Sequence record: OL362041.1
Source of the DNA: Escherichia phage vB_Eco_OMNI12
Length of the DNA: 64,000 nt
Reading direction: 5' to 3' (one strand)
Below are positions 1 to 64,000 of the stretch, one piece after another; within the stretch, counting starts at the first letter, position 1; every line of letters begins with the position of its first letter. The notes under the pieces are model-generated. The model saw nothing but the letters and a program-made list of their open reading frames with translations, was not told the origin of the DNA and made no database searches. The translations under genes were made by a program, and so were the position numbers.

Positions 1-10
1 ATTTTCCTTA

Positions 11-2188
11 TTAGGCCGCAAGGGCCTTCATAGTTTTAGCGATTTGAGAAACTTCATCATCACTTAAAGAGTTGCGATATCCGATGAAGTCGGAAACAAT
101 ACGGAATTTCTTGGTAAACTCAGCAACCATTTTATCACTGTTTTTTGAAGCATTATTTGATAATACATCAAAAAGATTAGTTACTGTCCAGATGTCATGA
201 CCAATGGTATCTTTTCCACCATTAAAATATACACCGCGCAATGAACTAACTATATTAGCGAGTCGTGTATATTCTTCAGAAACTTCATCTGTACTGAAGT
301 ACTTCATCATAAAATCTAACTCAGGATACTTGATAATTTTATCAATATATCGTTGAGCTGAACTTGAATAACCTACGTACTTATCATAATCTACATCATC
401 AAAAGCATCTACATATAAATCACGCAAAGTTTCAAAAATACATTGGCACTGACCGAGTTCTTTTACCTTTTTCTGTAAAAGCGGACGAATAACATAAAAT
501 TCATTAATGCCAATAAGATTAGCCATACGAATCAAAATATTCATAGATGGATGACAAAGAGATGTAGTACCATCCATAGAGAAAATATCAGAACGATGCA
601 TATACGCTACATAACCAGTAATTTCATCTGCTTCTGATGTGAGCGTAAATAATTCCTCTTTTTCCCAGCGCCCGTCTTTAATTTCAAACTTAAATGCTGT
701 AGCAGCTTTAGGACGAGGAGCTTTACTTTTAACTACCTTTGGAATATAGCTTTTAACTAAAGCTTCGATTTCTGACAAATAATGAATGTTAACTTCATCA
801 TTTTCAAACATTGCCATAATATCAGGGAGTAAATCAATCTGTGATTCTACTTCCGGATTAATAAACAGAAGACGCTCATTATGATGAATATTCAAAGTGT
901 TATTAAATTCACTATCATCTAACGCATGTGCTAATCCACGGACAATATTAACACGATTTTTAATATTATCAATAACGATATTAATTTTTGTTGCATTAAT
1001 ACCAAACAGACGATAACTTGATGCAACGGCTGAAGTTTCATGACTTTGCTTAATGCGCTTCAGTCGAGGGTCAAGATTTACTTCATACACAACTCCTGCA
1101 TTGCATAACTTACTATCAGGTTCAAACATGCTTTGCATCTTCTTATATGACAGATTTTTAGTCGTAAATTTGACTGAATTACTAATCATATAATCTCGAG
1201 CAGAATACCCCATCTTCATCAATTCACGATATGTATGACGGGGAGATGTGGATTCTTTAAATCGTTTTACATCTTCATTAAATGCTTTCTCACTGAGTTC
1301 TTTAACTCGTTCAATAATATTTTTACGAGTACGATCATCCAGTGAAAGAGCCTCGCGAGATGGAGCAATATCAAGTGAACCCATTGGAAACTTAATGTAA
1401 TTCACTTCATTGCGAATGCTTAGCCAGTTACGGTCTCTAATAACACCATCGATAGGATAAACAATACCGCCATAGATAGCATATAATCCACCACGATCAG
1501 GCCAGTATCTTTCTGGATTTATGCCGTAATAATCATCAAAATCCGGAAAATAATCAATTTCGCGGTCAAGACCATTAATGATAGCCAAATCTTTGAACGG
1601 TCGCATGATATAAGAAACTTCATAAGCAAAGTTTCTAAAGTCTTTTTCTTCAACTGGAACTACAATTTCAATACCAGTTTTATCGTCTGGACCCATTTCC
1701 TTTACGAATGTAGGTTTAATCTGCGGACCATCACCATCCATGTAAGCTACATAACCACGAATTTCACCTTTATGATACGAAGTAATACTAAACGTATCAG
1801 TATAACTAAACGGAGATTTAGAACCTAAACCAAATCCGCCAATAAAGTCATTAGATTCAGCTTTAGATGAACTGAAGTATGAATTATACAACCCAGGAGA
1901 ATTATCATCACCCTGAATATCAAAATCACTCATACCCGGACCAAAATCTCGACAAACAAATCGTGGGTCTAAACGTCCAGGAACTTGAATGATAAATTTT
2001 TCAGGATTTCCATTGAGAGCATGGGCATCAATCATGTTGGTAATCAATTCACGGACTACTGCGCGAATCTTGTTTGTGTACAAATCAGATGATAGAATTT
2101 TAAATACTTTAGGAGATGCTGTGATGCTAAATGCTTTTGATTTAGAACCATTGCCAAGAATTGTTTCTTTTTCAGTGGTGATAATCAT
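11..2188 (-). CDS. rIIA: rIIA protein (725 aa, GHKL-ATPase-like N-terminus)
   Basis: 725-aa ORF, ATG at 2188 preceded by GAGGA; length and position match T4 rIIA. Confidence 0.9.
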
Positions 2189-2198
2189 AATTTCCTCA

Positions 2199-2402
2199 TT
2201 AATTCATATTACGCTTAATAACTTCAGCAACTTCTAGTAATTCATCTTTAGTTGCAGTGTCGGATTGAATTTTATCTCTAATATCTTTAAAGCGGTTTTT
2301 AAATTCTTCGGCTTCTCCCATATCGAAAAAGCGTTGAATGATTCTATATTCTCGATGAACTGCTTTATCAAAAAGTTCTAAATTTACTTTATATGATTTC
2401 AT
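2199..2402 (-). CDS. rIIA.1: rIIA.1-like small protein (67 aa)
   Basis: Small ORF directly upstream of rIIA, ATG with GAGGA SD; position as in T4. Confidence 0.65.
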
Positions 2403-2427
2403 TTCAATATCCTCATTTGCCCAATTA

Positions 2428-2457
2428 ATTATACCACATCCTTGTGGTAAAGTAAAC
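2428..2457 (-). promoter_or_regulatory. T4-type early promoter upstream of rIIA.1/rIIA
   Basis: Minus strand reads GTTTAC, 18-nt spacer, TGGTATAAT; plus-strand text attataccacatccttgtggtaaagtaaac. Confidence 0.6.
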
Positions 2458-4274
2458 TACTGGCTCATCCATTCTTTACGAAGGTCAGCATTATCTCCCA
2501 TGAGCATTTCAAAAAGCTCTTTCCAGTTCTCAGGAAGTTTAACAACATCATATACTGGATTTTGAATCATCTCACGATATTCAGATTTTTCCAAAGAGCC
2601 AAGTCCTTTAATATAACGGATGCTATGTTTAGGTAGAGCATCTTTAGCACTCTCATATTCAGCGACTGTATAAAACCATTCTTGTTTTTTACCAATCTGT
2701 GCGATGATTACAGGAGTTTTGACAAAGCGAATTCGTCCTTGCTCAAACAGTTCTGGCCAATTACTAAAAAATCCAAGCAGAGAAGGATAAATGCTTCCTA
2801 GACCATCATGGTCAGCATCAGTCATAATAGCAATATTATGATAATTCAAGTTTTCAGCTTTTTCACCGAGAACTAATCCAGTGATTGCGCAAATATCAAA
2901 CAGTTCTTTGTTTTTAAGCATGTCAGCATATGACATACCCCAACTGTTGAGAACTTTACCACGTAATGGATAACCACCGTGAAGTTCTTTATCACGAACA
3001 TCAATAAGATATCCGATAGCCGAATCACCCTCAGTCAAGAAAAGAGTAGTATCAGCATCTTTACCACAAAGATTCGCTTTAATATGTTTATGAACCTTAG
3101 CTTTAGAAGCCTTTTTAGCTGCTTTAGTTTCTGCTGCTTTTTCTGCCGCTAATTTACGAGCCAAAGCAGCTTCAATAATCGGCATTAGAATTGCTTCATT
3201 ATTTAGAATAGCACGTGAAATCTTTTTAGCATCAAGTTGAATATGACTACGGATTTCACCAAATGGAGAAGTCAAACGCTCTTTAGTTTGAGAATCAAAT
3301 CGCATGTTTTTCATATCACGAACAAACATAACGATTGTCAAACATTCTTTAACGCGTGCTTTAGTCACATCAATTTTGAACTTACGTTTGATTTGTGGAA
3401 TAAGGTCTTCACAAATATCATCCATAACACAGTCAATGTGATGGCCACCATTCTTAGTATGAATGTTATTAACGTATGTTAATTGACGAAAACCATCCGG
3501 TGAACGACCAACTGCAATAGAACAGTTTTCTTGTTCTTGAACGATAGCATGCTCATCATATTGGCGTGCATATTTCTTAAAATTGCCCTGAACCTTTTTA
3601 CCATTAAAGGTAAATTGAATATCAGGATAAACAACAGCAAGTGTCTGGAGACGATCTAATGTAATGTCAAGATAAACTTGAGATAATTCATTAGTTTCAA
3701 ATGACATAAAATCTGGAATGAAAGTAACACGAGTTCCTTTCCATTTTCCAGGAATAGTTTCCCATGATTTATTTTCCATGCCATTTGAACAACGAACTAC
3801 AATATTATTTTGACCATCGCCAGTTTCACCGACAAACATCACAGAAAAAATGTTAGTTAAACTAGAACCAACACCATTCATACCACCGGTGACGCGTTCT
3901 TTATCATCACCAAAGTTACCACCTGCTTTTGGAATAGTCCACGCAGCAACTGGACCAGGAATTTCTTCACCGGTAGGTGTTTTGACCATCGCTTGTGGAA
4001 TACCACGACCGTTATCTTCAACTGTTACTTGATTGTTTTTAATAGTAACATTAATTTTATTTGCGAATTTAAACTTAGTACGAATACCTTCATCTACTGA
4101 GTTATCGATAATTTCATCAATAAGCTTAACAAGACCAGGTACATACTGAACACTTTCCCATTTACCAAACAGAAAGCGCTCATGCATTTCATTAGCGGAA
4201 GAGCCAATGTACATGCCGCTACGCTTTTTGATATGTTCAATATCGCTCAGAATTTTAATTTCATTCTTAATCAT
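2457..4274 (-). CDS. 39: DNA topoisomerase II large subunit (GyrB-like ATPase plus Toprim), uninterrupted gene 39 form
   Basis: About 605 aa from ATG at 4274 (track start at 4277 is GTG); GHKL ATPase and Toprim motifs; one continuous ORF spanning what T4 splits into genes 39 and 60. Confidence 0.9.
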   Translation of the reverse strand: MIKNEIKILSDIEHIKKRSGMYIGSSANEMHERFLFGKWESVQYVPGLVKLIDEIIDNSVDEGIRTKFKFANKINVTIKNNQVTVEDNGRGIPQAMVKTPTGEEIPGPVAAWTIPKAGGNFGDDKERVTGGMNGVGSSLTNIFSVMFVGETGDGQNNIVVRCSNGMENKSWETIPGKWKGTRVTFIPDFMSFETNELSQVYLDITLDRLQTLAVVYPDIQFTFNGKKVQGNFKKYARQYDEHAIVQEQENCSIAVGRSPDGFRQLTYVNNIHTKNGGHHIDCVMDDICEDLIPQIKRKFKIDVTKARVKECLTIVMFVRDMKNMRFDSQTKERLTSPFGEIRSHIQLDAKKISRAILNNEAILMPIIEAALARKLAAEKAAETKAAKKASKAKVHKHIKANLCGKDADTTLFLTEGDSAIGYLIDVRDKELHGGYPLRGKVLNSWGMSYADMLKNKELFDICAITGLVLGEKAENLNYHNIAIMTDADHDGLGSIYPSLLGFFSNWPELFEQGRIRFVKTPVIIAQIGKKQEWFYTVAEYESAKDALPKHSIRYIKGLGSLEKSEYREMIQNPVYDVVKLPENWKELFEMLMGDNADLRKEWMSQ

Positions 4275-4326
4275 CACTTATCCTCGTTTGGTTTCGGGAA
4301 TATTATACTCCGGTAATCATAAAGCT

Positions 4327-4344
4327 AAAGGCCCGAAGGCCTTT
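4327..4344 (-). terminator. GC-rich hairpin with CGAA/UUCG tetraloop after the lipoprotein gene
   Basis: aaaggcc cgaa ggccttt inverted repeat immediately after the stop codon; weak U-tract, may be a stabilising hairpin rather than a strong terminator. Confidence 0.4.
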
Positions 4345-4604
4345 TATTTAAAACGAATAGTTGAATCCTTAAAGAACAGCCCAGAACATACTGTTCCTTC
4401 TACTTTCTGCCCAGTAGGTCCAATAGCACGAAATCCAGTATGTTGGAAATCATTTTCAGAACAACCGAACCAGTTATATCCAGTGATTTCAATATTAGTA
4501 AAACCGCTTGAAGACAAAACTTTGGTTGCATTATCAGCATCAGTACATCCTACTAAAGACACTGCTAATACTAATGCCGCGATAGAACGATTAACATATT
4601 TCAT
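4344..4604 (-). CDS. Small lipoprotein (86 aa)
   Basis: N-terminal signal peptide ending in lipobox LVGC; position of T4 39.1. Confidence 0.6.
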   Translation of the reverse strand: MKYVNRSIAALVLAVSLVGCTDADNATKVLSSSGFTNIEITGYNWFGCSENDFQHTGFRAIGPTGQKVEGTVCSGLFFKDSTIRFK

Positions 4605-4608
4605 AATT

Positions 4609-4980
4609 TCACTTAAATTTAATGGCTTGAAGGAGACTAATAATTCTCAAGCGACTTCCTTCATCTTTAACTGTAAATGAAAGAGGGTCGCCAGATTTCA
4701 TAGTGATGGTGCATTCAAAATCAAAATCTTCTGCAACTTCTTCGAATAGGTCAAATTCTTCATCATAAATTAGAACATTACTCTGAAAACTGTGAAGAAT
4801 TTTTCCATCATTTCCAGATGCTGTACTAATCACTGTAACATTATTACCTTTCATATCTTCAACGATAAATTCGCTTGTAGATATTACAGCATTAATAGAA
4901 CCATTCCTATAAATAGCAGAAAATAGATATTTCTTTTCTTCACCTTCGCGAATGCGATATTTCTTACCGATTTTAAACAT
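4609..4980 (-). CDS. Hypothetical protein (123 aa)
   Basis: ORF with ATG at 4980 and AAAGGG SD, tightly packed in operon. Confidence 0.5.
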   Translation of the reverse strand: MFKIGKKYRIREGEEKKYLFSAIYRNGSINAVISTSEFIVEDMKGNNVTVISTASGNDGKILHSFQSNVLIYDEEFDLFEEVAEDFDFECTITMKSGDPLSFTVKDEGSRLRIISLLQAIKFK

Positions 4981-4982
4981 AA

Positions 4983-5159
4983 TTACCCTTTAAGTAAGTC
5001 GTAAAATCCGCCATTCACATGCTTAGGGGCAGAGACTAACCGAATAGCAATCCGATGACAATCAGGACATACATCAGTATCTCTTTCAGAAATTTTCTTG
5101 ATTTTTTCGTATTCTTTTGCGCAGTCTTTTGATTGACATTTATAATCATAAAGCGGCAT
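4983..5159 (-). CDS. Small zinc-ribbon protein (58 aa, CxxC...CPDC)
   Basis: Below the 60-aa track cutoff; ATG at 5159; translation MPLYDYKCQSKDCAKEYE...DVCPDCHR resembles FmdB-type zinc ribbons; fills the gap between two track ORFs. Confidence 0.5.
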   Translation of the reverse strand: MPLYDYKCQSKDCAKEYEKIKKISERDTDVCPDCHRIAIRLVSAPKHVNGGFYDLLKG

Positions 5160-5161
5160 AA

Positions 5162-5575
5162 TTATTCCTTAAAGTGAGCTTTCAACATCTGATACAAGGA
5201 CCATGCCTGTTCATCATTTTCAATAGTAACTTTCATTACAGGGAATTTAGATTGATCAGTTATCGGTGCAGATTCTTCCTGCTCTTCAGCTGCCTGGTAT
5301 GGATTTTCAACTTCATTAAAGAATTCAGCTTCATTCGATGAAAGCCAAATAAAATCTTCATCCAAAATATCTTTACCAGAAGATAGTACTAAATTTCCAG
5401 CAAATGACATAATTTTAATAGGACGCCCAAGAGCATCCACATCTAAAATTTTAAAAGGATGCATACCTAAACGGCGTGCATAGATTCCGTTATCAGTATG
5501 GTCTTTAATAAAATTTTCTTGAGCTTGTTTATTTTTAAATTGATACCATTTATTAACTTCAAATTTAATAGCCAT
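5162..5575 (-). CDS. Hypothetical protein (137 aa), positional equivalent of T4 goF
   Basis: ORF size and position between gene 39 region and cef-like ORF; no motif recognised. Confidence 0.45.
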
Positions 5576-5793
5576 TAATAAATTTCCTTCCAGTAAGTTG
5601 TACCATCTTCAGTGATTTCACGAAATACACCGTAAATTGGTTGTTTATCCCCAACCTTTTCATACACATAAACCGAAGTCAAGTGAGTAAACTTAGCAGT
5701 GTGTTCCTTTTGAACTACTACCAAATCTGGATCGAATAATACATCTTCAAATTCATCATTAGTGCAATTCTGAACAATTTTACGTTTCATCAT
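5575..5793 (-). CDS. Small protein (71-72 aa), positional equivalent of T4 cef
   Basis: Size and position only. Confidence 0.45.
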
Positions 5794-5962
5794 AATTTCC
5801 TCATTAATTGAACATTGGAGCGATGCGTTTCAGAAGAGTAGCAGCACCTTTGGCGAATTATCCATTTTATTCTCCAAGTTGTTTTCTGTATCAGTAGTTG
5901 ATATTGATATAGTACCATAATCAACTACTGATGTATATAGTTTTATGAAAAAATTTTAAACT

Positions 5963-6454
5963 TTATGCATAGCGAGCTTTGCTGTAGTGTTTAATCCAAC
6001 TTTCAGGAATGACTTTGTATGTTCCTAAAAATACCGCGTTGTATAACTTAACGCCATCTTCTACCCATTGATCAGTAATGTATGCACACATAGCGCGAGT
6101 ACGCCGAGGAAGTGGCTGTCCACCTTCGATAAATTCAAACTCATAAGGAGCAATGAACTTAATAGCTTGACCGAGTTTCCACTTAAAGTCTACACCTACA
6201 TGTGAAGTATCAATCGTTTCAATTCCTTTAGCGGGAACAGCTTTCAAAAACGCAGATTCAAGAAATTTCGCGCGAACATAACCAAACTGAGGTTTAGACT
6301 TTCCATCTTTAGGAATGATACGCACTTTTACTTCAGAATCTTCATCTTTAACGCCGTGTTTAAGCTGAATGCTTACAATTTCGACCAATTTTCCTGCTGC
6401 TTTAGAACGGGATTTATCAGATACACGAGCAATTTCACCAATATTAATAATCAT
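5963..6454 (-). CDS. motB: MotB-like DNA-binding protein (163 aa)
   Basis: Size (T4 MotB 162 aa) and position between cef and dexA; own early promoter upstream. Confidence 0.55.
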   Translation of the reverse strand: MIINIGEIARVSDKSRSKAAGKLVEIVSIQLKHGVKDEDSEVKVRIIPKDGKSKPQFGYVRAKFLESAFLKAVPAKGIETIDTSHVGVDFKWKLGQAIKFIAPYEFEFIEGGQPLPRRTRAMCAYITDQWVEDGVKLYNAVFLGTYKVIPESWIKHYSKARYA

Positions 6455-6498
6455 AGTTATCTCTCACTTGTTAAAAAGATTTTATACTCCACAGGACC

Positions 6499-6528
6499 AT
6501 TATACTCTGGTCCCAAGAGTTTGTAAAC
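6499..6528 (-). promoter_or_regulatory. T4-type early promoter upstream of motB
   Basis: Minus strand GTTTAC then 18 nt then TATAAT (plus attata ... gtaaac). Confidence 0.55.
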
Positions 6529-6530
6529 TA

Positions 6531-7076
6531 TTAATTCAAAATAGCTACCACCGCACTACGAGGTACTACACTAAAATCTCCTGCATGGACAACGTTCAGA
6601 AGCTCAACACCATCTTCAATCCACTGGTCTGTTACCCAACCACAGATAGGATTATCAAAAGGACGACGGATAGACACAGCAGCACACAACAGGTCTGTAG
6701 GGTCTTGTTCTTCAACTTCTTGGAACAGGATGAACTCATCTTCATAAACCAGGTTTTTCTTTATTTTGTTATTATCTAACCGGCGACCGTGGATGACGTA
6801 AGATTTGTCAAACCACTCACTTTTGGCAAATTCTTCAACAATAAATTCGCCTTCGCCAAAAACATCAGTCAGAGTTTTATGACCAGAAATCAAGGCATTA
6901 GTTTTAATTTTAGGTTCAACCAGTTTGTAGATTTTGCCGATTTCAATAGCGGTAGTCATAGTAGGTTCCTTAATTTCCAGTGGTTTAACAGGGCATACAT
7001 AAGTGCTTACAACATCAAAATCAATCAGTTTAGCTACCGGATTTGGTATGTATTCAGGATTATAATTAAATTTCAT
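6531..7076 (-). CDS. MotB paralog (181 aa)
   Basis: C-terminal region ...ICGWVTDQWIEDGVELLNVVHAGDFSVVP... aligns with MotB ...MCAYITDQWVEDGVKLYNAVFLGTYKVIP... Confidence 0.55.
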   Translation of the reverse strand: MKFNYNPEYIPNPVAKLIDFDVVSTYVCPVKPLEIKEPTMTTAIEIGKIYKLVEPKIKTNALISGHKTLTDVFGEGEFIVEEFAKSEWFDKSYVIHGRRLDNNKIKKNLVYEDEFILFQEVEEQDPTDLLCAAVSIRRPFDNPICGWVTDQWIEDGVELLNVVHAGDFSVVPRSAVVAILN

Positions 7077-7078
7077 AA

Positions 7079-7579
7079 TTATCTCATTTCAATAAAATCT
7101 ACGAGTTCAGCATGCGATTTGCGGAACATTACTTGGTGCCCACCAATGATAACTTCATCTTCAGGAACTTCGTATACAGCGAGATAAAATCCTTTAGAAG
7201 ATAATTCTTCCCGCTCTTCTCGTGTGAACCATCTCATCATATCATACTCACTAGCGAAAGCAAAATGATAAAGAGCTATAAACCATCCTGGAATATGATA
7301 TTCTACTCCAACATAATCTTTCTTGAACTTAGTATTAATTACTATATTAGCGTTTTTAACTAATAGTTTATCTTCGTGTGGTAAAGGAATTCTTTTATTA
7401 TTATCGCTATGATGCATAAAATTAGGTCTGTCATAACCTACGTGTAATAGCCACTCTTCGCTCCATGGATCTATTATACTCCTGTACGGCGTTATTTGAA
7501 CACAAAGATTTCGACGTATTGTTATAGCATCTTCATAATCAAGAATACTAAACGATGATTCAACACGATAAATTTTCAT
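7079..7579 (-). CDS. Hypothetical protein (about 166 aa)
   Basis: Track ORF starts with TTG inside the promoter; the internal ATG at 7579 has a GAGGA SD 8 nt upstream. Confidence 0.5.
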   Translation of the reverse strand: MKIYRVESSFSILDYEDAITIRRNLCVQITPYRSIIDPWSEEWLLHVGYDRPNFMHHSDNNKRIPLPHEDKLLVKNANIVINTKFKKDYVGVEYHIPGWFIALYHFAFASEYDMMRWFTREEREELSSKGFYLAVYEVPEDEVIIGGHQVMFRKSHAELVDFIEMR

Positions 7580-7604
7580 TTTATTATCCTCAGTAGCTAT
7601 GGTG

Positions 7605-7636
7605 TTATAATACCACAACTAACCGAGGAAGTAAAC
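7605..7636 (-). promoter_or_regulatory. T4-type early promoter
   Basis: Minus strand GTTTAC ... TGGTATTATAA. Confidence 0.5.
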
Positions 7637-7642
7637 AACTTT

Positions 7643-8326
7643 TTATCGTTTTGTTGGAAGAGATAGAGGATCGCAATCTTCCTCTGATGGAGCATCTTCA
7701 AGACCCATAGCATATCGCAAAGCGTACTTCATCATCAGGATGTCTTTCGCACAGTCATGAATAGAATCATGCGCAACGAATCCATCTAAAGTTCCTTTTG
7801 GAAGAGGACACGTGGTCATATCACGAACAAGCAGAAGTGCTTCAATTCTGGTACGAATATCACGCTGATTCCAGAATTTACATGGTTCTAACTTAAATGT
7901 GTCAAGTTCATTCTCAGAAACACCATTAAGACGTTGAATATCACGAATGAGATCGACTAAAATTGGAAAATCAAACGACATTCCACGGCACCAGCCTTGA
8001 GATTTCCAAGGATCGATATTATGTGCATTGATGTAATCATTAAATTTCGCAATACCGTCGATAGTGCTTACATCTTCATCGGACGGTGCAATATTTTTTC
8101 GAGCTTCAGGAGACTGATTTTTCCACCATTCGATAGTGCTTTTAGTAAAAAGACGATGTCCTTTTTGGCTTTTTAAATCAAATTTGATTTTAATGCCGCG
8201 TGAAACTAATTCATCAAATGTTTCAACTACTTCTGGGTTAGGGTCAAAAGCAATTACAGCTAAATCAATAACAGCTGCTTTTTCACCACTTCCCATTGTT
8301 TCAAAATCTATAATAAAATCAAACAT
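7643..8326 (-). CDS. dexA: Exonuclease A (DEDD 3-5 exonuclease, 227 aa)
   Basis: 227 aa as T4 DexA; N-terminal DFET acidic motif; position before dda. Confidence 0.85.
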   Translation of the reverse strand: MFDFIIDFETMGSGEKAAVIDLAVIAFDPNPEVVETFDELVSRGIKIKFDLKSQKGHRLFTKSTIEWWKNQSPEARKNIAPSDEDVSTIDGIAKFNDYINAHNIDPWKSQGWCRGMSFDFPILVDLIRDIQRLNGVSENELDTFKLEPCKFWNQRDIRTRIEALLLVRDMTTCPLPKGTLDGFVAHDSIHDCAKDILMMKYALRYAMGLEDAPSEEDCDPLSLPTKR

Positions 8327-8601
8327 TAAATTTTCCTCGCTAAATCACGAATTTGACCTACAGTATAGTCTTGAATATAAACTTTATTGATAGGCTCATC
8401 AATAAATTTTGCCATAGATTCAATATCTTTTTGTATTTCTTCAAGACTGTATACTATCTTTAAAGCTTTTTCGCGAATAGTAATATTTTCAGGACCAGAA
8501 TTTTTCTCAATGACAGCTTTAACATTTGTCATAAGAGATTTAAACTGACACCAACTTAATTCAATCATTAATAATCGCCTTATAAAGATAGCTAATTTCA
8601 C
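8326..8601 (-). CDS. Small protein, member of tandem paralog trio (91 aa)
   Basis: Shares LEEIxxD...V.I.DY..G.I motif with the next ORF; stop overlaps dexA start. Confidence 0.5.
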   Translation of the reverse strand: MKLAIFIRRLLMIELSWCQFKSLMTNVKAVIEKNSGPENITIREKALKIVYSLEEIQKDIESMAKFIDEPINKVYIQDYTVGQIRDLARKI

Positions 8602-8821
8602 CTAAAATATAATCATTGATTGTAACAGTTTTCACTTCACCACAAAAGAATTCTAACGCAATTAAATCTCGTTCAATTTCTTCTAATTGAAGCCTCAACT
8701 TACTAGATTCTATTTTTACAGTTTCACGATTTTTGCTATAAGCAATTTCATAAATTTCGCTTACTTTATCTTGAAGAAGATAAAACTGATCTTTAGTTAT
8801 TTCCACGAATAGCTTCCTCAA
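8561..8821 (-). CDS. Small protein, member of tandem paralog trio (86 aa)
   Basis: Paralogous to flanking ORFs; about 40-nt overlap with each neighbour. Confidence 0.5.
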   Translation of the reverse strand: MRKLFVEITKDQFYLLQDKVSEIYEIAYSKNRETVKIESSKLRLQLEEIERDLIALEFFCGEVKTVTINDYILGEISYLYKAIIND

Positions 8822-9053
8822 ATTTAATTAGTAATTTACAGACACTTTCATCTAATGTAATTACCGTATCTGTATTACTGTGATATGATTGTTTTTCAAT
8901 TCGTTTAATTGCTAATATAGTATCACTTATAAGATAAAGCTTATGAAGGAGCTCAGCTCCTGTTACCATAACATTAAGATTATCTTGCTTATTAGTATGC
9001 TTCCTTATACCATCTATTAGACGATTTAAATATTTTGAATTGATGTTAATCAT
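8793..9053 (-). CDS. Small protein, member of tandem paralog trio (86 aa)
   Basis: Weaker similarity to the other two (IKRIEKQ ... TVITLDES). Confidence 0.45.
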   Translation of the reverse strand: MININSKYLNRLIDGIRKHTNKQDNLNVMVTGAELLHKLYLISDTILAIKRIEKQSYHSNTDTVITLDESVCKLLIKFEEAIRGNN

Positions 9054-9059
9054 ATATCC

Positions 9060-10379
9060 TCACACATAAAATACGTCATAACGACCACGGGTAACACCAA
9101 CATAAAGAAGTTGTTGAGCCAATTCAGCATCTGCATAATGAATACAAGGTGTATAGATGAAAGCACGGTCTACAGACATACCCTGCGCTTTATGGAATGT
9201 TGATGCAGGAAGTGCTTTCACTTTACTAAACTGTGATTTAGCATCCCAAAAATCACTCCATGGAGCTTTTCCACCCTTATTCCAGTTTTTATAAGTTTCT
9301 GCTGTTTTACCTAAAAATAGGTTAAACTTATATAGCTCTTCATCAGATGAAATTATTTTAATCTTTTCACGATAATATTCATCATCGCCGTAAGTTTCTA
9401 CTGTTAAATCCCAATGACGAATTAGATATTCTCCAGAAACACCACGAGCTTTAACAAATGTTGATGTATACTCTGCTTCTATAATACGAACTAATTGTCC
9501 GTTATTAAAAATAATTTCTGACACAGGCTTTCCATCAATTTTATATGTTTTAATTAATGGTTCCTGCATTACAATAATTTCACCGACAATAAAATCTTTA
9601 TCAGTTTCAAAAATCTTTTTACGAATAATGCTATTTAACTTGTCAACAGATTTATTCGTAAATGCCATTACGCGATTTTCAAACAAATCATCTAGAGATT
9701 TTACGATTGAAAAATAATTTACCATAAAATCGCGTAAAGCGGTATCACCTGTAAATCCACGTACTCCATGCCCGTCAACAATTTTATCATAAATCCACTT
9801 ACCGTTACGAACGTCAGTAGCTACATCAATAATAGGAGCATTACTGCGTTTAACTTCAGTGAGTTCACACTGATAAAAATCTTTATGTGTAAAGAATGGA
9901 CTGATATAAGCAGTATTTTCTCCTGGATCAACAGGTCTAATTTGCTTATTATCACCTATTCCAATTATAGTACACCACGGCGGGATAGTTGAAAGCAGAA
10001 TTTTAAATAGCTTTCTATCATACATTGACACTTCGTCGCAGATTAATACCCTGCATTTAGCTAAATCTGGTACTTCCTTCTGTTCAAAAAGAACGTTTTC
10101 TTCATACGTAACTGGGTTAATTTTAAGAATACTGTGAATAGTACTCGCTTCTTTCCCCGACAGTTTTGAAAGAATCTTTTTAGCTGCATGTGTAGGAGCT
10201 GCTAAAATAATACCAGTTTCACCCGTAGATATTAAAGCTTCAATGATGAACTTAGTAAGAGTAGTCTTACCGGTACCAGCAGGTCCATTAATAGTTACAT
10301 GATGTTTCTTTTCTTTAATAGCCCTCATAACGATGTTAAAGGCATTTTTCTGGCCTTCGGTCAAATCATCAAATGTCAT
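9060..10379 (-). CDS. dda: Dda SF1B 5-3 DNA helicase (439 aa)
   Basis: Nearly identical to T4 Dda as I recall it (MTFDDLTEGQKNAFNIV..., Walker A GPAGTGKT). Confidence 0.95.
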   Translation of the reverse strand: MTFDDLTEGQKNAFNIVMRAIKEKKHHVTINGPAGTGKTTLTKFIIEALISTGETGIILAAPTHAAKKILSKLSGKEASTIHSILKINPVTYEENVLFEQKEVPDLAKCRVLICDEVSMYDRKLFKILLSTIPPWCTIIGIGDNKQIRPVDPGENTAYISPFFTHKDFYQCELTEVKRSNAPIIDVATDVRNGKWIYDKIVDGHGVRGFTGDTALRDFMVNYFSIVKSLDDLFENRVMAFTNKSVDKLNSIIRKKIFETDKDFIVGEIIVMQEPLIKTYKIDGKPVSEIIFNNGQLVRIIEAEYTSTFVKARGVSGEYLIRHWDLTVETYGDDEYYREKIKIISSDEELYKFNLFLGKTAETYKNWNKGGKAPWSDFWDAKSQFSKVKALPASTFHKAQGMSVDRAFIYTPCIHYADAELAQQLLYVGVTRGRYDVFYV

Positions 10380-10687
10380 CGTAAATTCCCTGCAATTGGT
10401 ATACTAACAATACGCCCAGTATCTAAAATTCGCTGATATAATCTTTGTGTGTCTACATCAGGCTTAACATGTTTAACTTCTATTTTATTAAACCAAAATT
10501 TACGTGGAGTCTCAACTAATCTTGGAATTCCCTTGCCTAAAGCTAGTTGATACTGCTCTTTAAGAGTGGTAAATACTTTGTCAGCAATATTCCATTCAAA
10601 AAATACAGCAGGACGATGTTCATCAAGCGGAACTGGCGCCGTAAATCCGTCTTTGTCTCGGTAAACTATCGCATATACATAAACCAT
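10376..10687 (-). CDS. dda.1-like hypothetical protein (103 aa)
   Basis: Stop overlaps dda start; position as T4 dda.1. Confidence 0.55.
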   Translation of the reverse strand: MVYVYAIVYRDKDGFTAPVPLDEHRPAVFFEWNIADKVFTTLKEQYQLALGKGIPRLVETPRKFWFNKIEVKHVKPDVDTQRLYQRILDTGRIVSIPIAGNLR

Positions 10688-10688
10688 A

Positions 10689-11435
10689 TTATCCTCGGAT
10701 AAGTTTAAAAATTGAACAATTTAGCGGATATCCTCTTTTCAGTTTAAGTTTATCAATAAAAGACAAGTTTTGATACCGCTCTACACCTTGAATAATTTTA
10801 TCACACATATCATATTGCATTTCTGCTTCTGACAACTTTTTCACAGTTTTCCAATCCGAGCCTTTAAGAAGAACGTTCAATTTAACAACTTCAGCGCCTT
10901 CTGCTATACGAGAACCATCAATACGAGCTTTGAGTGCTATAATCGTTAGCTTAACGTCAGAAGTTTGTTTTGATTTAGAAAGCTGAGAAATGTGCTCAAT
11001 TCGGTTTTCACGTTTTTTCTGTATAGCTTTAATTTGATTATAAGTCTTTTTGATTTTAGCCCATTTCTTTTCATCTAAATTTAGTTTATGAACTTTTTTC
11101 GCAGATGAACGACCAATTCGCAAAGCAAATAAATCACGCTTTTCAATCAACTCTTCTAAAGTATAATCAGAACGAAATGTATTGTACTTTTTCTTTACTG
11201 CAATAACATTCCCTTTAATGTATCCAACGTTATTATCAAAACGTTCTAATGATAATTTCTCTCCTTCAATACGATTATCAAAAGGTTCTCCTGAGTAAGC
11301 GCAAACTTTCTGATCTAAAATGTTCTTAATGTAATTGAAGTCTAAGTTAAAATCTTTAGAACGTCTTTTAGCAGATGCCTGAGTATGCTCTAGACGACGT
11401 GTAATTTTACGAATTTGATTTTTAGACAGTTTCAT
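10689..11435 (-). CDS. srd: Srd-like protein (248 aa, basic)
   Basis: Size and position between dda.1 and modA as in T4. Confidence 0.65.
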   Translation of the reverse strand: MKLSKNQIRKITRRLEHTQASAKRRSKDFNLDFNYIKNILDQKVCAYSGEPFDNRIEGEKLSLERFDNNVGYIKGNVIAVKKKYNTFRSDYTLEELIEKRDLFALRIGRSSAKKVHKLNLDEKKWAKIKKTYNQIKAIQKKRENRIEHISQLSKSKQTSDVKLTIIALKARIDGSRIAEGAEVVKLNVLLKGSDWKTVKKLSEAEMQYDMCDKIIQGVERYQNLSFIDKLKLKRGYPLNCSIFKLIRG

Positions 11436-11470
11436 ATTTTTCTCACATCTTACAGACGGTTAACTACTTA

Positions 11471-11501
11471 TACTATAACATTTTTACTTTAACTTGTAAA
11501 C
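11471..11501 (-). promoter_or_regulatory. T4-type early promoter upstream of srd
   Basis: Minus strand GTTTAC ... TATAGT. Confidence 0.45.
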
Positions 11502-11515
11502 AACTTTATGAAAAA

Positions 11516-11540
11516 TGCTTTAAAACTTTCATGGTATAAT
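11516..11540 (+). promoter_or_regulatory. Plus-strand MotA-box middle-promoter-like element (TGCTTTA, 12 nt, TATAAT)
   Basis: Plus-strand aatgctttaaaactttcatggtataat matches the T4 middle promoter architecture but points antisense to modA. Confidence 0.3.
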
Positions 11541-11557
11541 GAATCTAAGTCCTTCCA

Positions 11558-12160
11558 TTATAGATTAAATCCTTCAAAATCAAGAGTATAGATAGTGTAT
11601 GTTGAATACTTTTTATACTCGTATCTATCCGCAATTCTAAATACACTTCCAGCTGGTATCATTACTTCTTGTTCATCTGAAACTAATTCCATATTACGAT
11701 AACGATGGCTATCCGGAAACTTAAAACTTGGACTGTATTCTTTACAACGTAGAGCTTTTATAGCATACTCCTGAAAATTAAATACCATAGGAGCTTTGAA
11801 TTCAAAAATAACTTGCGTGTTGTATTCTAATCCAGAAGCAAAATGTAGAGCTATATTTTTATCATATGAAGCTGATACTACTTTATCAAATGTAATAATA
11901 TCAATTCCTTGATTTAACACCTGCTTAGTCTCAACTGGAACACCTCTCCAAAGAGGTTTATCGTTTGGAACCAAACGAGATTTGATTATTTCATTTAACC
12001 AAGAATGATCGTTTGGCTTATTAGTAATACAATGAATTAAAAGTTCAATTTCGGATAAATTAAATCCTTCAGAAAGTAATTCTTCACGAATAGAAGCACG
12101 CACCGATGCATCCATTGATTTGATTTTAAAATCTTTTAATTGCATTGCTGAATATTTCAT
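11558..12160 (-). CDS. modA: ModA ADP-ribosyltransferase (200 aa)
   Basis: 200 aa as T4 ModA; position; paralogous to adjacent ModB. Confidence 0.8.
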   Translation of the reverse strand: MKYSAMQLKDFKIKSMDASVRASIREELLSEGFNLSEIELLIHCITNKPNDHSWLNEIIKSRLVPNDKPLWRGVPVETKQVLNQGIDIITFDKVVSASYDKNIALHFASGLEYNTQVIFEFKAPMVFNFQEYAIKALRCKEYSPSFKFPDSHRYRNMELVSDEQEVMIPAGSVFRIADRYEYKKYSTYTIYTLDFEGFNL

Positions 12161-12780
12161 TCAACTACCTCAATATCATACACTTTAAATGTTCCAAACG
12201 AATCGTGTAATTTTTCTTTTGAAATAGAAGTTATTTTATACTTTCCAATTGGAATCATCCATTCTTGTTCACGCACAATCATCATTAAGTTATCAGTACG
12301 TTCTGAATCTAATCCATCAGTATCTTCGTATGTATACTTAAACTCAGTATTAGGAGAAGAAAGTATAATATCGCTGATATGGTCAGAATAATTAAAAGCT
12401 TTATCAGTTTTTAAGCGAAATATTATTTCAGTGGAATATTCAACATAAGAAAAACCGCATGCTGTGTGCAAACTAGTAGTAAATGAATCTACTCTGTTCG
12501 TTGAAAACACTTCTCCGACTTGTAAATCTTTAATGAGTTCTTTTGTCGATTTTGATATACCACGATATAGCTGATAAGGCGATTTAGTTAAATGCTTTTT
12601 AACGATTTTATTCAACTGCCGATGAAGAGCTTCATTCTTTTTGGCTTCCATACATTGCCAAAGAACTGACTGTTCAAAGTCAGTAAATTTTTCACAGACT
12701 TTTTTATACATATCATATTGAAAATCAACACTTTCAGCTTTTATAGATAATTGTTCAACATCTGCAAGATTAATAATCAT
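12157..12780 (-). CDS. modB: ModB ADP-ribosyltransferase (207 aa from ATG at 12780)
   Basis: Internal ATG with GGAGG SD gives 207 aa as in T4 ModB; stop overlaps modA start. Confidence 0.8.
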   Translation of the reverse strand: MIINLADVEQLSIKAESVDFQYDMYKKVCEKFTDFEQSVLWQCMEAKKNEALHRQLNKIVKKHLTKSPYQLYRGISKSTKELIKDLQVGEVFSTNRVDSFTTSLHTACGFSYVEYSTEIIFRLKTDKAFNYSDHISDIILSSPNTEFKYTYEDTDGLDSERTDNLMMIVREQEWMIPIGKYKITSISKEKLHDSFGTFKVYDIEVVE

Positions 12781-12806
12781 GATAGCCTCCATATACTTCA
12801 GAAGCT

Positions 12807-12836
12807 ATCATATCATTGTTAGGAAGGAAAGTAAAC
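12807..12836 (-). promoter_or_regulatory. T4-type early promoter upstream of modB
   Basis: Minus strand GTTTAC, 18 nt, TATGAT. Confidence 0.45.
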
Positions 12837-12847
12837 AACTTTTTGAA

Positions 12848-13030
12848 TTATTTTGCCCAAGGAGCCCAAGGCGGAGGGTCAAGATGGTATGAAGCTAGTT
12901 CTTCTAGAAGAGCATCTGGGGCTTCAATTCCATAATTCTGTAATACTATACGGTACTCTTTCTTATAATCACTAGAATCATTCTGGATATTCGTAGAATG
13001 ATTATCTTCTAACATCTCAAATAAATCCAT
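12848..13030 (-). CDS. Hypothetical small protein (60 aa)
   Basis: ORF in operon context. Confidence 0.4.
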   Translation of the reverse strand: MDLFEMLEDNHSTNIQNDSSDYKKEYRIVLQNYGIEAPDALLEELASYHLDPPPWAPWAK

Positions 13031-13038
13031 ATTAATTC

Positions 13039-13509
13039 CTAGCGATAAAAACCAAAATAACGATTAGTTTCAATAATCTTTCTTTCTTCTTCGGACATTC
13101 TCCAGCGTAGTCCAACATCAAAATGAGCCCAGACCATCTTAACAAATGCATTTATATCTTTAATATCTTCAATAATGAATGTTTTACTTTTAGAAGGTTG
13201 ACTCACTAATTTAATCTTATCATCTTCAAACAGGTCAAAAAGACCATATTCATGAGCTCTTTTATAGCCTTTAATAGTTAAAGCTTCAGAAGAAGAAAAC
13301 GGTGAATCAGTATTCTGCAAAATATCTTCAGTATGCTTTATAATTAGAATAACATTTTCTGGATATTTTCTTTCTTTTATATCTTTAATTAAAATATCCG
13401 GATTTTCTGCTAAAGGAATAATTAATGAGCATTTTTTATCAAGTGTATTTACTGATTTACCTTCTTTAGACATAAATTCTATTGAATAATGTTTTGCTAC
13501 TTCAATCAT
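13039..13509 (-). CDS. Hypothetical protein (156 aa)
   Basis: ORF with ATG at 13509. Confidence 0.5.
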
Positions 13510-13666
13510 GTGATTTCCTTTTGCCTACTAATGGACCATCGGGAATTTTGTTTTCCTGGATATATTTCTCATTTTCTTCCATCATTTTACTGCCGATTTT
13601 AAGAAGCAAATTCAGTGCTTCATTTGCTTTAGCCTTGGCCTCTTCTAACGTTATATCTTTGTTCAT
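13502..13666 (-). CDS. Hypothetical small protein (54 aa)
   Basis: Below track cutoff; start and stop overlap its neighbours in ATGA fashion. Confidence 0.3.
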
Positions 13667-13866
13667 GATTTATCACCATAGATGTCTCTCATTAATTTAA
13701 GCGCTGAGCGTTCTAATTTCTTTTCTTTCTCAGCACTAATCATTGATTTCATCCATTCTTCCGATTCGTTCTGCATTTCTTTATTTGCTTGTTCAACCCA
13801 ACCATCATCAATATACATCGAGTTTGGTCTATTGAACCATTCAAGCATCTTCTTCAGAACTTTCAT
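13663..13866 (-). CDS. Hypothetical small protein (67 aa)
   Basis: ORF in operon context. Confidence 0.4.
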
Positions 13867-14338
13867 TTGTTTTACCTAAAACGACAGTAGGAGCATCGTC
13901 AAATTCATGAATTTTTAGCAAATTTGGATGTAAACTATTCCATACAGAAGAAATAAAGTATGATAAAGCGTCTTCACTCGCAATTATAAATTTATTTCCT
14001 TTATCTATTTTCCAACTATATAATGAATCATACGAATAGAAAGATAAAGGTTTATCATTATATTGTTCTGCGCTAACATTAATGTATTCGGATTTAGTAA
14101 ATGCTTCAATTGCTCTAAATGGAATATTTGGCACAGTTTCAATAATACCAATCTTTTTAAGTTTTATTTCAGCATCTTCTGGAACTGGCATTGAAACGAA
14201 ATTTTCTACGAGATACATTGGGTCACAATAACCCTTATCAATCATTACTGCTACAGTAATTGGAACATCTTTAGCAAACGACATGCTATTACTGCTAATA
14301 TACATTTCAAACAAAATCGCTTCCATAATTTTCCTCAA
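13841..14338 (-). CDS. Hypothetical protein (165 aa), mrh-region
   Basis: ORF; position of T4 mrh cluster. Confidence 0.45.
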
Positions 14339-14676
14339 TCACAAGATGTAGATGAACAACTAGAATCACAAGAACTTCCACATGAATCGCCTTCCCATAC
14401 ATGAACAGGAACATTAGTATCATATGAATCAGAACTAGACTGTGTATTCTGCGTATTAGATGATGTAGTAGGTGTTGACCAGCGCCAAGGATTTTTATAA
14501 TATTCTTGGGCTTCTTCATAAGTCATAGTAACTGCTTCTACTGTTCCATCTCCCATATAAACATACTCAACTACAGTTAAAGGAAGATAGTCATTTGAAA
14601 TAGGAACTACACCTTCTCCAGGAGTCGTAGAGAAAAAATCCGTAAAGAAACTTTTAAACCAATTGAAGATAAACAT
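14335..14676 (-). CDS. Hypothetical protein with Cys/Ser-rich C-terminal tail (113 aa)
   Basis: C-terminus ...[18 protein letters not shown]. Confidence 0.5.
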
Positions 14677-14882
14677 TACAAAAAGCCTCTCTTAAATTCG
14701 ACTTGCTTCTCGCCATAATCATATCGAATCTCTGCATTAAATTCAACAGAACCATCTGCGTACATCATAAATGAATGCACAACAACTTCTGTAGACCATG
14801 GCTGTAGTTCATATTTCTTCATTACATGCCGTGAAATGATAATATCTAAATCTTCATTTGGTTTAATCCAGCGATTTAACAT
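14676..14882 (-). CDS. Hypothetical small protein (68 aa)
   Basis: ATG with GAGGAG SD downstream of an early promoter. Confidence 0.45.
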   Translation of the reverse strand: MLNRWIKPNEDLDIIISRHVMKKYELQPWSTEVVVHSFMMYADGSVEFNAEIRYDYGEKQVEFKRGFL

Positions 14883-14907
14883 AGTGCTCTCCTCTATAAG
14901 ATAATTT

Positions 14908-14938
14908 TATTATACCATACTCATTTTGGAAAGTAAAC
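14908..14938 (-). promoter_or_regulatory. T4-type early promoter
   Basis: Minus strand GTTTAC ... TGGTATAATAA. Confidence 0.5.
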
Positions 14939-14947
14939 CATTTAAAT

Positions 14948-14973
14948 GAAAAAAGGACTCCCGAAGGAGTCCT
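14948..14973 (-). terminator. Rho-independent terminator after soc (UUCG tetraloop)
   Basis: 8-bp stem aggactcc/ggagtcct with cgaa loop (UUCG on transcript), followed by a U-run on the minus strand. Confidence 0.7.
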
Positions 14974-14978
14974 TAAAT

Positions 14979-15224
14979 TTATTCACCAGTTACTTTCCAC
15001 AAATCTTCGTTTGCAGTAATCCATTCAGTACGTTGATTTTCTTCATATACTGTAGAATATGCTGCTTTTTCTGAAGGGAATATCTGATAATGAGCTCCAG
15101 AAATTTTATGAACGTCAGAATAAAGAGGGAAAGCTACGGAAATTTCCTTTCCTTCAATTTTCTTATTTCCATCTAATTTTTGCTCAAATGTTTTAATATT
15201 AACATAACCGCGAGTACTAGCCAT
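14979..15224 (-). CDS. soc: Small outer capsid protein Soc
   Basis: 81-aa ORF nearly identical to T4 Soc as recalled (MASTRGYVNIKTFEQ...). Confidence 0.9.
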   Translation of the reverse strand: MASTRGYVNIKTFEQKLDGNKKIEGKEISVAFPLYSDVHKISGAHYQIFPSEKAAYSTVYEENQRTEWITANEDLWKVTGE

Positions 15225-15240
15225 GTAATTCTCCTTTTAT

Positions 15241-15450
15241 TTAAATTACATGACTATTTATAATAAATTCTCGCGGAACGTTAAAATACCCAATTTTAGT
15301 TAATATAACAACATCGCCGTTAATAATTACCGGAGAATAATCTTCTGGAGCATTAAATTTCCAATGGGCTCTAATATTATATCCATCAGAACCAAATGCT
15401 CGACTAGCCGGTCTCCCGGCTTTTTGCCATGCATAAAAATCAAATTTCAT
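15241..15450 (-). CDS. Hypothetical small protein (69 aa)
   Basis: ORF between soc and gene 56. Confidence 0.4.
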   Translation of the reverse strand: MKFDFYAWQKAGRPASRAFGSDGYNIRAHWKFNAPEDYSPVIINGDVVILTKIGYFNVPREFIINSHVI

Positions 15451-15641
15451 TTTGAATGCTCTATAATTAATTTTAAAGCTTCTTCACTGACAAAAATTTC
15501 GTCAGGACCTTCTATAACTTCAACCATACGAAGTTGATTAGTTAAGAGCTCACACACGAGCTCTTTGTTATAATCTTTAAATAGCTGGTCAATACGTTTC
15601 TTATGGGCTTTCTTAAGCTGACGCTTATTTAAACGAGCCAT
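15447..15641 (-). CDS. Hypothetical small basic protein (64 aa)
   Basis: ORF; stop overlaps gene 56 start region. Confidence 0.4.
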   Translation of the reverse strand: MARLNKRQLKKAHKKRIDQLFKDYNKELVCELLTNQLRMVEVIEGPDEIFVSEEALKLIIEHSK

Positions 15642-16159
15642 TAATAACCTCGGTCTTGACGAGCGAAGTTTTCAGCATTTTTCAGATAATAAAGTTTAAA
15701 GATTTCTTCAGCCGTAAGACCGAGACCTTGGAACATGTTCAGAACGAAATGAAGAATATCAATCATTTCGAATTTAATTTCCAACTGGTCTTGTGGAGAC
15801 AAATCAGTAATCAGAGTTTCACGTCGTTCACCATGTTGAGCTTTCCAAGGCTTCCATACAGCAGATGCATCTTTTTCACCATTGCTCATACCACCAAGAG
15901 AAGTCAATAGTTCGCGGAATTCATCATCAATATAATCTTTCTGATTACGCAGCCAATCAACAACTTCACCCGCAGTAGCCAAATCATCAGGATGACGGTT
16001 ATATTCAGGTTTATCTTTAGCTAAACGAACCTGTAGAGATTTCTGCATATCAAGCATAACCTGCAGCGGGTCTTTTTCATCACCGAGAATATCCCAGTAT
16101 TCATTTTGAGCTTTATCAGCGCCTTCGATCAGTTGACTACATTCGTTAAAGTAAGCCAT
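15641..16159 (-). CDS. 56: dCTPase/dUTPase (MazG-like), gene 56
   Basis: Track start at 16174 is TTG; the ATG at 16159 with AAAGGA SD gives about 172 aa (T4 gp56 171 aa). Confidence 0.8.
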   Translation of the reverse strand: MAYFNECSQLIEGADKAQNEYWDILGDEKDPLQVMLDMQKSLQVRLAKDKPEYNRHPDDLATAGEVVDWLRNQKDYIDDEFRELLTSLGGMSNGEKDASAVWKPWKAQHGERRETLITDLSPQDQLEIKFEMIDILHFVLNMFQGLGLTAEEIFKLYYLKNAENFARQDRGY

Positions 16160-16219
16160 TATTTTTCCTTTCAATTCATTAATAAGTTAAATAATTATAT
16201 CATTTGAATATGTAAGCAA

Positions 16220-17559
<1,340 letters not shown>

Positions 17560-17582
17560 TATATCATCCTCAGCAATTTATT

Positions 17583-17614
17583 TTATAATACCATAACAAG
17601 CTGAGAAAGTAAAC
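17583..17614 (-). promoter_or_regulatory. T4-type early promoter upstream of the 186-aa ORF and dam
   Basis: Minus strand GTTTAC ... TGGTATTATAAAA. Confidence 0.5.
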
Positions 17615-17658
17615 AAATTTATGAAATTTGTGATAAATATTAATTTAAAGGAGGACAT

Positions 17659-17859
17659 ATGGCACAAAAATTAATGGCACTTGTTAATGCCATCAAAGGT
17701 AATAAGAAACGTATAGCTTTTACTATTTCTGCTATGGTAGGAATTTTACTCTGGAACTTTATTTTATCACCAATTACAATTGCGCATGGTGTTAATATTC
17801 CAGTAGTTACTCTTGATACATTCGTAGATCTAGCATTTGCTTTAGTTGGGTTAATTTAA
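17659..17859 (+). CDS. Small hydrophobic membrane protein (66 aa), plus strand
   Basis: ATG preceded by AAAGGAGGA; predicted transmembrane segments; convergent with gene 61 and overlapping its stop. Confidence 0.45.
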   Translation: MAQKLMALVNAIKGNKKRIAFTISAMVGILLWNFILSPITIAHGVNIPVVTLDTFVDLAFALVGLI

Positions 17860-18884
17860 ATCTTGGCATATTTAGATAACCGCATTTTAGCCATTAACCC
17901 CTGGGCAATATTATTTTTCATATATTCCATAATTTGTTCAGGGGTTGCACCTTCCTTTCTAATCATATCATTAACATCTTTTGATTTCCAGGGAGATTTA
18001 TCCCAAAACATAACCCTTTCTCCTGCATCAACTAATTTAGTCATTCGCTTGATAGTGTCAGGGTGACGAGGTTCATTATCTAAAACCCACACTCGTCTAT
18101 CTTTAAATGGAACAACTTCTAGGTCTAATTGACCACCCGTAATAGCTATACCATTTTCAATAAAAAGTGAATCTATAGGTCCTTCTAGAACATATACATC
18201 ACCATCTTTAACTCGTTCGACTCCATATATTTTTGTTGCCTCAGGATAAGCTTTGATGGTGATATATTTTTGAGGAGCATCTTTCTTTAATGCACGTCCT
18301 TGAAAAGACTCAGCTTTTCCATTAGCATTATAAATTGGAATAACAAGACGAGGCTCAGAAATTTCCTTTTTGTATGTTCCCGGTGCTATGCTATTAACTA
18401 ATTTAGGCCATTCGGTTGTAAACCAAAGATATTTCCATTTATCCTTTGGAATACAACGAGCTTTTACATATTTTATAATTGGATGGTCTTCCGCCAATTT
18501 ATCTAATCTGATGCATGACGGAAGAGATTTAATTATTTTCTTCTCAGGTTGTTTAGGAAGTTCTTTAGGTTTTTCTACTGGACGACTTTTACCTTTTTCT
18601 TTTCTTATTTCAAAGATATACTCACGATATAAATCAGGTTCAAACTCCTTTAAATATATTCCGATTGGTGCATGATAGTTACAGTTATAACAATGAATAT
18701 TTCCTTCATTATTATCGCCATAATACCATCCACGGGCTTTATTTTGGTCGGTTTTTGAATCTCCACAAACTGGGCATCTAAACCGTAATTTAAAAGTTGA
18801 ACTATTATTTACTTGTGTGAATTTAGGTAAATGAGCTAATGCACGGTATGCAAACTCATTATCAATCCAAGGTATTGATGACAT
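17856..18884 (-). CDS. 61: DNA primase gp61 (zinc-binding)
   Basis: 342 aa as T4 gp61; CPVCGDS...CYNC zinc motif and Toprim region. Confidence 0.9.
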   Translation of the reverse strand: MSSIPWIDNEFAYRALAHLPKFTQVNNSSTFKLRFRCPVCGDSKTDQNKARGWYYGDNNEGNIHCYNCNYHAPIGIYLKEFEPDLYREYIFEIRKEKGKSRPVEKPKELPKQPEKKIIKSLPSCIRLDKLAEDHPIIKYVKARCIPKDKWKYLWFTTEWPKLVNSIAPGTYKKEISEPRLVIPIYNANGKAESFQGRALKKDAPQKYITIKAYPEATKIYGVERVKDGDVYVLEGPIDSLFIENGIAITGGQLDLEVVPFKDRRVWVLDNEPRHPDTIKRMTKLVDAGERVMFWDKSPWKSKDVNDMIRKEGATPEQIMEYMKNNIAQGLMAKMRLSKYAKI

Positions 18885-18886
18885 TT

Positions 18887-19051
18887 TTACTCTTCTTTTT
18901 CTTTAGATTCCTCTTTTTTCTTTTTAGGAATCTGTTCAGGACCTTTATTTACTACAGCACCTGATATTGTTCCAGTAGAGATATTTTCAGGATTACCACC
19001 TGAATCTCCAGCAACCATATCTTCTTTGATAAATTCTTTATATGTTTTCAT
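18887..19051 (-). CDS. Small protein (54 aa), 61.1 position
   Basis: Below track cutoff; ATG at 19051, stop abuts gene 61 start. Confidence 0.4.
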   Translation of the reverse strand: MKTYKEFIKEDMVAGDSGGNPENISTGTISGAVVNKGPEQIPKKKKEESKEKEE

Positions 19052-19052
19052 A

Positions 19053-19409
19053 TTAACCTCTATTCATAAAAGCATTAAAAATTTGGTCATCAATAGATGG
19101 AATAGCAACCTTTTCGGCATCATTTAGCAAATCATTAATTTCATCAGATAGCATAACACATGTGCCTTTATTTCCTGTAATTGTTACTGCACAATTACGA
19201 ACGTTTTCTTTATCAAATTTTAGGTTAATATTTTCGTAGTGAAAATCCTTTAATGCCGAATATATCTTTAAAATGAAATTGTCTTTTACTACAATAAACC
19301 CAACCTCACTATTAAAACGTGGTTCATGGAAACTGTAATAAACCTTTTCATCTATAAAATCGTATGAAATTTTTTCCATTTTTAAATATGAAAATTCAGA
19401 ACTATGCAT
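19053..19409 (-). CDS. Hypothetical protein (118 aa), 61.2 position
   Basis: ORF between 61.1-like ORF and sp; T4 61.2 is the anti-DarTG factor AdfA (positional inference only). Confidence 0.45.
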   Translation of the reverse strand: MHSSEFSYLKMEKISYDFIDEKVYYSFHEPRFNSEVGFIVVKDNFILKIYSALKDFHYENINLKFDKENVRNCAVTITGNKGTCVMLSDEINDLLNDAEKVAIPSIDDQIFNAFMNRG

Positions 19410-19421
19410 ACTAACCTCTAA

Positions 19422-19715
19422 TTACTCACCTACCACTTCAGCGATGATATTTTTGTTATTAAAGTTTTTATCGCAATACAGAACATAATTATACTGCATT
19501 ACACCACCAGACTTAAGCTGTTTTTGCACTTCAGCTTTCATTTCAGGACGATCGCGCTCAACGATATTCATAATATCTGCTTCAATTTGGGTTTCAACCT
19601 CAGTCTGATCCGCAGTCATAGACCATTCGCACAAATCTTTATCATAACCTGCCATAGCAGGCTGAGCAGCACAAGAAGCTAAAGCAAAAATTGTGGCAAA
19701 GATAAATTTTTTCAT
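19422..19715 (-). CDS. sp: Spackle periplasmic protein (97 aa)
   Basis: 97 aa with signal peptide; position between 61 and 41 as T4 sp. Confidence 0.75.
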   Translation of the reverse strand: MKKFIFATIFALASCAAQPAMAGYDKDLCEWSMTADQTEVETQIEADIMNIVERDRPEMKAEVQKQLKSGGVMQYNYVLYCDKNFNNKNIIAEVVGE

Positions 19716-19742
19716 GATAATCTCCTCAGTAGTTTATGTTTA

Positions 19743-19773
19743 TATAGTATCTCAATTTCCAACAAAAGTAAAC
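19743..19773 (-). promoter_or_regulatory. T4-type early promoter upstream of sp
   Basis: Minus strand GTTTAC ... TACTAT. Confidence 0.45.
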
Positions 19774-19775
19774 AA

Positions 19776-20033
19776 CTATTTTAAAACTTTTGCATAATCA
19801 CATGTTACAAACTGTTTCTCTAGCTTGACGATTTTACGAAAGTATCTTTTGCATTGGCGAATCTGCCGCTTCGTAGGGCGAACAGCAAACTTAATAAATT
19901 CCACTCGACCAAATGGAGGACTTTCTTCTGCTGGAATATCTAGCACCAATTCCCACGTATCTGCAATAAGTGCTTTGAATTGTGTATTTTTCCTAACGTT
20001 ATACGGAGTAGGTTTAAATAAAACAATATGCAT
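19776..20033 (-). CDS. Hypothetical protein (85 aa from internal ATG), 61.4 position
   Basis: Track ORF overlaps dmd; the internal Met (MHIVLFK...) removes the overlap; possibly TifA-like, by position only. Confidence 0.4.
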   Translation of the reverse strand: MHIVLFKPTPYNVRKNTQFKALIADTWELVLDIPAEESPPFGRVEFIKFAVRPTKRQIRQCKRYFRKIVKLEKQFVTCDYAKVLK

Positions 20034-20034
20034 A

Positions 20035-20217
20035 TTATCCTCGGCAATCCACTTCACACACTTTCTTGTCATCAATGAAAGCTTTAACTAATGCTTTATT
20101 AACTTCAGCATACTGAGTAGTAGCCCATTGAACGTCATCTTTCATCATTGTGGTTTCTTTAGTAAACATGCTTTCATTCTTAAACCACCCCATAAAAACT
20201 ACCTTTACCAATTCCAT
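20035..20217 (-). CDS. dmd: Dmd antitoxin (60 aa)
   Basis: 60 aa, MELVKVVFMGWF...; position next to gene 41; GAGGAG SD. Confidence 0.75.
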   Translation of the reverse strand: MELVKVVFMGWFKNESMFTKETTMMKDDVQWATTQYAEVNKALVKAFIDDKKVCEVDCRG

Positions 20218-20245
20218 AACAATCTCCTCATTTAACCAACAAGAC

Positions 20246-20276
20246 TACTATACCATAGTCTTGTCAGCTTGTAAAC
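20246..20276 (-). promoter_or_regulatory. T4-type early promoter upstream of dmd
   Basis: Minus strand GTTTAC ... TGGTATAGTAG; -35 overlaps gene 41 stop. Confidence 0.5.
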
Positions 20277-21703
20277 TAAAATTTTAATTCATTTGCCAAA
20301 GCATCTAACTGAGCTCGAGTCGATTCGTTTCTTTGATAGCGATTCTGCTCAGCTTGTATCTGTTGTGAACCTGCTACCTCACTCACTTCAGTTGGAGTAG
20401 AATCTTGTTCAATTTCTACCCATTTCTGATTTCCTTTTTGAACACCCATCAAAAACTTATTCCATTTATTCTTATCACCATATCGTGATTTGATTTGCTT
20501 AATAAGTTGTTGTTCAGCAGCTGCTAACTCCTCGGTTTCAATGACCGCAAGCATAAAATCAGCTGTTGCTGGAAGACCGGCAGATTCTGCAATATCGCTC
20601 ATGTTAACATCAGAAGAATCCCAAGCTTGTTTACCAACCTGTGCTGCAGTCCAAAGAACAGTTTCGGTTTCAACAGCAAGAGCACGTAATTCCTCTGCAA
20701 TGGCTTTAACAGTTGTGTAACTATTTTCTGAGTAAACTCTAATGCGGCAAGATTTACAAATACCTAGATAGTCGACAATAATGATTGTTGGAACAAAATT
20801 CTTCTTGAGCTTTAATTCGTTTAAAAGCGATCGAAATGTATTAGCATCTGCTCCACCAGTAGGATACTGTTTAACTATTAAACGACCGAGAGTAGATTTC
20901 TCGCGCCATTTTTCCATTTTTCCTTTATACTCAGCGTAAGAAATATGCCCGTCATCAATGTCATCAAGAGAAACATCAAGCATATTAGCATCAATACGTT
21001 TAGCACAGACTTCTTCTGCCATTTCCATGGAGATATAAAGAACGTTATGACCAAGCTGTAAATAATCCGCTGCTAATGAACAAAGTCCTAATGATTTACC
21101 AACGTTAACGCCAGCCATTAAAACGTTCAGTGTTCCAGTCTCAGCTCCGCCTTTAGTAATTTTGTTTAGAATTCTGAGTTTAAATGGAACCTTACGAGCT
21201 TTATTCATATAAGATAGCCAACGCGCTTCATAGTCATCCATCCAATCATGACCAACGTAGCTATCAAATGAAATTGATAATGCTTGGCGCATGATGTCAG
21301 GAATAGCACCTACATCTGGCATTTTCTTATTTCGTTTTTCCGGAGGAAGCTCAGCATTAGTTTGAATTTCGATTATTTTAGACGTAGCATTAAACATCGC
21401 CCTTTGCTGAACATATTTTTCTGTTTCTTTTACTAACCAACTGTGGTCTTCTGGAGAATCGGCTAGTTTTGAAATAAGTGTTTTTACACCAGAATATTCT
21501 GTTTCAGTAAATGAACTATTTTCTAATGCAACATTTAACGCATTAATAGATGGAACGCTATGATACTCATTAACATGAGATTTAATTAATTTGAACGTAT
21601 TTTTAGCTGGACCACTTTCAAAATATTCTGAATCCATATATGGCCAAACTTTTGAAAAATAAGCTTGATCAAATATGAGATGAGAAAGAATAATTTCTAC
21701 CAC
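20276..21703 (-). CDS. 41: Replicative DNA helicase gp41 (DnaB-like)
   Basis: 475 aa, Walker A GVNVGKS; matches T4 gp41 size and position. Confidence 0.9.
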   Translation of the reverse strand: MVEIILSHLIFDQAYFSKVWPYMDSEYFESGPAKNTFKLIKSHVNEYHSVPSINALNVALENSSFTETEYSGVKTLISKLADSPEDHSWLVKETEKYVQQRAMFNATSKIIEIQTNAELPPEKRNKKMPDVGAIPDIMRQALSISFDSYVGHDWMDDYEARWLSYMNKARKVPFKLRILNKITKGGAETGTLNVLMAGVNVGKSLGLCSLAADYLQLGHNVLYISMEMAEEVCAKRIDANMLDVSLDDIDDGHISYAEYKGKMEKWREKSTLGRLIVKQYPTGGADANTFRSLLNELKLKKNFVPTIIIVDYLGICKSCRIRVYSENSYTTVKAIAEELRALAVETETVLWTAAQVGKQAWDSSDVNMSDIAESAGLPATADFMLAVIETEELAAAEQQLIKQIKSRYGDKNKWNKFLMGVQKGNQKWVEIEQDSTPTEVSEVAGSQQIQAEQNRYQRNESTRAQLDALANELKF

Positions 21704-21712
21704 ACTTACTCC

Positions 21713-22057
21713 TTAAAAGAATTTAAACTTTTTCTTTGACCTTTTATTAAATGCATCTTGTAGTTGCATTGTAATACATTTTTCTACATGAGGAGCTAAC
21801 TCAGCTTTTCTTTCTTGGTCAAGAACAGCAAAGTCCATTACGACTTTTCCATCAACCCAATCTAATTTTGTCACATACACAATGTGTGTAGAACCATCTT
21901 CTAGTTTAATGACAATCTCCTGGATAACATTTTCCATGGCAGATTTAATTATCTTAAGAGATTCATTAAAAAGACGTTCTTTTCTTTCTTCTTCCCCCTC
22001 CGAAGAGGGGGATTCATCGATAATTTCTAGATCTAAATCTAAATCATCTTTATTCAT
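21713..22057 (-). CDS. 40: gp40 head-assembly protein (about 114 aa)
   Basis: Track start is GTG overlapping uvsX; the ATG at 22057 avoids overlap. Confidence 0.65.
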   Translation of the reverse strand: MNKDDLDLDLEIIDESPSSEGEEERKERLFNESLKIIKSAMENVIQEIVIKLEDGSTHIVYVTKLDWVDGKVVMDFAVLDQERKAELAPHVEKCITMQLQDAFNKRSKKKFKFF

Positions 22058-23231
22058 TAAATTCTTCCATATCACTTAACTGCTCGAGGTCAGTTTCTAA
22101 ATCAGCAGCTGATTTACTTTTACTTTCTGGAGATTTAAATTTTTCAACCTTTGAGTTAATCAATTCATCAACTTCAGCTTCAACAATTTCATTACTATCA
22201 ATAGCACCTAACTGATAAGCACGTTTAATAGCATCTCGGAATGGTTGATGCTTAAATAAAGGACCCCAGAATGTAGTGCAGTTGGTATCTTTTGCACGCC
22301 AAGATTTTTCTTCGCGAATCATCTCGCCGGTTTCTTCATCAAGAAATTCACGAGCATACCAACCATTTTTAGGTTTTACTACAAATCCTAATTCTAGAGC
22401 CATATCTAACAATCCAGAATAAGGATCAATACCACCGTCAAATTTAACATCAATAAAGAATTTACTTTTTTCTTTAACGGTACGAGATTTTTCTACATTT
22501 AGAACAAATTGATACCCCTGAAGATCAGAACCATCTTTAATCTGACGCTTACCGATAATGAATACAGTATCAGCCGAATACATTACGCCTGTACCACCCG
22601 TCATCACGGTTTTACTAAACATTTCAATTGTTTCAATTGTATGGTTAACCGCAACACATGGAATATTTTTAATGCTAAAGTAAGGAGTAACAATACGGAA
22701 TAATGACTTCAGTGATTTAGCACGAGTCATATCTGCCACAGATTTTTCATTCAAGGCATCTTCAGTTTCTTTCTTAGAAGCCATATTACCGATTGAGTCG
22801 ATGAATACAATAACTTTTTCACCGCGCTCAATAGCTTCAAGCTGGTTCACCATATCAATTTTCAGTTGTTCAACTGACTGAATCGGCGTATGAATTACTC
22901 GTTCCGGGTCAACTCCCATGGATCGCAAATAAGCTGGAGTAATACCAAATTCGCTATCATAGAATAGACAAACCGCGTCTGGATATTTGTTCAAATATGC
23001 CGCAACCATAGTCAAAGACATATTTGATTTAAAGTGTTTAGAAGGCCCTGCGAAAATAGTTAAACCAGACTGCATACCGCCATCAATCGCACCAGAAATA
23101 GCAATATTAAGCATTGGAATTTTTGTACGAATTACATCCTTTTCATTAAAGAATTTAGATGTAGTCAGTTCAGCAGTCATTTTAGAAGTGGAAGCTTTAA
23201 TCAAACGGGATTTTAAATCTGCAATAGACAT
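22050..23231 (-). CDS. uvsX: UvsX RecA-like recombinase
   Basis: 393 aa, very close to T4 UvsX as recalled; Walker A GPSKHFKS. Confidence 0.9.
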   Translation of the reverse strand: MSIADLKSRLIKASTSKMTAELTTSKFFNEKDVIRTKIPMLNIAISGAIDGGMQSGLTIFAGPSKHFKSNMSLTMVAAYLNKYPDAVCLFYDSEFGITPAYLRSMGVDPERVIHTPIQSVEQLKIDMVNQLEAIERGEKVIVFIDSIGNMASKKETEDALNEKSVADMTRAKSLKSLFRIVTPYFSIKNIPCVAVNHTIETIEMFSKTVMTGGTGVMYSADTVFIIGKRQIKDGSDLQGYQFVLNVEKSRTVKEKSKFFIDVKFDGGIDPYSGLLDMALELGFVVKPKNGWYAREFLDEETGEMIREEKSWRAKDTNCTTFWGPLFKHQPFRDAIKRAYQLGAIDSNEIVEAEVDELINSKVEKFKSPESKSKSAADLETDLEQLSDMEEFNE

Positions 23232-23309
23232 TCATTTTTTTCCATAGGCATCATTATATTTTCCTCACTGGTTAAAGATAGAGTAATTATAACACAATAA
23301 ATTTAGGCA

Positions 23310-24158
23310 TTAATCAACTGCTATTGGATGAATAGCATTAAACTTATGAAATGCTTCTGATTTTTCTTTACGCGAAACACACATGCGAAGAACCTTTAAT
23401 GGCTCGTCTTCTTCACCCAACGATTTTCTCTTTTCAATATTAGAAGTTTTCCAACGAGCTTGCTCTGGAAACTCTCTATTGATTTGCTCAAGAGCTCTAT
23501 TATGTTTTGAATTACTACGAATTGAACTACATCCGCCAGGAGCCTGCGCTTTTCCAGACACAACCAGATATTTGAACAAAGCCAAATGCGGATAACCTTG
23601 ATTAATTAAATTGAGAAATGCATACATATCTTCGCATAAATCAATTTTTCCATACCCAATTTGTTCTGTGGTAAGTTTTCCGAGGTCATACCATGTATTC
23701 GTGAATCCATATGAATTTTCACGATAATTACCCCAAGATGAAGTAATTTTAAAAATTGGTAGACGAGCATGACCATGATAATACCCGCAATCCATGGCAT
23801 CCTCAACGTATTGAATCAATTCATAGAACTGTTCACGAGTTAATTGATTAATTTTATCTACGCGCCGTTTATCGTCTCTCTTTCGTATTGAACTCATACG
23901 AATAGTAGTATCATCGTCAATCATCCAGATTCGTTGACCTGCATACATATCAGTAATTGCTTTACGAGTACCGGCAATTCCGTTTACATCATCAGGAATA
24001 GTTATAATTTTAGCTCTAGACCCATAGGCATCATAATAAGCTTTTTCTTCGTGTTCACGCACTACAATATGGGGTTCATAATCAGTCGGAAACATATCAA
24101 GGGCAGAAACTGCCCCTACACGTTGATAGCTTGGAATTACGAATTGAATCATTTCCAC
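23310..24158 (-). CDS. Glycosyltransferase (282 aa) at the beta-gt locus, not T4 beta-gt
   Basis: DxD-like IDDD motif; sits between uvsX and 42 where T4 has 351-aa beta-gt; sequence unlike T4 beta-gt. Confidence 0.55.
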   Translation of the reverse strand: MEMIQFVIPSYQRVGAVSALDMFPTDYEPHIVVREHEEKAYYDAYGSRAKIITIPDDVNGIAGTRKAITDMYAGQRIWMIDDDTTIRMSSIRKRDDKRRVDKINQLTREQFYELIQYVEDAMDCGYYHGHARLPIFKITSSWGNYRENSYGFTNTWYDLGKLTTEQIGYGKIDLCEDMYAFLNLINQGYPHLALFKYLVVSGKAQAPGGCSSIRSNSKHNRALEQINREFPEQARWKTSNIEKRKSLGEEDEPLKVLRMCVSRKEKSEAFHKFNAIHPIAVD

Positions 24159-24889
24159 TCACCGTTATAATCTTTTTTCACAATATGAGTTTCGCCAGTA
24201 TTCCACCAATGATCAACCAAGTAAAAATGACGAGAATATACATGAAGACTTCCAACATTCCATATAATAGAACCTGCTTTATACTGACGAGTTGAATCGC
24301 CTGCATTCAAATCAGATACTAATTTATCTAATACGTATTTTTGCCATGCATAATCATTACGGAATCCGAAGACCACGTCATTTGAGCGCATGCTTACTAC
24401 TGCATTGACTTTCTTATCACGAATCAGGTACTGTACTGTATTAGTACACATGAAATCTGACATACCATCTTTATTGTAGTCAAATTGCATGGATGGACGA
24501 GTATAAATCATGATACCACGCCGAGAATCAGGATTTTGACCAAGTTCAGCTAAACACATATCATACTGGGCATAGTTATCTTCTGACCAAATAGCCCAAC
24601 CATAATTCGAGTTAATTTCGCCTTTAGAAGATGCTACCTGCTGCCAAATCTTTGGTGTTTCACCTGGAATATCTTTAACAAACAAGCTCTTAGATTTATA
24701 CCATTCAAGTTCACGCTGAATGTATTCATCATTAAGAGCGCCAAAAATAAATGGTTCATCTGCTACAAATGATGCGCCAATAATTTCAATAGTTTTAACA
24801 CCAGTTTTATCAACTACGAAATCTTTTTCTTTTAATGCAAGCCCCAAATGAAGACGGATTTCTTCAACTGTCATAGAGTCACTAATCAT
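24149..24889 (-). CDS. 42: dCMP hydroxymethylase gp42
   Basis: 246 aa; thymidylate-synthase-like fold, matches T4 gp42. Confidence 0.9.
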   Translation of the reverse strand: MISDSMTVEEIRLHLGLALKEKDFVVDKTGVKTIEIIGASFVADEPFIFGALNDEYIQRELEWYKSKSLFVKDIPGETPKIWQQVASSKGEINSNYGWAIWSEDNYAQYDMCLAELGQNPDSRRGIMIYTRPSMQFDYNKDGMSDFMCTNTVQYLIRDKKVNAVVSMRSNDVVFGFRNDYAWQKYVLDKLVSDLNAGDSTRQYKAGSIIWNVGSLHVYSRHFYLVDHWWNTGETHIVKKDYNGEWK

Positions 24890-25042
24890 TTAAACCTCAA
24901 TTGATACATTCATATTTAACTTGTAACAGTAATAAACCCCACCCTATGATAAGAGTTGGAATCATAGCAGGAACTGTTACGCTATAGTATATACTTATTA
25001 TAACCATCAAGATTAAAAGCAATGCTGTTATAATTTTGCTTT

Positions 25043-25294
25043 TCATTCCTTCTCTCTGATGATAATTACCTGGTTTGGTTGTGCAGACTTTTTAGTTTCA
25101 CCCGCAATTGACCAAATAAATGTAATAAACCAACCAATAATTGACCAGTTAAACAGTAAAGATGTGAAAAAGATTCCTACTGTCGATTTTGACCCACGCA
25201 TCAAGGCGATGAACCATGGAAGCATGTATATAATAATAGCCAACACACCTGAAACTAAAACCATAAAAATTGAACCTGCTACTAAAGTTTCCAT
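25043..25294 (-). CDS. imm: Imm superinfection immunity membrane protein
   Basis: 83 aa, two hydrophobic segments, position after gene 42. Confidence 0.8.
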   Translation of the reverse strand: METLVAGSIFMVLVSGVLAIIIYMLPWFIALMRGSKSTVGIFFTSLLFNWSIIGWFITFIWSIAGETKKSAQPNQVIIIREKE

Positions 25295-25301
25295 GTTTTC
25301 C

Positions 25302-25682
25302 TCACTTAGTCAAATTTTTTACACATGAATTATAAGAATTCACTACATACTCCATCGGAGCATTTTTACCGGTACGCCATTGGTAATTATTAGCCCAATT
25401 TGCCCAAAGCTCGGCGCAGTAGTTTTCAATTTTTTCTTCGCGTGTAATTACATCAGAATTACGATATGCTTGAGCAGATTCATCTGGACGAATAGCCTCG
25501 TCAAAATTCGCCTGCATTTGTTCTACTGTCTGTTTTGGAGCTTCTTTATAACACTTGACATTAGGATTATAAAATTTGCTTGAACAGTTTGCAATTTTTC
25601 CTACATCAGACTGATTTACTACCGGTCCTTGAGCTACACAACCAGTAAGACCTAATGCAATAACCAAAATAGCGATTTTCAT
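25302..25682 (-). CDS. imm.1-like lipoprotein (126 aa)
   Basis: Signal peptide with lipobox LTGC. Confidence 0.55.
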   Translation of the reverse strand: MKIAILVIALGLTGCVAQGPVVNQSDVGKIANCSSKFYNPNVKCYKEAPKQTVEQMQANFDEAIRPDESAQAYRNSDVITREEKIENYCAELWANWANNYQWRTGKNAPMEYVVNSYNSCVKNLTK

Positions 25683-25692
25683 AATAATTTCC

Positions 25693-25929
25693 TCAAATAC
25701 AAGTAGTAATTACTCCAGTAGTGCTTACACAGATATTACCTAATTGAACACCCAGCGTTCCATTAGTATTCACATGAAGATTATCATCAATTTTAACTGA
25801 TATTTTACCATTAGTGTGAATAACGGTGCTAGATTCAATCACAGGTTGAGTATCATTTTCAACACTAACAAATGGAACTGCTGCTAATGCAACTAAACAA
25901 ACTGCTAAGCATCCCATAACAATTTTCAT
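25693..25929 (-). CDS. Small secreted protein (about 78 aa)
   Basis: Track start is TTG inside the promoter; ATG at 25929 with GGAG SD; signal-peptide-like N-terminus. Confidence 0.45.
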   Translation of the reverse strand: MKIVMGCLAVCLVALAAVPFVSVENDTQPVIESSTVIHTNGKISVKIDDNLHVNTNGTLGVQLGNICVSTTGVITTCI

Positions 25930-25965
25930 TTTATTCTCCAAATCTGTATCAGTAGTTGATAGTTG

Positions 25966-25996
25966 TATAGTACCATAGAAGAACAGAGATGTAAAC
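25966..25996 (-). promoter_or_regulatory. T4-type early promoter with conserved leader motif
   Basis: Minus strand GTTTAC ... TGGTACTATAC followed by leader AACTATCAACTAC. Confidence 0.5.
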
Positions 25997-26079
25997 AGTT
26001 TTGTGAAAAAATTTTTAGGGAATCCAAAGGGTCCAGAATCATCTCTTTTTCATAAGTATAGATTTATATTACTTGTATG

Positions 26080-26100
26080 AAAAAGGGACCTGGAGGTCCC
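26080..26100 (-). terminator. Rho-independent terminator after gene 43
   Basis: gggacc tgga ggtccc hairpin followed by a U-run on the minus strand. Confidence 0.65.
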
Positions 26101-26113
26101 TAGATTTATTCTA

Positions 26114-28810
26114 TCAGCCAAACAGGAAGTCTAACGAAGCTTTTTCTTCATAGTCCATGCCAGCCGATTCACACATACCCGCAAGCGGTTTAACAAACGA
26201 TTTTTGGAACAAAGTTGAGTAGTCAATCCAAGATAGTACATCAGAACGAATTTCTTTTGGAAGTTCTGTACCCGACGGCCAAGCAATGCACTTGTCGCCA
26301 AATGGATTTCCTTCACGTAATGGAAGAACCATTACCTTATTTCCATCCAAAATTGGAGCTACACCCAAACCACTAACAGCTCGACGATAAGTTAGCACAC
26401 CGCGAATATGGAACGGGCATTTAAACCCTGGCCAACCTTTATCATCATATTTCGCTATATCGTTCGCAGTTTTTACTTCAGCAATAACTTTATAGTCAAG
26501 TTGACGATATTCTTTCTCGAAGTTCTTGTAATATTCTTGGACAGACTCTTCACCTTCCTGAAGAATACGACGAATACTTTCTTCAAGAGCTTCTTGTACT
26601 GCTTTTGGTGTTGAACTTTGCTGAGTTTCCATACCCATGATTTTTAGATGCGGTTCAGCAAATCGCTTATCTTCCATATCATAAACGTTCAGAGCATAAC
26701 GTTTTTTCGCTTTCCAAAATCCACCAACACCCTTTGAACCGAGCGGAGGACAAGAAATAGCTTCACGGTCCATATGCATCAGATGCTCGCGGTTATTCAT
26801 ATAGTCACATAACTCACGATATGCAACATCAATCATAGGTTCCATCTTTTTCTTACCGAACTGATTCATGAATTCAACTAAATCGTTCTGCTCTTTGAAT
26901 CGGTCAAGACCAACTTTTTCAATAACTTTATCTACACAAACATATACCGAATCAGTATCACCTGCTGCGATGAAATCTTCACCATTAGTTCCGCATACTT
27001 TATTCAGATATTCATTAATTTTACGAGCAATCCACTGAATACCGACTTGGCCGAAAATTGTGATAGCAGTAGCATTTCGCAAATCATAGTAACGGAAATG
27101 AATATTACCAAGAGCACCATAAAGACTATTAATGAGAATTTTACGGTTCAGCTGATTTGTGTTAGCAAGTGTAGCCGCTTTTTCACATTCTTCAATCAAA
27201 CTATTGAGAACAGATTCAGTATAATTCGATAGTTCATTTAAGAAATCATCACTGAACTTAACATATCGTTCAACTTCAGGTTTAGTTGAACAAGACCCTG
27301 CGCCTTTCATAATAATCTTTTTAATAGCTTCGGCATTCATTTCTTCAGCGAACATTTTCTTTTTCCAATCTTTACGCTGGAAAAATACTTTAGCGATTTC
27401 CTTTGGAATGATACCTTCTTGATGCTTATCATACATCCATCCATTCGGAGAACAAGAATATTCATCACTTGGTTTAGGAGCTGTTCCTGCGATATATTCA
27501 TGAATTGGATGAACTTTAAACTGACCACGAATAGTTTCAGGACTAATGTTAACCTGACGAATAATGCTCGGATACAGAGACGTCAAGTCAAAACTCATAA
27601 TATATCGACGAGCAATTGGTTTAGGTTCAAATACAAATGCACCCGGAAAACTCTGTTTAACGTGCGAACCTTGTTGAGGAATAACCTTATGTTCACCTTT
27701 CAATGAGTTAAAAATAATAGCATCCCAAGTTTTAATAGGACTCATTACACCAGAAAAAGGCATTTTGGCGTAATAAGACATACTTAAAACTAGATCGATA
27801 AACCCACGAATTTTATCAATTGCTTGAACTGATTCTACGTCAATGATGTTATAACTAATGTATCGTTGATGATTAGTCTCACGAAGTTTATTAATAGGAC
27901 CGTCGTATGGTAATTTACCTTTTTTGGTTTCATGCTGAGCAACTGATTCCAAAGAGAATGACGGCAAATTAGTAAAAGCAAATTTCTTGTACAAATCTAA
28001 ATAATCAAGAATAGATACGCCATCAATAGAATAAATTTCTTTGCTACCGTACATATTTTGAATTAGTTTAGATTTTACCCGACCGATTGGAGAGAAGCGT
28101 TTCATACTACGTTCACCGAGAACCATTTTAACGCGATTCATGATATACGGAACGTCAAATCCCTCAATATTCCAACCAGTAAAAATAGCAGGTCGTTTCT
28201 GTTCCCAAAGATTGATATATTCCATGAGCATATCACGCTCATTATCGAATGGCATATAAATTACTCGGTCAAGAATTTCTTGAGGAACTTCATCACCACC
28301 TTCACAGTCAAGCTTAGCAGCTAACTTTGCATCCCATTTTGATACTGAACCGTACATTGAATTCAAAAGGTCGAAAACATAAAAACGATCATCAATTGAA
28401 TCGTAATGAGTGATAGCATCAATTTCATATTCAGCTTTCATTGGGTCAGGAAATTTATCACCAGTAACCTCAATGTCACAGTTAGCTACACGAACAAATT
28501 TTCGGTCATAAACAATTTCTGAACCATATGTATCACTGATATAAGCGAGTTTAAAATCGTTCATACCGAGAGCTTCGAGACCGATGTCTTCCATTCGCTT
28601 CATCCAATCTCGAGCATCTTTCATTGATGGAAATTTTTGAGGAGCGCAATTTTTACCATAGATGTCTTTGTACTTTGACTCTTCCTTACAATGCCTAAAC
28701 ATAGTTGGAAGATATTCTACTTCACGAGTACGTTCCTTTCCGTTTTCATCAATATAACGTTCAACAATGTTATTTCCGACTGTTTCAATAGAGATATAAA
28801 ATTCTTTCAT
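26114..28810 (-). CDS. 43: DNA polymerase gp43 (family B, with 3-5 exonuclease)
   Basis: 898 aa as T4 gp43; exo motifs and polymerase motifs (DxxSLYPS, YGDTDS). Confidence 0.95.
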   Translation of the reverse strand: MKEFYISIETVGNNIVERYIDENGKERTREVEYLPTMFRHCKEESKYKDIYGKNCAPQKFPSMKDARDWMKRMEDIGLEALGMNDFKLAYISDTYGSEIVYDRKFVRVANCDIEVTGDKFPDPMKAEYEIDAITHYDSIDDRFYVFDLLNSMYGSVSKWDAKLAAKLDCEGGDEVPQEILDRVIYMPFDNERDMLMEYINLWEQKRPAIFTGWNIEGFDVPYIMNRVKMVLGERSMKRFSPIGRVKSKLIQNMYGSKEIYSIDGVSILDYLDLYKKFAFTNLPSFSLESVAQHETKKGKLPYDGPINKLRETNHQRYISYNIIDVESVQAIDKIRGFIDLVLSMSYYAKMPFSGVMSPIKTWDAIIFNSLKGEHKVIPQQGSHVKQSFPGAFVFEPKPIARRYIMSFDLTSLYPSIIRQVNISPETIRGQFKVHPIHEYIAGTAPKPSDEYSCSPNGWMYDKHQEGIIPKEIAKVFFQRKDWKKKMFAEEMNAEAIKKIIMKGAGSCSTKPEVERYVKFSDDFLNELSNYTESVLNSLIEECEKAATLANTNQLNRKILINSLYGALGNIHFRYYDLRNATAITIFGQVGIQWIARKINEYLNKVCGTNGEDFIAAGDTDSVYVCVDKVIEKVGLDRFKEQNDLVEFMNQFGKKKMEPMIDVAYRELCDYMNNREHLMHMDREAISCPPLGSKGVGGFWKAKKRYALNVYDMEDKRFAEPHLKIMGMETQQSSTPKAVQEALEESIRRILQEGEESVQEYYKNFEKEYRQLDYKVIAEVKTANDIAKYDDKGWPGFKCPFHIRGVLTYRRAVSGLGVAPILDGNKVMVLPLREGNPFGDKCIAWPSGTELPKEIRSDVLSWIDYSTLFQKSFVKPLAGMCESAGMDYEEKASLDFLFG

Positions 28811-28870
28811 AGATATTCCTTAGTTTATAGCCCGAGTTATTAGGCTCTTGATATATTATACTCCAAATAA

Positions 28871-28884
28871 GGGGCCGAAGCCCC
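28871..28884 (-). terminator. Hairpin after regA (GGGGC UUCG GCCCC)
   Basis: ggggc cgaa gcccc inverted repeat just after the regA stop. Confidence 0.55.
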
Positions 28885-28889
28885 CTTGC

Positions 28890-29258
28890 TTAATTACCAA
28901 TCGTATATTTAGGAACGAGTTTCCATTCATGTTTTTGTTTAAAAGAAATAACTCGGAAGTTATTAGTTAAATCTTTCATAAAAGTTCTTTGACCAGGGAC
29001 GATTTCAATCAGTCCCCAATCTTCTAACAGCCATGCAATCGAATCACGACGAACTTCATCTTCTTCTGTCATTTCAACTTGACGGCCATCCATACGAAGC
29101 ATTTCTTTAAAATGAACGATATAGTATAGTCCTTTTTTCTGAAGAATATGACAGGACTGATACAGAACTTTATCTTTATTATTAGCAATTCCCATACGAG
29201 TCAAAGTTTCTTTTACTTTCAGAAAATCTTCAGGTTTTTTAAGAGTAATTTCAATCAT
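28890..29258 (-). CDS. regA: RegA translational repressor
   Basis: 122 aa as T4 RegA; position between 62 and 43. Confidence 0.85.
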   Translation of the reverse strand: MIEITLKKPEDFLKVKETLTRMGIANNKDKVLYQSCHILQKKGLYYIVHFKEMLRMDGRQVEMTEEDEVRRDSIAWLLEDWGLIEIVPGQRTFMKDLTNNFRVISFKQKHEWKLVPKYTIGN

Positions 29259-29259
29259 T

Positions 29260-29823
29260 TTACCATTCCAATGCTAGTTTTTTGAGTTGTTTCTGTTCTT
29301 TTACGTTCTTAGTCACTTCTTTCAAAAAATCATCCGTGACTAAACCTTTTAGTTCTTTTAATACTAAAGGAAGTTTTCCATTTTTAGTAAGAATTGATTT
29401 ATAGTTAATTGCATCATTTGTATTAACTTGATACCGTTTAGCAAGTAACTTAATAATCAATACTTCAGTGGAATCTTCAACCAGTTTTGCCCATTTACCA
29501 TATCTTTTACCCCGAGGAACAGCAGCCATCAGATAATTAAAATGGGCTTCATCACTTAAACCTGATCCAATTAAATTCATAGCATATACAGCTGGCATGC
29601 ATTCAGGAAATTGTGATAATGCATTCTCAACCATGTATTTTGAATAATCTTTTTGAGCAATAGAGCATTTAGTTTTATTATTAATAGCTCCAATTATTTC
29701 AAAAAATTCATTTTCAGCTTTTTCTTTAAAAGAATCAGCAGCGGATTGGACAGCTGTCCAATCTTTTGAATACCAAGCAACTTGATGCTCGTTTAATTGA
29801 ATATCATCTTCAAATAAGCTCAT
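29260..29823 (-). CDS. 62: Clamp loader small subunit gp62
   Basis: About 187 aa from ATG at 29823; overlaps gene 44 stop. Confidence 0.85.
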
Positions 29824-29824
29824 A

Positions 29825-30784
29825 TCACTTCCACTGCATTTCACATGCCAATTGAATGAAAAGATATGCTAAATGTAATTCAGTATTAGCCGCAATTCCA
29901 TGATACTGGTTATTTTCACCAACAATTTCATACATACGAATAATACTCTGCGGAGTTACGCGTGTATAGATTTCTTCGGCAAGTTTACCTACGAACCACG
30001 AATAATCAGCTGCATATTTTGGTGCTAAAGCTCTGAGCTGTTTAACATCTTTATTTTTGAGAGACTCAAGAACATCATCAATAGCACCACGATCGTTAGT
30101 AACCAGTGATAAAATACCAGCATCCAAAACACCTTTAGATGAATAACTATCGAGCTCACCAATAGTTTTACGAAAATCAGGAAAATTCTTTTTAACCAAA
30201 GCTGCTACAACTTTCATATCAGCTATAGCAATTCCTTCATGCTTGCAGATTTCAGTCAATCGACGAATCATCTGCTTCATCATTTCAATTTTATCTTCAT
30301 CGGTCGGTTGACCGAACGTAATAACTCGGCAGCGTGACTGAAGCGGTTTAATAATACCATCAATATTGTTAGCAGTAATAATAATACTACAGTTTGAACT
30401 ATAAGCTTCCATAAAGGAACGAAGATGTCGCTGAGACTCTGCTAATCCTGAACGGTCAAATTCATCAATAACAATTACTTTTTGACGACCATCAAATGAA
30501 GCTGCACTAGCAAAATTAGTCAAAGGACCGCGAACGAAATCAATTTTACAATCTGACCCATTCACAAACATCATATCAGCATTTACATCATGGCACAATG
30601 CTTTTGCTACGGTTGTTTTACCTGTTCCCGGAGAAGGAGAATGAAGAATAATATGTGGAATCTTACCTTTACTTGTAATAGATTTAAAGGTTTCTTTATC
30701 AAAGGCGGGAAGAATACATTCATCGATAGTAGATGGACGATATTTCTGTTCAAGAATGTGTTCTTTTTCATTTACAGTAATCAT
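29825..30784 (-). CDS. 44: Clamp loader AAA+ subunit gp44
   Basis: Track start is TTG; ATG at 30784 gives 319 aa as T4 gp44; Walker [10 protein letters not shown]. Confidence 0.9.
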
Positions 30785-30818
30785 AATTTCCTCATTCAAG
30801 TTTTAGTGTAAATTATAA

Positions 30819-30832
30819 AGGGCCGAAGCCCT
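30819..30832 (-). terminator. Hairpin after gene 45
   Basis: agggc cgaa gccct inverted repeat between gene 45 stop and gene 44 start. Confidence 0.5.
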
Positions 30833-30835
30833 CTA

Positions 30836-31522
30836 TTAAAAATCGTGGGTAGAATCAGCTTCAAGAGCTACTACATAATTCGCGTGTTCACCTTCAAATT
30901 TAGCAGCACCTTGTTTACCTTTTGCCCAGAGCAGAAGTTTATAATTTCCTGGTTGCATTTTCATATTTGCCATATTGATAATGAAATTAAATGTATTTTC
31001 ACCATCATAATCACCAAGAGTCAAAGAATATTTAACACGGGTCAGAGCAGAATCTTCTACTTTATTAAAACCGTTAATTACGATTTTACCTTCTTTTACC
31101 GTGATAGCAATTGTATCAATTTGCAGACCACGAGATACACGCAACAGTTGTTGAAGGTCTTCAGCTTTAATTTCAGTAACAACAGATGCTACCGGGAATG
31201 GAATTGGTTTATTAGGAGCAACTACTGTACTCGGATCGGCTGCTGGCCAAAAAATTGTTGAGCGGGCATCAGCAATTTTAATATTTCCATCTTCTGACTG
31301 GGAAATTTCTGCATCATCATTAACTAGAGACAGAATACCGAGAAAACCGTTCAAATCGTAAATTGCTACATCAAAATCAATAACGTCAGAAATATTTGCT
31401 TCCGCATAAGTTGTACCATTAACTGCGCGAGTCATAATAAATTGACCGGATTTAAGCATAATACCAGAGTTAATAGTAGCGAAATTTTTAAGCAGAGCAG
31501 TAGTATCTTTAGACAGTTTCAT
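30836..31522 (-). CDS. 45: Sliding clamp gp45
   Basis: 228 aa as T4 gp45; position. Confidence 0.9.
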   Translation of the reverse strand: MKLSKDTTALLKNFATINSGIMLKSGQFIMTRAVNGTTYAEANISDVIDFDVAIYDLNGFLGILSLVNDDAEISQSEDGNIKIADARSTIFWPAADPSTVVAPNKPIPFPVASVVTEIKAEDLQQLLRVSRGLQIDTIAITVKEGKIVINGFNKVEDSALTRVKYSLTLGDYDGENTFNFIINMANMKMQPGNYKLLLWAKGKQGAAKFEGEHANYVVALEADSTHDF

Positions 31523-31577
31523 GTAATTTCCTTCAATTCAAATGAGATTTAATTTTATAACTAATTTAATAAAGCAA

Positions 31578-31967
31578 TTAACGATTAAAATCGGCAGCAA
31601 TTGTTTCCGCAACAAGTTGAGCAGCAACAATTAGACGTTCATCTGCATTACCGCAATAATCATCTTCAAGGCGCTCACCACATGAAGTCATAATAAATTT
31701 AGCACCAGCATTTAAAGATTCTGTCGTATGTTTGCGCATTAGTTCAATCCATTTATTACTTACTTCACGATCGATAGCTTCATAATACGCATGACGAGCA
31801 GGTGCAGATTTAATTTTGTTCTGAATAACTTCCATTGCGTTATCAGAAAGAGACAAAACCCATGCTCGACGAATTTTATTTTGGTTTTGCGGATTTGATT
31901 CAGAACGCACGTGTTTTGGCTGAATATCTTTTACATCAACAGTATAATTCACAGTAATTTTAGTCAT
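31578..31967 (-). CDS. rpbA: RNA polymerase binding protein RpbA
   Basis: 129 aa, position upstream of gene 45. Confidence 0.7.
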
Positions 31968-31976
31968 AATACACCT

Positions 31977-32165
31977 TTAGTCATAATAATCAGTAACAGT
32001 CCAAGCTTCATTCCTGTTGGACATTATTTTCGTATATTCTGATTTAAATGCATTCTTAAGCATAGATTCAGTAACTATATGCTCTTCATTAGAAAAATTA
32101 TTTCTCAGAATATATCGTTTTATTTCAGGAACAGTTAATAGATGCTGTCCAGTTGAATATTCCAT
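31977..32165 (-). CDS. 45.2-like small protein (62 aa)
   Basis: Size and position. Confidence 0.5.
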   Translation of the reverse strand: MEYSTGQHLLTVPEIKRYILRNNFSNEEHIVTESMLKNAFKSEYTKIMSNRNEAWTVTDYYD

Positions 32166-32220
32166 GTTTTTCCTCCATAGAGATTATACTCTAATAAATT
32201 AAAGCATAATCTCTTATAAA

Positions 32221-33903
32221 TTAAACCATTACAGTAAACCGACCAACTTTCTTCATTTGAAGATGCTGACCATATGCTTGTGGGTCATGGTCTCTATGCG
32301 AAATAACAAAAACGTTAGTATTTTTTAAACTATCTAAAATAGTTGAAATAGCTTTTACACCTTCAACATCAGTTGCTGAATCAAAAACTTCATCAAGAAT
32401 TAGTGTGTTTATTTTAACACCTGAAACTTTTTCAGCAATATCACGCCAAGTAAATAAAAGCGCAATATCAATTCGTGCTTTTTCACCTTGACTAAATGAA
32501 GCATAACTAAAATCTTCACGACCACGGGATTTAATTGTCTCATTAAATTCTTCATCTAATGTAAACACATAATCCGCTTCCATTATTTTAAGATAATGGT
32601 TAATCTGCTTATTAAATAATGGAATGTACTTTTTAATAATAGCACCTTTAATACCAGAATCTTTGAGCATGTCAGTCAAAATTCCTCTGTGGTATTTTTC
32701 CATTACTAAATTAGTTTTTGTCTTAACAATTTTATCAAGTTCTTCTTGAAGCAGTGCTATTTCATCAGCATGGTCAATAAACTCAGATGATGCTTTTTCT
32801 ATAGCCGCTTTAACTTTTTTAGCTTTATCTACCGTCGTGATTAAGGATTGCTTTTTATTGCGAATATCATTCGCCAACGTCTGCTGGGTTTTAATATTAT
32901 CTCGGTATTCATCAACAAGAACTTTTAAATTATCACGATGTGTTGAAAGCTGTTCAAACGAATGCGTGCATTCAGAAACTTTATCTTTAATTTTAGAAAC
33001 AACTTTATCACCGGAACTTAATTGTGACAAACAGGTTGGACATAATCCACCTTCGTGATACATATTAATGACTTTATTATACGAGTCAATTTTTGATTTA
33101 ATTAAAAATGCTTCTTGACCGATTTTATTAAATGCATCAGTTGGGTCTTCATCCAAAACAATATTAACTAATCTTTCGTTAGCTTCTTCTATTTCCGATT
33201 TTAGCGTTCTAGCTTCTTTTGCCAAATCATCATACATATTTTGTAGACGAGTAAGGTTGTCACCCGTTAATTTTTTCTGGCGTTCAACGTTATCATTATA
33301 TATTTTAATTTGTTGGATAATACTATCTTTTTTAACATCAAGCACTTGGTTTTGTGAATTTAATTCACGTATTAGTGCTTTATTAAGCTTATCCATTTCA
33401 GCTAATGTTCCTACCTCAAGCAGGTCTTCCACAAGCTTTCTTCGCGCCGGGGTCGACAAACCCATGAAAGGGGTATACCCTGCTGTACCAAGGACAACAA
33501 TCTGCTTGAAACTGGCATATGACATTCCGATAAGCTGTTCAAATTCTGCTTGGAAATCTTTACTGCTGGCAGATTCATTAAGACGTGTACCGTTAACGGT
33601 GATTTCGAAAACGTTTGGTTTTTGTCCTCTTTTGATATAGTACTTTTTCTCATCATATTCCATCCACAGTTCAACTAAAAGTTCTTTCTTATTTGTGCTG
33701 TTTATTAATTGACCTTTCTTTACATCACGAAATGGCTTGCCAAAAAGCCCAAATGTGATGGCTTCTAACATAGTAGACTTACCACCGCCATTTCGTCCAG
33801 TAATAAGAGTTTTTTGAACCTTATCTAATTGAATGTCAACTCCATTTTGACCAACTGACATTATATTTTTATATTTTACTCTATTAAGTTTAAATGATTT
33901 CAT
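32221..33903 (-). CDS. 46: Recombination nuclease subunit gp46 (SbcC/Rad50-like ATPase)
   Basis: 560 aa; Walker A GRNGGGKST, coiled-coil middle with CPTC zinc hook, Walker B LILDEVFD. Confidence 0.9.
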   Translation of the reverse strand: MKSFKLNRVKYKNIMSVGQNGVDIQLDKVQKTLITGRNGGGKSTMLEAITFGLFGKPFRDVKKGQLINSTNKKELLVELWMEYDEKKYYIKRGQKPNVFEITVNGTRLNESASSKDFQAEFEQLIGMSYASFKQIVVLGTAGYTPFMGLSTPARRKLVEDLLEVGTLAEMDKLNKALIRELNSQNQVLDVKKDSIIQQIKIYNDNVERQKKLTGDNLTRLQNMYDDLAKEARTLKSEIEEANERLVNIVLDEDPTDAFNKIGQEAFLIKSKIDSYNKVINMYHEGGLCPTCLSQLSSGDKVVSKIKDKVSECTHSFEQLSTHRDNLKVLVDEYRDNIKTQQTLANDIRNKKQSLITTVDKAKKVKAAIEKASSEFIDHADEIALLQEELDKIVKTKTNLVMEKYHRGILTDMLKDSGIKGAIIKKYIPLFNKQINHYLKIMEADYVFTLDEEFNETIKSRGREDFSYASFSQGEKARIDIALLFTWRDIAEKVSGVKINTLILDEVFDSATDVEGVKAISTILDSLKNTNVFVISHRDHDPQAYGQHLQMKKVGRFTVMV

Positions 33904-33918
33904 TTTGTATCCAATTGT

Positions 33919-34773
33919 TCACAATGAAGAAAATTCTTTAACTAAAGCCTGTAATGAAGCCTCTATTGGATATCCATTCTTAACTAACATTTTCCTAAAC
34001 ATTACATGTTTAGGACGATTATATGATATCCACAATTCATACAATTTATCTTTATTATCCCAATGATAGCCTTTTCGTCGAGATGCTATATGAGCTTTTC
34101 TAATCTCCGGATTTTTCCAACTAGCAGCTACTGAATTTGATATAGCTATTTTATATTCAGGTTTTGATAAAGCAGCACGAACAGCCTTTTGGTGTTTAAT
34201 TTTATTTTCTTCGTTATTAAACCATTCCCTTGAAGCCATTGAAATTTTTTGTTTTGTTTTAAAATTATTTAATCTTTCTTTATTATCTTTCCTATTTTTT
34301 GCTACTGAAAAATATTTTAATGCCCTTTCTCTAGCAGCATTTCTATTTTGCGGATTTGAATAATACTGTTGAAGCCTTTTTGATATTGTGTCACTTACAT
34401 CTTGTTTTATAAAACTATATTCAGCAGCTATTAAATCAACTTCGGCTAAAGATAAATTTTTATATGTTTTTCCTGACATCATTCTGTTTAAAGCATTTAA
34501 CATTTTTCCATTTTTACCTTTTGCTAATAAGAAGTGTGCTTTAAAATGATTAAAATGACTTAAATTAACTAAATTCCATGTAGATTTTAAATATTCAGGA
34601 AATATTGATTTAGGAAGCACGTGGTGTGCTTCCGTTTTACCTGGAGTTTTAACAGTTGAATTCACAGAAATAAAATTAATGTAAGACTTGGCGTCTTCTT
34701 CACTCAACGCTAATTTTTCAACTAATTCCTTTATTAAAAATTCATCATTAATGTCAAGTTTAAAATTCTTCAC
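33919..34773 (-). CDS. Free-standing HNH homing endonuclease (Mob-like, 284 aa)
   Basis: HNH motif TEAHHVLPKSIFPEY...WNLVNLS...H shared with the mobD-like ORF at 42417; GTG start overlapping the upstream stop. Confidence 0.75.
   Translation of the reverse strand: MKNFKLDINDEFLIKELVEKLALSEEDAKSYINFISVNSTVKTPGKTEAHHVLPKSIFPEYLKSTWNLVNLSHFNHFKAHFLLAKGKNGKMLNALNRMMSGKTYKNLSLAEVDLIAAEYSFIKQDVSDTISKRLQQYYSNPQNRNAARERALKYFSVAKNRKDNKERLNNFKTKQKISMASREWFNNEENKIKHQKAVRAALSKPEYKIAISNSVAASWKNPEIRKAHIASRRKGYHWDNKDKLYELWISYNRPKHVMFRKMLVKNGYPIEASLQALVKEFSSL
33919..34773 (-). mobile_element. Homing endonuclease gene inserted between 46.1-like ORF and gene 46
   Basis: HNH ORF at a position that holds only small ORFs in the T4 arrangement. 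Confidence 0.55.
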
Positions 34774-35033
34774 AAAAGATTCCTTTTAATGTATCTTTTA
34801 GACCATTCTATCATATCATCATAATCTAAAAAGTATTCATCAAATTCAGCCATGCAAACAACACCTTGTGCTGCTTTTGATGTGATATAAATTATTCCAA
34901 CATATCTAGAATCTTCTTCGGTGTATTCAATATTTGCTATGAATTCATCGTTAATGTCAAATGTCGAAAACTTCACAGTATGCATCCTTAATACAAGATA
35001 CGGCCATATCTCGCAATGATTTAGGTGTGTCAT
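34770..35033 (-). CDS. Hypothetical small protein (46.1 position)
   Basis: ORF; internal segment resembles the N-terminus of the downstream HNH protein; start uncertain. Confidence 0.4.
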   Translation of the reverse strand: MTHLNHCEIWPYLVLRMHTVKFSTFDINDEFIANIEYTEEDSRYVGIIYITSKAAQGVVCMAEFDEYFLDYDDMIEWSKRYIKRNLL

Positions 35034-35220
35034 TATCTAAAATGTTGAAGTTAAAAGATACAGCCCAATCTGTACAGACCGTAACTTTTTTAATACAATT
35101 ATCTTCAACCTCTAGCGGTTCAAACCAATATTCAATAATTTCTTTATGCCCAATATCATCTTTTACTTCACATTCAAAATGCTGACTCATCATAACATTT
35201 TTAAATTCATCAAAAGTCAT
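34957..35220 (-). CDS. Hypothetical small protein (46.2 position)
   Basis: ORF overlapping gene 47 start and the next ORF in another frame. Confidence 0.4.
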   Translation of the reverse strand: MTFDEFKNVMMSQHFECEVKDDIGHKEIIEYWFEPLEVEDNCIKKVTVCTDWAVSFNFNILDNDTPKSLRDMAVSCIKDAYCEVFDI

Positions 35221-36236
35221 TGTGTTGCCTCTACATATAACTGATTTGCATATTGAATAAGTGCTTCACGGTCAGAATCAGTGATGTCTGGAATTGCATT
35301 AATGTATTCTTCCATCAACGTCTGAAGAGATTGAACTTCAACTTCTTCACTGTCATCTGACTCGACAGAGTTATCAATCTTTGACACAACTCGTAATGAA
35401 TGCACAACTTTTTCTAGTTCAGATTCGAACTTCGTTAGATTTTTGTCTACTTCAGTTACTATAACACGTACTGATAGATTTGTAAAATCTTTATAGTCAA
35501 TTTTTCCTTTAAATGGATAATGAATTCTACGATGCCAGGTAGTGTTGTTTGGAATAAATTCCATTCGTTCTGTTTCTGTATCAAACATCCAGAACCCACG
35601 AGGGTCATTCTCGTCACCTGCAGTTAGTGTCCATGGTGTCCCAATATATCTGACGTTAGCAGCCTCAGAGATAGTATGGAAGTGACCAGACCACACCTCT
35701 TTATAAGTCTTAAGGAAATCAGGTTCAAGACCGTGAGATTTCATTCCTTTATAAAAATAAAATCCATTCAGTTCCCAGTGACCGACGCAAAAAGAAGCAG
35801 ATGAAGTTTTGATGTGCTCAAGAATTTCACCAGTATTTTCTTCACACATCCAAGGAATTAAATCAATTAAACATCCGTCAAAATCTACTGTAGTAGGCTT
35901 ATCATATACTTTAACATTAGGATATTTAGCCAAAAGCTCAGTAGAGGCATTTGGAGTTAAAGTATTTTTAAAGTGCATATCATGGTTTCCTACAACAGTA
36001 TGTAGGGTAATACCATCATCATCAAGCATTTGAACTATTTCACGAGCGAACTCCATAGTTTTATGCGTGATTGCTTTTCGCACATCAAAAATATCGCCGT
36101 ATTGAATCCATGTAGTAATTCCATTTTTCTTAGAATATTCTATTGCTTGTTTAATTCCATCCAACTGAATGGATTGAACCCACTCATCATCGGCTTTAAC
36201 GCCTAAATGCCAATCACCTAAATTTAAAATTTTCAT
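35217..36236 (-). CDS. 47: Recombination nuclease subunit gp47 (Mre11-like phosphoesterase)
   Basis: 339 aa as T4 gp47; metallophosphatase motifs (GDWHLG, GNHD). Confidence 0.9.
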   Translation of the reverse strand: MKILNLGDWHLGVKADDEWVQSIQLDGIKQAIEYSKKNGITTWIQYGDIFDVRKAITHKTMEFAREIVQMLDDDGITLHTVVGNHDMHFKNTLTPNASTELLAKYPNVKVYDKPTTVDFDGCLIDLIPWMCEENTGEILEHIKTSSASFCVGHWELNGFYFYKGMKSHGLEPDFLKTYKEVWSGHFHTISEAANVRYIGTPWTLTAGDENDPRGFWMFDTETERMEFIPNNTTWHRRIHYPFKGKIDYKDFTNLSVRVIVTEVDKNLTKFESELEKVVHSLRVVSKIDNSVESDDSEEVEVQSLQTLMEEYINAIPDITDSDREALIQYANQLYVEATQ

Positions 36237-36396
36237 ATATCAAGAACCGTCATTGAAATGCAAAATAAAATTATTGAAATAAACCCATCTGGCGTGCTAA
36301 AGAAACCAATCCAGCATGCTCTAGTGAATAGATAAAATGCAAGAAAAAGTATCACATATCCAAGAAATATCATTATATCAAACTCCGTATAAAGCT

Positions 36397-36414
36397 AAAG
36401 GGCCGAAGCCCTTT
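36397..36414 (-). terminator. Hairpin after alpha-gt
   Basis: aaagggc cgaa gcccttt inverted repeat at the agt stop. Confidence 0.5.
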
Positions 36415-37615
36415 ATTTTGTAATAATGTCAAACTGTTCTTTAAAGCAGAAGCTTGAATCTTGATGCTGATACAAAAATTCATATGCTTTTTCTCGCTCA
36501 CGGTCATAAAGAGCTCGGTCAGATGACAGTTCTTTAATACGTTCAAACGTTGATTCCATATCATTTTCATCAAACCAAATGATACCGCTATCATGCGAGG
36601 TCAAAGGAGTATTATCAACACGGAATTTTAAATTTTCGCCAGTAGATTTCCAAAATACCGGAATTGTTCCACATGCACCAAGCTCGAGATGAGTATATTC
36701 TAAAGAACGTTGTAGATATTTTTTGTCCAACTTACTCAGCTGATAACCAAATCCGGATTTACTCATGCGTTCAAGCATTTCGCTATTTACATAACGGTCA
36801 AGAATTTGCGTTGGCAAATTAGGAGCAATTTTAATTTGGTCTACTTGATGAAGACGATAATACTCGTATGGAATTCCTTTTTCTTTAATAGGAATGAACG
36901 CTGGAGAACGTTCCAGACCTTCCATAATAGTACTTAGTCCTGCAGGTTTAAGATGTTTTTCATGAAAATCAAACATCTGATAAAAACCTTTCCATGTAGT
37001 CGTACGACCAATCCAACGGTTAACATTCATGTTAATTTCAGAAACATCTTTCCAGTAGGTTGATCGAACCTTCGCAATATCCATTGGAGGCTGAAAGTTA
37101 TATACTGTCGGTGCTTCTTCAATATCATCAAACAGAGAAACAGTTTCTGGATACCATTCTTTCATCAGAACTTTATTAAAATCACCATTATCAGAATGGC
37201 TAAAAATAACATCAGCTCGACGAACAGTTTCTTCTAATCCCAAATTTCGGCGCAAAGAAAGAGAAGAATGGTCATGTTGATAAACTACAACACGAACCGA
37301 AGGTTTAATATTATCAATAATTTTTTTATAGTTATTAATAGTGTCTTCTTCAACTGAAGTAGCAGGAACGGAATTGATAATTAGAATATCACAATCATTT
37401 ACCAGCTTAAGTGTTTTATCGTATTCTTTTGCCAATAAAACCGGAATTGAAAATGATTTATAATCATGCGCACAATTACGAGTAAATGATTTATCTTTAG
37501 CATAAACCAAAGTTACTTCATGACCATTTTTAATAAACCAATCACGCTGCTCAAGAGAAAATTTAGTTACACCGCAACCTTCAAGACCTCGAGCCATAAA
37601 AATACATACTTTCAT
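36413..37615 (-). CDS. agt: DNA alpha-glucosyltransferase
   Basis: 400 aa as T4 alpha-gt; position between 47 and 55. Confidence 0.85.
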   Translation of the reverse strand: MKVCIFMARGLEGCGVTKFSLEQRDWFIKNGHEVTLVYAKDKSFTRNCAHDYKSFSIPVLLAKEYDKTLKLVNDCDILIINSVPATSVEEDTINNYKKIIDNIKPSVRVVVYQHDHSSLSLRRNLGLEETVRRADVIFSHSDNGDFNKVLMKEWYPETVSLFDDIEEAPTVYNFQPPMDIAKVRSTYWKDVSEINMNVNRWIGRTTTWKGFYQMFDFHEKHLKPAGLSTIMEGLERSPAFIPIKEKGIPYEYYRLHQVDQIKIAPNLPTQILDRYVNSEMLERMSKSGFGYQLSKLDKKYLQRSLEYTHLELGACGTIPVFWKSTGENLKFRVDNTPLTSHDSGIIWFDENDMESTFERIKELSSDRALYDREREKAYEFLYQHQDSSFCFKEQFDIITK

Positions 37616-37667
37616 TTAATATCCTCTTTGTTTTGGTTTATTTTACCAAAAATTTATAAAGCAATAT

Positions 37668-37683
37668 AGGAGCCGAAGCTCCT
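37668..37683 (-). terminator. Hairpin upstream of agt
   Basis: aggagc cgaa gctcct followed by a U-rich tract on the minus strand. Confidence 0.5.
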
Positions 37684-37873
37684 ATCCACATAATACGCCA
37701 TACAGAGGCTCGTTAGAACTTTTAAATTTTATGCGCTTATATTTTATAGTTCCTTCTGCTTTAGCTTTATCATGAGACTCTTTAAAGCGTCTCATCATTT
37801 CCTCTTGAGAGGAACGAATTTTATTATAATCTATTTCAGAAGTCTGGTGTTCATCTTTCATAACTGCCACCAT
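37682..37873 (-). CDS. Hypothetical small protein (63 aa)
   Basis: ORF. Confidence 0.4.
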   Translation of the reverse strand: MVAVMKDEHQTSEIDYNKIRSSQEEMMRRFKESHDKAKAEGTIKYKRIKFKSSNEPLYGVLCG

Positions 37874-38064
37874 TTTTTGACTTGATAAGAATCAACCCAC
37901 ACTTTCATATTAGGGTCTGCTCTTACAATAGGAGGATTAACTTCTTTAATTGAACTATCATGGTATTCTTTTTCAGAAATTTTCACACAAAGATGACCAT
38001 TCAAAGATTCAGTAAATCCTGCATTAATTTTAAGACGCTTGAATTTTACGTGTGTAAGCATCAA
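37858..38064 (-). CDS. Hypothetical small protein (68 aa)
   Basis: ORF. Confidence 0.4.
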   Translation of the reverse strand: MMLTHVKFKRLKINAGFTESLNGHLCVKISEKEYHDSSIKEVNPPIVRADPNMKVWVDSYQVKKWWQL

Positions 38065-38347
38065 TCATATCCTCAATCTGCGATCTAGTAGTCTTCCAAA
38101 GAATACTGATGAGTTCATCGTTATATGGCTGTTTCAGAATATCCCGACTTTTCTTGATAGCATATTCGTATTGAGCAAAATTATTGTTTTCAGCTGCGAT
38201 CTGAGCGTGCTTATAAAGACGATTCAGTTCGCGTTTGTTTTTAGACAATAACTTATTTGCTTTTCTTTCTGCTTCAAGACGGTTCTTTTCTTCAATAGAA
38301 GAAATAAGCTTTTCCACTTCATCATTAATTTCGGGTTTATCAGTCAT
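38030..38347 (-). CDS. Hypothetical protein (105 aa, coiled-coil-like)
   Basis: ORF. Confidence 0.4.
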   Translation of the reverse strand: MTDKPEINDEVEKLISSIEEKNRLEAERKANKLLSKNKRELNRLYKHAQIAAENNNFAQYEYAIKKSRDILKQPYNDELISILWKTTRSQIEDMIDAYTRKIQAS

Positions 38348-38348
38348 A

Positions 38349-38567
38349 TTATTTCTCTAATATAAAATAAAAATCATCATCTGTTAAATGATACCGATAG
38401 TTTAATTCTACACCATTAGATTTAAAAGCGGTATCATACGGATTTTCTGGATCAATATCAATGTCAAGAGCTAAAACTTCCCTGAGATACATTTTAAGTA
38501 AATAGGGAATAGCTTCAACTTCAGGTATTTCTTCCAAGAATCCGGAGAGGTTAATCGTTAGCCTCAT
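38349..38567 (-). CDS. Hypothetical small acidic protein (72 aa)
   Basis: ORF; overlaps gene 55 start. Confidence 0.4.
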
Positions 38568-39108
38568 ATAAAAAATCCAAACTAGGAGAATCGTCTACAA
38601 CACTTTTCTTTTCAGCCCCCGGTGTTCTATAGGTTGATTCTTCGTAATGCGTCATTTTATCGTAGATGTCTTGAATAAAAGTTTCATCTACTAACGCAAC
38701 CATATCGTCGTCACGACTGTCATAGACATTGTGAACGAAGTAACTATATTTCTTTGCAACTTCCTTACGTTCTTTTTTAATACGTTGGACAAATGCATTA
38801 AAACAAGCTTGAGTTATATACGCATGTGGGTTTTTATATTTCGTTTCATCAAAATTGTGAAGCCCCTTAATAGAAGCTTCTATACCATCTGCAATCATTT
38901 CTTGTTTCCAAGACTGGGTGTATCCTGAAAAGTTGAAACGTTTAGATAAGCCTTCTGCAATAAGCATAATGGCTAATCCGATAGTATCATTCTGACGAAC
39001 TACTTTATTTGGGTCTTTATTATTTGCTAATTCTGTTTTCCAATCAATAATAGCTTGTAAAAGCTCTTTATTGTTTACGTAATTATATTTAGGCTTAGTT
39101 TCTGACAT
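38551..39108 (-). CDS. 55: Late sigma factor gp55
   Basis: 185 aa from ATG at 39108 (track start is GTG); matches T4 gp55 as recalled ([20 protein letters not shown]...). Confidence 0.85.
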
Positions 39109-39186
39109 TTTCACCTCTTAGCTCAATTCATAGATCTATTATATCATAATATTTGAAGATCTATCTTAAAGCATAGAGGATATCAG

Positions 39187-39456
39187 TTATCTAAGTAAGC
39201 AGTATGCTTGGAACACTTTCTCCATCATCTTTTTAAATTCATGAATATCTATGTAATGATCATTAATATCAGCGCGATATAAAAAGTCTAAAAACTTTTT
39301 ATGGGTATTAGAATATTTACTTCCAGTTAATTCAGAAACATGGCTTTCCCAATATCCAACACCAGTTTTATTTGGGAAAAATGAAATTTTCATGTATTGG
39401 TCAACATAGAAAATACCAAAATTTTCAATAGCAATAGAAATATTAATTAATTTCAT
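39187..39456 (-). CDS. Hypothetical protein (89 aa)
   Basis: ORF. Confidence 0.4.
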   Translation of the reverse strand: MKLINISIAIENFGIFYVDQYMKISFFPNKTGVGYWESHVSELTGSKYSNTHKKFLDFLYRADINDHYIDIHEFKKMMEKVFQAYCLLR

Positions 39457-39668
39457 ACATTCATCAACTTAGCCGCTTCAAGAGCTGCATCTAGTGAATC
39501 AAATTGGTCAACATATTCAATCAATTCGCCGTAATTGGCATATAACCACCATTGGCTAAATTCATACTCAAGGATGAATCCGTTTCCTTCAATTTGAGTT
39601 AAACCAATGCCATTTGTATTTACTTCATATCCAGCAAGACGCAAATCGTTAATAAGAGCTTCGTTCAT
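39453..39668 (-). CDS. Hypothetical small acidic protein (71 aa)
   Basis: ORF. Confidence 0.4.
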   Translation of the reverse strand: MNEALINDLRLAGYEVNTNGIGLTQIEGNGFILEYEFSQWWLYANYGELIEYVDQFDSLDAALEAAKLMNV

Positions 39669-39670
39669 AA

Positions 39671-39997
39671 TTATACCTTAGTAATTTTCAGGTCTGCAAA
39701 TTTTTTCTTACGTTGATTTTTCATGCGACGAATAGTTTTATCGGAAATTTCATGCTTTTGATAAGCTTTAGATTCTACACCAAAAGCTTTAACATCAAAT
39801 TCTGACAAGATATATTGAACCAACAATTCACGGACAGTATTGCGTCCAATCTTCTGATCATTCTGTTTCATCGTCTGATGAAGCTCTTTTTCCCATTTAT
39901 CCAAAATTTGAGGAGTTACAATATCGCCTTTTTCTAGCAAAGAAACTACTTTATCATATGCGTAAGAATTGATGGCGTTTTTAATTTGAATAGTCAT
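39671..39997 (-). CDS. Hypothetical protein (108 aa)
   Basis: ORF. Confidence 0.45.
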   Translation of the reverse strand: MTIQIKNAINSYAYDKVVSLLEKGDIVTPQILDKWEKELHQTMKQNDQKIGRNTVRELLVQYILSEFDVKAFGVESKAYQKHEISDKTIRRMKNQRKKKFADLKITKV

Positions 39998-40032
39998 ACA
40001 TTATCCTCAATTACGTTAAAATTTTATTATCC

Positions 40033-40051
40033 AAAAAGGGCCGAAGCCCTT
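40033..40051 (-). terminator. Rho-independent terminator (UUCG tetraloop)
   Basis: aagggc cgaa gccctt followed by a U-run on the minus strand. Confidence 0.6.
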
Positions 40052-40250
40052 AGCTAAACTTTTTGGCACCCTTCCAGCCTTCGTACATCATTGCGACTGA
40101 CAATGACAAAGCTCCTTCACATGCTGTGTACTTATTATTCCAGAACCAATTTAGAAAAACTTCGTCCTCAATACCATTGTGTTTCATGTTCTGGAAAAAT
40201 TTGGCGCGTTCTTCAGCAATTCGCTGCGATAATTTAGATTCAGGATTCAT
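40050..40250 (-). CDS. Hypothetical small protein (66 aa)
   Basis: ORF. Confidence 0.4.
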   Translation of the reverse strand: MNPESKLSQRIAEERAKFFQNMKHNGIEDEVFLNWFWNNKYTACEGALSLSVAMMYEGWKGAKKFS

Positions 40251-40382
40251 TTAAATTTTCCAATTACCGTTTTCATCAATGAATTTAATCCAGTCATTTA
40301 CTGACCACTTAGTTGTATCACCTTTTGGAGTAACATTTAAAGTGTATAGCCCTTGCTTAAAAAGCATTCGCTTGATATTCAT
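40251..40382 (-). CDS. Hypothetical small protein (about 43 aa from internal ATG)
   Basis: Internal ATG with GAGGA SD avoids overlap with the upstream ORF. Confidence 0.3.
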   Translation of the reverse strand: MNIKRMLFKQGLYTLNVTPKGDTTKWSVNDWIKFIDENGNWKI

Positions 40383-40389
40383 ATTTTCC

Positions 40390-40722
40390 TCAGCTGTAAC
40401 GATAACACTCGTTTGATTTACGTTTAGCAACTCGTTGAGAAGTATTATAATCAAAATCATCGTCAATGTAAACTGATTTTTTCAACTTTCTTACTTCACC
40501 ACGTAATTGGCGATTTAGCTCATCTTTAACTTCTGAATCAATACCTTTCATTCTACGCCATTTATCTGAGCGAAAAATGTTTTCAACCATATCTTTATGA
40601 CTTACACCATCAGGAGCTTTACGCTTTCCGAAATAGTCATAATCACGAACTTTCAAGTCTTTACGACGATACGTTTTACCCATGGAGTTTAATTTCCTTA
40701 GCAACTGAACTAAATGCAGCAC
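40390..40722 (-). CDS. Hypothetical basic protein (110 aa)
   Basis: ORF. Confidence 0.4.
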   Translation of the reverse strand: MLHLVQLLRKLNSMGKTYRRKDLKVRDYDYFGKRKAPDGVSHKDMVENIFRSDKWRRMKGIDSEVKDELNRQLRGEVRKLKKSVYIDDDFDYNTSQRVAKRKSNECYRYS

Positions 40723-40858
40723 GATCGCAAATCATGCGTTTATGTAACTTGAGTATAATATAGCAAACTTCAAAACTATTTACATGAGTAACACGAACAG
40801 CATTACCATTAATGAGATAATACTGTCCCTTTTTAATTTCTTTATCAACCATAACCAT
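40676..40858 (-). CDS. Hypothetical small protein (60 aa)
   Basis: ORF downstream of an early promoter. Confidence 0.4.
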   Translation of the reverse strand: MVMVDKEIKKGQYYLINGNAVRVTHVNSFEVCYIILKLHKRMICDRAAFSSVAKEIKLHG

Positions 40859-40887
40859 ATCAATTCCTCAAAGGCAATTCATATGTT

Positions 40888-40918
40888 AATAATACCACAG
40901 TTTGAGCTCGTTGTAAAC
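40888..40918 (-). promoter_or_regulatory. T4-type early promoter
   Basis: Minus strand GTTTAC ... TGGTATTATTAA. Confidence 0.5.
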
Positions 40919-40991
40919 AACTTTGTGAAAAATATTTTAGGGAATGATAAGAAAGGAACGATAACTTAGAATGGTAATATACAGAATGTGA

Positions 40992-41013
40992 GAAAGAAAG
41001 GCCCAGAGGGCCC
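40992..41013 (-). terminator. Rho-independent terminator after nrdH
   Basis: ggccc aga gggcc hairpin followed by a U-rich tract on the minus strand. Confidence 0.55.
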
Positions 41014-41016
41014 GTC

Positions 41017-41340
41017 TTAATCTTCTATGATATCTCTATCATATCCAAGTGAAATGAGAGTTTCTTTGAAGTGTTTAATGTTCTTTTGTCTAGAATCATT
41101 AATGAAAATGACTGGATAACGAATGTTAAGAGATGTGAATCCAGCGCGTTTAGCAAGAGATACAATCAGCGGACGATCATACTCAATCTTACCATTATTT
41201 GTAAGAACTTTATAGAAAGTAAAAGGAGCATTGAGCTCCTTTAGAAGTTTTGTAACTGATTGACATCCAGGACAACGACCTACTTCATCTGGAATTCCAT
41301 AGACTTCAATCTTATTCTTTAAGTTCGAGTTTTGTTCCAC
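41017..41340 (-). CDS. nrdH: NrdH-like glutaredoxin (CPGC redox motif)
   Basis: CxxC motif YGIPDEVGRCPGCQ; the track ATG gives an N-terminal extension overlapping the upstream ORF; a GTG with AAGGA SD near 41340 is more plausible; start uncertain. Confidence 0.6.
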   Translation of the reverse strand: MEQNSNLKNKIEVYGIPDEVGRCPGCQSVTKLLKELNAPFTFYKVLTNNGKIEYDRPLIVSLAKRAGFTSLNIRYPVIFINDSRQKNIKHFKETLISLGYDRDIIED

Positions 41341-41623
41341 GAGAAATAATTCCTTGGTAAGCCCAATAAGGAGGATTAACAGAATCCTCGCCAGAGTTTT
41401 CTTCAGGAAAATAAACCTGGATAACAAATCCAGATGCATCAAAGGTAAAATAAACCGTAGGCAGTTCACCTAACAATTCGGCACGAGCATTAATTTCTTC
41501 GAGATCTCGTTCACGTCCAGCCCAAAAACTAGGATTTAGACTACATTCGTAAAAATAATAGTCATTACCGAACATATCAAAACCCTTCCAACTCTCTACC
41601 ACATACCGCTCAAAACTAATCAT
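41312..41623 (-). CDS. Hypothetical protein (103 aa)
   Basis: ORF. Confidence 0.4.
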   Translation of the reverse strand: MISFERYVVESWKGFDMFGNDYYFYECSLNPSFWAGRERDLEEINARAELLGELPTVYFTFDASGFVIQVYFPEENSGEDSVNPPYWAYQGIISRGTKLELKE

Positions 41624-41625
41624 AA

Positions 41626-41841
41626 TTAAGCCTTTTTATCAAGAACAGAATTCAGCTTGTTAGTAATTTTATCCAGACGCTCATTGAACTCGCTAGAAGA
41701 TAAACCCTTTTCTGGAGAAATCAAACTAATCACGAAAAATATAGCAATAAAAGGAATAAGGAAAATAGCTCCAACTGCCATAAACAGAAAGAATGTTACA
41801 GTTGTAAGAAAATCAGCTAAACCTTTACGAAATTTATACAT
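41626..41841 (-). CDS. Small membrane protein (71 aa)
   Basis: Long hydrophobic segment. Confidence 0.45.
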   Translation of the reverse strand: MYKFRKGLADFLTTVTFFLFMAVGAIFLIPFIAIFFVISLISPEKGLSSSEFNERLDKITNKLNSVLDKKA

Positions 41842-41956
41842 ATTTTACCCTTAATTGATTAACCAAGCATTGATAAGCACTAAACTATACTGTGAATAAA
41901 ATTCTGGACCAAAATGAAAAATCATATCATTTATAGTATCCATAATGTAATTCAAT

Positions 41957-42427
41957 TTAATCATGTTTCCACACCCCATCGGTATTTGACCAAAGCCGCT
42001 GATTATCTGATCCTCTCCACAGCTTTTTGGTCGGAAGATTTTTCTCATACTTCCCATCAATAATAACATCAACATATTTAAGCATTTCTAGTTGTTTAAT
42101 ATCTTCAAACTTATATCCTGTCCACAACCAAATGCTTTTATTTGGATAAAGATTTTTTACTGTTTGAACAATGCAATGAATAACATCTCGATTATCAGGA
42201 TAGAGAGGGTCTCCTCCAGTTATAGTTAATCCTTCTATATAATCATTATTCAAACATTCAATTAATTGTTCTAGTGTTTCACCAGTGAATGGAATACCAT
42301 TTCTAGCATTCCATGTTGATTTATTATAACACCCTTCGCATTTATGCAAACAACCTGTAACGAAAAGAACGGTCCTGCATCCAGGACCATTCACAAAGCA
42401 GCACGGGTATATTCTGTCATAATTCAT
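41957..42427 (-). CDS. nrdG: Anaerobic ribonucleotide reductase activating protein NrdG (radical SAM)
   Basis: 156 aa; CxxxCxxC-type cluster GCLHKCEGCYN. Confidence 0.9.
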   Translation of the reverse strand: MNYDRIYPCCFVNGPGCRTVLFVTGCLHKCEGCYNKSTWNARNGIPFTGETLEQLIECLNNDYIEGLTITGGDPLYPDNRDVIHCIVQTVKNLYPNKSIWLWTGYKFEDIKQLEMLKYVDVIIDGKYEKNLPTKKLWRGSDNQRLWSNTDGVWKHD

Positions 42428-43256
42428 TTATATATTTCCAATTATAGCCTTCAACACTTTTACGTTCGCCATTTAAACATTTTAAAATATTTCCTTTGCT
42501 AGAAATATTAAAATATTTTGCTGCGTCTGGTATATAATTAAATGTTTTTAAAAGAACACCATCTTTATATGCGCCAAATAAATTAAGAGTATATTTTTCT
42601 CGAAGACGCTGATGTTTCCTTTTCATAACCTCAGGATTTGCATACGCCAACCTCAATGAATTTCTATGTTTTTCTTTTACTTCAGGTTTTTGCATTGCTA
42701 ACTTAGTTAGCCTGGAAATTTTATTTCTAACTTCGTCAGTTTTCATTGCATTTGACAAATTTAATAAAGTTTTATTTCTAACTTCAGGTTTTTGCATTGC
42801 TAACTTAGTTAGTTCTCTATGTCTTTTTCTAAAATCGTCATCCTTCCATATATTTTTCGATAATTTTGACATAGAGCGGTGAAATAATTCCTTTTCACTG
42901 GAATACAATTTAAAAATTTCATCCAATTCATCCGCATTAAATCTATCGGTATTCGAGTTTATCATTCTATGAAAGGCATAACACATTTTACTATTGCTTG
43001 TTTTAGCTAAATAGTAATGAGCTAACGCATGGTCATAATATGACAAATTAACAATATTCCATTTATCTGTTTTATATTCAGGAAATATAGATTTGGGAAG
43101 CACGTGATGTGCTTCCGTTTTTCCTTTTATTTTAGGATTATTATAATTTTTTGTTATCAAATCAACATATGACAATAGTAAATCATTATTTTCTTCAAAT
43201 ATTAAAGCTAATTTATCATTCACAAAATCGCAAGGATAAAATCTATCATAATTCAT
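42417..43256 (-). CDS. MobD-like HNH homing endonuclease (279 aa)
   Basis: HNH motif KTEAHHVLPKSIFPEY...WNIVNLS...H; between nrdD and nrdG as T4 mobD. Confidence 0.75.
   Translation of the reverse strand: MNYDRFYPCDFVNDKLALIFEENNDLLLSYVDLITKNYNNPKIKGKTEAHHVLPKSIFPEYKTDKWNIVNLSYYDHALAHYYLAKTSNSKMCYAFHRMINSNTDRFNADELDEIFKLYSSEKELFHRSMSKLSKNIWKDDDFRKRHRELTKLAMQKPEVRNKTLLNLSNAMKTDEVRNKISRLTKLAMQKPEVKEKHRNSLRLAYANPEVMKRKHQRLREKYTLNLFGAYKDGVLLKTFNYIPDAAKYFNISSKGNILKCLNGERKSVEGYNWKYINEL
42417..43256 (-). mobile_element. Free-standing homing endonuclease gene between nrdD and nrdG
   Basis: HNH ORF; its first 13 codons near-duplicate those of nrdG. Confidence 0.55.
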
Positions 43257-45070
43257 TGGTGTTTAACCCTATGCATGATTTCTTTATTTTTACCGAGATT
43301 AAATCCGCGTTCGTTCGGATTTCCCAAATAACCACATGTTCTTCTTATTGTATTCATCTTTTTAGGATCAGTTTCTCCACAAATAGAACAAACAAATCCG
43401 TTTTCAGTAGGAGTCATTTCATGGGTACTTCCACACGTAAAACATTTATCTACCGGCATGTTAACACCAAAATAATCTAAATGTTGTGCAGCATAATCCC
43501 ATACGGCCTCAAGACCTTTCAAGTTATTTTTCATATCAGGAAGTTCAACATAAGAAATGTGACCACCTGTCGCAATGAAATGATATGGCGCTTCACGAGA
43601 AATCTTTTCAAACGGAGTAATATTTTCTTCTACTGAGACATGGAAACTGTTAGTGTACCAGCCTTTATCGGTAACATCTTTTACGCTTCCATATTTTTCT
43701 GTATCGAGTTTACAGAAGCGATAACAAAGGTTTTCAGCAGGAGTCGAATATAAACTAAAAGCAAATCCGGTTCTTTCAGTCCACTGTTTAAGATGAGCAT
43801 TCATTTTAGTTAAAATTTCTCGTCCAATATCACGACCGACAAGAATATTCAATTCGTGAATACCAATGTATCCTAAAGACACTGAACTTCTACCGTTTTT
43901 AAATAACTCAATTATATCGTCATCAGGTTTAAGACGAACCCCAAATGCACCTTCTTGGTAAAGAATAGGAGCAACAGTAGCTTTAACTCCTTTTAAGGAA
44001 CTAATTCTACACATCAAAGCTTCAAAACATAAATCCATTCGTTCATTGAACAATTCAACAAATTTCTGTTCATTGAACTGTGTTCCAATATAAGAATCTA
44101 ACGCGATGCGAGGAAGATTCAGTGTTACAACACCAAGATTATTACGTCCATCAAGAATTTCATTACCAGTCGAATCTTTCCATACGCCCAAGAAACTACG
44201 GCAACCCATTGGAGAAACAGGAACAGATGAACCAGTGATAGCTTTATTGTTCTTAGCTGAAATAATATCAGGATACATCCTTTTGCTTGCACACTCTAGA
44301 GCAAGCTGCTTAATATCATAGTTCGGATCGTCTTTATAAAGATTAACACCTTCTTCAACGAACATAACAAGCTTAGGGAAAATAGGAGTTATTCCATCAC
44401 GACCAAGACCTTTAATACGATTTTTCAGAATTGCTTTCTGAATCATTCGTTCAGTCCAGTCAGTTCCTGTACCAAATGTAATTGTTACAAAAGGTGTTTG
44501 TCCGTTTGAACTAAAGAGAGTATTTACTTCATATTCATAAGCTTGGAATGCATCGTATACATCTTTTTCTGTTTTAGATTGAGCATAATTCAACACATCA
44601 GCGATTTGCCATTTTTCTGCATCCTCAATATGTTTTGCATAGGTGCGTTTAACATAAGGAGAAAGTACTTTATCGACATTAGCAAATGTAGTTCCGCCAT
44701 ATTGGTGAGAAGCAACCTGTGCAGTAATTTGTGCCATAATTGCAGTAGCAACGCCAATTGATTTAGGAGTTTCAATCTGTGCATTACCAAGCTTAAATCC
44801 GTTCTCAAGCATTCCTTTTAAATCTACTAAACAGCAATTAGTAAATGGAAGAGCAGGGGAATAATCAATATCATGGAAATGAATAATTCCGCTTTCATGC
44901 GCTTTCATAATAAAAGACGGGACCATATTTTTGGCAATGTGTTTAGACACAATACCAGCCATAAGGTCCCGTTGAGTTGGAAAAACACGAGAATCTTTAT
45001 TAGCATTCTCGTTTAAAAGGTCTTTATTAGTTTTATGAATCAATCCTTCAATTTCTTTTTCAATTGTCAT
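43253..45070 (-). CDS. nrdD: Anaerobic ribonucleotide reductase NrdD (glycyl radical enzyme), intronless
   Basis: Continuous 605-aa ORF; C-terminal glycyl radical motif RRTCGYLG; Cys-rich zinc site. Confidence 0.95.
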   Translation of the reverse strand: MTIEKEIEGLIHKTNKDLLNENANKDSRVFPTQRDLMAGIVSKHIAKNMVPSFIMKAHESGIIHFHDIDYSPALPFTNCCLVDLKGMLENGFKLGNAQIETPKSIGVATAIMAQITAQVASHQYGGTTFANVDKVLSPYVKRTYAKHIEDAEKWQIADVLNYAQSKTEKDVYDAFQAYEYEVNTLFSSNGQTPFVTITFGTGTDWTERMIQKAILKNRIKGLGRDGITPIFPKLVMFVEEGVNLYKDDPNYDIKQLALECASKRMYPDIISAKNNKAITGSSVPVSPMGCRSFLGVWKDSTGNEILDGRNNLGVVTLNLPRIALDSYIGTQFNEQKFVELFNERMDLCFEALMCRISSLKGVKATVAPILYQEGAFGVRLKPDDDIIELFKNGRSSVSLGYIGIHELNILVGRDIGREILTKMNAHLKQWTERTGFAFSLYSTPAENLCYRFCKLDTEKYGSVKDVTDKGWYTNSFHVSVEENITPFEKISREAPYHFIATGGHISYVELPDMKNNLKGLEAVWDYAAQHLDYFGVNMPVDKCFTCGSTHEMTPTENGFVCSICGETDPKKMNTIRRTCGYLGNPNERGFNLGKNKEIMHRVKHQ

Positions 45071-45540
45071 TTTAAACTCTTTCTAAGCTGCTTCTTAAAT
45101 GAAGCTATTAACTGTGTTTTGGTGTCAGATTCATTATATTCAAATCCTCTTTGAAGCATCTCGGCCATCATTTCCTCTTTTCCTAAACGAGAAAATTCCT
45201 TTGATTTATCTCCAACAAAGTTAGGGTGAATATTATTTTGGGTGTAATCGGATTTTAAATAAGTAAGTAAATTTTCTAACCATTCAAGATAATCAACACC
45301 TTGTCCCTTTAAGCCAGAACGATTAAATTTATGCTTCATTTGACCTTCTGCGGCATTGCAGAGATTACAAAGCAATCCACGTATCTTTCCTGCTTTTGGT
45401 CCATTTAATTCATGGTCATGATCAAGATGATTAGCTTGAACATCAGGATTTAGTTCTCGTTGGCAAATTAAACATTTACCGTTTTGTGCATCATAAAATT
45501 TCTGTTTTTCTTCTTTATATAATTTGCCAGTCAATAACAT
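45067..45540 (-). CDS. 49: Endonuclease VII (Holliday junction resolvase) gp49
   Basis: 157 aa as T4 gp49; Cys-rich HNH-type zinc motif. Confidence 0.9.
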   Translation of the reverse strand: MLLTGKLYKEEKQKFYDAQNGKCLICQRELNPDVQANHLDHDHELNGPKAGKIRGLLCNLCNAAEGQMKHKFNRSGLKGQGVDYLEWLENLLTYLKSDYTQNNIHPNFVGDKSKEFSRLGKEEMMAEMLQRGFEYNESDTKTQLIASFKKQLRKSLK

Positions 45541-45546
45541 AATAAA

Positions 45547-45571
45547 ACCCTTACCTTAAATAGATAAGGGT
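45547..45571 (-). promoter_or_regulatory. Hairpin sequestering the gene 49 Shine-Dalgarno
   Basis: accctta ... taagggt inverted repeat; TAAGGGT sits about 7 nt upstream of the gene 49 ATG. Confidence 0.5.
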
Positions 45572-45582
45572 ATTTATTATTT

Positions 45583-45759
45583 TTAAGTATTGTAAAACAT
45601 TCGATGCAATCGTTTATACTGTCGAATCATCTTTTTAGTAGGACGAGAATAGGTTCCTACGCAAGTTGTCATATGAGGGTCCGTAGAATGTCCTTTAATA
45701 AAAAGTTTCCAAACCTTACCGCCATTTAACTTTTCAGTATAAACCAATTCGGTTTTCAT
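45583..45759 (-). CDS. Small ORF (about 58 aa) whose C-terminus duplicates the Pin C-terminus
   Basis: Ends ...MIRQYKRLHRMFYNT versus Pin ...KIRQYKRLHQMFYNT; lies between 45-bp direct repeats; possibly a duplication remnant rather than a functional gene. Confidence 0.3.
   Translation of the reverse strand: MKTELVYTEKLNGGKVWKLFIKGHSTDPHMTTCVGTYSRPTKKMIRQYKRLHRMFYNT
45584..45628. repeat. 45-bp direct repeat, copy 1
   Basis: taagtattgtaaaacattcgatgcaatcgtttatactgtcgaatc; about 90 percent identical to copy 2. Confidence 0.6.
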
Positions 45760-45795
45760 TAAAATGTCCTGTCAGAAAAAGAATTTTGAGTTTTT

Positions 45796-46299
45796 TCAAG
45801 TATTGTAAAACATTTGATGCAATCGCTTATATTGCCGAATCTTTTGGTCAGAAAAAGAAATTTGAGTTTCAAGCCATTCAATGTACTCTGCGGCAGCTTG
45901 CATCAGGTTACCTTCATAGCCATCGTTATTTTCTTGCGCAGCTAATTTAGCTAATGCGTATGAAATACGTTCACCTTGAAAAGCGGCTTTAGGCTTCTGA
46001 ACATCTTGGCTAGTTCTCTCTACAACTTCTTCAATTTCACCATTTTCAACGGATTCAGTATTCCACAAACACCAGTATGTAATTGGCTTATCATAGATGT
46101 TAATAATCTTTCCGTCGGAAAGTTCAATTTCAATAATTCCAGTATCAGGTTCTATATCATCTTCACATTCTTTTACAAGTTCACGAACTTTAAAGACAGT
46201 ACCTGCACTAAGTTCCGGCCAGTAATTACATAGCCCTGTATCAACACGATTAATTCTAAACCACTTATCTACTGTAATCATGTCCCATCTCCATATCAA
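45796..46299 (-). CDS. pin: Pin-like protein (protease inhibitor position, 167 aa)
   Basis: Size and position next to gene 49 as T4 pin; track start is TTG. Confidence 0.5.
   Translation of the reverse strand: MIWRWDMITVDKWFRINRVDTGLCNYWPELSAGTVFKVRELVKECEDDIEPDTGIIEIELSDGKIINIYDKPITYWCLWNTESVENGEIEEVVERTSQDVQKPKAAFQGERISYALAKLAAQENNDGYEGNLMQAAAEYIEWLETQISFSDQKIRQYKRLHQMFYNT
45797..45841. repeat. 45-bp direct repeat, copy 2 (3-prime end of pin)
   Basis: caagtattgtaaaacatttgatgcaatcgcttatattgccgaatc. Confidence 0.6.
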
Positions 46300-46403
46300 T
46301 TAAGTCATTTATCGTTGGTTCATTATATACTGTTTCTTCATCAGTGTAAACCGGTTCTTCCGGCTCTGGCTCTACAGTTTCCCATCTAGCCGCCCACCAA
46401 GGT

Positions 46404-46613
46404 TTAACCCCGAAGCTTATTAAGTTCTTCATAATCAATCCAGGATTCTAATCCTGATGGCAAATCAGATTCAATTTCCCAAAGAAGCTCTTCAATTTTC
46501 TGAAGACGATCTAGTTCTTCGGCTGGAATAGTAACCATTGACGGAGCTCGTGATACATTAATATCGTAAATCATATTTACCCCAGTTTGACCATGCAATC
46601 GCCGTATTTCCAC
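46404..46613 (-). CDS. Hypothetical small protein (69 aa)
   Basis: ORF. Confidence 0.4.
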   Translation of the reverse strand: MEIRRLHGQTGVNMIYDINVSRAPSMVTIPAEELDRLQKIEELLWEIESDLPSGLESWIDYEELNKLRG

Positions 46614-46792
46614 TTAGAAATAGACTTTTCGCCATTAGAATAATAAACTTCGAGTTTAGCACGATTATTTTTAATTTGAATAACCTTGGCTGTCATCAAA
46701 GTTCCATACCCATAATAAACTGCAACTTCATCACCTACATATACCGCGCTTCCGCGATAATCATGAATATAGTCAGTTCCTTCGAGCATCAT
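46577..46792 (-). CDS. Hypothetical small protein (71 aa)
   Basis: ORF. Confidence 0.4.
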   Translation of the reverse strand: MMLEGTDYIHDYRGSAVYVGDEVAVYYGYGTLMTAKVIQIKNNRAKLEVYYSNGEKSISKWKYGDCMVKLG

Positions 46793-47052
46793 TTAAAATA
46801 TTCTCGCAGTTGGTCAAATCCACCAATATGACTTCCATCAGGAGCAAATACCTGAGGCATTGTTAAGCCGATTTGAGTATCACGACCTAGTTTAGTCAGA
46901 AGCTCAGCGATTTTCTCATCATCAAAAACACCTTTTTCCGGCATAATGTTGATAAATTCAAACGGCTGTTTCTTCACAGTCAAAAGACGTTTTGCATTAT
47001 CACAATACACACATTTGTGGATGTTGCTATCATAACCATATACTTTAAACAT
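46789..47052 (-). CDS. nrdC: NrdC thioredoxin/glutaredoxin (CVYC)
   Basis: 87 aa as T4 NrdC; redox motif CVYC. Confidence 0.85.
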   Translation of the reverse strand: MFKVYGYDSNIHKCVYCDNAKRLLTVKKQPFEFINIMPEKGVFDDEKIAELLTKLGRDTQIGLTMPQVFAPDGSHIGGFDQLREYFK

Positions 47053-47053
47053 A

Positions 47054-47296
47054 TTATTCCTTAATTCCTAGTACTTGTTTAAAAGTCTCGTCGTAATCAA
47101 GACTTTGACCTGTTTGTTCTTTATGTTTGTATATAATATCACTTACTTCTGATAGCATATTTTTATATGAACGAGTTAAAGCAGATTTAAGCACGCTGTA
47201 TCTATCAGGAAATTTACCATGTTCATTATAATAAGCTATTGCTAATTCACGGACTGCCTTTTCAGCAGCCTCCATATATTCTTTACGCTTGGTCAT
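47054..47296 (-). CDS. Hypothetical protein (80 aa)
   Basis: ORF. Confidence 0.45.
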
Positions 47297-47298
47297 TT

Positions 47299-47688
47299 TT
47301 AATCCAAAATATTATTAGGCATTGGTTGAACACTCACAAGTTCTTTAAAGAACTCAGTAGAGTCAGGCAATTTAACCATTTCCGGAGCATGCTTACTGAA
47401 TTTATGTTTACATTGACGGCATTTATATTCAAGCTCTGGTTTACGCCAGTTAATCAACTGAACTTGTTCAGTACCGCATTCAGGGCAATTAGGAACGTTT
47501 TTAGAAGCTCTTTCACGTCGTTCAACCATAGCCATAATAGCATCCCATGCTGGAGGTTTAAAATCTAAATCGTCGCAGCCGTGAATCTTTCCACGCATTT
47601 CCATATCATCTTCCTCACCAGCCATAATAATTTTAATTAAACTGGAATTACTTGAAGCTGCAATGTCTTCTAATAAACGCTTTTTCAT
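47299..47688 (-). CDS. Zinc-ribbon protein (129 aa)
   Basis: CPECG ... CRQC motif. Confidence 0.5.
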
Positions 47689-48614
47689 TTCAATACCTCA
47701 ATAGCATTACGTAAACCATTTGCTTTTGCATTAAGAGCTTTTAACAATTTGGTGTGTTCTGCAATTTGGGCTTCAACTTCAATCAAACGGGCATTGAGAT
47801 ATTCACGTTCTTCACTCAGATTATCAACCTTTTCTACTTTAGGCTCTTTTACAACTGTCTTATATGTATTAGGGTTCTTCAGTTTAATTAGAATGCGTGA
47901 ACTGTATAACATTGAACCATTATCTTCGGTTTCGTCATACATTTCCACTACGTCCATAATTTTTAACATCATGCGGAGTTTATAAGACAACGAACGAATA
48001 GTTTTGTTGTGCTTATTAATTTCTTTAGCTGTCATGGTGCCAAGATTACGTGAGTAATAATAAGGAACCTGGATATTAATTAATACTGATGAACCACCTG
48101 GCTTGTGTGTTACTTCATCAGCAATAACCCAGTCCTTAACATGAACTGTATTTGTACGGTCATCGCCCGCGGTAAATAGTTTGCGAGCATGCTTAAAAAG
48201 CATATTCACTTGGTCATTGAATTGACAAGCAAATTTATCAGCAAATTTAGTTTCAGGAATGGTAGAAAACCAATCAGCCAAATGAGTCTTTTTAACATCA
48301 TTAACAATAGTAAATTCAACCAAATCGGTTATAGATGTCTCAGATTTAATGAAGCTCGGCTTCATAAAGTTTTTAATGTTCTCATGAGCTACAGTAGAAG
48401 ATAACATACGAGAACGTTTAAACCATTCAAGCAAATTGCCTAACGAATGAGAATACGCATTTTGTGTATCTTTACAAATATGGTTTTCCCATCCAATATA
48501 GTCTAAAAAATCACGAAGAATATTATTGATTACTGCTCTGTGTCCTATCTGATAATTACGATGTTTAGTAATAAGACTGTCAAAATAATCAATATAATGT
48601 TTACGAGTTTTCAT
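47685..48614 (-). CDS. Paralog-family protein A with C-terminal coiled coil (309 aa)
   Basis: MKTR N-terminus, internal K.MDVV segment and coiled-coil C-terminus shared with neighbours. Confidence 0.55.
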   Translation of the reverse strand: MKTRKHYIDYFDSLITKHRNYQIGHRAVINNILRDFLDYIGWENHICKDTQNAYSHSLGNLLEWFKRSRMLSSTVAHENIKNFMKPSFIKSETSITDLVEFTIVNDVKKTHLADWFSTIPETKFADKFACQFNDQVNMLFKHARKLFTAGDDRTNTVHVKDWVIADEVTHKPGGSSVLINIQVPYYYSRNLGTMTAKEINKHNKTIRSLSYKLRMMLKIMDVVEMYDETEDNGSMLYSSRILIKLKNPNTYKTVVKEPKVEKVDNLSEEREYLNARLIEVEAQIAEHTKLLKALNAKANGLRNAIEVLK

Positions 48615-48666
48615 GTTCTTCTCACTTGGTTAATGATTTATACTCCGAGCCATCCTTGGCTTTAAA

Positions 48667-49668
48667 TTACTTAATTAACTGTAAAGCTTGTTCCAGACGA
48701 TCCAGGCGATTAACAGATTCTTCCCAAATCCTTTTAGACTGCTCATATTCTTTCTGTGCTTTATTAGAAATTTCTAGAACTTCTTTATAAGCTTTTTCTA
48801 ATGCAATAACTTCTGGACGAATTTCTACCGGTTCAGGTGAATCGTCAAGACATTCCATTAGTTCCTCAAGGGTGGTTTCTTCTTTAGGAGTATTCACAAT
48901 TTCATCACATTTTTGCTGGTAAATTTCTTTATCAGTCGGTGAGTACGCACACTTTACTTCACGAAGACTAACTACAATTTTATATCCTTCCCAGCCGCAT
49001 ATATTCTTAAAAGGATAAGTATGAATATTTTCTACTGTTTCCATACAAAGTAATGCGGTCTCTAATTGACGAGTTATAGTGCTAGCAATTGAGAAAAATT
49101 TATTAATGTTCTTTTGGTTAGTTTCTGGTGTAAAAAATCCATAATTCACAAAAAAGCTTACTTTATTTTTATCAAGTTCATATTCTTTTATGATAATCAT
49201 ATCAGAAGCCAAAGGATGAATTTGACGATAATCGCCATAACATAATTTAGAAGCTGATTTTAGAATCTGTCCTTTGAAAAGTCTGAAATTACTAATCCAA
49301 CGACGAGTAAAAATATTCTCAGGGTCTTCTTTATTATTAAGATGATAAGAATTAACATCACCGAACCAATTATATCCTACTACATCTTTGGTTCGTTTAA
49401 TTTCTTTCCCAAAATTACCAAGAATATCCCGATTAACCAAATATGAAAGAAGACGAGACTCTTTAAAGGTTTTCTTGATAACATCTTTATCTACACGGCT
49501 AGAAATTTTACGAATTTCATGAATAAATTTAGTAGAAGAAACAATACTTGCATCAACACTATTGAGCCATTGATTGATAATAGAAAGAACGCTATTTTGG
49601 CCAAACATCGGTATAGCTTTATCATCAATAACGCTATTGAATGATTTGATATATTCGTTACGAGTCAT
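48667..49668 (-). CDS. Paralog-family protein B with C-terminal coiled coil (about 333 aa)
   Basis: Track start is TTG inside a promoter; ATG at 49668 with GAGGAG SD. Confidence 0.55.
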   Translation of the reverse strand: MTRNEYIKSFNSVIDDKAIPMFGQNSVLSIINQWLNSVDASIVSSTKFIHEIRKISSRVDKDVIKKTFKESRLLSYLVNRDILGNFGKEIKRTKDVVGYNWFGDVNSYHLNNKEDPENIFTRRWISNFRLFKGQILKSASKLCYGDYRQIHPLASDMIIIKEYELDKNKVSFFVNYGFFTPETNQKNINKFFSIASTITRQLETALLCMETVENIHTYPFKNICGWEGYKIVVSLREVKCAYSPTDKEIYQQKCDEIVNTPKEETTLEELMECLDDSPEPVEIRPEVIALEKAYKEVLEISNKAQKEYEQSKRIWEESVNRLDRLEQALQLIK

Positions 49669-49696
49669 AATAATCTCCTCAGTAGAAAGTAAGAAC

Positions 49697-49726
49697 ATTA
49701 TACCACATCCTTGTGGCAAAGTAAAC
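49697..49726 (-). promoter_or_regulatory. T4-type early promoter, near-identical to the rIIA.1 promoter
   Basis: attataccacatccttgtggcaaagtaaac versus attataccacatccttgtggtaaagtaaac at 2428. Confidence 0.55.
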
Positions 49727-50751
49727 TAGTTCAGTGCATTTAGTGCATTGTTCAGTTTAGAACGTTGCTTTGTCAGATTTTGAACCCTTGACTGAGCTTG
49801 TTCTAACGCCTTTTCAACTTCTAGCATTTCATTGGTCGCTTTAACGAGTTCATCATCTACTGCCTTAAGAGACTTTTCAATCGCATCAGCGTGCCATTTT
49901 TCTACAGGTTTAAAATTTGAATTTTCAGTAGGAAGAAAACTCACTTTATTAAGTTTACATGCATCTATGTTACTTGAACTGTACATCCAACATTTAGGAT
50001 CGTTTGATAAGTAATTGGATAAATTTAAATTTAAGGTATCTTGCACTTCCTGCTTTTTCTCTTGAACAATTTCATCCTTTCTCAAAAATTCATATTTAAA
50101 TGAAACGATCATATCAAGTTCATATGTTGTTGTATGTTCCCAATTTCGCTCAAAACGAGGTAAAATCTTAGATTGAACAGCGGCAACAACATCCATATAC
50201 TTAAATGCTTCTGTCAACTGTGATTTAAGGCATTCACAAATTGAAAGAGAATTTTTTGTATTAGGTTTAAAGCTAATTCGTGCAGTTCTGTTATTTTCTT
50301 TTAATGGTCTTACTTCCATCTGAAGAGTATAACCATCAAATTTCAGGTTCTTTAAGTTAATATCAGAACCTTTTAATCGACTAGCCGTCGACAAAATTTG
50401 CTTTAATTGTCTACGGAACAGAGCAATAAATCTCCATTCAATACGATAATGATTTGGATTAAAAAATCCAGATGATAAATTAACCTTACTCTGACCAACG
50501 CCTTGAACAAATAGAGGATTTTTATAATCAATAGTTTTACCGAAATCGGTGAGCTGCTCACGAGCAGTCATTTGTGTAATATACCCCGCTTTACTAAAAT
50601 GACGTAACCATTCACTGCTATTCATATATTTAAAGTGAATATCACGATTAACTTTATCAGGGTCTAAATTATTTTGGCACAAAAATGTCATAACATCACG
50701 AGTATAGCTGGCATTACGAACCATATCTTCAATTTGAGAACGAGTTTTCAT
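49726..50751 (-). CDS. Paralog-family protein C with C-terminal coiled coil (341 aa)
   Basis: MKTR N-terminus; ATG with AAGGA SD. Confidence 0.55.
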   Translation of the reverse strand: MKTRSQIEDMVRNASYTRDVMTFLCQNNLDPDKVNRDIHFKYMNSSEWLRHFSKAGYITQMTAREQLTDFGKTIDYKNPLFVQGVGQSKVNLSSGFFNPNHYRIEWRFIALFRRQLKQILSTASRLKGSDINLKNLKFDGYTLQMEVRPLKENNRTARISFKPNTKNSLSICECLKSQLTEAFKYMDVVAAVQSKILPRFERNWEHTTTYELDMIVSFKYEFLRKDEIVQEKKQEVQDTLNLNLSNYLSNDPKCWMYSSSNIDACKLNKVSFLPTENSNFKPVEKWHADAIEKSLKAVDDELVKATNEMLEVEKALEQAQSRVQNLTKQRSKLNNALNALN

Positions 50752-50759
50752 AGTGTTCC

Positions 50760-51647
50760 TTAAGATTTAAGTAAATCAACAATTTTAATTAACTTTTCAC
50801 GCTCAGATTTAGCTTTACTACTCAGTCCAGATAGTCTGAAAATTTCATCATCATATTGCTGAATAGAAATATTCAGCTCTTCAATCTGCTTATTAAAATA
50901 ATCAATTTGTTCAGAATGTTTTTCGTTACTACGAACTGGTACAGGTTTTGTAGGTAATTTAGATGAACTGGATTCATCCTGGCGATAAATTAAAATACAA
51001 CTTGAACCAATTGGACATTTTGCACCAGATGAATATTCTAATGTTCCAGCTTCTTTTAAAACTTCAAAAGCTAAACAGAGATGATGCCCCATATTGACAT
51101 AATCTGTAGAGCGAGCTCTGACGTAATAATCATCTCCGCGAATACTAAATTTAAAGCATTTAAGGTCTTCTGTATTATTGGTCTTAAAAATCATTTGTTT
51201 ATCTAGACCCTTAGCTAATCGAGCGCCTAATGCTAATAATCGTCGTTGATTTTCCCACAAATCCTCAATCATTTGATCGAATGATAATTTTGGCATTAGT
51301 CGACCATAAAGGTCATATCCTTTATTATAATTACGAAGGATTTCACTCGCGTTAATACGAGACAACGCTCCAATTTTATTAAGGGCTTTCATGATGCGAT
51401 TAGATAAACCCATTCCAGACCCGTTTGTTCGTTGTAAATGTTTTTCTAATCCAAACCCAATATCAACTTTAAATTTATCTAAAATTTCAGCATGAACGTC
51501 TCTGTCAATAACATTCAAATCCAAAGTTGGGTTAAATCTATGAAAAAATTTATCTGGCTCTCCACGACGAAGTACAGTCCATTCATTCAATTTTTTATTA
51601 ACTAAAGATTTAATTACTGCATTGACATTATTAATTACTACTGACAT
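50760..51647 (-). CDS. Possible fourth paralog with C-terminal coiled coil (about 295 aa)
   Basis: Track start is GTG; ATG at 51647 with GAGGA SD; similarity to A-C weaker. Confidence 0.5.
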   Translation of the reverse strand: MSVVINNVNAVIKSLVNKKLNEWTVLRRGEPDKFFHRFNPTLDLNVIDRDVHAEILDKFKVDIGFGLEKHLQRTNGSGMGLSNRIMKALNKIGALSRINASEILRNYNKGYDLYGRLMPKLSFDQMIEDLWENQRRLLALGARLAKGLDKQMIFKTNNTEDLKCFKFSIRGDDYYVRARSTDYVNMGHHLCLAFEVLKEAGTLEYSSGAKCPIGSSCILIYRQDESSSSKLPTKPVPVRSNEKHSEQIDYFNKQIEELNISIQQYDDEIFRLSGLSSKAKSEREKLIKIVDLLKS

Positions 51648-51654
51648 ATTTTCC

Positions 51655-52062
51655 TCACTCAATTTCAATTTTACTAAATACACAGAATAAGATAGAACAG
51701 ACTATATAAGCACCACACACAGATTGAACTAATACCATTCCAAAGAACCAAACAATATTATCAAACAATGTCTGTTTTACGTCGAAAGGACGTAAACTTA
51801 CAGTAATATTATCGCCTTTTTCTATTGATGAATACATCTCTGGTGAAATATATTCGCTAAATCTATAACCGTCTTTGAGTTCATATACGGCAATAAACGA
51901 TAAACTAGACCCCTTTCCTTGAGTTCCTGTAAGGGTATTAACTACAGTAACATCATAATCTTTATAATGCATATAATCATTAATAGCATAATAACCATAT
52001 GCAACTACTACACATAAACAGCATATCAATAAATTCAATCTTTTAATTATCAACTGTTTCAT
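51655..52062 (-). CDS. Membrane protein (135 aa)
   Basis: N- and C-terminal hydrophobic segments. Confidence 0.5.
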   Translation of the reverse strand: MKQLIIKRLNLLICCLCVVVAYGYYAINDYMHYKDYDVTVVNTLTGTQGKGSSLSFIAVYELKDGYRFSEYISPEMYSSIEKGDNITVSLRPFDVKQTLFDNIVWFFGMVLVQSVCGAYIVCSILFCVFSKIEIE

Positions 52063-52117
52063 AATAATCTCAATTAAAAGGGCTTAGAACCATTATACCA
52101 TCCTTGGTATAAAGCGG

Positions 52118-52645
52118 TTATGCGAGTACCGTCTTTAACCGTTCTTCAAACTTCCGAAGAGTATTCTGGCGTTCAGCTCTTTGCTTTTTGTAAGTTTCAA
52201 TACGCTCTGAAATGAGAGTGTATCGTTCATTTACTGATTCTTTCATAAAATCAGGAATTTCACGAGAAGCTTTAATCTCGTCAAATTTATCAATAACAGC
52301 TTGCTCTTCAGCAATTAAGTTATCATACATCAAAATATCTTTCTTGATGAACTCAATATCTTCTTGAGTTACACGAGATAATTTAGATGCTTTATCCTTT
52401 TTGTACTGTTCGTTAGTATCACGAGACCAGTGTAATGTACGATTTTTATTCGTATTCTTATAAATTTCTACAATACCAATCTCATCAATAATAACGATCC
52501 AATTCCAACGGGATTTGTAAATTTGTCCTCCATCAACCGTGATTTCACCTCCGATTGAGATGTCATTAAAGAACTTGCTTTGTGCTTCAGATTTAAATTT
52601 ACCATCGTTGTAATTTACCAGGTTGAAAATATCTTTAGCGTTCAT
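52118..52645 (-). CDS. Hypothetical protein (about 175 aa)
   Basis: Track start is TTG inside a promoter; ATG at 52645 with GGAGGA SD. Confidence 0.5.
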   Translation of the reverse strand: MNAKDIFNLVNYNDGKFKSEAQSKFFNDISIGGEITVDGGQIYKSRWNWIVIIDEIGIVEIYKNTNKNRTLHWSRDTNEQYKKDKASKLSRVTQEDIEFIKKDILMYDNLIAEEQAVIDKFDEIKASREIPDFMKESVNERYTLISERIETYKKQRAERQNTLRKFEERLKTVLA

Positions 52646-52672
52646 TTTGTGTTCCTCCGTAGTTGATAGTTG

Positions 52673-52703
52673 TATAGTACCACAGAGGAACGGTCTTGTA
52701 AAC
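52673..52703 (-). promoter_or_regulatory. T4-type early promoter with conserved leader
   Basis: Minus strand GTTTAC ... TGGTACTATAC then AACTATCAACTAC. Confidence 0.5.
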
Positions 52704-52705
52704 AA

Positions 52706-53020
52706 CTAAAAGAAACTTCTTTCACAATTTTTTCCACTGAACCACGCACTCACTGCTTTCTTAGTCTCAGGAGCAGTGTTATCCATAAACCATTCAAAGG
52801 CAGCCTTTTTATGATTCTGGAGGGCTTCTCGGGCTTTAATCTGCTCACGGTCTATTAACACTAACATATGAGCCTTTCTTGTCACCAAGGGCTTCTTATG
52901 ATTTTTTGAATATTCCCAATCATTTGTCCAGCGCATCGTTGTTGCGAACTGAAATACTGCTTCTTTAATTTTAGTTTCGTAAATTTCACGAGCCTTTGAG
53001 TATAACATCATTACCTCCAT
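52706..53020 (-). CDS. Hypothetical protein (104 aa)
   Basis: ORF. Confidence 0.45.
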   Translation of the reverse strand: MEVMMLYSKAREIYETKIKEAVFQFATTMRWTNDWEYSKNHKKPLVTRKAHMLVLIDREQIKAREALQNHKKAAFEWFMDNTAPETKKAVSAWFSGKNCERSFF

Positions 53021-53110
53021 TTACCAGTTTAATTCTAGTCATCTTTTTGATGGCAGTCCATATAATCTATTTCTGAACTGCCTTTTTGTCTTAGAAGGCC
53101 TCTTATGAAT

Positions 53111-54079
53111 TTATTTCAGAAGAGTAACCTCAGCGATTTCTTGCCAACCGTTTTTGTCGGTCATAATAAAGTCAGCAAGATAAAGTGCAGTACGCAGTGA
53201 AACATTGCGTAAACGATTAACATTGACTTTCATCCATGATAATGCTTTATAAGTTTCTTCATCAGAAAGACCGCGCTTTTGCATCATGTCGGTTGAAAGA
53301 ATAACATCTTCAACCCTGACCATAATTTCTTCATTAGTGTGAACACCCAAATCTAAATAAACTGAGCGGGACACTAATGCTTGTAAATGTGGAGCAAGTT
53401 TAGTACCACGGTCTAATTCGCGGTCAATGTCAACGTTTGTGATAAAAACAATCGTTCCTTTAAATTCAAACTCACGCTCAATGCCTTTTTCTTCTAAGTA
53501 AGAAGATGCAGTGCTCCAGCAGACTTTACGGGTCTCTCCAGTGTCCAGAGCAGCTTTCAGAAGATTAAGAATGTCCATATCAGAGAAAACATCCACATCA
53601 TCAATCAAAAGGACAGAATTCTCTTCACGATTATTCCAAAGTTGTTCATAAAGACCGATACCGGAGATTTTACCGTTAATGCTTTTATATTCAATGTATC
53701 CATTATCATTTGCTTTATTCAAAGCTTTATCTAAAGAATACGTTTTACCAATACCCGCCGCACCAGAGATAATTAATGAACGAATGTTTCCGTTAATAAT
53801 ACCATTCGTCATCATTCCCATAACATTAAATCTTTTATTAATGCGGGTTTTCATATCTTCATATGATTCTTTAACTTCTTCAACTTTTACACCATCATAT
53901 GAAATGTCTGATTTGTAAACCCAAACACCGCGACGCTTACCGTCAATTTCAACAAAAACTTTACCATCTCCTTGTGCATCTACCGGAGCATTATCTGGGA
54001 ACCATTCACCTAAGAGCTCAAAAGTTCCAGAGATTTCTTTACCGAAGTAGATACCCTTATTGATAGTTACAGTTTTCAT
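53111..54079 (-). CDS. P-loop ATPase (AAA-like; Walker A GAAGIGKT, Walker B LLIDDVD)
   Basis: Track start is GTG; ATG at 54079 with GGAG SD. Confidence 0.6.
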   Translation of the reverse strand: MKTVTINKGIYFGKEISGTFELLGEWFPDNAPVDAQGDGKVFVEIDGKRRGVWVYKSDISYDGVKVEEVKESYEDMKTRINKRFNVMGMMTNGIINGNIRSLIISGAAGIGKTYSLDKALNKANDNGYIEYKSINGKISGIGLYEQLWNNREENSVLLIDDVDVFSDMDILNLLKAALDTGETRKVCWSTASSYLEEKGIEREFEFKGTIVFITNVDIDRELDRGTKLAPHLQALVSRSVYLDLGVHTNEEIMVRVEDVILSTDMMQKRGLSDEETYKALSWMKVNVNRLRNVSLRTALYLADFIMTDKNGWQEIAEVTLLK

Positions 54080-54113
54080 TTTATTCTCCAATCTCACATT
54101 TGTTTTGATAGGG

Positions 54114-54145
54114 TAATAGTATCACACTACTACCCTTCTGTAAAC
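54114..54145 (-). promoter_or_regulatory. T4-type early promoter
   Basis: Minus strand GTTTAC ... TACTAT. Confidence 0.4.
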
Positions 54146-54148
54146 AAT

Positions 54149-54412
54149 TTATTTTAACGTTCGCCAAATTTTTACTGCTTCACGGCGAGATACTTCTACA
54201 GCTCCAAGTTCTACAGCTTTTTGGCGTCGGCGAGCGTGTAAGTCATAATGTTTAATGCGTTTATCTTGAAACCAAGAACGTTTCATTCCTATTGCTTCTG
54301 CCATTTCATGAAGCTCTTCAATATCTCCATCAGTGAACATATGACAATTTTTAGTTGGATGACCGCGAAGTTTCCATCCATGATTCATTAAAACATCTAC
54401 GTAAACTGTCAT
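54149..54412 (-). CDS. Small conserved protein (87 aa), DUF4031-like by motif
   Basis: MTVYVD...GHP.K.CHM..D...ELH..A..IG.KR.WFQ...HYDL pattern recalled from a small DUF family; tentative. Confidence 0.4.
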   Translation of the reverse strand: MTVYVDVLMNHGWKLRGHPTKNCHMFTDGDIEELHEMAEAIGMKRSWFQDKRIKHYDLHARRRQKAVELGAVEVSRREAVKIWRTLK

Positions 54413-54558
54413 TGATTCTTCTCCAAATAAGTTTCGATAATTTTCTGAGCGAGATAAACTGCATTATCTTCAGTTGCATCTTCTAAGAAACTTTCAAAAC
54501 ACTCTGAAATTTCTTCTGTGTCAATCAACTTTTTTACTTCAATTGGTGTAATTTTCAT
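54409..54558 (-). CDS. Hypothetical small acidic protein (about 49 aa)
   Basis: Track ORF spans a promoter and a terminator, so the real start is probably the internal ATG near 54558. Confidence 0.3.
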   Translation of the reverse strand: MKITPIEVKKLIDTEEISECFESFLEDATEDNAVYLAQKIIETYLEKNQ

Positions 54559-54595
54559 TTTGTTTTTCCGTTTAAGTGTTTGTTTTGATAGTTGT

Positions 54596-54625
54596 ATAGT
54601 ACCATAAAGCTTTATGCTTGTAAAC
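54596..54625 (-). promoter_or_regulatory. T4-type early promoter with conserved leader
   Basis: Minus strand GTTTAC ... TGGTACTATAC. Confidence 0.5.
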
Positions 54626-54649
54626 AATTTTGTGAAAAATTTTTGAAAT

Positions 54650-54675
54650 AAAAAAAGGGAGCCCGAAGGCTCCCT
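54650..54675 (-). terminator. Rho-independent terminator after the NTase gene
   Basis: gggagcc cgaa ggctccc followed by a long U-run on the minus strand. Confidence 0.7.
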
Positions 54676-54676
54676 A

Positions 54677-55690
54677 TCATTTATAATAACTTCGGTGGTT
54701 TTCAAGATAAACCCTCTCAAGGAAGTCATCCCAGAAACCCATGTCTACTTTTTGCTGCATACCGTTCTTAGAAGCTTCAGTAGATGCTGCTTCTACTTGA
54801 TCGACCACATCTTCCAAAAACTCTTGAACCGTTTTAAATGGATGTTTACCCAACTTCACGTCGAGAATAAATGGAGCATCTTGGAGTGGATAAACCAAGT
54901 CACCAGTTTTGTAAATTTCCAATAGTTGGAGTCCACCACGGCAAGCATGACTCAGAGCTTTCCAGTCAATGCCCTCATTCGCTTCAGCCTTACGAGCACG
55001 TTCACCGTATTCAGCATCTAATTTGTTCAGTGACTGCTTAAGCTCAATAAGAGAAAGCGTTGTCTGATATTTACGACCCAACACTGTGTAGAACGTCTGT
55101 GGGCCTGTTTTCTCATGATTATGGAACACCCATTCACAGAATTCGTTTTCTGGAAGACGATGCTTAATATCTTCAACTTTAGTACGACGCTGCTTAATAG
55201 AACCATCTTCTTGGTAATCAACCCATTGCTCAGGGATTTCATTAACTACTTTCAATACATCACGTAATGCAGCCAAACGAGAACCCTTAACGCCGTATTT
55301 AGAAGCTTGCTTACGGACATATCCTAAATAGGATTTCATGTTAGTCGTATAAAAACGAGAACGGTTGTCTTGAATAAACTTCCACACATCAGGCAAATCA
55401 GATTTAACCACTAACTCAGGTGGAGTGTGAAGCATATCTAACGCTACAGTTTCACCATCTGCTGCTAATTTAAAGAAATATTTAAGACTGTATAGTTCAT
55501 GGTCAATATCATCTTTAGTGTTTTTAGATGATGTGTTGTTAGTGTTTTTACTCATGTGCTCTTTAACATTTCCAATAAGAATATCACGAGCAGGAGGAAC
55601 AAAGATTTCTTTAAAATCTACATCAGATTCTGGGGTAGAAGTTCCATAAAGATGACTACCAAAATAGCTTTTCATTACTGTTTTCATCAT
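54677..55690 (-). CDS. Predicted Pol-beta-superfamily nucleotidyltransferase (337 aa)
   Basis: N-terminal GS-x10-SDVD signature (FGSHLYGTSTPESDVDF); start overlaps stop of the upstream membrane-protein gene. Confidence 0.55.
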   Translation of the reverse strand: MMKTVMKSYFGSHLYGTSTPESDVDFKEIFVPPARDILIGNVKEHMSKNTNNTSSKNTKDDIDHELYSLKYFFKLAADGETVALDMLHTPPELVVKSDLPDVWKFIQDNRSRFYTTNMKSYLGYVRKQASKYGVKGSRLAALRDVLKVVNEIPEQWVDYQEDGSIKQRRTKVEDIKHRLPENEFCEWVFHNHEKTGPQTFYTVLGRKYQTTLSLIELKQSLNKLDAEYGERARKAEANEGIDWKALSHACRGGLQLLEIYKTGDLVYPLQDAPFILDVKLGKHPFKTVQEFLEDVVDQVEAASTEASKNGMQQKVDMGFWDDFLERVYLENHRSYYK

Positions 55691-56148
55691 TCAGCCTTAT
55701 ATTCAATAACAGGACATACTTTAGCTTTACGCGCTTTTAAAAATTCGACGATAATAGATTTCTTGGGTTGAATAGGAGGTAAACCTTTATACGCCCTATC
55801 AATATTTTCTACATGTAAAGCATAATCCTTTTTCCATTTATAATCTTTATATTTTTCACGCAAGTGTGCAGGAATAACAAATGAACCGATAATAAGTAAA
55901 ACAACCAAAAGTGCAAGTATAAATGCCGATGGAAGAAGAGTCCATAAACTACCAAAAATAAGCCATTTCTGTATGATTTCTGCACAGATAATAGTTAGAC
56001 CTGCGAGTATAGTACATCCGAAAAAAGAAACGAAAAATGTAGGGATAACAATAGACCAAAAGTATGCACACAGTGTCTTAGGTCGTTTCCATTCGTCGTT
56101 AAACAGTTTGAATAATTTATAGTGCCAAGAGTTTTCATTAATAATCAT
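55687..56148 (-). CDS. Membrane protein (153 aa, multiple transmembrane segments)
   Basis: Hydrophobic segments; translationally coupled to the NTase gene. Confidence 0.5.
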   Translation of the reverse strand: MIINENSWHYKLFKLFNDEWKRPKTLCAYFWSIVIPTFFVSFFGCTILAGLTIICAEIIQKWLIFGSLWTLLPSAFILALLVVLLIIGSFVIPAHLREKYKDYKWKKDYALHVENIDRAYKGLPPIQPKKSIIVEFLKARKAKVCPVIEYKAE

Positions 56149-56150
56149 AA

Positions 56151-56672
56151 TTATCCTTTCATTGAAGGTGTAACAGTTGTTAAATACTTAATCATAGCTT
56201 CAGCTTCTGATTTTGATAATGAAATTTCTTCATTGTTTTGACGAATAGAAATAAAATCCGGATGACGGTCACCACCAGCTTTTAAAACACACATATAAGT
56301 ATCAGTTTCATCTTCAATATCTGAAATGATTGAAGCAGTTCCACATGAATGTGGTTTTTGATAAATCAATACAGCTTTTCTTCCACCGTTTGACTGTTCA
56401 TAAACTTTTAACACATCAAACAAATCGCTTCTTTTATCAATAGCTAAGATGTTGTTTTCATCTTCAATATTAAATCCTTCGGATACTTCATAAAGTGTCA
56501 CCCATAAATCACCAATATCAATAACAGCGTTCACTTTTCCATGACTTTCAAGAGCATTACAAATTTTCTTAATTTCATCATAACTCATTTTAATAATATC
56601 ATCTCCTTGAATAAGGAAGATGTCATTTTTAAATTCAACACGAATTAAACCACTTCCACTTGAAATAAACAT
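56151..56672 (-). CDS. Hypothetical protein, paralog pair member (173 aa)
   Basis: C-terminus ...SKSEAEAMIKYLTTVTPSMKG resembles that of the next ORF. Confidence 0.5.
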   Translation of the reverse strand: MFISSGSGLIRVEFKNDIFLIQGDDIIKMSYDEIKKICNALESHGKVNAVIDIGDLWVTLYEVSEGFNIEDENNILAIDKRSDLFDVLKVYEQSNGGRKAVLIYQKPHSCGTASIISDIEDETDTYMCVLKAGGDRHPDFISIRQNNEEISLSKSEAEAMIKYLTTVTPSMKG

Positions 56673-56678
56673 ATTTCC

Positions 56679-57212
56679 TCACTTTGAAATCATAGTTGGA
56701 ATGACAGAATCGAGATAAGTCTTTAGCGCAATAGCTTCGTCTTTGGTAAATGTGACAATATGTGATCGAAAATCGTCGATTTGGCGAATAGTTAAGACAT
56801 CTCCCTCTTCATAACATTTTGATACGTTTAAAACAGTTTCATCATTCTGATTGCAAGCGTTAGTAATAATAGCATTGCAATTTTTGAGCCATTTTAAACT
56901 ATGTTTTCTTTCATTAGAATAATAAAAATATTTAATCTTATCTATAAAACTATCCCAATGGATAACTGATAAACACATTGACTCACTTTTAATATTAAAT
57001 CCTGGGCATGAAGAATAAAAATGAATTTTGTGCTCATCATTGATGCTTACTATTTTATCAGTATAAGGATATTCAATTTGGGTTAAATGAATGATTTCAC
57101 TAGGCGTAAAATATAGCATATCGTCTTCTTGTGTCAAACAATACATATTATTTACTTTTTCTATAGCTAATTCACCAAAAAGCGGACTAACTTCTAATAC
57201 TAATCGTTTCAT
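56679..57212 (-). CDS. Hypothetical protein, paralog pair member (about 177 aa)
   Basis: Track start is GTG; ATG at 57212; C-terminus ...TKDEAIALKTYLDSVIPTMISK. Confidence 0.5.
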   Translation of the reverse strand: MKRLVLEVSPLFGELAIEKVNNMYCLTQEDDMLYFTPSEIIHLTQIEYPYTDKIVSINDEHKIHFYSSCPGFNIKSESMCLSVIHWDSFIDKIKYFYYSNERKHSLKWLKNCNAIITNACNQNDETVLNVSKCYEEGDVLTIRQIDDFRSHIVTFTKDEAIALKTYLDSVIPTMISK

Positions 57213-57369
57213 ATTGATTCTCTTCGACTCACTCACAATTACATACTCCTTTGAATAATATCAATAATGTTGTTCACCAGATTATAAGTAAACATTGGAT
57301 AATTATATTGAATCATCACATACACAACAAACAAAACTTTCATTCTCTTCTCCTTGGCAGTTGACAAGA

Positions 57370-57401
57370 TTACTATACCATAACCTTGCCAACTTGTAAA
57401 C
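57370..57401 (-). promoter_or_regulatory. T4-type early promoter
   Basis: Minus strand GTTTAC ... TGGTATAGTAAT. Confidence 0.5.
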
Positions 57402-57566
57402 CGTTAAATGTTGTTTTCAATAAAATTCTGAAGCTTTGTGTGAGCATCAACCATGATTTTCATTTCTTCTTTGGCGAAAGCTGTACCTCTTTCCCGAGAA
57501 GAACACTCATAGTCAGAAACTGCATTAGCATATTCTTCAATTAGTTTCATTAAAAACATCTGCTTT

Positions 57567-57761
57567 TCAGTTTTCATTGTTCCACCTAATCATTTCAAGA
57601 TATTGAACTAACTTAGCTTTAGATTTATCCAAATCCTTTTTAGCTGCTTCTATACCATCGTATGAATATCCTTCACAATGCTCAACTGCTAATTGATATG
57701 AATCTATTTCAATATCACGTGCTAATTTAATGATTTTTTCAAACTGTTCGCGTGTTAGCAT
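57567..57761 (-). CDS. Hypothetical small protein (64 aa)
   Basis: ORF. Confidence 0.4.
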   Translation of the reverse strand: MLTREQFEKIIKLARDIEIDSYQLAVEHCEGYSYDGIEAAKKDLDKSKAKLVQYLEMIRWNNEN

Positions 57762-57763
57762 AC

Positions 57764-58003
57764 TTACACTCTCGTATTATGATCGATAATTTCATCAAGA
57801 AACATATCTAACGCTTCTATAGCATTATCCACTTTAGTTTCAAAGTCTTTAATGCCTTTATTCGAAATACCCGATGAATACCAAGCAAAGTCAATCAGCT
57901 CTTCATCTGCTTTGCGAATTGAAGCCACTAATTCCTTAATTTTATCTGCTTGTTCAATGCTAGTCATTATTCCACCACATATGAAAGAGAGAATATTGCA
58001 CAC
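57764..58003 (-). CDS. Hypothetical small protein (79 aa)
   Basis: ORF. Confidence 0.4.
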
Positions 58004-58155
58004 GCCATATGAGTTGCAGCTTCATCACACATATCATAACGTTTCTTAAGAAGTTCTACAAGTTCTTCACTAGTAACTTCATCCATGTCGACGAAAAAAT
58101 CACCATTAATGATGACGTAGATATTTCCTTCTTGATTGAGTGCTTCAATTTTCAT
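57967..58155 (-). CDS. Hypothetical small protein (about 62 aa)
   Basis: Track start lies inside a promoter; ATG at 58155 with AGGAG SD. Confidence 0.4.
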
Positions 58156-58183
58156 GATGTTCTCCTCTTTATCCGATGGTTGT

Positions 58184-58213
58184 ATAGTATCACAGCTCAA
58201 ATTGAAAGTAAAC
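58184..58213 (-). promoter_or_regulatory. T4-type early promoter
   Basis: Minus strand GTTTAC ... TGATACTATAC. Confidence 0.45.
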
Positions 58214-58222
58214 TGGTAAAAT

Positions 58223-58246
58223 GAAAAAAGTCTCCCGAAGGAGACT
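58223..58246 (-). terminator. Rho-independent terminator (UUCG tetraloop)
   Basis: gtctcc cgaa ggagac followed by a U-run on the minus strand. Confidence 0.65.
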
Positions 58247-58250
58247 AATG

Positions 58251-58637
58251 TTATTCGAGGGAAAGAAGATATTTGCTCTGGTAAAACATCCCAGTAATAT
58301 CATCTATCGTGCTTTGAATGGCTGGAGGCATTTCTTTATAAATGCTGTTAGATTGGTCTAGTATGCGATCAATCATTTTAATTGTGTCGGTAGGAAGTTT
58401 ACTGGCATCTGGAATAGAAGGCGTGTATTTTCTACCAGAATACCCCAAATATTGCTCACCAAATTTATCAATCAAATCTGGCAACTCAGAGAAAATAAAA
58501 TCGTATGCTTTGTGTCTAGCATAACTTTTAGTTTCAAAATGCGCAGAATGAAAATAAGCTTGTGCAGCCATTAATAAACCTAAGTATTCATCTGCCTTTG
58601 AAGGTTTTCCACTTTGTGAAAAGTCGCTGAATTTCAT
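58251..58637 (-). CDS. Hypothetical protein (128 aa)
   Basis: ORF. Confidence 0.45.
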
Positions 58638-58927
58638 TCAGTCTCCAATTTAATGTTCATAATTCTAGCGTATGATTGTGCCATCTCCGCGCCTCGCTCT
58701 ATACATTCAAAATCGGAAGAGCACGGGTCATTTTTATAAGTCGTTCGCATAAAACTATAGAACTGTTCAGATGATTCTACGCTTTTGTTTTCAAAAAGCA
58801 TATAAACGTGTCTAATACCAGATTCCATAAATTTATCAAAATGAGGATCGACATTCGCTTCAATTGGTGGAGATAAAGCAAACGCTAATCCTAGCATGGC
58901 AAATAGTGCCGTTGCTTTTAAGGCCAT
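58634..58927 (-). CDS. Secreted small protein (97 aa)
   Basis: N-terminal signal peptide. Confidence 0.45.
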   Translation of the reverse strand: MALKATALFAMLGLAFALSPPIEANVDPHFDKFMESGIRHVYMLFENKSVESSEQFYSFMRTTYKNDPCSSDFECIERGAEMAQSYARIMNIKLETE

Positions 58928-58939
58928 AAAGGCCTCCTA

Positions 58940-59152
58940 TCATTTTTGTCCTGTATTTACTTTATGCCGATGCACGGCCTTAACTTTATCAAGGTATTTT
59001 TCAAAATTTCGCAATCTAGTATAGTCTGCCGGAGATTGGTTGAGTGATACTTCTCGACGCAAAGCTGAAATGATATTTCCAACTTCCCTACGAATTTCAT
59101 CTAATTGAAGAACAGTAAGATTGCGAAGTTGCTTTTCAGTTAATTGTAGCAT
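58940..59152 (-). CDS. Hypothetical small protein (70 aa)
   Basis: ORF. Confidence 0.4.
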
Positions 59153-59194
59153 ATATACCCCTTTAGTTAGATAAACCTATTTATAACTTTTGCA

Positions 59195-59776
59195 CTAACC
59201 GAGCTTTTTAGTTAATTCATTCCAATGTTTTCTACACAAAGAAACATAAATTTCATCACCAATACAGATTTGATTACCTTCTTTAACTGGTGTTCCATCT
59301 TCCATTAATCGAGCTGTCATAATAGCTTTTTTACCACAATGACAAACTGCCTTTAGTTCAATAAGTTTATCTGCAATCGCCAAAAGTTCTTTAGAACCTT
59401 CAAATAATTTTCCAGCGAAATCAGTCCTTAGCCCATAAGCCATAACAGGAACATTATATGTATCAACAATTCGACTTAATTGATGCACCTGTTCAGTTTT
59501 TAAAAACTGAGCTTCATCTACAAATACACAATGAATATCTTTTTGTGCTTCAGCCCATTTATAGAACTCAAAAATATCCATATCATCCGTAATAATATTC
59601 GCTTCCTGCTTAATTCCAATGCGAGAAACGACTTCACAGACAGAATCGCGAGTATCAATAGCAGGCTTAAGAACTAATACACCCATTCCGCGTTCTTTAT
59701 AATTATGTGCAGCAGTCAAAAGAGAAGCAGATTTTCCAGCATTCATTGCTGCGTAAGTAAAAATTAAACTCGCCAT
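59195..59776 (-). CDS. tk: Thymidine kinase
   Basis: 193 aa as T4 Tk; P-loop AAMNAGKS; C-terminal zinc motif CHCGKKA...C. Confidence 0.9.
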   Translation of the reverse strand: MASLIFTYAAMNAGKSASLLTAAHNYKERGMGVLVLKPAIDTRDSVCEVVSRIGIKQEANIITDDMDIFEFYKWAEAQKDIHCVFVDEAQFLKTEQVHQLSRIVDTYNVPVMAYGLRTDFAGKLFEGSKELLAIADKLIELKAVCHCGKKAIMTARLMEDGTPVKEGNQICIGDEIYVSLCRKHWNELTKKLG

Positions 59777-59785
59777 ATCACCTTC

Positions 59786-59971
59786 TTAAAGCATATTCAC
59801 ATAAGCTATTAATTCGTTTTCTTTCTTATCAAACCGATCAGCAAATTCTTCTTGCTGTTCGGGAGATAGCGGGCCGTATTCATCATAAAAGGTGTTTGCT
59901 TCTGTATGCTCATCTAGAAGTTCATGGATAAGCTCAAACAATTTATCTTTTTGTTCTTTACTCAGACTCAT
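59786..59971 (-). CDS. Hypothetical small acidic protein (61 aa)
   Basis: ORF. Confidence 0.4.
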   Translation of the reverse strand: MSLSKEQKDKLFELIHELLDEHTEANTFYDEYGPLSPEQQEEFADRFDKKENELIAYVNML

Positions 59972-60137
59972 ATATTAATTTCCAGGAGTTTTAAAATAAT
60001 TCGCTTTTGCTTAAATATTTCCATAGTTAAATGACCAGTATCTTTTTGACCGATTCCAATGGCAAAACCTTTATTGACAGCGAGTTCAATTAAATTATCA
60101 AGCTCACGTAACACTTCATACTGTAACTCAAAACTAT

Positions 60138-60365
60138 TCATTTCGGTTTACCTTCTTTAACGAAATCAGGATAAGGATAAAATCCTGAATAAAATCCTTC
60201 ACCTTTATGATTGATGCATCCTTTATTAGAACAATAGCACCAATAATCGAAATCACAAGCCATTTCATCATTACATAAAGCAAAAACAACTGGCCATTCA
60301 CACTTTTCACAATGGGCATTTTTAAGAATACTAGTTTGGCTCATAACCATGTAACCTTTAAACAA
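60138..60365 (-). CDS. Cys-rich small protein (75 aa)
   Basis: Multiple Cys/His; preferred over the overlapping alternative-frame ORF. Confidence 0.4.
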   Translation of the reverse strand: MFKGYMVMSQTSILKNAHCEKCEWPVVFALCNDEMACDFDYWCYCSNKGCINHKGEGFYSGFYPYPDFVKEGKPK

Positions 60366-60553
60366 TATTCTTCTACATGTTGTTTACGACCTTTCCTATC
60401 AATAAAGGTATATTCAACGAATGTTCCAATATAGTCTTTATCTACATCATGTGGACTATTAATTGGGCATTTAGTACGGCAAATGCGTTCCCATTGACGA
60501 ATAATTTCCACTTTGTTTTTAGGATCAAACGGATGCGGGTAATGTACTTTCAT
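60341..60553 (-). CDS. Hypothetical small protein (70 aa)
   Basis: ORF. Confidence 0.4.
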   Translation of the reverse strand: MKVHYPHPFDPKNKVEIIRQWERICRTKCPINSPHDVDKDYIGTFVEYTFIDRKGRKQHVEEYCLKVTWL

Positions 60554-61004
60554 AATCCACCACTATTAAATCAATATCAGGAGTAAACATGTCGATTAAT
60601 TTAGAAACCTTATCCCAATCGCCGCCAGCAATACCGCAACCTATGCGTGGAATGTAAATTACTGGTTTAAACAAAAGGGTTTCTGCCTGTAGATTTAATT
60701 CTATCATGCAGTTTACTAAAGCACCATAATCAAGATTAGGACCCGGTTCGTATTGTGTATACAGGTTATAGCATATACCAAATCCCGTAGGGCTATGTTT
60801 AAAAACAATAGACATATCGCCTAATTTATCACGAGAACCGTACTCGGTAGTGGTTTTATCTATTTCTAAAATTTTGGGATAGGCTCTTGCTAATTGACCC
60901 GCTACGCCAGAGCCCATTGTGTGGAAGCAATTGCACCCGTGCGCAATAATATTACCTTGAAGAAATAGGGCGACAATATCGCCCTTGATATATTTTACAA
61001 TCAT
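60525..61004 (-). CDS. Macro-domain protein (ADP-ribose binding/hydrolase-like, 159 aa)
   Basis: Motifs GDI...QGNIIAHGCNC...MGSGVAGQ and GCGIAGGDW typical of macro domains. Confidence 0.65.
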   Translation of the reverse strand: MIVKYIKGDIVALFLQGNIIAHGCNCFHTMGSGVAGQLARAYPKILEIDKTTTEYGSRDKLGDMSIVFKHSPTGFGICYNLYTQYEPGPNLDYGALVNCMIELNLQAETLLFKPVIYIPRIGCGIAGGDWDKVSKLIDMFTPDIDLIVVDYESTLPASV

Positions 61005-61342
61005 CTAGTACTCAATCCTCGATTATAAGAATCTACTAAACGGTCAACCATTGAATGACAAGCGGCTTTATCTTTCTCCTCCGCAACTGAACATTCTAAG
61101 GTATTCCACTTTTTAGCATATCGTTTTAACAATGTATCATTTTTGTATCTGCTTGATTTATCTCTTTCTCCGTCTTTATATGCATATATTAATTTCTGCG
61201 CAAATTCAGCTTGGCATGCTTTATTTTTCCCGCAATAATCCGCTGCAGTACGGTTTACATACTCTCTAATTTCAGTATATGATGTATCTGCTAACACAGA
61301 AAATGAAATTAATCCTATACATAAAACCAAAATTTTAGTCAT
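61001..61342 (-). CDS. Secreted Cys-containing protein (113 aa)
   Basis: Signal peptide; position of T4 vs. Confidence 0.45.
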   Translation of the reverse strand: MTKILVLCIGLISFSVLADTSYTEIREYVNRTAADYCGKNKACQAEFAQKLIYAYKDGERDKSSRYKNDTLLKRYAKKWNTLECSVAEEKDKAACHSMVDRLVDSYNRGLSTR

Positions 61343-61880
61343 TTACTATTTCCAAAAGTTTATTATTTTTAAGGTAATTAGCCTTTTCTAGGACTTCAGA
61401 AGCATATTTAGAACCTGCTTTAACATTCCATCCCGAATTATAAGATGATATTGCTTTTCTTATATCACCCTTATGTATATTTAACCAATAAGAAAGTTCA
61501 ATGTACGCCCAGGAAGCTGAATTGGACCGTTTATTCAACATTCTTTTTATTTCAGCATCGGTCATATTATAACCAAGTTCCTTGACTCTCGCTCGCATAG
61601 TAGGCAAATAATTTTGGAACATTCCATAAGCGTGATGCTTTGGTTTAGATTTTAAATTAACTCCGCCAGAGCTTTCTTGCCATAAAATAGCAGCCATTAT
61701 ATGACCTAATCCGCTCTTGTGGATATTTTTGTGTGTTTTATATTTTCCATCCTTAGAAAATTGTTCCCCGAATTGATACGCGTAACGCATGTTATCGAGT
61801 TGGACATTACTGAAAGTATGCTCGGAGCTATGTGCCATCATTGAAATGGCCAATAGACCAGCGAGTAGTGCTTTTCTCAT
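61335..61880 (-). CDS. Secreted lytic-transglycosylase-like protein (181 aa)
   Basis: Signal peptide; AAILWQESSGG resembles the SLT catalytic ES motif. Confidence 0.5.
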   Translation of the reverse strand: MRKALLAGLLAISMMAHSSEHTFSNVQLDNMRYAYQFGEQFSKDGKYKTHKNIHKSGLGHIMAAILWQESSGGVNLKSKPKHHAYGMFQNYLPTMRARVKELGYNMTDAEIKRMLNKRSNSASWAYIELSYWLNIHKGDIRKAISSYNSGWNVKAGSKYASEVLEKANYLKNNKLLEIVND

Positions 61881-61887
61881 GCTTACC

Positions 61888-62349
61888 TCATTGAGTTTTA
61901 ATTACTGCTTTAGAAGCCTTTCCTGGTAAACGACGACTATTGATAATTGCCATCCTGCATTGAAGCGACGGGTCTTTGAACTTCGCATTAGGTTTACAAA
62001 CTGTAAATCCAAGCCAAAGATTTCCATCTGTGATTTCTAAACGTCCAGGACGGTATTCAACCCCATCAATAAAATCCTCATCAATGTCAGGACGCGGAGG
62101 CATACTCAGGAATTCATTAACTTCTAAAACATGGTCTTTTATTTTGTGGAATAATTCAAAAACATATGTCTCATCAATCTCCCGTTGAATTGCACGATCA
62201 AGAAGATGCTGAGAATATTTTAGATGAAACGATGAGACCCCTGCTGCTTTTGATGCCTCACGAATCTCATTGTTAATTTGACGAAACTCCGACTCAAAGT
62301 GACGACGAAGCTTATTTCGACGGATAAAAACTTCTGTATTGATAGTCAT
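61888..62349 (-). CDS. regB: RegB site-specific endoribonuclease
   Basis: 153 aa as T4 RegB; ATG with AGGAG SD and early promoter upstream. Confidence 0.85.
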   Translation of the reverse strand: MTINTEVFIRRNKLRRHFESEFRQINNEIREASKAAGVSSFHLKYSQHLLDRAIQREIDETYVFELFHKIKDHVLEVNEFLSMPPRPDIDEDFIDGVEYRPGRLEITDGNLWLGFTVCKPNAKFKDPSLQCRMAIINSRRLPGKASKAVIKTQ

Positions 62350-62376
62350 GTTGTTCTCCTCTTAACTGATAGAAAA

Positions 62377-62406
62377 ATTATACCACAGTCAAGAGGAAAA
62401 GTAAAC
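62377..62406 (-). promoter_or_regulatory. T4-type early promoter upstream of regB
   Basis: Minus strand GTTTAC ... TGGTATAAT. Confidence 0.55.
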
Positions 62407-62408
62407 AG

Positions 62409-62729
62409 TTATTCTTTAAATCTAATCAATTTATTCATAGACTTTGAAACTTCTGCACGAACCTCATGTAGATTTTTGAGCTGTTCAAGACGCTGCTCAT
62501 AGTAAGCAATTTCATCTTCTTCGAGACAGTCCTGTGAATCTTCTTTAAGATACCGTGCATAGTCCTGGAAAGCGTTACGGACTACTTCCTGGAAGTCATC
62601 AAGACTTTGAATTTTCTTAGGAGCAGCAGACACACGACGAGGGGCAGTATAATACTCATAACCAAACCCTGCGCTTAATTGAGCCATTAATATTTTTCCT
62701 CTGGTTGGAACACAGCACGACAAGCCCAC
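62409..62729 (-). CDS. Hypothetical protein (106 aa)
   Basis: ORF. Confidence 0.4.
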
Positions 62730-62989
62730 ATACTAGCTTCTTTGAGTTTCGTTTTAGCAATAGCTAACTGATCGAGGCTTTCAGCATAATTCTTCGCGAG
62801 TTCAAAGTCTTCGCAATTATCTAGTGCTTCCCAGAATTCATCATATAAAGCATCAAAGATAAGTCCTAAACGAACTTCAGCGTCTTTAATAGCATTTACT
62901 TTACCGATTTTTTCGTCGGTATGTGGCTTATAACCTTTAATATCTTCAATCATATTTGACTTCCTCACCAGTACATAAATCGTATTCAA
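62687..62989 (-). CDS. Hypothetical protein (100 aa)
   Basis: ORF. Confidence 0.4.
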
Positions 62990-63167
62990 CTAAACGAATA
63001 GGTTCATGAATGCCATATCCCTGAACAGAAATTTCTGTCGTAGGATAAATTCCACTAATATCACCCATATTCCACGCTTCATTAAATTGCTGTTCGCCTG
63101 AATTACTAAACCATTCTGCGAAAGCATTTAACACATCTTTAGAACCTTCAATAATTATCTTTGCCAT
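62946..63167 (-). CDS. Hypothetical small protein (73 aa)
   Basis: ORF. Confidence 0.4.
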   Translation of the reverse strand: MAKIIIEGSKDVLNAFAEWFSNSGEQQFNEAWNMGDISGIYPTTEISVQGYGIHEPIRLVEYDLCTGEEVKYD

Positions 63168-63529
63168 TACAAGCTCTCAGTAAAGGTACGAGCGATAACG
63201 TCGCGCTGCTGTTCCGGAGTCAGAGAGTTAAAGCGAACTGCATAACCGGATACACGGATGGTCAGCTGCGGATATTTTTCCGGATGCTTAACTGCATCTT
63301 CCAGAGTTTCACGACGCAGAACGTTAACGTTCAGGTGTTGACCACCTTCAATTTTAACTGTAGGCTGTTGCTCAATTTCAATTTCACGGGCATGCAAACC
63401 ATAGAAAATTTCTGGGTCTACAAAAGAGTCCTCTTTAAAGGTTTTAGAGACAATAATTCGTGCTTGAATACCATCTTCAAAATAAATAGTACCTTTATGT
63501 GTGCCTTCAAGAATTTGATATGCTTTCAT
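63167..63529 (-). CDS. Autonomous glycyl radical cofactor (GrcA/YfiD-like; T4 Y06I-type)
   Basis: C-terminal 60 aa essentially identical to E. coli GrcA including glycyl radical motif RVSGYAV; 3-prime half is GC-rich and host-like. Confidence 0.8.
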
Positions 63530-63535
63530 ATAACC

Positions 63536-63916
63536 TCAATTAGAAAATAATTTTATCCAAGATTGTTCTTTAATTAAAAATGGCTCAGAATCATATGCCA
63601 TTAAACTTTGAGTAATTAATCCTTTAAATGGTCCATCAATAAATTCCATGGTAAAATATGGAATTTTATTCATTAATCTTGCATTAGGAGCAGTGCACAA
63701 AACTCTGCATCCTTTGAATACACCTTTTTGTAATTTGTATTGCTTGGGATAAAATTCGCTCAAGACGTTGTTATTTGCCAAAATTTCAAAATGATTCACC
63801 AATTTATTTTTAATAGTTTTTGGCGAAAAATAAAGATATTCGAAAAGTTGCGTATCTGTCATCATTGCATTCCAATTACGAAAAACTGCGGACGAGTAAT
63901 ACCGCCAATGCAGCAT
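63536..63916 (-). CDS. Hypothetical protein (126 aa)
   Basis: ORF; start uncertain. Confidence 0.4.
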   Translation of the reverse strand: MLHWRYYSSAVFRNWNAMMTDTQLFEYLYFSPKTIKNKLVNHFEILANNNVLSEFYPKQYKLQKGVFKGCRVLCTAPNARLMNKIPYFTMEFIDGPFKGLITQSLMAYDSEPFLIKEQSWIKLFSN

Positions 63917-64000
63917 TTACTATTGCAGCAGTGTTGCACAGTTTCAATATGAATATCGTAAATCTTATCCATATCAGGAGATTTGACAGGCTCATCAATT

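Follow-up and report, generated by a model that had tools for sequence, protein, structure and literature searches.

Has the lineage of Escherichia phage vB_Eco_OMNI12 lost mobile elements that T4 carries, or do the corresponding sites stand uninvaded, and which elements does it carry itself? We analysed a stretch of 64,000 nt of this phage (record OL362041.1), called here the window. Identity and synteny place it as the rIIA-to-vs.7 region of a Tequatrovirus, i.e., a T-even phage: hundreds of Tequatrovirus records match it in BLAST at 97-98% nucleotide identity over 25-kb stretches, a single piece spanning positions 1-24900 against each of G29, G4500 and ESCO58. Mapped against T4, the window is syntenic in gene order. 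Breakpoints were taken from this map, and also against T2 and T6.

Among T-even phages, T4 is unusually dense in homing endonuclease genes and T2 is sparse (PMC10448857); the 15 such genes of T4 have been tabulated with their slots (PMC2988022). Variation of this kind is already well documented in the group, and all states described here are present in annotated genomes. The initial annotation held that mobile-element content distinguishes this phage from T4, and alignment bears it out: the ORF structures are not identical to those of T4. Very probably, the whole explanation is an ordinary Tequatrovirus with a set of homing endonucleases of T2/T6 type, not T4's.

With the Mob, Seg and I-TevII proteins of the T4 region compared as queries, tblastn finds only two endonuclease genes in the window, named here HEG1 and HEG2, versus seven in the same stretch of T4. 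Six places that are invaded in T4 are uninvaded or hold an alternative: those of the mobA/bypass cassette, segF, segA, mobB, the I-TevII intron and mobD (Table 1). The features listed in the initial annotation are real, but it missed the second HNH gene (42417-43256) and did not note that segA, mobB and mobD are absent. T2 and T6 are likewise empty of mobB at the a-gt/a-gt.2 junction. Between uvsX and 42, they have an annotated beta-glucosyl-HMC-alpha-glucosyltransferase and no segA; the glucosyltransferase of the window matches Pfam TAGT (3.3e-10), and the phage probably makes T2/T6-type glucosylated DNA. The two ORFs in the mobD slot match PHROG families annotated as 'membrane protein' and of unknown function.

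Table 1 Features of the window discussed in the text.
Feature	Coordinates	Strand	Basis or remark
Gene 39, unsplit DNA topoisomerase II large subunit, 605 aa, parental MobA-free allele	2457..4274	-	
64-bp parental gene 39 segment, predicted MobA target region	2793..2856	-	breakpoints vs T4
soc (small outer capsid protein)	14979..15224	-	collinear with T4 soc
Two small ORFs in the T4 segF place: 69 aa (DUF7422), 15241-15450, and 64 aa, 15447-15641	15241..15641	-	
Gene 56 (dCTPase), mosaic allele	15641..16159	-	allele comparison
186-aa PD-(D/E)XK restriction-endonuclease-like ORF, deleted in T4	16999..17559	-	
uvsX-to-42 interval: 282-aa T2/T6-type glucosyltransferase replacing T4 segA and beta-gt	23219..24167	-	
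Gene 46, restarting from recoded 5' end (ATGAAATCATTTAAACTT, MKSFKL)	32221..33903	-	
HEG1, intact 284-aa predicted free-standing Mob-type HNH homing endonuclease	33919..34773	-	insertion vs T4, PHROG, BLASTP
Empty a-gt/a-gt.2 junction, T4 mobB place	37606..37631	-	T4 37818-38678 without counterpart
nrdG, restarting from recoded 5' end (MNYDRIYPCCFVN)	41957..42427	-	31/39 nt identical to T2 allele
HEG2, intact 279-aa predicted free-standing Mob-type HNH homing endonuclease, mobC slot	42417..43256	-	
nrdD, intronless, 605 aa	43253..45070	-	ORF, Pfam, Rfam
Empty site of T4 nrdD group I intron (I-TevII homing-site region), T2-type allele	44532..44533	-	
T4 mobD slot: two non-endonuclease ORFs, 153 aa and 173 aa	55691..56654	-	PHROG

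For gene 39, nrdD and the segF place, the initial annotation spoke of loss, that is, of a lineage that once had the split 39/60 with mobA, the nrdD intron and segF, and then deleted them. Such elements do decay, as the mobA pseudogene of T4 and the split HEG1 of T2 show. Clades with secondary mobA loss and re-fusion have been described, in which the re-fused genes keep extensions (bioRxiv 10.1101/2022.08.31.505936), and recombination could in principle restore intron-free alleles. We nevertheless hold a history of deletion to be very unlikely here, given what the three loci look like.

Gene 39 is one continuous ORF, as initially annotated, with the gp39 and gp60 parts joined. The ORF call (2457-4277) starts with GTG; ATG is the next codon and gives the 605 aa. 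Residues 1-473 are 98.3% identical to T4 gp39 and the last 135 residues are 94.8% identical to residues 27-160 of gp60, while Pfam finds GHKL ATPase, DNA_gyraseB and Toprim-associated domains in this one ORF. The 50-nt bypass is absent from it, the DHDGLGS codons being contiguous. The same single 605-aa gene is annotated in T2 and T6. For 64 bp of the window, T4 carries 1117 bp: the 5' end of gene 60 with the bypass, 60.1, the mobA remnant and the tail of gene 39. MobA insertion removes about 64 nt of gene 39, and T2 is nicked by MobA there; the unsplit gene is the parental state, and the cassette moves into T2 via MobA (bioRxiv 10.1101/2022.08.31.505936). This segment is present in the window and identical to T2's across the region compared, and no remnants of the MobA C- and N-terminal extensions that re-fused genes retain are seen in the window gene; both points argue against deletion. 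The MobA element itself, with the 50-nt bypass of gene 60, is absent, and gene 39 of the window is its parental target allele.

The continuous 605-aa nrdD of the initial annotation is also there: its product is colinear with spliced T4 NrdD, with 3 residue differences, and the 1033-nt intron of T4 is missing exactly between window positions 44533 and 44532. The Rfam group I model (RF00028) finds no intron in the window and does find it in the T4 control; no intron scars are seen in the window. T2 and T6 nrdD are intronless as well. The intron that the initial annotation ascribed to T4 nrdD is indeed of group I, but it encodes I-TevII; I-TevIII is the enzyme of the nrdB intron (PMC2988022, Table 1). 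Over 90 nt around the intron site, the window equals T2 and EC121 except for one or two positions, whereas 6 synonymous differences separate it from the T4 exon within 20 nt on the 3' side. That the exon next to the site is the T2/EC121 allele again speaks against deletion.

Between soc and gene 56, segF is found neither among the ORFs nor in the map against T4, and no ORF of its size occurs, as initially noted. Its place is filled by two ORFs that are also annotated in T2 and T6, a third point against deletion; the interval is 99.0% identical to that of T2. Gene 56 is the gene cleaved by SegF in T2. Its alleles in the window, T4 and T2 share only 72-76% identity, the one in the window having a T4-like 5' part and a T2-like 3' end. 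For SegF, as for the nrdD intron and I-TevII of T4, the element is absent from the window and the corresponding empty target locus is present.

The empty state is also that of the large majority of records. Among roughly 480-600 related ones, T4-type states are in the minority: 41-43 carry the mobA cassette, 25 the I-TevII intron and 50 segF. Altogether, the three 'losses' are better read as never-invaded sites or uninvaded alleles, with T4 as a heavily invaded outlier. The initially described difference from T4 stands, but its 'loss' is mostly backwards, the window having the majority, T2/T6-like state. Any single 'empty' site may have been invaded in the past and have regained an uninvaded allele through recombination. 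Assembly or ORF-calling artefacts have next to no chance of explaining the differences: each junction recurs base for base in the independent genomes of T2, T6, EC121, SA20RB and dozens more. Since gene 39, nrdD and the gene 56 region are T2-type target alleles, they should be open to MobA, I-TevII and SegF, and the phage would be a convenient natural recipient for the homing of all three.

HEG1 has no counterpart in T4 and is a clean insertion between 46.1 and 46. An HNH endonuclease was initially placed between 46 and 47; the family is right, and the strict position is 46.1/46. HEG1 matches the PHROG families 'homing endonuclease' (7.8e-45) and 'HNH endonuclease' (4e-15), and in BLASTP T4 MobD (1.5e-17), MobB (1e-7) and MobC (4e-7). 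Its GTG start, overlapping the stop of 46.1, and its first 6 codons are the native start of gene 46. The start ATGAAATCATTTAAACTT of gene 46 is common to the HEG1-positive window, T2, T6 and EC121; in the HEG1-negative T4 and SA20RB, it is GTGAAGAATTTTAAACT.

HEG2 is a clean insertion relative to T2, whose nrdD/nrdG slot is empty. It matches T4 MobD (1.8e-19), MobB (6e-13) and MobC (2e-6) in BLASTP. Its start overlaps the stop of nrdD, its end overlaps the start of nrdG, and it opens with 13 codons that are native to the nrdG 5' end (39/39 nt as in T2). T6 has a Seg-type gene in this slot (NUMOD3, I-TevI-like DNA-binding) against the HNH gene of the window. T4 MobC, likewise, is the product of a free-standing HNH gene that lies between nrdD and nrdG and is oriented like HEG2. 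The copy in Yersinia phage PST is annotated 'mobC' and that of SA20RB is 100% identical to HEG2, the two together spanning 99.4-100% identity. All four proteins share the core TE.HH..P...N.V.L...H..AH and a C-terminal GY.WKY..EL, overlapping the nrdG start. T4 MobC is, however, only 38% identical to HEG2 over 60 residues and has 210 aa versus 279 aa; HEG2 is extended at its N-terminus by about 30 residues, the 13 captured nrdG codons included. HEG2 represents another allele or lineage occupying this slot.

Direct Pfam, NCBIfam and PDB sequence searches of the window proteins, HEG1 included, find no HNH domain. For a C-terminal DNA-binding domain of NUMOD or IENR type, Pfam gives HEG2 21.1 bits with I-HmuI_NUMOD-like and 17.3 bits with NUMOD1, both under the cut-offs, and HEG1 no match. 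Aligned with T4 MobB, MobC and MobD, the two proteins have H51, N67, H76 and H80 invariant; the MobB and MobC segment aligned there passes the Pfam HNH threshold, and the family profile matches the HNH domains of solved structures 6me0, 6ghc and 8ydb. Among MobB, MobC and MobD, MobD is the closest relative of both, at 30-32% identity, and the C-terminal part of HEG1 aligns with that of MobD. In the same alignment, IFPEY..W stands where the T4 Mob proteins have their GG..DD loop, and nuclease activity is therefore not assured. There is no self-splicing element, Rfam finding no intron in the window. Both genes are co-oriented with the flanking conserved genes, and close relatives have empty sites. 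HEG1 and HEG2 are intact, keep the HNH catalytic residues and stand as promoterless cassettes inside a host operon. Mob proteins are HNH nickases; MobE, itself promoterless, introduces its nick in the conserved gene next to it, and its homing brings co-conversion (PMC2790892). MobD and MobE sit in other slots than HEG1 and HEG2 and have other target genes than those predicted for these two.

A new detail is shared by both insertions: each endonuclease ORF opens on the codons, translation start included, with which the downstream host gene originally began, and the displaced gene 46 and nrdG restart from a recoded copy that each insert carries at its 3' end. The MobA element carries a comparable diverged copy of displaced host sequence, 'homR', 67-81% identical (bioRxiv 10.1101/2022.08.31.505936). 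The parallel is an insertion that interrupts a host gene in its first codons and brings along a recoded replacement 5' end, 72% identical for HEG1 and 79% for HEG2; unlike in the MobA element, no protein is split and no translational bypass is needed.

By analogy with MobE and MobA, HEG1 and HEG2 would each act, in a mixed infection, on a phage without the gene, nicking its empty site where gene 46 or nrdG has its 5' end. Recombinational repair would then copy the endonuclease gene and nearby markers into the recipient, while the split, recoded site would shield the carrier from its own enzyme.

HEG1 occurs in 70 phage records, including T6 (intact, 99.1% identical to the window copy), RB51 and T2 (split into two ORFs), and HEG2 in 31, including Klebsiella phages; together they are found in no other of 50,697 phage records. 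HEG1 has 1 mismatch in 852 nt with EC121 on a backbone differing by 3.4%, and the HEG2-specific segment 0 mismatches in 790 nt with SA20RB on a backbone differing by 4.1%. The conservation of both genes far exceeds that of the backbone, a comparison that assumes a uniform backbone rate, although the backbone is mosaic and some of its 250-nt windows are also 100% identical. The Klebsiella phages have HEG2 copies of about 85% identity in the same slot.

Both genes could instead be domesticated or inactive passengers, kept for instance for the translation start of gene 46 or nrdG and for operon structure. The catalytic loop unlike that of T4 Mob proteins and the lack of an HNH match in Pfam would fit, as would the dependence of the host gene start codons on the 3' end of the insert; T2, with a broken HEG1, still has the recoded gene 46 start. 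Yet the genes are patchy among very close relatives (70 and 31 of about 500 records), near-identical copies sit on backbones 3-4% apart, HEG2 occupies the same slot in phages of another host genus and the key His/Asn/His residues are invariant. As homing genes that are active, or were so recently, typically show these traits, we regard mere passengers as unlikely and favour homing endonucleases.

Genes that are patchy and laterally mobile are a fingerprint and not a phylogenetic marker. In this sense only are they useful for placement, as initially suggested: they say that the phage is T2/T6-like and not T4-like. The practical use is such a fingerprint, of a T2/T6-like phage in the window region with a pair of HNH genes that no other of these records combines.

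A separate lead concerns the 186-aa ORF that is translationally coupled (TAATG) to dam at 16220-16999. D72, E85 and K87 of its product are invariant and correspond to the catalytic triad. Its predicted model has a pLDDT of 79, and the top Foldseek matches are all PD-(D/E)XK nucleases, with MunI as the best global match (TM 0.57-0.60). Homologs only 55-63% identical also abut a PF02086 methyltransferase in other contigs. The ORF has no NCBIfam or PDB sequence match, and DpnII family membership by sequence was rejected (Pfam DpnII, 16.8 bits against a cut-off of 23, partial model match). T6 is without dam and without the ORF upstream of it. That the gene and dam form a functional, phage-borne restriction-modification-like pair is a tentative and rather doubtful idea. 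If true, the pair could be, for example, a weapon against co-infecting phages or DNA without GATC methylation, and the well-studied Dam of T4 would have been orphaned when the nuclease gene was deleted.

The phage would also be a natural donor of two uncharacterised Mob-like enzymes. The codon-capture architecture and the dam-coupled nuclease-like gene are testable and may outweigh the original finding. A Mob-like HNH subfamily may invade an essential downstream gene inside its first codons and take over its translation start; its recoded replacement 5' end may also give immunity to the carrier, which would generalise the 'homR' principle of MobA.

The window holds two homing endonuclease genes where the same T4 stretch holds seven, according to a census that combined a full breakpoint map, family scans and tblastn searches using the available Mob, Seg and I-TevII proteins of T4. 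The initial annotation was right about the mobile elements it listed, but its list was incomplete: it missed HEG2 and the absences of segA, mobB and mobD. Both resident genes are of the Mob-type HNH class. HEG1 (284 aa) is the HNH endonuclease gene that had been placed between genes 46 and 47; it is present as described, lies strictly between 46.1 and 46, and is absent from T4. HEG2 (279 aa), in T4's mobC position between nrdD and nrdG, encodes a protein 36% identical to that of HEG1. The window lacks T4's mobB, its mobD, whose slot is filled by two non-endonuclease ORFs, and its segA, next to which beta-gt is replaced by a T2/T6-type glucosyltransferase. Since T2 and T6 are annotated at this last locus with beta-glucosyl-HMC-alpha-glucosyltransferase, DNA glucosylation in the window phage is probably of the T2/T6 type and not of the T4 type. 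Hidden endonucleases among the window-specific ORFs, in the mobD slot or elsewhere, were considered, and none was found: the PHROG matches of these ORFs are to families of membrane proteins or of unknown function, and no further endonuclease emerged from tblastn searches using the available Mob, Seg and I-TevII proteins of T4.

HEG1 gave no HNH match in a direct Pfam scan, an NCBIfam scan or a PDB sequence search. Its PHROG matches are to a 'homing endonuclease' family (7.8e-45) and an 'HNH endonuclease' family (4e-15), and it matches T4 MobD (1.5e-17) as well as MobB and MobC. In the alignment with these proteins, TE.HH..P...N.V.L...H..AH is invariant, and it is exactly on this HNH segment that MobB and MobC pass the Pfam HNH threshold; the window proteins miss it because they have IFPEY..W in place of the GG..DD loop. 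A five-protein profile matches the HNH domains of a group II intron maturase, McrA and Cas8f-HNH. On these sequence grounds, the label 'Mob-type HNH' is justified for the 46.1/46 ORF. A limited literature search found nothing specific on a 46/47 endonuclease, which is not proof of novelty.

The captured and restart sequences place each endonuclease gene within the first codons of the downstream gene, whose translation start it borrows and for which it supplies a recoded replacement. HEG1 starts with GTGAAGAATTTTAAACTT, the exact native gene 46 start of the HEG1-negative phages T4 and SA20RB, kept together with its GTGA overlap with the 46.1 stop. In HEG1-positive phages (the window, T2, T6 and EC121), gene 46 restarts as ATGAAATCATTTAAACTT, 15 nt past the HEG1 stop, with 13 of 18 nt matching the native start. 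The start of HEG2 overlaps the nrdD stop, and its first 39 nt are identical to the 5' end of T2 nrdG (39/39); in the window, nrdG restarts from a 31/39 copy overlapping the stop codon of HEG2. The N-terminal 'MNY...' of HEG2 could instead be the Mob family's own, as MobB, MobC and MobD all start with MNY; the complete nucleotide match to T2 nrdG led us to reject this. In a Klebsiella-phage copy of HEG2 (record L011) the captured codons have decayed, to MNFDRIYPSDFVN, and nrdG again restarts, as MNYDRIYPCCFVN. The recoded replacement 5' ends of HEG1 and HEG2 are paralleled by the 'homR' segment of the MobA element (bioRxiv 10.1101/2022.08.31.505936).

By analogy with MobE (PMC2790892), the HEG enzymes would nick the empty site of a co-infecting phage; recombinational repair would then transfer the gene, along with neighbouring markers, to this phage, and the carrier would be shielded by its own split, recoded site. 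The genomic background is that of a typical mosaic T-even phage. The window begins at rIIA and is syntenic with T4 positions 1 to ~64.4 kb, the minus strand carries all its long ORFs, and its G+C content is ~34%. Many Tequatrovirus genomes are 97-98% identical to it over 25-kb stretches, and the best match varies along the window, none being best throughout: it is G29, G4500 and ESCO58 at 1-25 kb, 101112UKE3-1 at 20-45 kb and, at one of the endonuclease genes, SA20RB. Against this backbone, the HEG2-specific segment shows 0 mismatches in 790 nt with SA20RB, for a backbone difference of 4.1%, and HEG1 shows 1 mismatch in 852 nt with EC121, for 3.4%. These contrasts support a recent lateral spread of both genes, with the reserve that the uniform rate assumed in the gene-versus-backbone test is crude, as the backbone is mosaic. 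Co-conversion tracts were sought as flanks of higher identity on either side of the endonuclease genes; with so mosaic a backbone the search gave no clear answer, and only the gene-versus-backbone contrast is reported.

Two further observations concern the backbone. Sharp mosaic allele boundaries fall within the conserved genes 46 and a-gt, in short patches only 79-87% identical to T4 and T6 against 97-100% to T2; those of a-gt are also near SA20RB and EC121. The majority of the small non-T4 ORFs are common to T2 and/or T6, and one of them, of 123 aa, is weakly matched in PHROG by goF-like proteins.

The nrdD/nrdG slot is a hotspot, for which at least four states were seen: T2 has nothing in it, T4 has mobC, the window shares the 279-aa HNH gene with SA20RB and PST, and T6 and EC121 carry Seg-type genes. 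The nrdG genes of EC121 and the window share one recoded 5' end, which hints at occupants in succession at this site. Sandegren et al. (2005) reportedly described SegH/Hef replacing mobC/mobE. A hotspot with several states fits the replacement of mobC by segH, as cited in passages of PMC2988022 and bioRxiv 10.1101/2022.08.31.505936. Separately, the annotation of SA20RB divides nrdD into two parts separated by a 256-aa gene of GIY-YIG type; the insertion is intron-like, and megablast with the T4 I-TevII intron gave no match.

Coordinates of the features discussed (window positions unless another phage is named).
Feature	Coordinates	Strand	Remark
Gene 39 ORF	2457-4277		
Gene 39 segment, 64 bp	2793-2856		
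Small ORFs absent from T4	4609-4980, 8793-9053, 25693-25941, 39187-39456, 41312-41623, 54149-54729	-	first is the 123-aa ORF
Gene 56	15641-16174	-	
dam	16220-16999		
186-aa ORF	16999-17559	-	PD-(D/E)XK restriction-endonuclease-like
282-aa protein	23310-24158	-	TET-associated-glycosyltransferase family; in place of T4 segA and beta-gt
Mosaic allele boundaries, gene 46	32250-32500		
HEG1	33919-34773	-	
Captured and recoded starts, gene 46	34756-34773 and 33886-33903		6 codons
Mosaic allele boundaries, a-gt	36750-37500		
HEG2	42417-43256	-	
Captured and recoded starts, nrdG	43218-43256 and 42389-42427		13 codons
nrdD ORF	43253-45070		
mobD-slot ORFs	55687-56672	-	153 aa (PHROG 'membrane protein') and 173 aa (unknown function)
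Seg-type gene, EC121 (L006)	20029-21326		NUMOD3, I-TevI-like DNA-binding; nrdD/nrdG slot
Seg-type gene, T6 (L004)	40432-41166		NUMOD3, I-TevI-like DNA-binding; nrdD/nrdG slot
Divided nrdD, SA20RB (L005)	12804-15666		

Three T4 elements had been reported missing from the window, and all three are. Gene 39 is unsplit (605 aa), its ORF opening with GTG followed by an ATG codon. Residues 1-473 of the product correspond to T4 gp39 and the last 135 to gp60 residues 27-160; the DHDGLGS codons follow one another without a break, so the gene lacks the 50-nt bypass, and 1117 bp of T4 are replaced by a 64-bp segment. nrdD is likewise continuous, encoding 605 aa with 3 differences from spliced T4 NrdD, and T4's 1033-nt intron is missing precisely. 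This T4 intron had been credited with I-TevIII, wrongly: it holds I-TevII, and I-TevIII is found in the nrdB intron (PMC2988022 Table 1). An Rfam scan detected no intron in the window and did detect the intron in the T4 control. Between soc and gene 56, segF is absent; the interval consists of 69-aa and 64-aa ORFs, is 99% identical to T2, and has the same two-ORF arrangement in T6. Gene 56, the gene targeted by SegF, is unusually divergent: its alleles in the window, T4 and T2 are 72-76% identical, whereas the backbone reaches ~97%. The allele of the window is mosaic, resembling T4 near the 5' end and T2 at the 3' end, and with all comparisons this divergent the gene 56 alignment, made to read SegF-related polymorphism, yielded no target site.

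The 'lost' elements are best read as sites never invaded. The initial annotation described loss and gain relative to T4: the differences are real, but their polarity is mostly reversed. The 64-nt segment of gene 39 is identical to T2's and is the parental sequence deleted on MobA insertion (bioRxiv 10.1101/2022.08.31.505936); none of the terminal extensions kept by re-fused genes is found in the window gene. At the nrdD intron site the exon sequence is the T2/EC121 allele, with six synonymous differences from the T4 exon within 20 nt on the 3' side, and the position of segF is occupied by ORFs common to T2 and T6. At every 'T4-only' locus in the range first annotated, the state of the window is that of T2 and T6.

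Another difference from T4 lies directly upstream of dam, where a 186-aa ORF is served by an early-type promoter of its own and its stop codon overlaps the dam start as TAATG (translational coupling). It bears the motif RRFD...EIK, whose residues D72, E85 and K87 do not vary among homologs; Pfam yields no more than a sub-threshold DpnII match. The PDB matches of its AlphaFold model (pLDDT 79, pTM 0.78) are PD-(D/E)XK nucleases only, the best global match being the restriction enzyme MunI (TM 0.57-0.60). On other T4-like contigs, homologs that are only 55-63% identical likewise adjoin a D12-class (Dam) methyltransferase. The protein may be a nuclease partner of dam in a restriction-modification-like pair. 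A clean ~540-bp deletion in T4 has removed the promoter together with most of the ORF, of which the final ~84 nt remain ahead of dam; in T2 the ORF is present, frameshifted late by the loss of 1 nt close to its end, and T6 has neither the ORF nor dam. The ORF occurs in 146 phage records, every listed one calling it a 'hypothetical protein'. Nothing specific on a nuclease gene adjoining T-even dam emerged from a limited literature search, and this does not prove novelty.

Among roughly 480-600 related phage records, the T4 mobA/bypass cassette is present in 41-43, the I-TevII intron in 25 (many being T4 strains) and segF in 50. HEG1 occurs in 70, among them T6 with an intact copy, RB51, and T2 with the gene split into two ORFs, and HEG2 in 31, namely 21 Tequatrovirus and 10 Klebsiella phages at ~85%; the gene is named mobC in PST, and the SA20RB copy is 100% identical. 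With a query across both genes, each record covers either 1-8510/8528 or 839-9317, never both, so HEG1 and HEG2 occur together in no record of the collection. Each HEG2-bearing Tequatrovirus record (e.g. SA20RB, PST, UFV-AREG1) shows a further megablast match to HEG2 DNA in a different part of the genome, which points to a related copy at a locus beyond the window region.

This is a known phenomenon and an ordinary finding. Mobile-element content had been proposed as useful for placing the phage: it does mark it as T2/T6-like rather than T4-like, but its value for placement is limited. The homing endonuclease genes have a patchy distribution, move laterally and are better conserved than the sequence around them; for these reasons they are a fingerprint, not a phylogenetic character.

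Follow-up and report, generated by a model that had tools for sequence, protein, structure and literature searches.

A conserved gene for a small, probably late membrane protein lies convergent with the primase gene 61 in T4-like phages

We analysed a 64,000-nucleotide stretch of DNA from Escherichia phage vB_Eco_OMNI12 (OL362041.1), referred to here as the window, which is part of a Tequatrovirus (T4-like) genome and is oriented as in the T4 GenBank record. Its plus strand carries an ORF of 66 codons (17659-17859; ATG at 17659, TAA at 17857-17859) with the translation MAQKLMALVNAIKGNKKRIAFTISAMVGILLWNFILSPITIAHGVNIPVVTLDTFVDLAFALVGLI. A Shine-Dalgarno sequence, AAAGGAGGA, lies on the same strand at 17647-17655, 3 bases 5' of the ATG; the predicted mRNA fold leaves it unpaired, and all orthologues of the ORF have a GGAGG or AGGAG core before their start codon. 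At its 3' end the ORF meets gene 61, which encodes the 342-aa DNA primase on the minus strand (17856-18884; a 100% identical primase was found), and the stop codons of the two convergent genes interlock in the 4-nt sequence TTAA (17856-17859). Every neighbouring gene is on the minus strand. On one side lie the gp56 dCTPase gene (15641-16174), dam (16220-16999), and an ORF of 186 aa (16999-17559), and beyond gene 61 come 61.1, 61.2, sp, 61.4, dmd, and gene 41; of these, sp is a known exclusion gene and lies about 1.6 kb from the 66-aa ORF. The sequence and the ORF list thus bear out each element of the original prediction, which had described a small hydrophobic ORF with a Shine-Dalgarno sequence, overlapping the end of gene 61 by 4 nt among neighbours that all face the other way. 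The first 40 kb of the window contain 19 plus-strand ORFs of at least 60 aa that start with ATG, and of these the 66-aa ORF alone has a Shine-Dalgarno sequence; it is located outside the coding sequence of the minus strand. Its length is not significant by itself; judged from sequence, it is the conservation of its protein across genera that raises it above chance.

The 186-aa ORF lies immediately upstream of dam, and its stop codon overlaps the dam start codon as TAATG. It has an invariant PD-(D/E)XK-type motif (D72...E85-I-K87) and a confident AlphaFold model (pTM 0.79); its matches in the PDB, with E values up to 0.001, are PD-(D/E)XK nuclease folds, its best global structural match is the restriction enzyme MunI (TMq 0.59), and it has weak Pfam matches to DpnII and BanI. 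The ORF is found in 163 phage records, including T2, and T4 keeps only a 3' remnant of its last ~28 codons. It may therefore encode a restriction endonuclease-like protein translationally coupled to Dam, the two forming a restriction-modification-like pair. A sigma-70-like promoter with an extended -10 element (TTTACT-17-TATTAT, TG present; 17585-17613, minus strand) faces the 186-aa ORF, dam, and gp56, back to back with the late-promoter box described below, and phiSITE and middle-promoter predictions fall at the equivalent position in JB75 and fPS-2. The idea that the 66-aa gene belongs to a cassette with the 186-aa ORF was rejected, because T4 and many other phages lack the latter yet keep the former.

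That the 66-aa gene exists is already known from hundreds of GenBank entries and from PHROGs. The window protein is identical to UGC97477.1, a "hypothetical protein" of phage vB_Eco_OMNI12, and matches phrog_2024 (PHROGs v4, unknown function) with an E value of 1.5e-30 in hmmscan, residues 3-66 aligning with positions 2-65 of the 65 in the profile. Orthologues appear in GenBank as RB68_032 (hypothetical protein), JB75_0238 (putative membrane protein), Phage107_033, and VR7ORF033w, and entries of the RB68_032/JB75_0238 type agree with the window gene in position and orientation. One UniProt orthologue entry is labelled "Holin", apparently by automatic annotation and with no visible evidence. 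In T4 the ORF is intact, with 94% identity, at positions 17738-17938 of NC_000866, but the stretch is unannotated in the T4 records NC_000866 and AF158101, as is the intact stretch of JS98 (locus L031, at about 1410-1610), and the exact T4 protein sequence is represented in the protein collection solely by raw-read assemblies. Our analysis adds quantitative evidence of coding, the argument for a late promoter, the layout in which a terminator lies within the ORF, the near-universal presence of the gene at a fixed position in Tevenvirinae, and the recognition of this gap in the T4 reference annotation.

Neither the single protein nor a 31-member profile found anything significant in sequence searches of Pfam, NCBIfam, and the PDB, the matches below significance being Myc_target_1, YejA, and, for a single member, Ldr_toxin (E = 0.1). 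Foldseek against BFVD returned family members and noise, and an Rfam scan of 17000-19000 found nothing. HMMER searches of 1.84 billion representatives recovered 16 clusters only, all of them proteins of 57-82 aa with the same motif, and gave no remote link to a characterised family. A literature search for Ribo-seq, transcription start site, or peptide evidence in T4 yielded nothing specific.

The original prediction had named conservation in related phages as the check that could count against it, and the ORF came through that check. In tblastn searches 692 phage records matched the product, 686 of them over its full length, with identities of 88-98% in Tequatrovirus and 42-56% in Mosigvirus and Gaprivervirus. 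Further homologues emerged from profile searches and from examination of the loci, in Dhakavirus (JS98), Gelderlandvirus (SEA1 and Melville), Jiaodavirus (KpV477 and many Klebsiella phages), Karamvirus (CkP1), Kanagawavirus (Entb_45), and Moonvirus (Merlin), and two metagenome contigs carry a homologue at the same position. At least nine Tevenvirinae genera therefore keep an intact ORF at this position, at amino acid identities down to 22-55%. In each lineage with a homologue it is the lone opposite-strand gene between the gp56-side and primase-side genes. A 4-nt overlap with the convergent gene is the usual state, and the overlap with the minus-strand gene is identical in ST0, VR26, CkP1, Merlin, Entb_45, and the loci L032 and L034. 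The upstream neighbour differs among lineages and can be dam, the 186-aa ORF, a homing endonuclease gene, gp56, or unrelated small ORFs; because this upstream content varies so freely, the 66-aa gene is retained independently of its neighbours. No copy adjoins the primase gene in Karamvirus EnA02 or Winklervirus LC53, or in the genera sampled outside Tevenvirinae (Krisch-, Slopek-, Biquarta-, and Hadassahvirus), and the gene is therefore dispensable in some lineages.

In Gaprivervirus the gene is present twice: a diverged second copy (type B, 23% identical) stands next to the first in tandem, with the primase gene on its other side. Type B copies were located in phage VR26 (L005, 2201-2401, plus strand) and at two further loci (L019, 2532-2654; L016, 2735-2896), and the copy is truncated in P896 and in one IMG/VR genome. 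Gelderlandvirus and Dhakavirus have the B type only.

The substitution pattern is that of a protein under purifying selection. Within genera, where synonymous sites are unsaturated, Nei-Gojobori dN/dS is 0.12-0.4, and pooling three independent within-genus pairs gave an in-frame pN/pS of 0.19 (Sd = 30.5, Nd = 17.5; binomial P = 5e-8); with the reading frame shifted in the two possible ways, these alignments gave 0.81 and 1.54. Variable sites are distributed over codon positions 1, 2, and 3 as 26, 7, and 36. Between genera dS is saturated and dN is about 0.43. Three residues, W32, N33, and P38, do not vary among 31 diverse members, and three more, A40, G44, and P48, hardly vary, giving the family motif WN[FYL]xxxPxAxxxGxxLPxV.

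The AlphaFold model built from the 31-sequence alignment (mean pLDDT 77.7) has an amphipathic helix at residues 2-13 and further helices at 16-42 and 52-63, the last two joined by the loop HGVNIPVVT. Hydropathy is maximal at residues 19-42, in agreement with a predicted transmembrane helix at about 19-42 that includes the invariant W32-N33 and P38. The only basic residues of the protein, K4, K13, K16, K17, and R18, are all N-terminal to this hydrophobic helix, K13/K16/K17/R18 forming a basic patch, and the charges that follow residue 18 are limited to H43, D53, and D57, the two aspartates lying in the C-terminal helix. Stretches of the peptide read (M)VQKLMALVNAIK and IAFTISTMVGILLWNF..., and the C terminus is ...LDTFVDLAFALVGLI (...AFALVGLI). 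By the positive-inside rule the predicted topology is N-in/C-out, which would place the last ~24 residues at the periplasmic face or let them dip back into the membrane.

Upstream of the Shine-Dalgarno sequence, the plus strand carries a variant T4 late-promoter box, GATAAATA (17632-17639), that agrees with the consensus TATAAATA at 7 of 8 positions and departs from it solely at -13, where it has a G. The box is separated from the ATG by 19 bases, and the predicted transcription start is near 17645. T4 late promoters consist of this one box, about 6 nt 5' of the start of transcription, and need no -35 element; late transcription depends on gp55, gp33, and gp45 and begins after the DNA has replicated. 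Among 50 listed T4 late promoter sites, 32 are perfect, nine have A at -13, and the others show single deviations (PMC2988020), and -13 is the most tolerant position of the box (PMC2988020; Geiduschek and Kassavetis). T4 early and middle transcripts all have one polarity, while late transcripts may have either (PMC2988020). Since the 66-aa ORF is on the strand opposite to the early genes, we infer from this rule that its transcript can only be late.

The motif is rare in the window. ATAAATA occurs three times on each strand, approximately eight-fold less often than base composition predicts (~25 expected by our own estimate). All three minus-strand copies lie just upstream of a Shine-Dalgarno sequence and ATG, namely at 15254-15261 before soc (14979-15224), at 45570-45577 before gene 49 for endonuclease VII (45067-45540), and at 59177-59184 before rI.-1 (58940-59152) and rI (58634-58927). 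In T4 these genes are served by late promoters, and the three boxes act as internal positive controls for our reading of the motif. On the plus strand the copy at 17633 is the only one followed by a Shine-Dalgarno sequence and ATG. The two other plus-strand boxes, TATAAATA at 4908-4915 and AATAAATA at 63481-63488, have no Shine-Dalgarno sequence and ORF after them, the former lying antisense inside a minus-strand gene (4609-4980); both could drive the late synthesis of antisense RNAs.

Relatives keep the box as well. It lies 16-31 nt 5' of the ATG in Tequatro-, Mosig-, Gapriver-, Jiaoda-, and Kanagawavirus and in the metagenome relatives, and it persists where the upstream DNA cannot be aligned between lineages. 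Its form is GATAAATA in the window, T4, and L032; AATAAATA in a second Tequatrovirus context, Mosigvirus, and Jiaodavirus; CATAAATA in Gaprivervirus and L034; and the perfect TATAAATA in Kanagawavirus Entb_45. A weaker match, ATTAAATA, is present in three genera (CkP1, Merlin, and SEA1). Together, the rarity, placement, and conservation of the box lend good support to the predicted late transcription of the 66-aa gene from GATAAATA.

The minus strand of the ORF carries a feature of its own. Transcripts of gene 61 would contain an intrinsic terminator-like element at 17661-17696, consisting of an 11-bp hairpin (17696-17671) followed by the U-run UUUUUGUG (17670-17661), 160-195 nt past the gene 61 stop codon. 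The hairpin folds at -12.4 kcal/mol (z = -2.6). Hairpin and U-run together fall within codons 1-13 of the 66-aa ORF, the hairpin itself within codons 5-13, and a terminator is annotated at the equivalent place in Yersinia phage fPS-2. Because the hairpin is inside the ORF, the 3' untranslated region of the Tequatrovirus primase mRNA would be an exact antisense of nearly the whole 66-aa gene. The hairpin is found in Tequatrovirus only, being absent from Mosig-, Gapriver-, and Jiaodavirus. Because it is specific to one genus, we rejected the minus-strand terminator as the reason why the ORF is conserved. In the other direction, no plus-strand terminator-like site was found downstream of the 66-aa ORF before 20887, so the late transcript should run antisense into the 3' part of gene 61, unless Rho stops the RNA once translation ends.

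These results bear on the two main readings offered by the original prediction. Synteny, purifying selection, the conserved Shine-Dalgarno sequence and start codon, and the late-promoter box give strong support to a real convergent gene that encodes a small hydrophobic protein. An antisense arrangement does not stand as an alternative to the gene and survives as a likely side effect of it, given the lack of a plus-strand terminator and the presence of the gene 61 terminator inside the ORF. It is probably a by-product of a genuine coding gene.

One competing account holds that the ORF is incidental, and that the stretch is kept as the gene 61 3' untranslated region and terminator and as a template for late noncoding antisense RNA, with no protein made. 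The terminator hairpin inside the ORF, the antisense RNA to gene 61 expected where no plus-strand terminator follows, and the treatment of the stretch as intergenic in the T4 and JS98 reference annotations all agree with it. We nevertheless regard it as extremely improbable, since the hairpin is confined to Tequatrovirus whereas the ORF is found in at least nine genera; substitutions are frame specific (pN/pS of 0.19 against 0.8-1.5), with second codon positions almost invariant; frame, start codon, and Shine-Dalgarno sequence remain intact at 22-55% amino acid identity, where dS is saturated; and the invariant W-N and P residues are beyond the reach of an RNA function. A superinfection-exclusion or type I toxin-like peptide, held down by the complementary 3' untranslated region of gene 61 mRNA, is an account scarcely easier to credit. 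In Tequatrovirus, RNA from gene 61 should be antisense to the entire ORF as far as the terminator at 17661-17696, a layout formally like the cis-antisense control of small hydrophobic toxins, and sp is close by; but this terminator-in-ORF layout, and with it the overlap of the gene 61 3' untranslated region with the ORF, is not conserved outside Tequatrovirus. The protein has no similarity to Ldr, Hok, Ibs, Imm, or Sp and no significant match to a toxin family, the single-member Ldr_toxin match being nonsignificant, and an addiction module has no evident use to a lytic phage. Imm and Sp are early products, whereas the 66-aa gene has no Pfam, NCBIfam, or PHROG match to them, is oriented opposite to early and middle transcription, and has a late-type promoter only; because of that promoter, an early exclusion function is a poor fit.

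A lysis protein of the holin, pinholin, or antiholin type, forming membrane holes at the end of infection or regulating them, is also improbable, if less so than either of these. The protein is small, embedded in the membrane, and probably late, it has at least one predicted transmembrane domain (by hydropathy at 19-42 and as an AlphaFold helix at 16-42), and there is the automatic-looking "Holin" label in UniProt. Against this, it has no highly charged hydrophilic C-terminal tail, ending instead in ...AFALVGLI, and no holin match in Pfam, NCBIfam, or PHROG. Nor is the gene linked to an endolysin, holin, or spanin gene; in every lineage examined it is surrounded by replication and nucleotide-metabolism genes, the neighbours being primase, dam, gp56, soc, and homing endonucleases. 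T4 already has a lysis set made up of holin T, antiholins RI and RIII, and spanins, and rI is present in the window at 58634-58927. The labels of exclusion, holin-like, or toxin-type peptide that the original prediction had attached to the ORF therefore found no backing in a charged C-terminal tail, in lysis linkage, or in similarity to Imm, Sp, or toxins.

Our preferred explanation, which we consider very likely to be correct, is that the 66-aa ORF is a genuine Tevenvirinae gene for a 66-residue, single-transmembrane inner-membrane microprotein that is most probably made late, with antisense consequences that we infer from the layout of the locus. Its strand is the one that T4 uses for late transcription only, and gp55-RNA polymerase most likely transcribes it from GATAAATA (17632-17639), giving a leader of about 14 nt, after which the strong Shine-Dalgarno sequence would drive translation. 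The basic amphipathic N terminus would be cytoplasmic and followed by one transmembrane helix, with an acidic/hydrophobic tail of about 24 residues at the periplasmic face, and the conserved WN...P...G..LP segment may contact another membrane component late in infection. Past the stop codon the late RNA would be antisense to gene 61 at its 3' end, and in Tequatrovirus early and middle gene 61 transcripts would pass in antisense through the whole ORF to the hairpin in its first codons. As to function, our best guess, offered with low confidence, is a late role in the envelope, tuning lysis timing, lysis inhibition, or membrane integrity. A more elaborate, two-part reading would make this an unannotated, nearly pan-Tevenvirinae late membrane microprotein of the intensively studied T4, acting in a late envelope process such as lysis timing, the signal for lysis inhibition, or membrane integrity, and, in addition, a bifunctional locus whose late mRNA acts as antisense to help shut off primase mRNA, with the primase terminator set in the first 13 codons; we think this combination unlikely.

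Because the T4 reference and JS98-type records treat the stretch as intergenic, omics studies that use those annotations miss the gene; proteomic, CRISPRi, and transcriptomic work based on NC_000866/AF158101 never scores it. A short, fixed-position family confined to T4-type phages and strongly constrained at W-N and P is an easy target for a knockout or a start-codon mutation in T4. If lysis timing, lysis inhibition, or membrane integrity is affected, the gene would be a new component of a classical system; if there is no such effect, it would join the other small, conserved membrane proteins of phages. Late antisense transcription across an early gene could also be studied cleanly in this natural convergent arrangement.

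The closest relatives of the window gene are the members of phrog_2024 and the GenBank entries from T4-like phages, which belong to the same family over the full length and have the same position and orientation, with nothing to set them apart. Among characterised systems, the 66-aa protein resembles the holins and antiholins (lambda S, phage 21 S21, T4 T, and RI) in being a small, probably late membrane protein, but it lacks their charged C-terminal domain, lysis-cassette context, and sequence or profile similarity, and has instead a single predicted transmembrane helix with short amphipathic helices. Like T4 Imm and Sp it is a small T4 protein predicted to be located in the envelope, and sp lies within 2 kb; in contrast to it, Imm and Sp are encoded on the early strand and have no sequence similarity to it, and Pfam T4_Spackle matches the neighbouring gene instead. 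With the late genes soc, rI.-1/rI, and 49 it shares an ATAAATA motif 5' of a Shine-Dalgarno sequence and ATG, a motif that the window otherwise strongly avoids. Its box differs from their promoters in having G at -13, where the consensus has T and the commonest variant A, and the 66-aa gene lies by itself inside a block of early and middle genes, converging on the gene for primase.

Follow-up and report, generated by a model that had tools for sequence, protein, structure and literature searches.

Between the primase gene 61 and the helicase gene 41, T-even phages carry an accessory cluster of small genes. This cluster is already described, and the idea of an 'anti-toxin-antitoxin island' is already published; in T4 the island comprises 61.2 (adfA), sp, tifA and dmd (Srikant, Guegler and Laub, eLife 2022, PMC9391042). 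The same interval in a 64,000-nucleotide stretch of Escherichia phage vB_Eco_OMNI12 DNA (OL362041.1; the whole stretch is called the window) raises two questions: which version of the cluster is present, and whether the short gene at the 61.2 position is adfA, as it is in T4.

Gene content of the interval between genes 61 and 41

The open reading frame (ORF) list gives five tightly packed ORFs on the minus strand, flanked by gene 61 and gene 41, and the limits of the islet, 18887-20217, are exactly the 61.1 stop and the dmd start (Table 1). Only 1-2 nt separate gene 61 from 61.1, 61.1 from the 118-aa gene and tifA from dmd; the spacing is 12 nt between the 118-aa gene and sp and 60 nt between sp and tifA. 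A GAGG Shine-Dalgarno motif can be read in the sequence before each islet ATG. Family profiles were strongly matched by all five islet proteins; NCBIfam gave no match for any of them, and no Rfam RNA family was found in 17500-21000 at E values up to 1. The genome is that of a Tequatrovirus; four sequenced genomes of this genus share the islet DNA at 100% identity, and ∼466 more share it at 95-99%. The five islet ORFs are real genes and not chance ORFs. An earlier note, made from the sequence alone, had proposed a five-gene islet at this place, which is borne out by the ORF list, the family matches and the near-identity to T4 genes.

Table 1. Features of the islet and its flanks in the window.
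Feature	Position	Strand	Description
Gene 61, DNA primase	17856-18884	-	Downstream flank; 342 aa, 339/342 identical to T4 gp61
Gene 61.1	18887-19051	-	54 aa, 51/54 identical to T4 gp61.1
Short AdfA-family paralogue	19053-19409	-	61.2 position; 118 aa
C-terminal tail of the short paralogue	19056-19097	-	Codons 105-118; SIDDQIFNAFMNRG; invariant in all AdfA-family body types
Spacer between the short paralogue and sp	19410-19421	-	TTAGAGGTTAGT; 12 nt, 11/12 identical to the T4 adfA 3' end ATAGAGGTTAAT
sp (gene 61.3), Spackle	19422-19715	-	97 aa, 96/97 identical to T4 Sp
Signal peptide of Sp	19650-19715	-	Codons 1-22; MKKFIFATIFALASCAAQPAMA
Spacer between tifA and sp	19716-19775	-	GTTTAC ... TACTAT promoter-like motif and GAGGAG Shine-Dalgarno for sp, read from sequence
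tifA (gene 61.4)	19776-20033	-	85 aa from ATG, 83/85 identical to T4 TifA
dmd (gene 61.5)	20035-20217	-	60 aa, 59/60 identical to T4 Dmd
Promoter-like site	20247-20275	-	TTTACA-17-TATAGT with upstream TG; directly after the gene 41 stop, upstream of dmd-tifA
Gene 41, replicative helicase	20276-21703	-	Upstream flank; 474/475 identical to T4 gp41

Position, order and strand of the genes are the same as in the T4 anti-TA island, and four of the five islet proteins are 94-99% identical to those of T4. The difference lies at the 61.2 position, where T4 has the 208-aa AdfA and the window a 118-aa paralogue, and the window locus is 270 bp shorter. Phage T2 (AP018813) has an identical architecture in its 61-41 interval; TifA (85/85), Dmd (60/60) and Sp are 100% identical to their T2 counterparts and gp61.1 is 98% identical. 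The region is very probably the phage-T2-type version of the cluster.

Dmd, TifA and Spackle

Dmd directly inhibits the RnlA toxin (PMC9391042). The window protein matched Pfam Dmd (PF17587) over residues 1-60 with an E value of 1.8e-45 and, from end to end, PDB 5HY3_B (E 1e-36), in agreement with the call of the earlier note. LsoA is also inhibited by Dmd, and in an infected host the window protein would be expected to bind and block the RNase toxins RnlA and LsoA.

Immediately downstream of dmd, with 1 nt between the dmd stop and the ATG, lies tifA, for which the mechanical ORF list has a longer version of 99 aa that starts at a TTG and overlaps dmd. Because 83 of its 85 residues are identical to T4 TifA and all of them to T2 TifA, the 85-aa ORF is TifA itself, which goes further than its first description as 'possibly TifA-like'. 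The protein matched Pfam DUF7279 (PF23945) with an E value of 2.3e-20, and a comparison with PDB sequences gave no match at E values up to 10. Its central basic cluster RPTKRQIRQCKRYFRK is kept and is present in RB69 too. T4 61.4 is tifA, the inhibitor of the ToxN endoribonuclease of toxIN, and T2 TifA, to which the window protein is identical, relieved ToxN toxicity and restored plaque formation (PMC9391042). The basic protein TifA would bind the toxIN RNase ToxN and block it.

Sp matched Pfam T4_Spackle (PF25676) with an E value of 1.3e-44 and, over its full length, the deposited spackle chain PDB 6X6O (E 8e-62). Residues 23-97 of Sp correspond to the 75 residues of the deposited chain 7CN6, which is consistent with the removal of a 22-residue signal peptide; the assignment as a 97-aa spackle protein with a signal peptide was correct. 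The Spackle-gp5 complex and the mechanism of exclusion have been described (PMC7677548). By analogy, Spackle would go to the periplasm and bind the lysozyme domain of the gp5 tail spike of later-arriving T-even phages, leading to superinfection exclusion.

For Dmd, TifA and Sp, function is assigned from the tested T4 and T2 proteins, to which they are 98-100% identical. The locus is a textbook case of the stacking of small inhibitors by T-even phages, directed against RnlAB/LsoAB, ToxIN, DarTG and competing phages. Finding the islet again adds little to this; the practical value lies in annotation, where the name tifA should be given to the ORF at the 61.4 position and the name adfA should be avoided for the ORF at the 61.2 position of T2-type phages.

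In T4, an early promoter drives dmd-61.4 (PMC9391042), and dmd and tifA are co-transcribed from this promoter just after gene 41. A promoter-like site is likewise found in the window upstream of dmd; it is one of three sites in 17500-21000 that match a sigma-70-type promoter at 10 of 12 positions, and the sole one with an upstream TG. Judged from the motif and the literature, the islet is probably read on the minus strand from this site. For the tifA-sp spacer, the consensus scan yielded just a 9-of-12 site.

Gene 61.1 probably has no defence role

The protein gp61.1 is Gly/Ser-rich with a Lys/Glu-rich C-terminus. It matched PHROG 1823 (E 1.9e-32) and had no match in Pfam, and its core EDMVAGDSGG..GAVVNKGPEQIP is kept in RB69. 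Only 2 nt separate the stop codon of 61.1 from the ATG of gene 61, so that the two genes may be translationally coupled. By tblastn, gp61.1 was found in 1364 phage records, among them T4-like phages that infect Klebsiella, Acinetobacter and Aeromonas. This spread is far wider than that of the other four genes, so that the islet is functionally non-uniform. The 54-aa ORF had been counted as a member of an anti-defence islet; its occurrence in that many records fits better with a conserved function next to the primase gene, and a part of gp61.1 in defence is improbable.

The gene at the 61.2 position is a paralogue of adfA

In T4, adfA is gene 61.2 (PMC9391042). The earlier note had placed the 118-aa ORF at the 61.2 position, which is that of AdfA in T4, as a positional inference, and had named a lack of similarity to T4 61.2 and TifA as the result that would speak against it. 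Similarity was found for both, for TifA over nearly all residues (see above) and for AdfA (208 aa) at 35% identity, where the alignment covers only residues 109-208. The 61.2 position and the homology to the C-terminal part of AdfA thus stand, and the identification with a T4-type AdfA does not, as the protein lacks the N-terminal half and the His discussed below. The N-terminal ∼105 residues of AdfA are missing. The Pfam AdfA profile (PF23813) has 211 positions and is matched only from position 113 to position 211, at 34.4 bits (E 1.9e-8; cut-off 27 bits). With hhalign, the 118-aa protein was related to the C-half of AdfA with 98.3% probability (E 1.3e-14), and its similarity to the N-half was non-significant (probability 16%). 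It belongs to PHROG 4122 (E 2.5e-72), whereas AdfA forms the separate PHROG 3781. The laboratory that defined AdfA required >75% of the full length (PMC11257639); the 118-aa protein is well short of an AdfA of about 208-216 aa that is built of an N- and a C-terminal half.

The short gene is found at ≥90% identity in ∼292 phage records; an intact gene of exactly 118 aa is present in ∼290 records. In ∼158 records it stands in tandem with a full-length adfA, and in the window phage and in T2 it stands alone. Because it adjoins full-length adfA in these ∼158 records, the 118-aa gene is a paralogue and not an orthologue of adfA. T2 was counted as lacking adfA by the AdfA-defining laboratory (PMC11257639); the T2 record nevertheless carries the same short gene, with 112 of 118 residues identical. 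Five of the six substitutions between the two proteins fall within a variable patch at residues 96-104. Over codons 1-95, pN is 0.004 and pS 0.113 (pN/pS ∼0.04), which indicates purifying selection. More distant relatives of 119 and 125 aa are present in other lineages, the 119-aa type in the Gaprivervirus phage VR25. Both the AdfA family and the short family are restricted to coliphage-type T-evens, and no second AdfA-like locus or tail motif was found elsewhere within the 64-kb window.

An AF2 model of the 118-aa protein had a pLDDT of 82.8, a confident fold. Among PDB sequences, the best match had an E value of only 0.94; for neither this protein nor TifA did the sequence comparison with the PDB give a solved relative. 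When the model was compared with the PDB by Foldseek, an archaeal ssDNA-binding protein and acetate-kinase subdomains were retrieved (best E 0.03, TM 0.40), which was uninformative, and a comparison with BFVD returned family members only. With a model of AdfA (pLDDT 70), Foldseek found nothing in the PDB below an E value of 0.07. A HMMER search over 1.84 billion representatives gave one non-phage-like candidate (P0024, 459 aa, 7 stretches), a spurious match that consists of a low-complexity tandem repeat.

The C-terminal tail and the architectures of the locus

The short paralogue shares with AdfA (PF23813; gp61.2 of T4 and RB69) a homologous C-terminal domain, an identical tail and the genomic slot, and differs from it in the missing N-terminal half, the missing DarT1-enabling His, the other PHROG and the tandem co-occurrence. 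T4 adfA and the window short gene have the same tail DNA, which forms a direct repeat in tandem loci. Four body types, from three genera, preserve the tail peptide although the DNA shows synonymous changes. A helix is predicted with low confidence at residues 106-115, where the 10-residue blocks covering 101-118 have mean pLDDT values of 58 and 63.

The tail is also found in the Gaprivervirus vB_EcoM_VR25, which has tandem 145-aa and 119-aa genes downstream of sp. The 119-aa protein and the short paralogue share 46-50% identity, and both VR25 proteins end in (S/A)(I/V)DDQIFNAFMKR(G/D), like the tail in the window. In contrast to the window, the body of the 145-aa protein is of a further type (PHROG 8539), and a tifA-like gene has moved between the short paralogue and 61.1.

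The 12-nt spacer that precedes the short gene carries its Shine-Dalgarno motif and can be aligned with the junction between adfA and the short gene in the tandem vB_EcoM_FN locus. It looks like a scar, made of the last codons and the stop of a deleted adfA. Three locus architectures are related by clean indels, and the presence or absence of adfA and of the short gene differs between near-identical phages. As far as the short junction sequences tell, the window locus looks like a tandem locus of adfA and the short gene from which adfA was deleted; alternatively, adfA may have been inserted in the tandem lineages rather than deleted in the window lineage.

Possible function of the short paralogue

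AdfA binds DarT1, and residue 164 decides on this (PMC11257639). A His at this position (RB69 numbering; His165 in T4) enables DarT1 binding and neutralisation (PMC11257639). In the 118-aa protein the corresponding residue is Asn72 (MAFFT, hhalign) or Cys73 (BLAST), and in neither case His. Published T2 data show that T2 delta-adfN is DarTG1-sensitive, with 4 logs of plaquing lost. Because T2 has the short gene but no adfA and is DarTG1-sensitive without adfN, an anti-DarTG1 role of the 118-aa protein is unlikely. The T2 data argue against protection from the tested DarTG1 at native expression levels, so that the link of the short protein to DarT is one of homology only.

The 118-aa protein keeps only the C-terminal beta-sheet/helix domain and the tail, and may act by binding, in stoichiometric amounts, some host toxin that is not the tested DarT1; the variable body would give the specificity and the conserved tail a shared contact. 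A wider and tentative proposal, with less than even chances, is that the slot downstream of sp holds a multigene family of modular toxin inhibitors, which would include AdfA (about 210 aa), the 118-aa protein, the 145-aa protein and others. Each would consist of a variable, beta-rich body and the invariant C-terminal helix (S/A)(I/V)DDQIFNAFM(N/K)R(G/D). The body would set the specificity by picking a DarT-like or another toxin, and the conserved tail would be a shared contact. The repeat that encodes the tail would act as a recombination site by which members are added, deleted or swapped between co-infecting phages. The 118-aa protein would then inhibit some host defence toxin. The short paralogue and its tail offer a lead on the lack of correlation between adfA presence and DarTG1 resistance, and on other targets of the family.

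An invariant tail on varying bodies is also what would be expected if the tail docked on a conserved phage partner instead of a toxin. The AdfA-family proteins and gp61.1 would then be replication accessory factors, for example partners of primase or helicase. This would fit with the presence of gp61.1 across Straboviridae of many host genera and its possible coupling to gene 61, and with the finding that deletion of adfA in T4 had no DarTG1 phenotype, even without adfN (PMC11257639). However, AdfA(R164H) binds DarT1 and restores growth of RB69 (PMC11257639), the AdfA and short families are limited to coliphage-type T-evens, and their presence varies among near-identical phages, a pattern that characterises accessory host-range genes rather than replication factors. 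Such a role in replication is considered improbable.

Still less probable, though only by a little, is that the 118-aa ORF is a shorter, functional form of AdfA that neutralises DarT1 like T4 AdfA. In favour of this, its score exceeds the gathering threshold of Pfam AdfA, its gene lies between sp and 61.1 as adfA does, its tail is the same, and the specificity residue 164 falls in the domain that is retained. Against this, the N-terminal half is absent, Asn72 or Cys73 takes the place of the His, T2 with a 95%-identical copy is classed as lacking adfA and becomes DarTG1-sensitive once adfN alone is deleted, and the co-occurrence with full-length adfA marks the gene as a paralogue.

That the ORF is a decaying adfA remnant, a truncated and functionless pseudogene, as its length and the adfA 3'-end scar directly upstream could suggest, is highly improbable and close to refuted by its own ATG and GAGG Shine-Dalgarno motif, its intact length and low pN/pS, its confident fold prediction, its presence as a separate gene beside intact adfA and its distant 119-aa and 125-aa relatives.

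A minor observation concerns AdfA itself. Its N-half and C-half matched each other in BLAST with an E value of 0.003, the hhalign probabilities for such a relation were only 3-16%, and the predicted order of strands and helices is similar in both halves. An internal duplication in AdfA, by which N-half, C-half and short protein would be related, is suggestive only.

Gene content of the interval between genes 61 and 41

In the Tequatrovirus (T4-like) genome of the window, an ORF listing gave exactly five minus-strand ORFs between gene 61 (primase) and gene 41 (helicase), exactly at 18887-20217, where the earlier note had placed five short genes. They are closely spaced and a GAGG Shine-Dalgarno motif precedes every ATG. 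Over 18700-20400, the window shares 100% identity with the Escherichia phages vB_EcoM_G29, G4500, GADU22 and KK4, and 95-99% with about 466 more phage records.

Features of the islet and its surroundings, with the number of phage records matched by tblastn
Feature	Position	Strand	Matched records
186-aa ORF	16999-17559	-	
66-aa ORF	17659-17859	+	
Terminator-like hairpin	17696-17671	-	
Gene 61 (primase), flank of islet	17856-18884		
gp61.1, 54 aa	18887-19051	-	1364
Short AdfA-family paralogue, 118 aa	19053-19409	-	336
Hypervariable patch (codons 96-104)	19095-19122		
12-nt spacer	19410-19421		
Sp (Spackle), 97 aa	19422-19715	-	903
TifA (gp61.4), 85 aa counted from ATG	19776-20033	-	675
Dmd, 60 aa	20035-20217	-	800
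Inverted repeat	20240-20263		
Promoter-like site	20275-20247		
Gene 41 (helicase), flank of islet	20276-21703		
AdfA (long type)			487

Sp and Dmd had been named correctly, and the ORF described as "possibly TifA-like" is TifA itself. Compared with the annotated T4 record NC_000866, Sp, TifA and Dmd are identical at 96/97, 83/85 and 59/60 positions, respectively, and all three are fully identical to their T2 counterparts (Sp 100%, TifA 85/85, Dmd 60/60). They matched the Pfam profiles T4_Spackle (E 1e-44), DUF7279 (E 2e-20) and Dmd (E 2e-45). tifA is the new name of T4 gene 61.4; its product inhibits the endoribonuclease ToxN, the alleles of T2, T4, T6 and RB69 are all active, and Dmd directly inhibits RnlA (PMC9391042). 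Among solved structures, Sp has its matches in the spackle chains of 6X6O/6XC0/6XC1 (PDB), and the deposited chain 7CN6 spans residues 23-97, as expected once a signal peptide of 22 residues is cleaved off. Dmd matches 5HY3_B over its full length (E 1e-36). Dmd is an inhibitor of LsoA as well (5HY3 complex).

The 54-aa ORF, which had been counted as a member of the anti-defence islet, is gp61.1 (51/54 identical to NC_000866; PHROG 1823), and 2 nt separate its stop from the ATG of gene 61. It is far more widely conserved than the neighbouring genes; the matched records include phages of Klebsiella, Acinetobacter, Aeromonas and Enterobacter, and the core EDMVAGDSGG..GAVVNKGPEQIP is invariant and kept in RB69. 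These features are more in keeping with a conserved function next to the primase gene than with host-specific counter-defence, and gp61.1 probably lies outside the defence set. A literature search for "gp61.1" found nothing. The RB69 gp61.1 is 92 aa long, with an N-terminal extension.

The picture drawn from the sequence was largely right and is already published, the region having been explicitly proposed as an "anti-TA island" (PMC9391042); the finding as a whole is already known. The only lead worth following is the tandemly shuffled AdfA family with its shared C-terminal tail.

The 118-aa protein is a short paralogue of AdfA

The 118-aa ORF had been linked to 61.2 (AdfA in T4) by its position. 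Its AdfA-family homology stands (Pfam AdfA, 34.4 bits, threshold 27), but the protein is not AdfA itself; it is a short paralogue that corresponds only to the C-half: the profile match covers positions 113-211, and the alignment to T4 gp61.2 (208 aa) is limited to residues 109-208 at 35% identity. Profile-profile comparison confirmed that the protein is homologous to the C-half of AdfA (98.3% probability, E 1.3e-14) and gave no significant similarity to the N-half. The protein belongs to PHROG 4122 (E 2.5e-72), AdfA to PHROG 3781. Among 1.84 billion representative proteins, HMMER recovered only three short-type clusters (118, 119 and 125 aa) and AdfA itself.

In the AlphaFold2 model (pLDDT 82.8), three helices come after five beta-strands, and a short sixth strand is inserted between helices one and two. 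Structure searches with it gave no significant neighbour in the PDB and nothing beyond family members in BFVD.

Between the window and T2, codons 1-95 differ with pN 0.004 and pS 0.113; the short gene is under purifying selection. The tail is unchanged. Directly before this invariant tail lies a short hypervariable patch (pN 0.29, pS 0.33), which coincides with a low-confidence linker of the model.

Locus architectures and the shared tail

The short gene occurs alone in the window and in T2, whose paralogue is 112/118 identical (95%), and long adfA occurs alone in T4 and T6. Both are present in vB_EcoM_FN and many others, in the order sp - adfA (210 aa) - short (118 aa) - 61.1. In the phage collection, the long type was found in ~487 records, the short gene at >=90% identity in ~292 and the tandem pair in ~158; this leaves ~130 records with the short gene alone, as in the window.

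When four such loci were aligned as DNA, they differed by clean indels. T4 lacks exactly the stretch between two copies of a ~45-bp tail-coding repeat, and the tail of its adfA has the same DNA sequence as the tail of the short gene. The adfA body is absent from the window and T2, which keep the 12-nt spacer TTAGAGGTTAGT, matching the adfA 3' end ATAGAGGTTAAT. From these alignments, both single-gene states would be deletions from the tandem state, though the change may also have run with the opposite polarity.

Proteins of four body types end in the invariant peptide (S/A)(I/V)DDQIFNAFM(N/K)R(G/D), namely the long AdfA (T4 and RB69), the short type of 118/119 aa and, in the Gaprivervirus phage VR25, a protein of 145 aa. 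The tail codons show synonymous differences between lineages, so it is the peptide and not the DNA that is constrained.

The interval between genes 61 and 41 is hyperplastic. RB69 carries eleven genes in it, with imm and imm.1 between sp and tifA (RB69 locus L004, 3512-4190). VR25 carries the same number, but they are ordered differently; its 145-aa and 119-aa genes, again in tandem and with a common tail, follow sp (VR25 locus L007, 2068-3089), and between the short paralogue and 61.1 there is a tifA-like gene, whose annotation gives similarity to T4 gp61.4. The position of the superinfection-immunity genes imm/imm.1 next to sp in RB69 makes both exclusion functions adjacent.

Putative function of the short paralogue

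For the laboratory that defined AdfA, a homologue had to exceed 75% of the full length to be counted, and T2 was stated to be naturally without adfA (PMC11257639). Plaquing of T2 delta-adfN on DarTG1 cells is reduced by about four logs (PMC11257639). As this phage is sensitive although it carries a 95%-identical copy, the short gene gives no protection against that DarT1 at native expression. DarT1 neutralisation is decided by RB69 R164H, equivalent to T4 His165 (PMC11257639); the 118-aa protein has Asn72 at this position by MAFFT and hhalign, and Cys73 by BLAST. An anti-DarTG1 role is thus unlikely. T4 keeps its DarTG1 resistance even without AdfA, and another DarT homologue was suggested as the target of AdfA (PMC11257639). 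As a working guess, the short protein would be a binding inhibitor of a different toxin. That AdfA-family members in general are modular toxin inhibitors, with a variable body setting specificity and a shared invariant tail, is a broader and rather doubtful proposal.

Promoter-like site and neighbouring features

Directly past the gene 41 stop begins TTTACA-17-TATAGT with an upstream TG, one of three 10-of-12 promoter-like matches in 17500-21000 and the only one with that TG. An early promoter has been reported for dmd-tifA (PMC9391042), in line with this site. The -10 hexamer TATAGT of the site is enclosed by an 8-bp inverted repeat (CAAGACTA/TAGTCTTG, loop 8 nt), also just past the gene 41 stop. 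Because no T-run follows, the repeat does not qualify as a canonical terminator; an effect on promoter access or on read-through gene 41 transcripts is possible.

At the other flank, the 66-aa ORF (PHROG 2024, E 1.5e-30) and gene 61 converge, with an overlap of 4 nt at the 3' end of gene 61; the terminator-like hairpin lies within the ORF. By position, an equivalent ORF is annotated in T2, T6, RB69, FN and VR25. The 186-aa ORF, immediately upstream of the dam methylase gene and abutting it, is missing from T4; T2 and G29 have it, annotated as two CDS. The ORF belongs to PHROG 8706 (unknown function) and has weak, sub-threshold Pfam matches to DpnII (GATC-specific, E 0.0045) and BanI restriction endonuclease (E 0.009); a possible phage pair of Dam and a GATC-nuclease would be worth testing.

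Follow-up and report, generated by a model that had tools for sequence, protein, structure and literature searches.

A Mob-type homing-endonuclease gene at the start of gene 46 in Escherichia phage vB_Eco_OMNI12, with first codons apparently derived from two neighbouring genes

For the T4 endonuclease MobC, the activity was listed as ‘not determined’ in a 2010 review (PMC2988022). The MobA element in the T4 topoisomerase gene 39/60 has a recoded copy of its target, ‘homR’ (bioRxiv 10.1101/2022.08.31.505936), by which the host protein stays functional. For MobE (T4 nrdA/nrdB) and the Seg enzymes, which home without an intron, the endonuclease-less allele of a conserved essential gene is broken, and the endonuclease gene and flanking markers are copied during repair (PMC2988022, PMC2790892), the same mechanism which is proposed here for an endonuclease gene located upstream of gene 46.

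A window of 64,000 nucleotides from Escherichia phage vB_Eco_OMNI12 (OL362041.1) was analysed, for which a previous sequence-only reading had reported an additional HNH homing endonuclease between genes 47 and 46. Recombination-dependent replication requires the phage Mre11-Rad50 nuclease, which is encoded by genes 46 and 47, and so does the break repair on which homing relies. The 870-bp insert found at the locus (Table 1) is interpreted as a free-standing homing-endonuclease cassette of the Mob family, which would have invaded the essential gene 46 directly after codon 6, would have a mosaic origin and would be spread by homing; a probability of about 0.7 is given to this reading.

Table 1. 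Features of the gene 46 locus and the mobC gene in the window
Feature	Position	Strand	Description	Basis
Endonuclease gene	33919..34773	-	Intact, 284 aa, GTG start	ORF list
Insert, 870 bp, versus T4-type genomes	33886..34755	-		Pairwise T4 alignment and 13-genome alignment
9-nt direct repeat, left copy	34756..34764	-	TTTAAACTT, flanks insert
9-nt direct repeat, right copy	33886..33894	-	TTTAAACTT, flanks insert
Captured gene 46 5’ end	34756..34773	-	GTGAAGAATTTTAAACTT (MKNFKL)	Identical to T4 gene 46 start
Replacement gene 46 initiation region and six codons	33886..33918	-	ACAATTGGATACAAA ATGAAATCATTTAAACTT (MKSFKL), insert-borne
Gene 46, invaded gene	32221..33903	-	Rad50/SbcC-like recombination nuclease subunit
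Gene 46.1 (DUF5487)	34770..34976	-	68 aa, GTG start 34976, AAGGA 8 nt upstream
Gene 46.2 (T4_Y03C family)	34957..35220	-		Pfam PF25721, E 2.6e-43; annotations
19-nt block in endonuclease gene	34739..34757	-	TTGACATTAATGATGAATT, codons 6-12 LDINDEF	Copied from 46.1 5’ end
19-nt block in 46.1 (source)	34942..34960	-	TTGACATTAACGATGAATT, codons 6-12 FDINDEF
mobC, endonuclease paralogue	42417..43256	-	Between nrdD and nrdG

The described 284-aa ORF with a GTG overlapping the upstream stop codon was confirmed, the two codons sharing bases as GTGA with the TGA of 46.1. Its product is a free-standing homing endonuclease of the Mob type (HNH motif), a function predicted from homology. It matches PHROG 655, ‘homing endonuclease’, with an E-value of 7.8e-45, and significant matches to named Mob proteins were obtained with tblastn, namely to mobC in the window (36% identity, E 1e-22 to 1e-26) and to mobD (30% identity, E 2e-11). 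The paralogue which had been called mobD-like does exist, but is mobC, not mobD, as it is located between nrdD and nrdG. As to the designation as HNH protein, no HNH domain was matched by Pfam, NCBIfam, a PDB sequence search or fold searches, and the label is based on PHROG 655, the homology to MobC and MobD and the conserved HH..N..H..H columns of the alignment, in which H50, H51, N67, H76 and H80 are invariant. In the AF2 model, residues 1-5 are of low confidence, residues 1-9 are without secondary structure and helix 1 begins at residue 10. The endonuclease lies outside any intron or intein, is co-oriented with the flanking genes and is cleanly absent in some relatives. A wider homologue search gave only six proteins, each being the same element or MobC-like, and the search for related loci in IMG/VR gave only distant matches (31-44% identity), which were uninformative on the 46 locus. 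A paper on an endonuclease at 46.1/46 was not found in the literature search.

The gene is indeed extra relative to T4, which lacks it with a clean 870-bp indel. It is not peculiar to the vB_Eco_OMNI12 genome, since it is present in 71 of 518 Tequatrovirus records (about 1 in 7). Its product is 100% identical to protein cluster P0001, a cluster of 85 members; in RefSeq the label is already ‘homing endonuclease’. The comparison with T-even references, which had been proposed earlier, showed the same gene in T2, T6, RB51 and RB68, but with the same duplicated block (see below) present in each of them. Frameshifted copies were found in T2, RB51/RB68, G2133 and CF-SP2, so that both signs of a homing footprint, flanking tracts and decayed copies, occur at the locus. 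Many database records misannotate the locus, often with an internal ATG as the start of gene 46, and with the endonuclease either named ‘hypothetical’ or missing from the annotation.

The direct repeat on either side leaves the insert boundaries uncertain by 9 nt. In the alignment with T4, GTGAAGAATTTTAAACTT opens gene 46 in T4 and the endonuclease gene in the window, whereas a new ATGAAATCATTTAAACTT is found before AATAGAGTA. Hence, codons 1-6 of the endonuclease are the original start of gene 46, and gene 46 is restarted from a copy supplied by the insert, neither of which was noted in the sequence-only reading. The former Shine-Dalgarno sequence of gene 46, AAGGA, is located 7 nt upstream of the endonuclease GTG. 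Since the ORF is in frame with this Shine-Dalgarno sequence, the GTG and the six codons, it inherits the GTGA overlap of T4 gene 46 with 46.1. At the 3’ end of the insert, a spacer of 15 nt, which is the only non-coding part, is followed by a recoded ATG and six codons, by which a complete gene 46 is restored; ATGAAATCATTTAAA recurs unchanged at the start of gene 46 in Mosigvirus AV109. The endonuclease is predicted to have the N-terminus MKNFKLDINDEF and gp46 the N-terminus MKSFKLNRV, and the initiation of gene 46 would change from a coupled GTG to a free ATG with a weaker Shine-Dalgarno sequence. In the 13-genome alignment, the junctions are identical in the seven endonuclease-positive genomes, and the site is uninterrupted in the six endonuclease-negative ones. 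The T4-type site may either be ancestral to the insertion or have arisen by loss.

One 5’ allele of gene 46 is common to all aligned Tequatroviruses with the endonuclease (7/7), and the same allele also occurs in T4-type phages lacking it. The sole differences which divide all endonuclease-positive from all endonuclease-negative genomes sampled are in codons 21-22 of gene 46 (33838-33843, GGAGTT): position 33840 is fixed between the groups, and at 33841 no base is common to both. Searching the insert for introns gave no Rfam match at E ≤ 1; without an intron RNA and with a gene 46 ORF which is complete without splicing, the element does not belong to the group I intron-encoded class. Sigma-70-like sites were at the level expected from shuffles (13 versus 9.8), and the T4 late TATAAATA was not found. 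The only loose match to a MotA box in the insert, TGCTT at 34174, failed a stricter pattern and was, therefore, not taken as a middle promoter. The RNA folds of the three initiation regions were unremarkable.

In the sequence-only reading, the first about 40 residues of the endonuclease resembled an internal stretch of the upstream ORF, the two small upstream ORFs overlapped by 77 nt and the gene boundaries were considered unsettled. The match of 46.1 to Pfam PF17589 (E 9.4e-48, 160.7 bits, cutoff 27) covers residues 20-85 of the listed ORF and, thus, assigns the start to the GTG at 34976, which agrees with the annotations of PP01, T4 and T6. With this start, the overlap of 46.2 and 46.1 shrinks to 20 nt, as annotated in T4, PP01 and T6, the 77 nt being an artefact of choosing the longest ORF. 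The boundaries are settled by homology and annotation, and the matching stretch is not internal to the upstream ORF, but comprises codons 6-12 of 46.1. The claim of shared DNA was substantiated: a 19-nt block of the endonuclease gene agrees at 18 of 19 positions with 46.1 in the window and at 19 of 19 with 46.1 of T4, PP01, T6, G2133 and RB51. Each copy begins 16 nt from its own GTG, and the longest match in 2000 codon shuffles was 16 nt (0/2000 reached 19 nt). Beyond this block the N-terminal likeness (SEEDAKSY versus TEEDSRY) is not significant, as 346 of 2000 shuffles score as well when residues 1-12 are omitted. The AAT>AAC change in the 46.1 block of the window is synonymous; it was considered as an immunity allele and rejected, since it is private to the window and other endonuclease-positive phages have AAT.

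The N-terminal pattern F.I.D.[FWY]..N[IV]E[WY] of 46.1 is kept in Mosigvirus, Kanagawavirus, Dhakavirus, Gelderlandvirus and Gaprivervirus genomes without the endonuclease gene. Hence, the block originated in 46.1 and was copied into the endonuclease gene, not the reverse. Both the 19-mer and the captured 18-mer are 100% identical to their sources, whereas between the endonuclease body and its nearest relatives the identity is only 42-43%. The complete identity to the sources could indicate ongoing short-patch conversion from the neighbouring copies instead of an old scar. We infer that the 19-mer is the scar of an earlier fusion to 46.1.

These nearest relatives are the endonucleases of Mosigvirus (AV113, G2469) and Gelderlandvirus (Melville, CF-SP2, SEA1), which align over nearly the full length from residue ~16-24. 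They occupy the same 47-46 locus directly upstream of gene 46 and show presence/absence polymorphism as well. Unlike the endonuclease of OMNI12, which comes after 46.1, they replace 46.1, they extend at the 3’ end 14 nt into the start of gene 46, and they lack a 46.1-derived block inside a gene 46-derived start. In AV113, the endonuclease is fused to the first seven codons of 46.1, ATGACGAAGACTGATTATGAAA (MTKTDYE), which are common with 46.1 of the endonuclease-less AV109; the Melville endonuclease shares with 46.1 only the position of the start codon. Over the first ~60 nt of gene 46, Melville and AV113 are identical to endonuclease-less relatives at 15-21 of 30 nt, compared with 23-28 of 30 nt for the endonuclease-linked allele; past this foreign tract, identity returns to 29-30 of 30. 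In Gelderlandvirus STML-198, 46.1 is precisely deleted, the stop of gene 47 and the former GTG of 46.1 being joined to gene 46 codons, which shows that crossovers between the starts of 46.1 and 46 do happen.

From these comparisons, the following origin is proposed. An ancestral endonuclease gene would have been fused to the first ~12 codons of 46.1, the rest of 46.1 having been replaced; the 42-43% identical Mosigvirus homologue, still fused with seven codons, provides the precedent. The initiation regions of 46.1 and 46 resemble each other, each with AAGGA, a distance of 7-8 nt, GTGAAG and a T-rich stretch, and a rare crossover between them could then have placed the endonuclease downstream of an intact 46.1, with a mosaic N-terminus of six codons of 46, then six of 46.1, then the endonuclease proper. 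The present spread would be due to ordinary homing: endonuclease-less alleles would be cut by the enzyme in the initial ~70 nt of gene 46, and their repair would bring in the cassette as well as adjoining gene 46 sequence. The predicted intermediate, with codons 1-12 of 46.1 fused to the endonuclease, was not among the matches listed by a chimeric megablast against the INPHARED phages, in which each full-coverage match represented the known two-piece arrangement, and was not found by exact patterns in IMG/VR or the JGI metagenomes.

The failure to find it agrees with another history, in which the endonuclease was never fused to 46.1. Its own N-terminus would originally have followed gene 46 codon 6, and an ectopic gene conversion after insertion would have introduced the patch from 46.1, with the alike GTGAAG and T-rich starts of the two genes as the seed. 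The two copies agree in orientation and register at a distance of 203 bp, and the complete identity of the block to the Tequatrovirus 46.1 allele next to a deeply diverged endonuclease body would also be expected. However, GTGAAG and some scattered T’s would be a very short seed, the Mosigvirus homologue is truly fused to the start of 46.1, and the patch stops exactly at the captured gene 46 codons, as a single crossover predicts. A conversion of this kind is considered unlikely, albeit the most credible of the alternatives. Less probable still is that the 19-mer is a functional cis element, either a recognition-site-like operator or decoy for autoregulation or a sequence for translational control at both GTGs. 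I-TevI is autoregulated through an operator which resembles its homing site, sharing 15 of 20 nt with it (PMC2988022); both copies of the 19-mer have the same distance from a GTG start, and TTGACATT is also found at codons 22-24 of gene 46, adjoining the differences at 33840/33841. This gene 46 site agrees at only 11 of 20 nt, though, both copies drift synonymously (AAC in 46.1 of the window, GAT/GAC in the endonuclease genes of T2 and Pu-Krd), and the folds of both initiation regions gave z-scores of only -1.0 to -1.7.

The earlier suggestion of a degenerate second HNH copy corresponds to the possibility that 46.1 is the decayed remnant of an older endonuclease gene. BLASTP aligns the endonuclease to 46.1 with 14 of 39 identities, and frameshift decay of endonuclease genes is seen at this locus. 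Nevertheless, no such copy was found: 46.1 belongs to DUF5487, a conserved family of 68-80 aa in 713 phage records which include several genera lacking the endonuclease, it is without an HNH motif, and its similarity past residue 12 is not significant; a remnant is, thus, regarded as very improbable. The lowest credence is given to chance similarity in DNA which is AT-rich here, contradicted by the shuffles and by copies in register, and to an intron-borne endonuclease with a spliced gene 46. Although T4 has three endonuclease-encoding group I introns (PMC2988022), the latter disagrees with the lack of an Rfam intron, with only 15 nt of non-coding sequence and with an uninterrupted gene 46 ORF.

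Under the preferred reading of a Mob-family cassette with a mosaic start, the insert is an instructive but ordinary kind of mobile element. The locus is a readable record of a free-standing endonuclease inside a coding sequence without intron or intein, illustrates a route by which the first codons are captured and a spare copy is brought along, and hints at the way in which such elements could pass from one gene to its neighbour. A wider idea, which is tentative and rather doubtful at present, is that Mob cassettes act in general as ‘start-swap’ modules: they would capture a ribosome binding site and first codons and deliver a recoded, probably cleavage-immune 5’ end, with the mosaic recording a hop between gene starts. 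Such a fusion would hijack the translational coupling of the invaded gene and, if the idea is true, would offer homing endonucleases a simple route to switch targets; the captured block, being kept 100% identical, could on this view also act as an operator or decoy site. If confirmed, targets and immunity alleles of uncharacterised phage endonucleases could be found by comparing the first codons of the endonuclease with those of the downstream gene.

Compared with known systems, the gene shares with MobE and Seg a start which overlaps the upstream stop codon (PMC2988022, PMC2790892). Their genes are intergenic, and no report was found of a fusion to the first codons of the target gene; cleavage has been demonstrated for them, whereas for the 46-locus endonuclease it is a prediction. 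MobA, a Mob-family HNH endonuclease, is similar in that its cassette lies within a coding sequence and brings its own recoded version of the target segment which it displaces (bioRxiv 10.1101/2022.08.31.505936). With MobA, the host gene becomes two ORFs, and terminal extensions and a translational bypass cassette are added, whereas gene 46 is undivided, only its first six codons are duplicated and its original start is taken by the endonuclease. The closest named paralogue is T4 MobC. Both genes have the orientation of the host genes, lack a promoter of their own and have a start which overlaps the stop of the upstream gene. In both cases the ORF continues in fusion from the initial codons of the invaded gene, for which the 3’ end of the insert provides a recoded replacement. 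The first 40 nt of mobC equal the nrdG start of mobC-less phages, and nrdG (41957-42427) opens with a recoded copy of its own original start. mobC is likewise a minority presence/absence polymorphism (21 of 792 records). The putative targets differ, being nrdG for MobC and gene 46 for the 46-locus endonuclease, and MobC has 13 codons from one gene, whereas the 46-locus element has six gene 46 codons followed by six of 46.1. Together with the published homR of MobA, the mobC/nrdG arrangement suggests that capture of a start along with a spare copy recurs in the Mob family.

All genes of the 47-46 stretch lie on the minus strand in T-even phage order (see table), and identity to Tequatroviruses (e.g. 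UPWr_E4, PP01, T6 and RB51) across the region is 98-99%. As the sequence-only reading had stated, the GTG of the 284-aa ORF overlaps the stop of the upstream ORF (GTGA). The 77-nt overlap proposed there between the two small upstream ORFs was reduced to 20 nt for 46.2/46.1, since the Pfam alignment and the T4, PP01 and T6 annotations place the 46.1 start at GTG 34976, with AAGGA 8 nt upstream. Nor is the stretch resembling the endonuclease N-terminus internal to the upstream ORF; DUF5487 is aligned by Pfam from ORF residue 20. Public entries examined here (RB27, RB7, PYPS2T, teqhad, AugustSocin) often begin gene 46 at an internal ATG (M15) and not at the GTG overlapping the 46.1 stop.

Features of the 47-46 region (window positions)
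Feature	Position	Strand	Database match
gene 47	35217-36236	-	
46.2	34957-35220	-	Pfam T4_Y03C
46.1	34770-34976	-	Pfam DUF5487
endonuclease ORF, 284 aa	33919-34773	-	PHROGs phrog_655
gene 46	32221-33903	-	

The anatomy of the locus was read from a coding-strand alignment of the window with T4. There the endonuclease ORF is missing, as had been expected; a clean indel of 870 bp separates the two sequences. Gene 46 of T4 starts with GTGAAGAATTTTAAACTT-AATAGAGTA (MKNFKL-NRV), its GTG overlapping the 46.1 stop. In the window the same 18 nt GTGAAGAATTTTAAACTT form endonuclease codons 1-6 and are followed by the 870-nt insert (34755-33886), which ends with TGA-ACAATTGGATACAAA-ATGAAATCATTTAAACTT, whereupon AATAGAGTA resumes. 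The alignment thus places the element within gene 46, past codon 6, with a replacement gene 46 start (MKSFKL) supplied by the element itself. The endonuclease, judged by the same alignment, uses the former Shine-Dalgarno sequence, GTG and stop/start overlap of gene 46. This capture and the spare start had been overlooked in the sequence-only reading. The insert is flanked by the 9-nt direct repeat TTTAAACTT; its junctions are identical in seven endonuclease-positive Tequatroviruses, and the site is uninterrupted in six endonuclease-negative ones. All but 15 nt of the insert are coding, and Rfam detects no intron in it. At the endonuclease stop (33910-33924), TTGTGAACAATT agrees with the T4 46.1-stop/46-start sequence TTGTGAAGAATT at 11/12 positions and may, tentatively, be what is left of a third, decayed gene 46 start within the cassette.

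The ORF was assigned to homing endonucleases by PHROGs (E 7.8e-45), and RefSeq already labels the element 'homing endonuclease'. By its sequence, the protein belongs, as an uncharacterised member, to the free-standing homing endonucleases of phages known as the Mob family (review PMC2988022); the testable features of this family were found in it, the HNH fold being putative and cleavage predicted. The suspected paralogy to a mobD-like ORF holds with 36% identity for the ORF at 42417-43256, which is mobC, not mobD, given its position between nrdD and nrdG. The nearest relatives of the 284-aa protein (42-43% identity) are found in Mosigvirus and Gelderlandvirus, likewise between genes 47 and 46. 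The gene is not confined to vB_Eco_OMNI12: it was found in 71 of 518 matching phage records, including T2, T6, RB51 and RB68. Reference T-even phages thus carry it, which the sequence-only reading had taken to count against its proposal if no duplicated segment was present; the segment is present, with 19/19 identical copies in T6 and RB51. A perfect palindrome with a 9-bp stem (34613-34633, plus strand: GGAAGCACG TGG TGTGCTTCC), flagged antisense by the terminator scan, coincides exactly with the TEAHHVLP codons of the putative catalytic motif. Another Mob-like endonuclease (30% identity) lies directly 3' of gene 56 (dCTPase) in Pu-Krd-SF3 (1201-2037) and Phi_KR8 (1501-1941); its ATG overlaps the final gene 56 codons, and the Klebsiella phage copy is cut down to 146 aa.

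The similarity to the upstream ORF comes down to a 19-nt block, TTGACATTAATGATGAATT at 34757-34739 (endonuclease gene) and TTGACATTAACGATGAATT at 34960-34942 (46.1), each copy starting 16 nt past its own GTG. AAC in the 46.1 copy of the window is a private synonymous change; against 46.1 of T4, PP01, T6, G2133 and RB51, the endonuclease copy matches at 19/19 positions. A 19-nt match was obtained in 0 of 2000 codon shuffles of 46.1 (longest 16). The proposed SEEDAKSY/TEEDSRY resemblance is unsupported, because without residues 1-12 an equal score was reached in 346 of 2000 shuffles, which is not significant.

The N-terminal pattern of 46.1 is kept in endonuclease-less genomes of other genera: HEFSIGDGYIGIVEW in AV109, HDFHIGDGWFGN[IV]EW in Q7622 and WG01, HEFNLGNGWYGNIEY in S16 and FEFNLGDEFVANIDY in TH40, compared with STFDINDEFIANIEY in T4. 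This conservation indicates that the block is native to 46.1 and was copied from there into the endonuclease gene, not in reverse; the possibility that 46.1 is itself a decayed endonuclease gene was rejected on the same grounds. In TH40 (Gaprivervirus, 2015-2233), 46.1 is almost the same as its Tequatrovirus counterpart over the 3' two-thirds but has diverged at the 5' end, as have genes 46 and 47 on either side, leaving a small mosaic patch common to both genera. The Mosigvirus and Gelderlandvirus endonucleases replace 46.1, whereas the element of the window follows an intact 46.1. The AV113 endonuclease shares ATGACGAAGACTGATTATGAAA (MTKTDYE) with 46.1 of endonuclease-less AV109, and by this comparison has captured the 46.1 start in frame. 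In Salmonella phage STML-198 (380-420, compared with S16), 46.1 is precisely deleted and the gene 47 stop plus GTG (46.1 start in S16) is joined straight to gene 46 codons (GTGAAAACATTTAAG), so that crossovers joining the start of 46.1 to that of 46 do take place in nature. From the nativeness of the block, the AV113 capture and the STML-198 deletion, we infer that the Tequatrovirus element descends from one fused to about the first 12 codons of 46.1. A crossover between the similar initiation regions of 46.1 and 46 (AAGGA, 7-8 nt, GTGAAG, T-rich stretch) would then have put it behind an intact 46.1, giving the mosaic N-terminus. The predicted intermediate, 46.1 codons fused to the endonuclease, was not found in three collections, and later short-patch conversion from 46.1 is a live alternative source of the block.

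Over the first ~66 nt of gene 46, Tequatroviruses lacking the endonuclease fall into two sharply distinct allele types. The majority RB27-type (RYQNIMSVGGNPI, about 350 records) resembles Mosigvirus; the minority T4-type (KYKNIMSVGQNGI, about 70-85 records) is the endonuclease-linked allele. All endonuclease-positive phages are T4-type with V22 (33838-33885, gene 46 codons 7-22). The only differences separating all sampled endonuclease-positive from endonuclease-negative genomes lie at 33840-33841 (gp46 V22 versus I22); 33840 is fixed, and at 33841 the two groups have no base in common. Codons 11-22 read YQNIMSVGG[NS]PI in endonuclease-less genomes of three genera, and endonuclease-linked alleles encode Y[KS]NIMSVGQ. 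In endonuclease-positive Melville (Gelderlandvirus, 1219-1280), gene 46 agrees over its first ~60 nt with relatives lacking the endonuclease at only 15-20/30 positions, versus 23-27/30 for T4-type sequence; in AV113 (Mosigvirus, 1991-2050) the values for nt 31-60 are 21/30 and 28/30. Past 60 nt, both return to 28-30/30 identity with their own genus. These foreign tracts resemble what co-conversion during transfer between genera would leave. A putative recognition target of the enzyme is the RB27-type sequence within the first ~70 nt of gene 46, and the allele split may mark this target and an immunity allele. T2 and G2133 have two ORFs in place of one across the endonuclease region. The sole RB68 product seen was a 208-aa 'homing endonuclease' (P0002, 62% of the query), and in RB51, where the region is unannotated, and RB68 the aligned region is one base shorter than that of the window, which suggests a frameshift. 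CF-SP2 also carries a frameshifted copy. These apparently frameshifted copies fit the usual invasion-decay cycle.

While this kind of element is well known, two points add to what database annotation gives: a start captured in frame together with a recoded spare 5' end, and an N-terminus from two sources, which plausibly records a hop from the start of 46.1 to that of 46. Neither was found described in the literature, Sandegren et al. 2005 left aside. The annotation of the locus is clarified, and a rule for predicting the targets of endonucleases is suggested, which can be put to the test.

The first of these points applies also to mobC, whose anatomy is the same (mobC and nrdG, 41957-43256, minus strand). 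The nrdG start of mobC-less phage KFS-EC3 is ATGAATTATGATAGATTTTATCCTTGCGATTTTGTGAATGG, and exactly those 40 nt open mobC in the window. The nrdG start is thus captured and window nrdG, downstream of mobC, has a recoded copy as its new start, MNYDRIYPCCFVNG (36/45 first nt identical). The mobC insert (829 bp) is flanked by TTTGTGAATG, and of 792 matching phage records, no more than 21 have window-type mobC. The recoded spare 5' ends of both elements are comparable to 'homR' of the MobA element, a recoded replacement for the displaced topoisomerase segment (preprint 10.1101/2022.08.31.505936).
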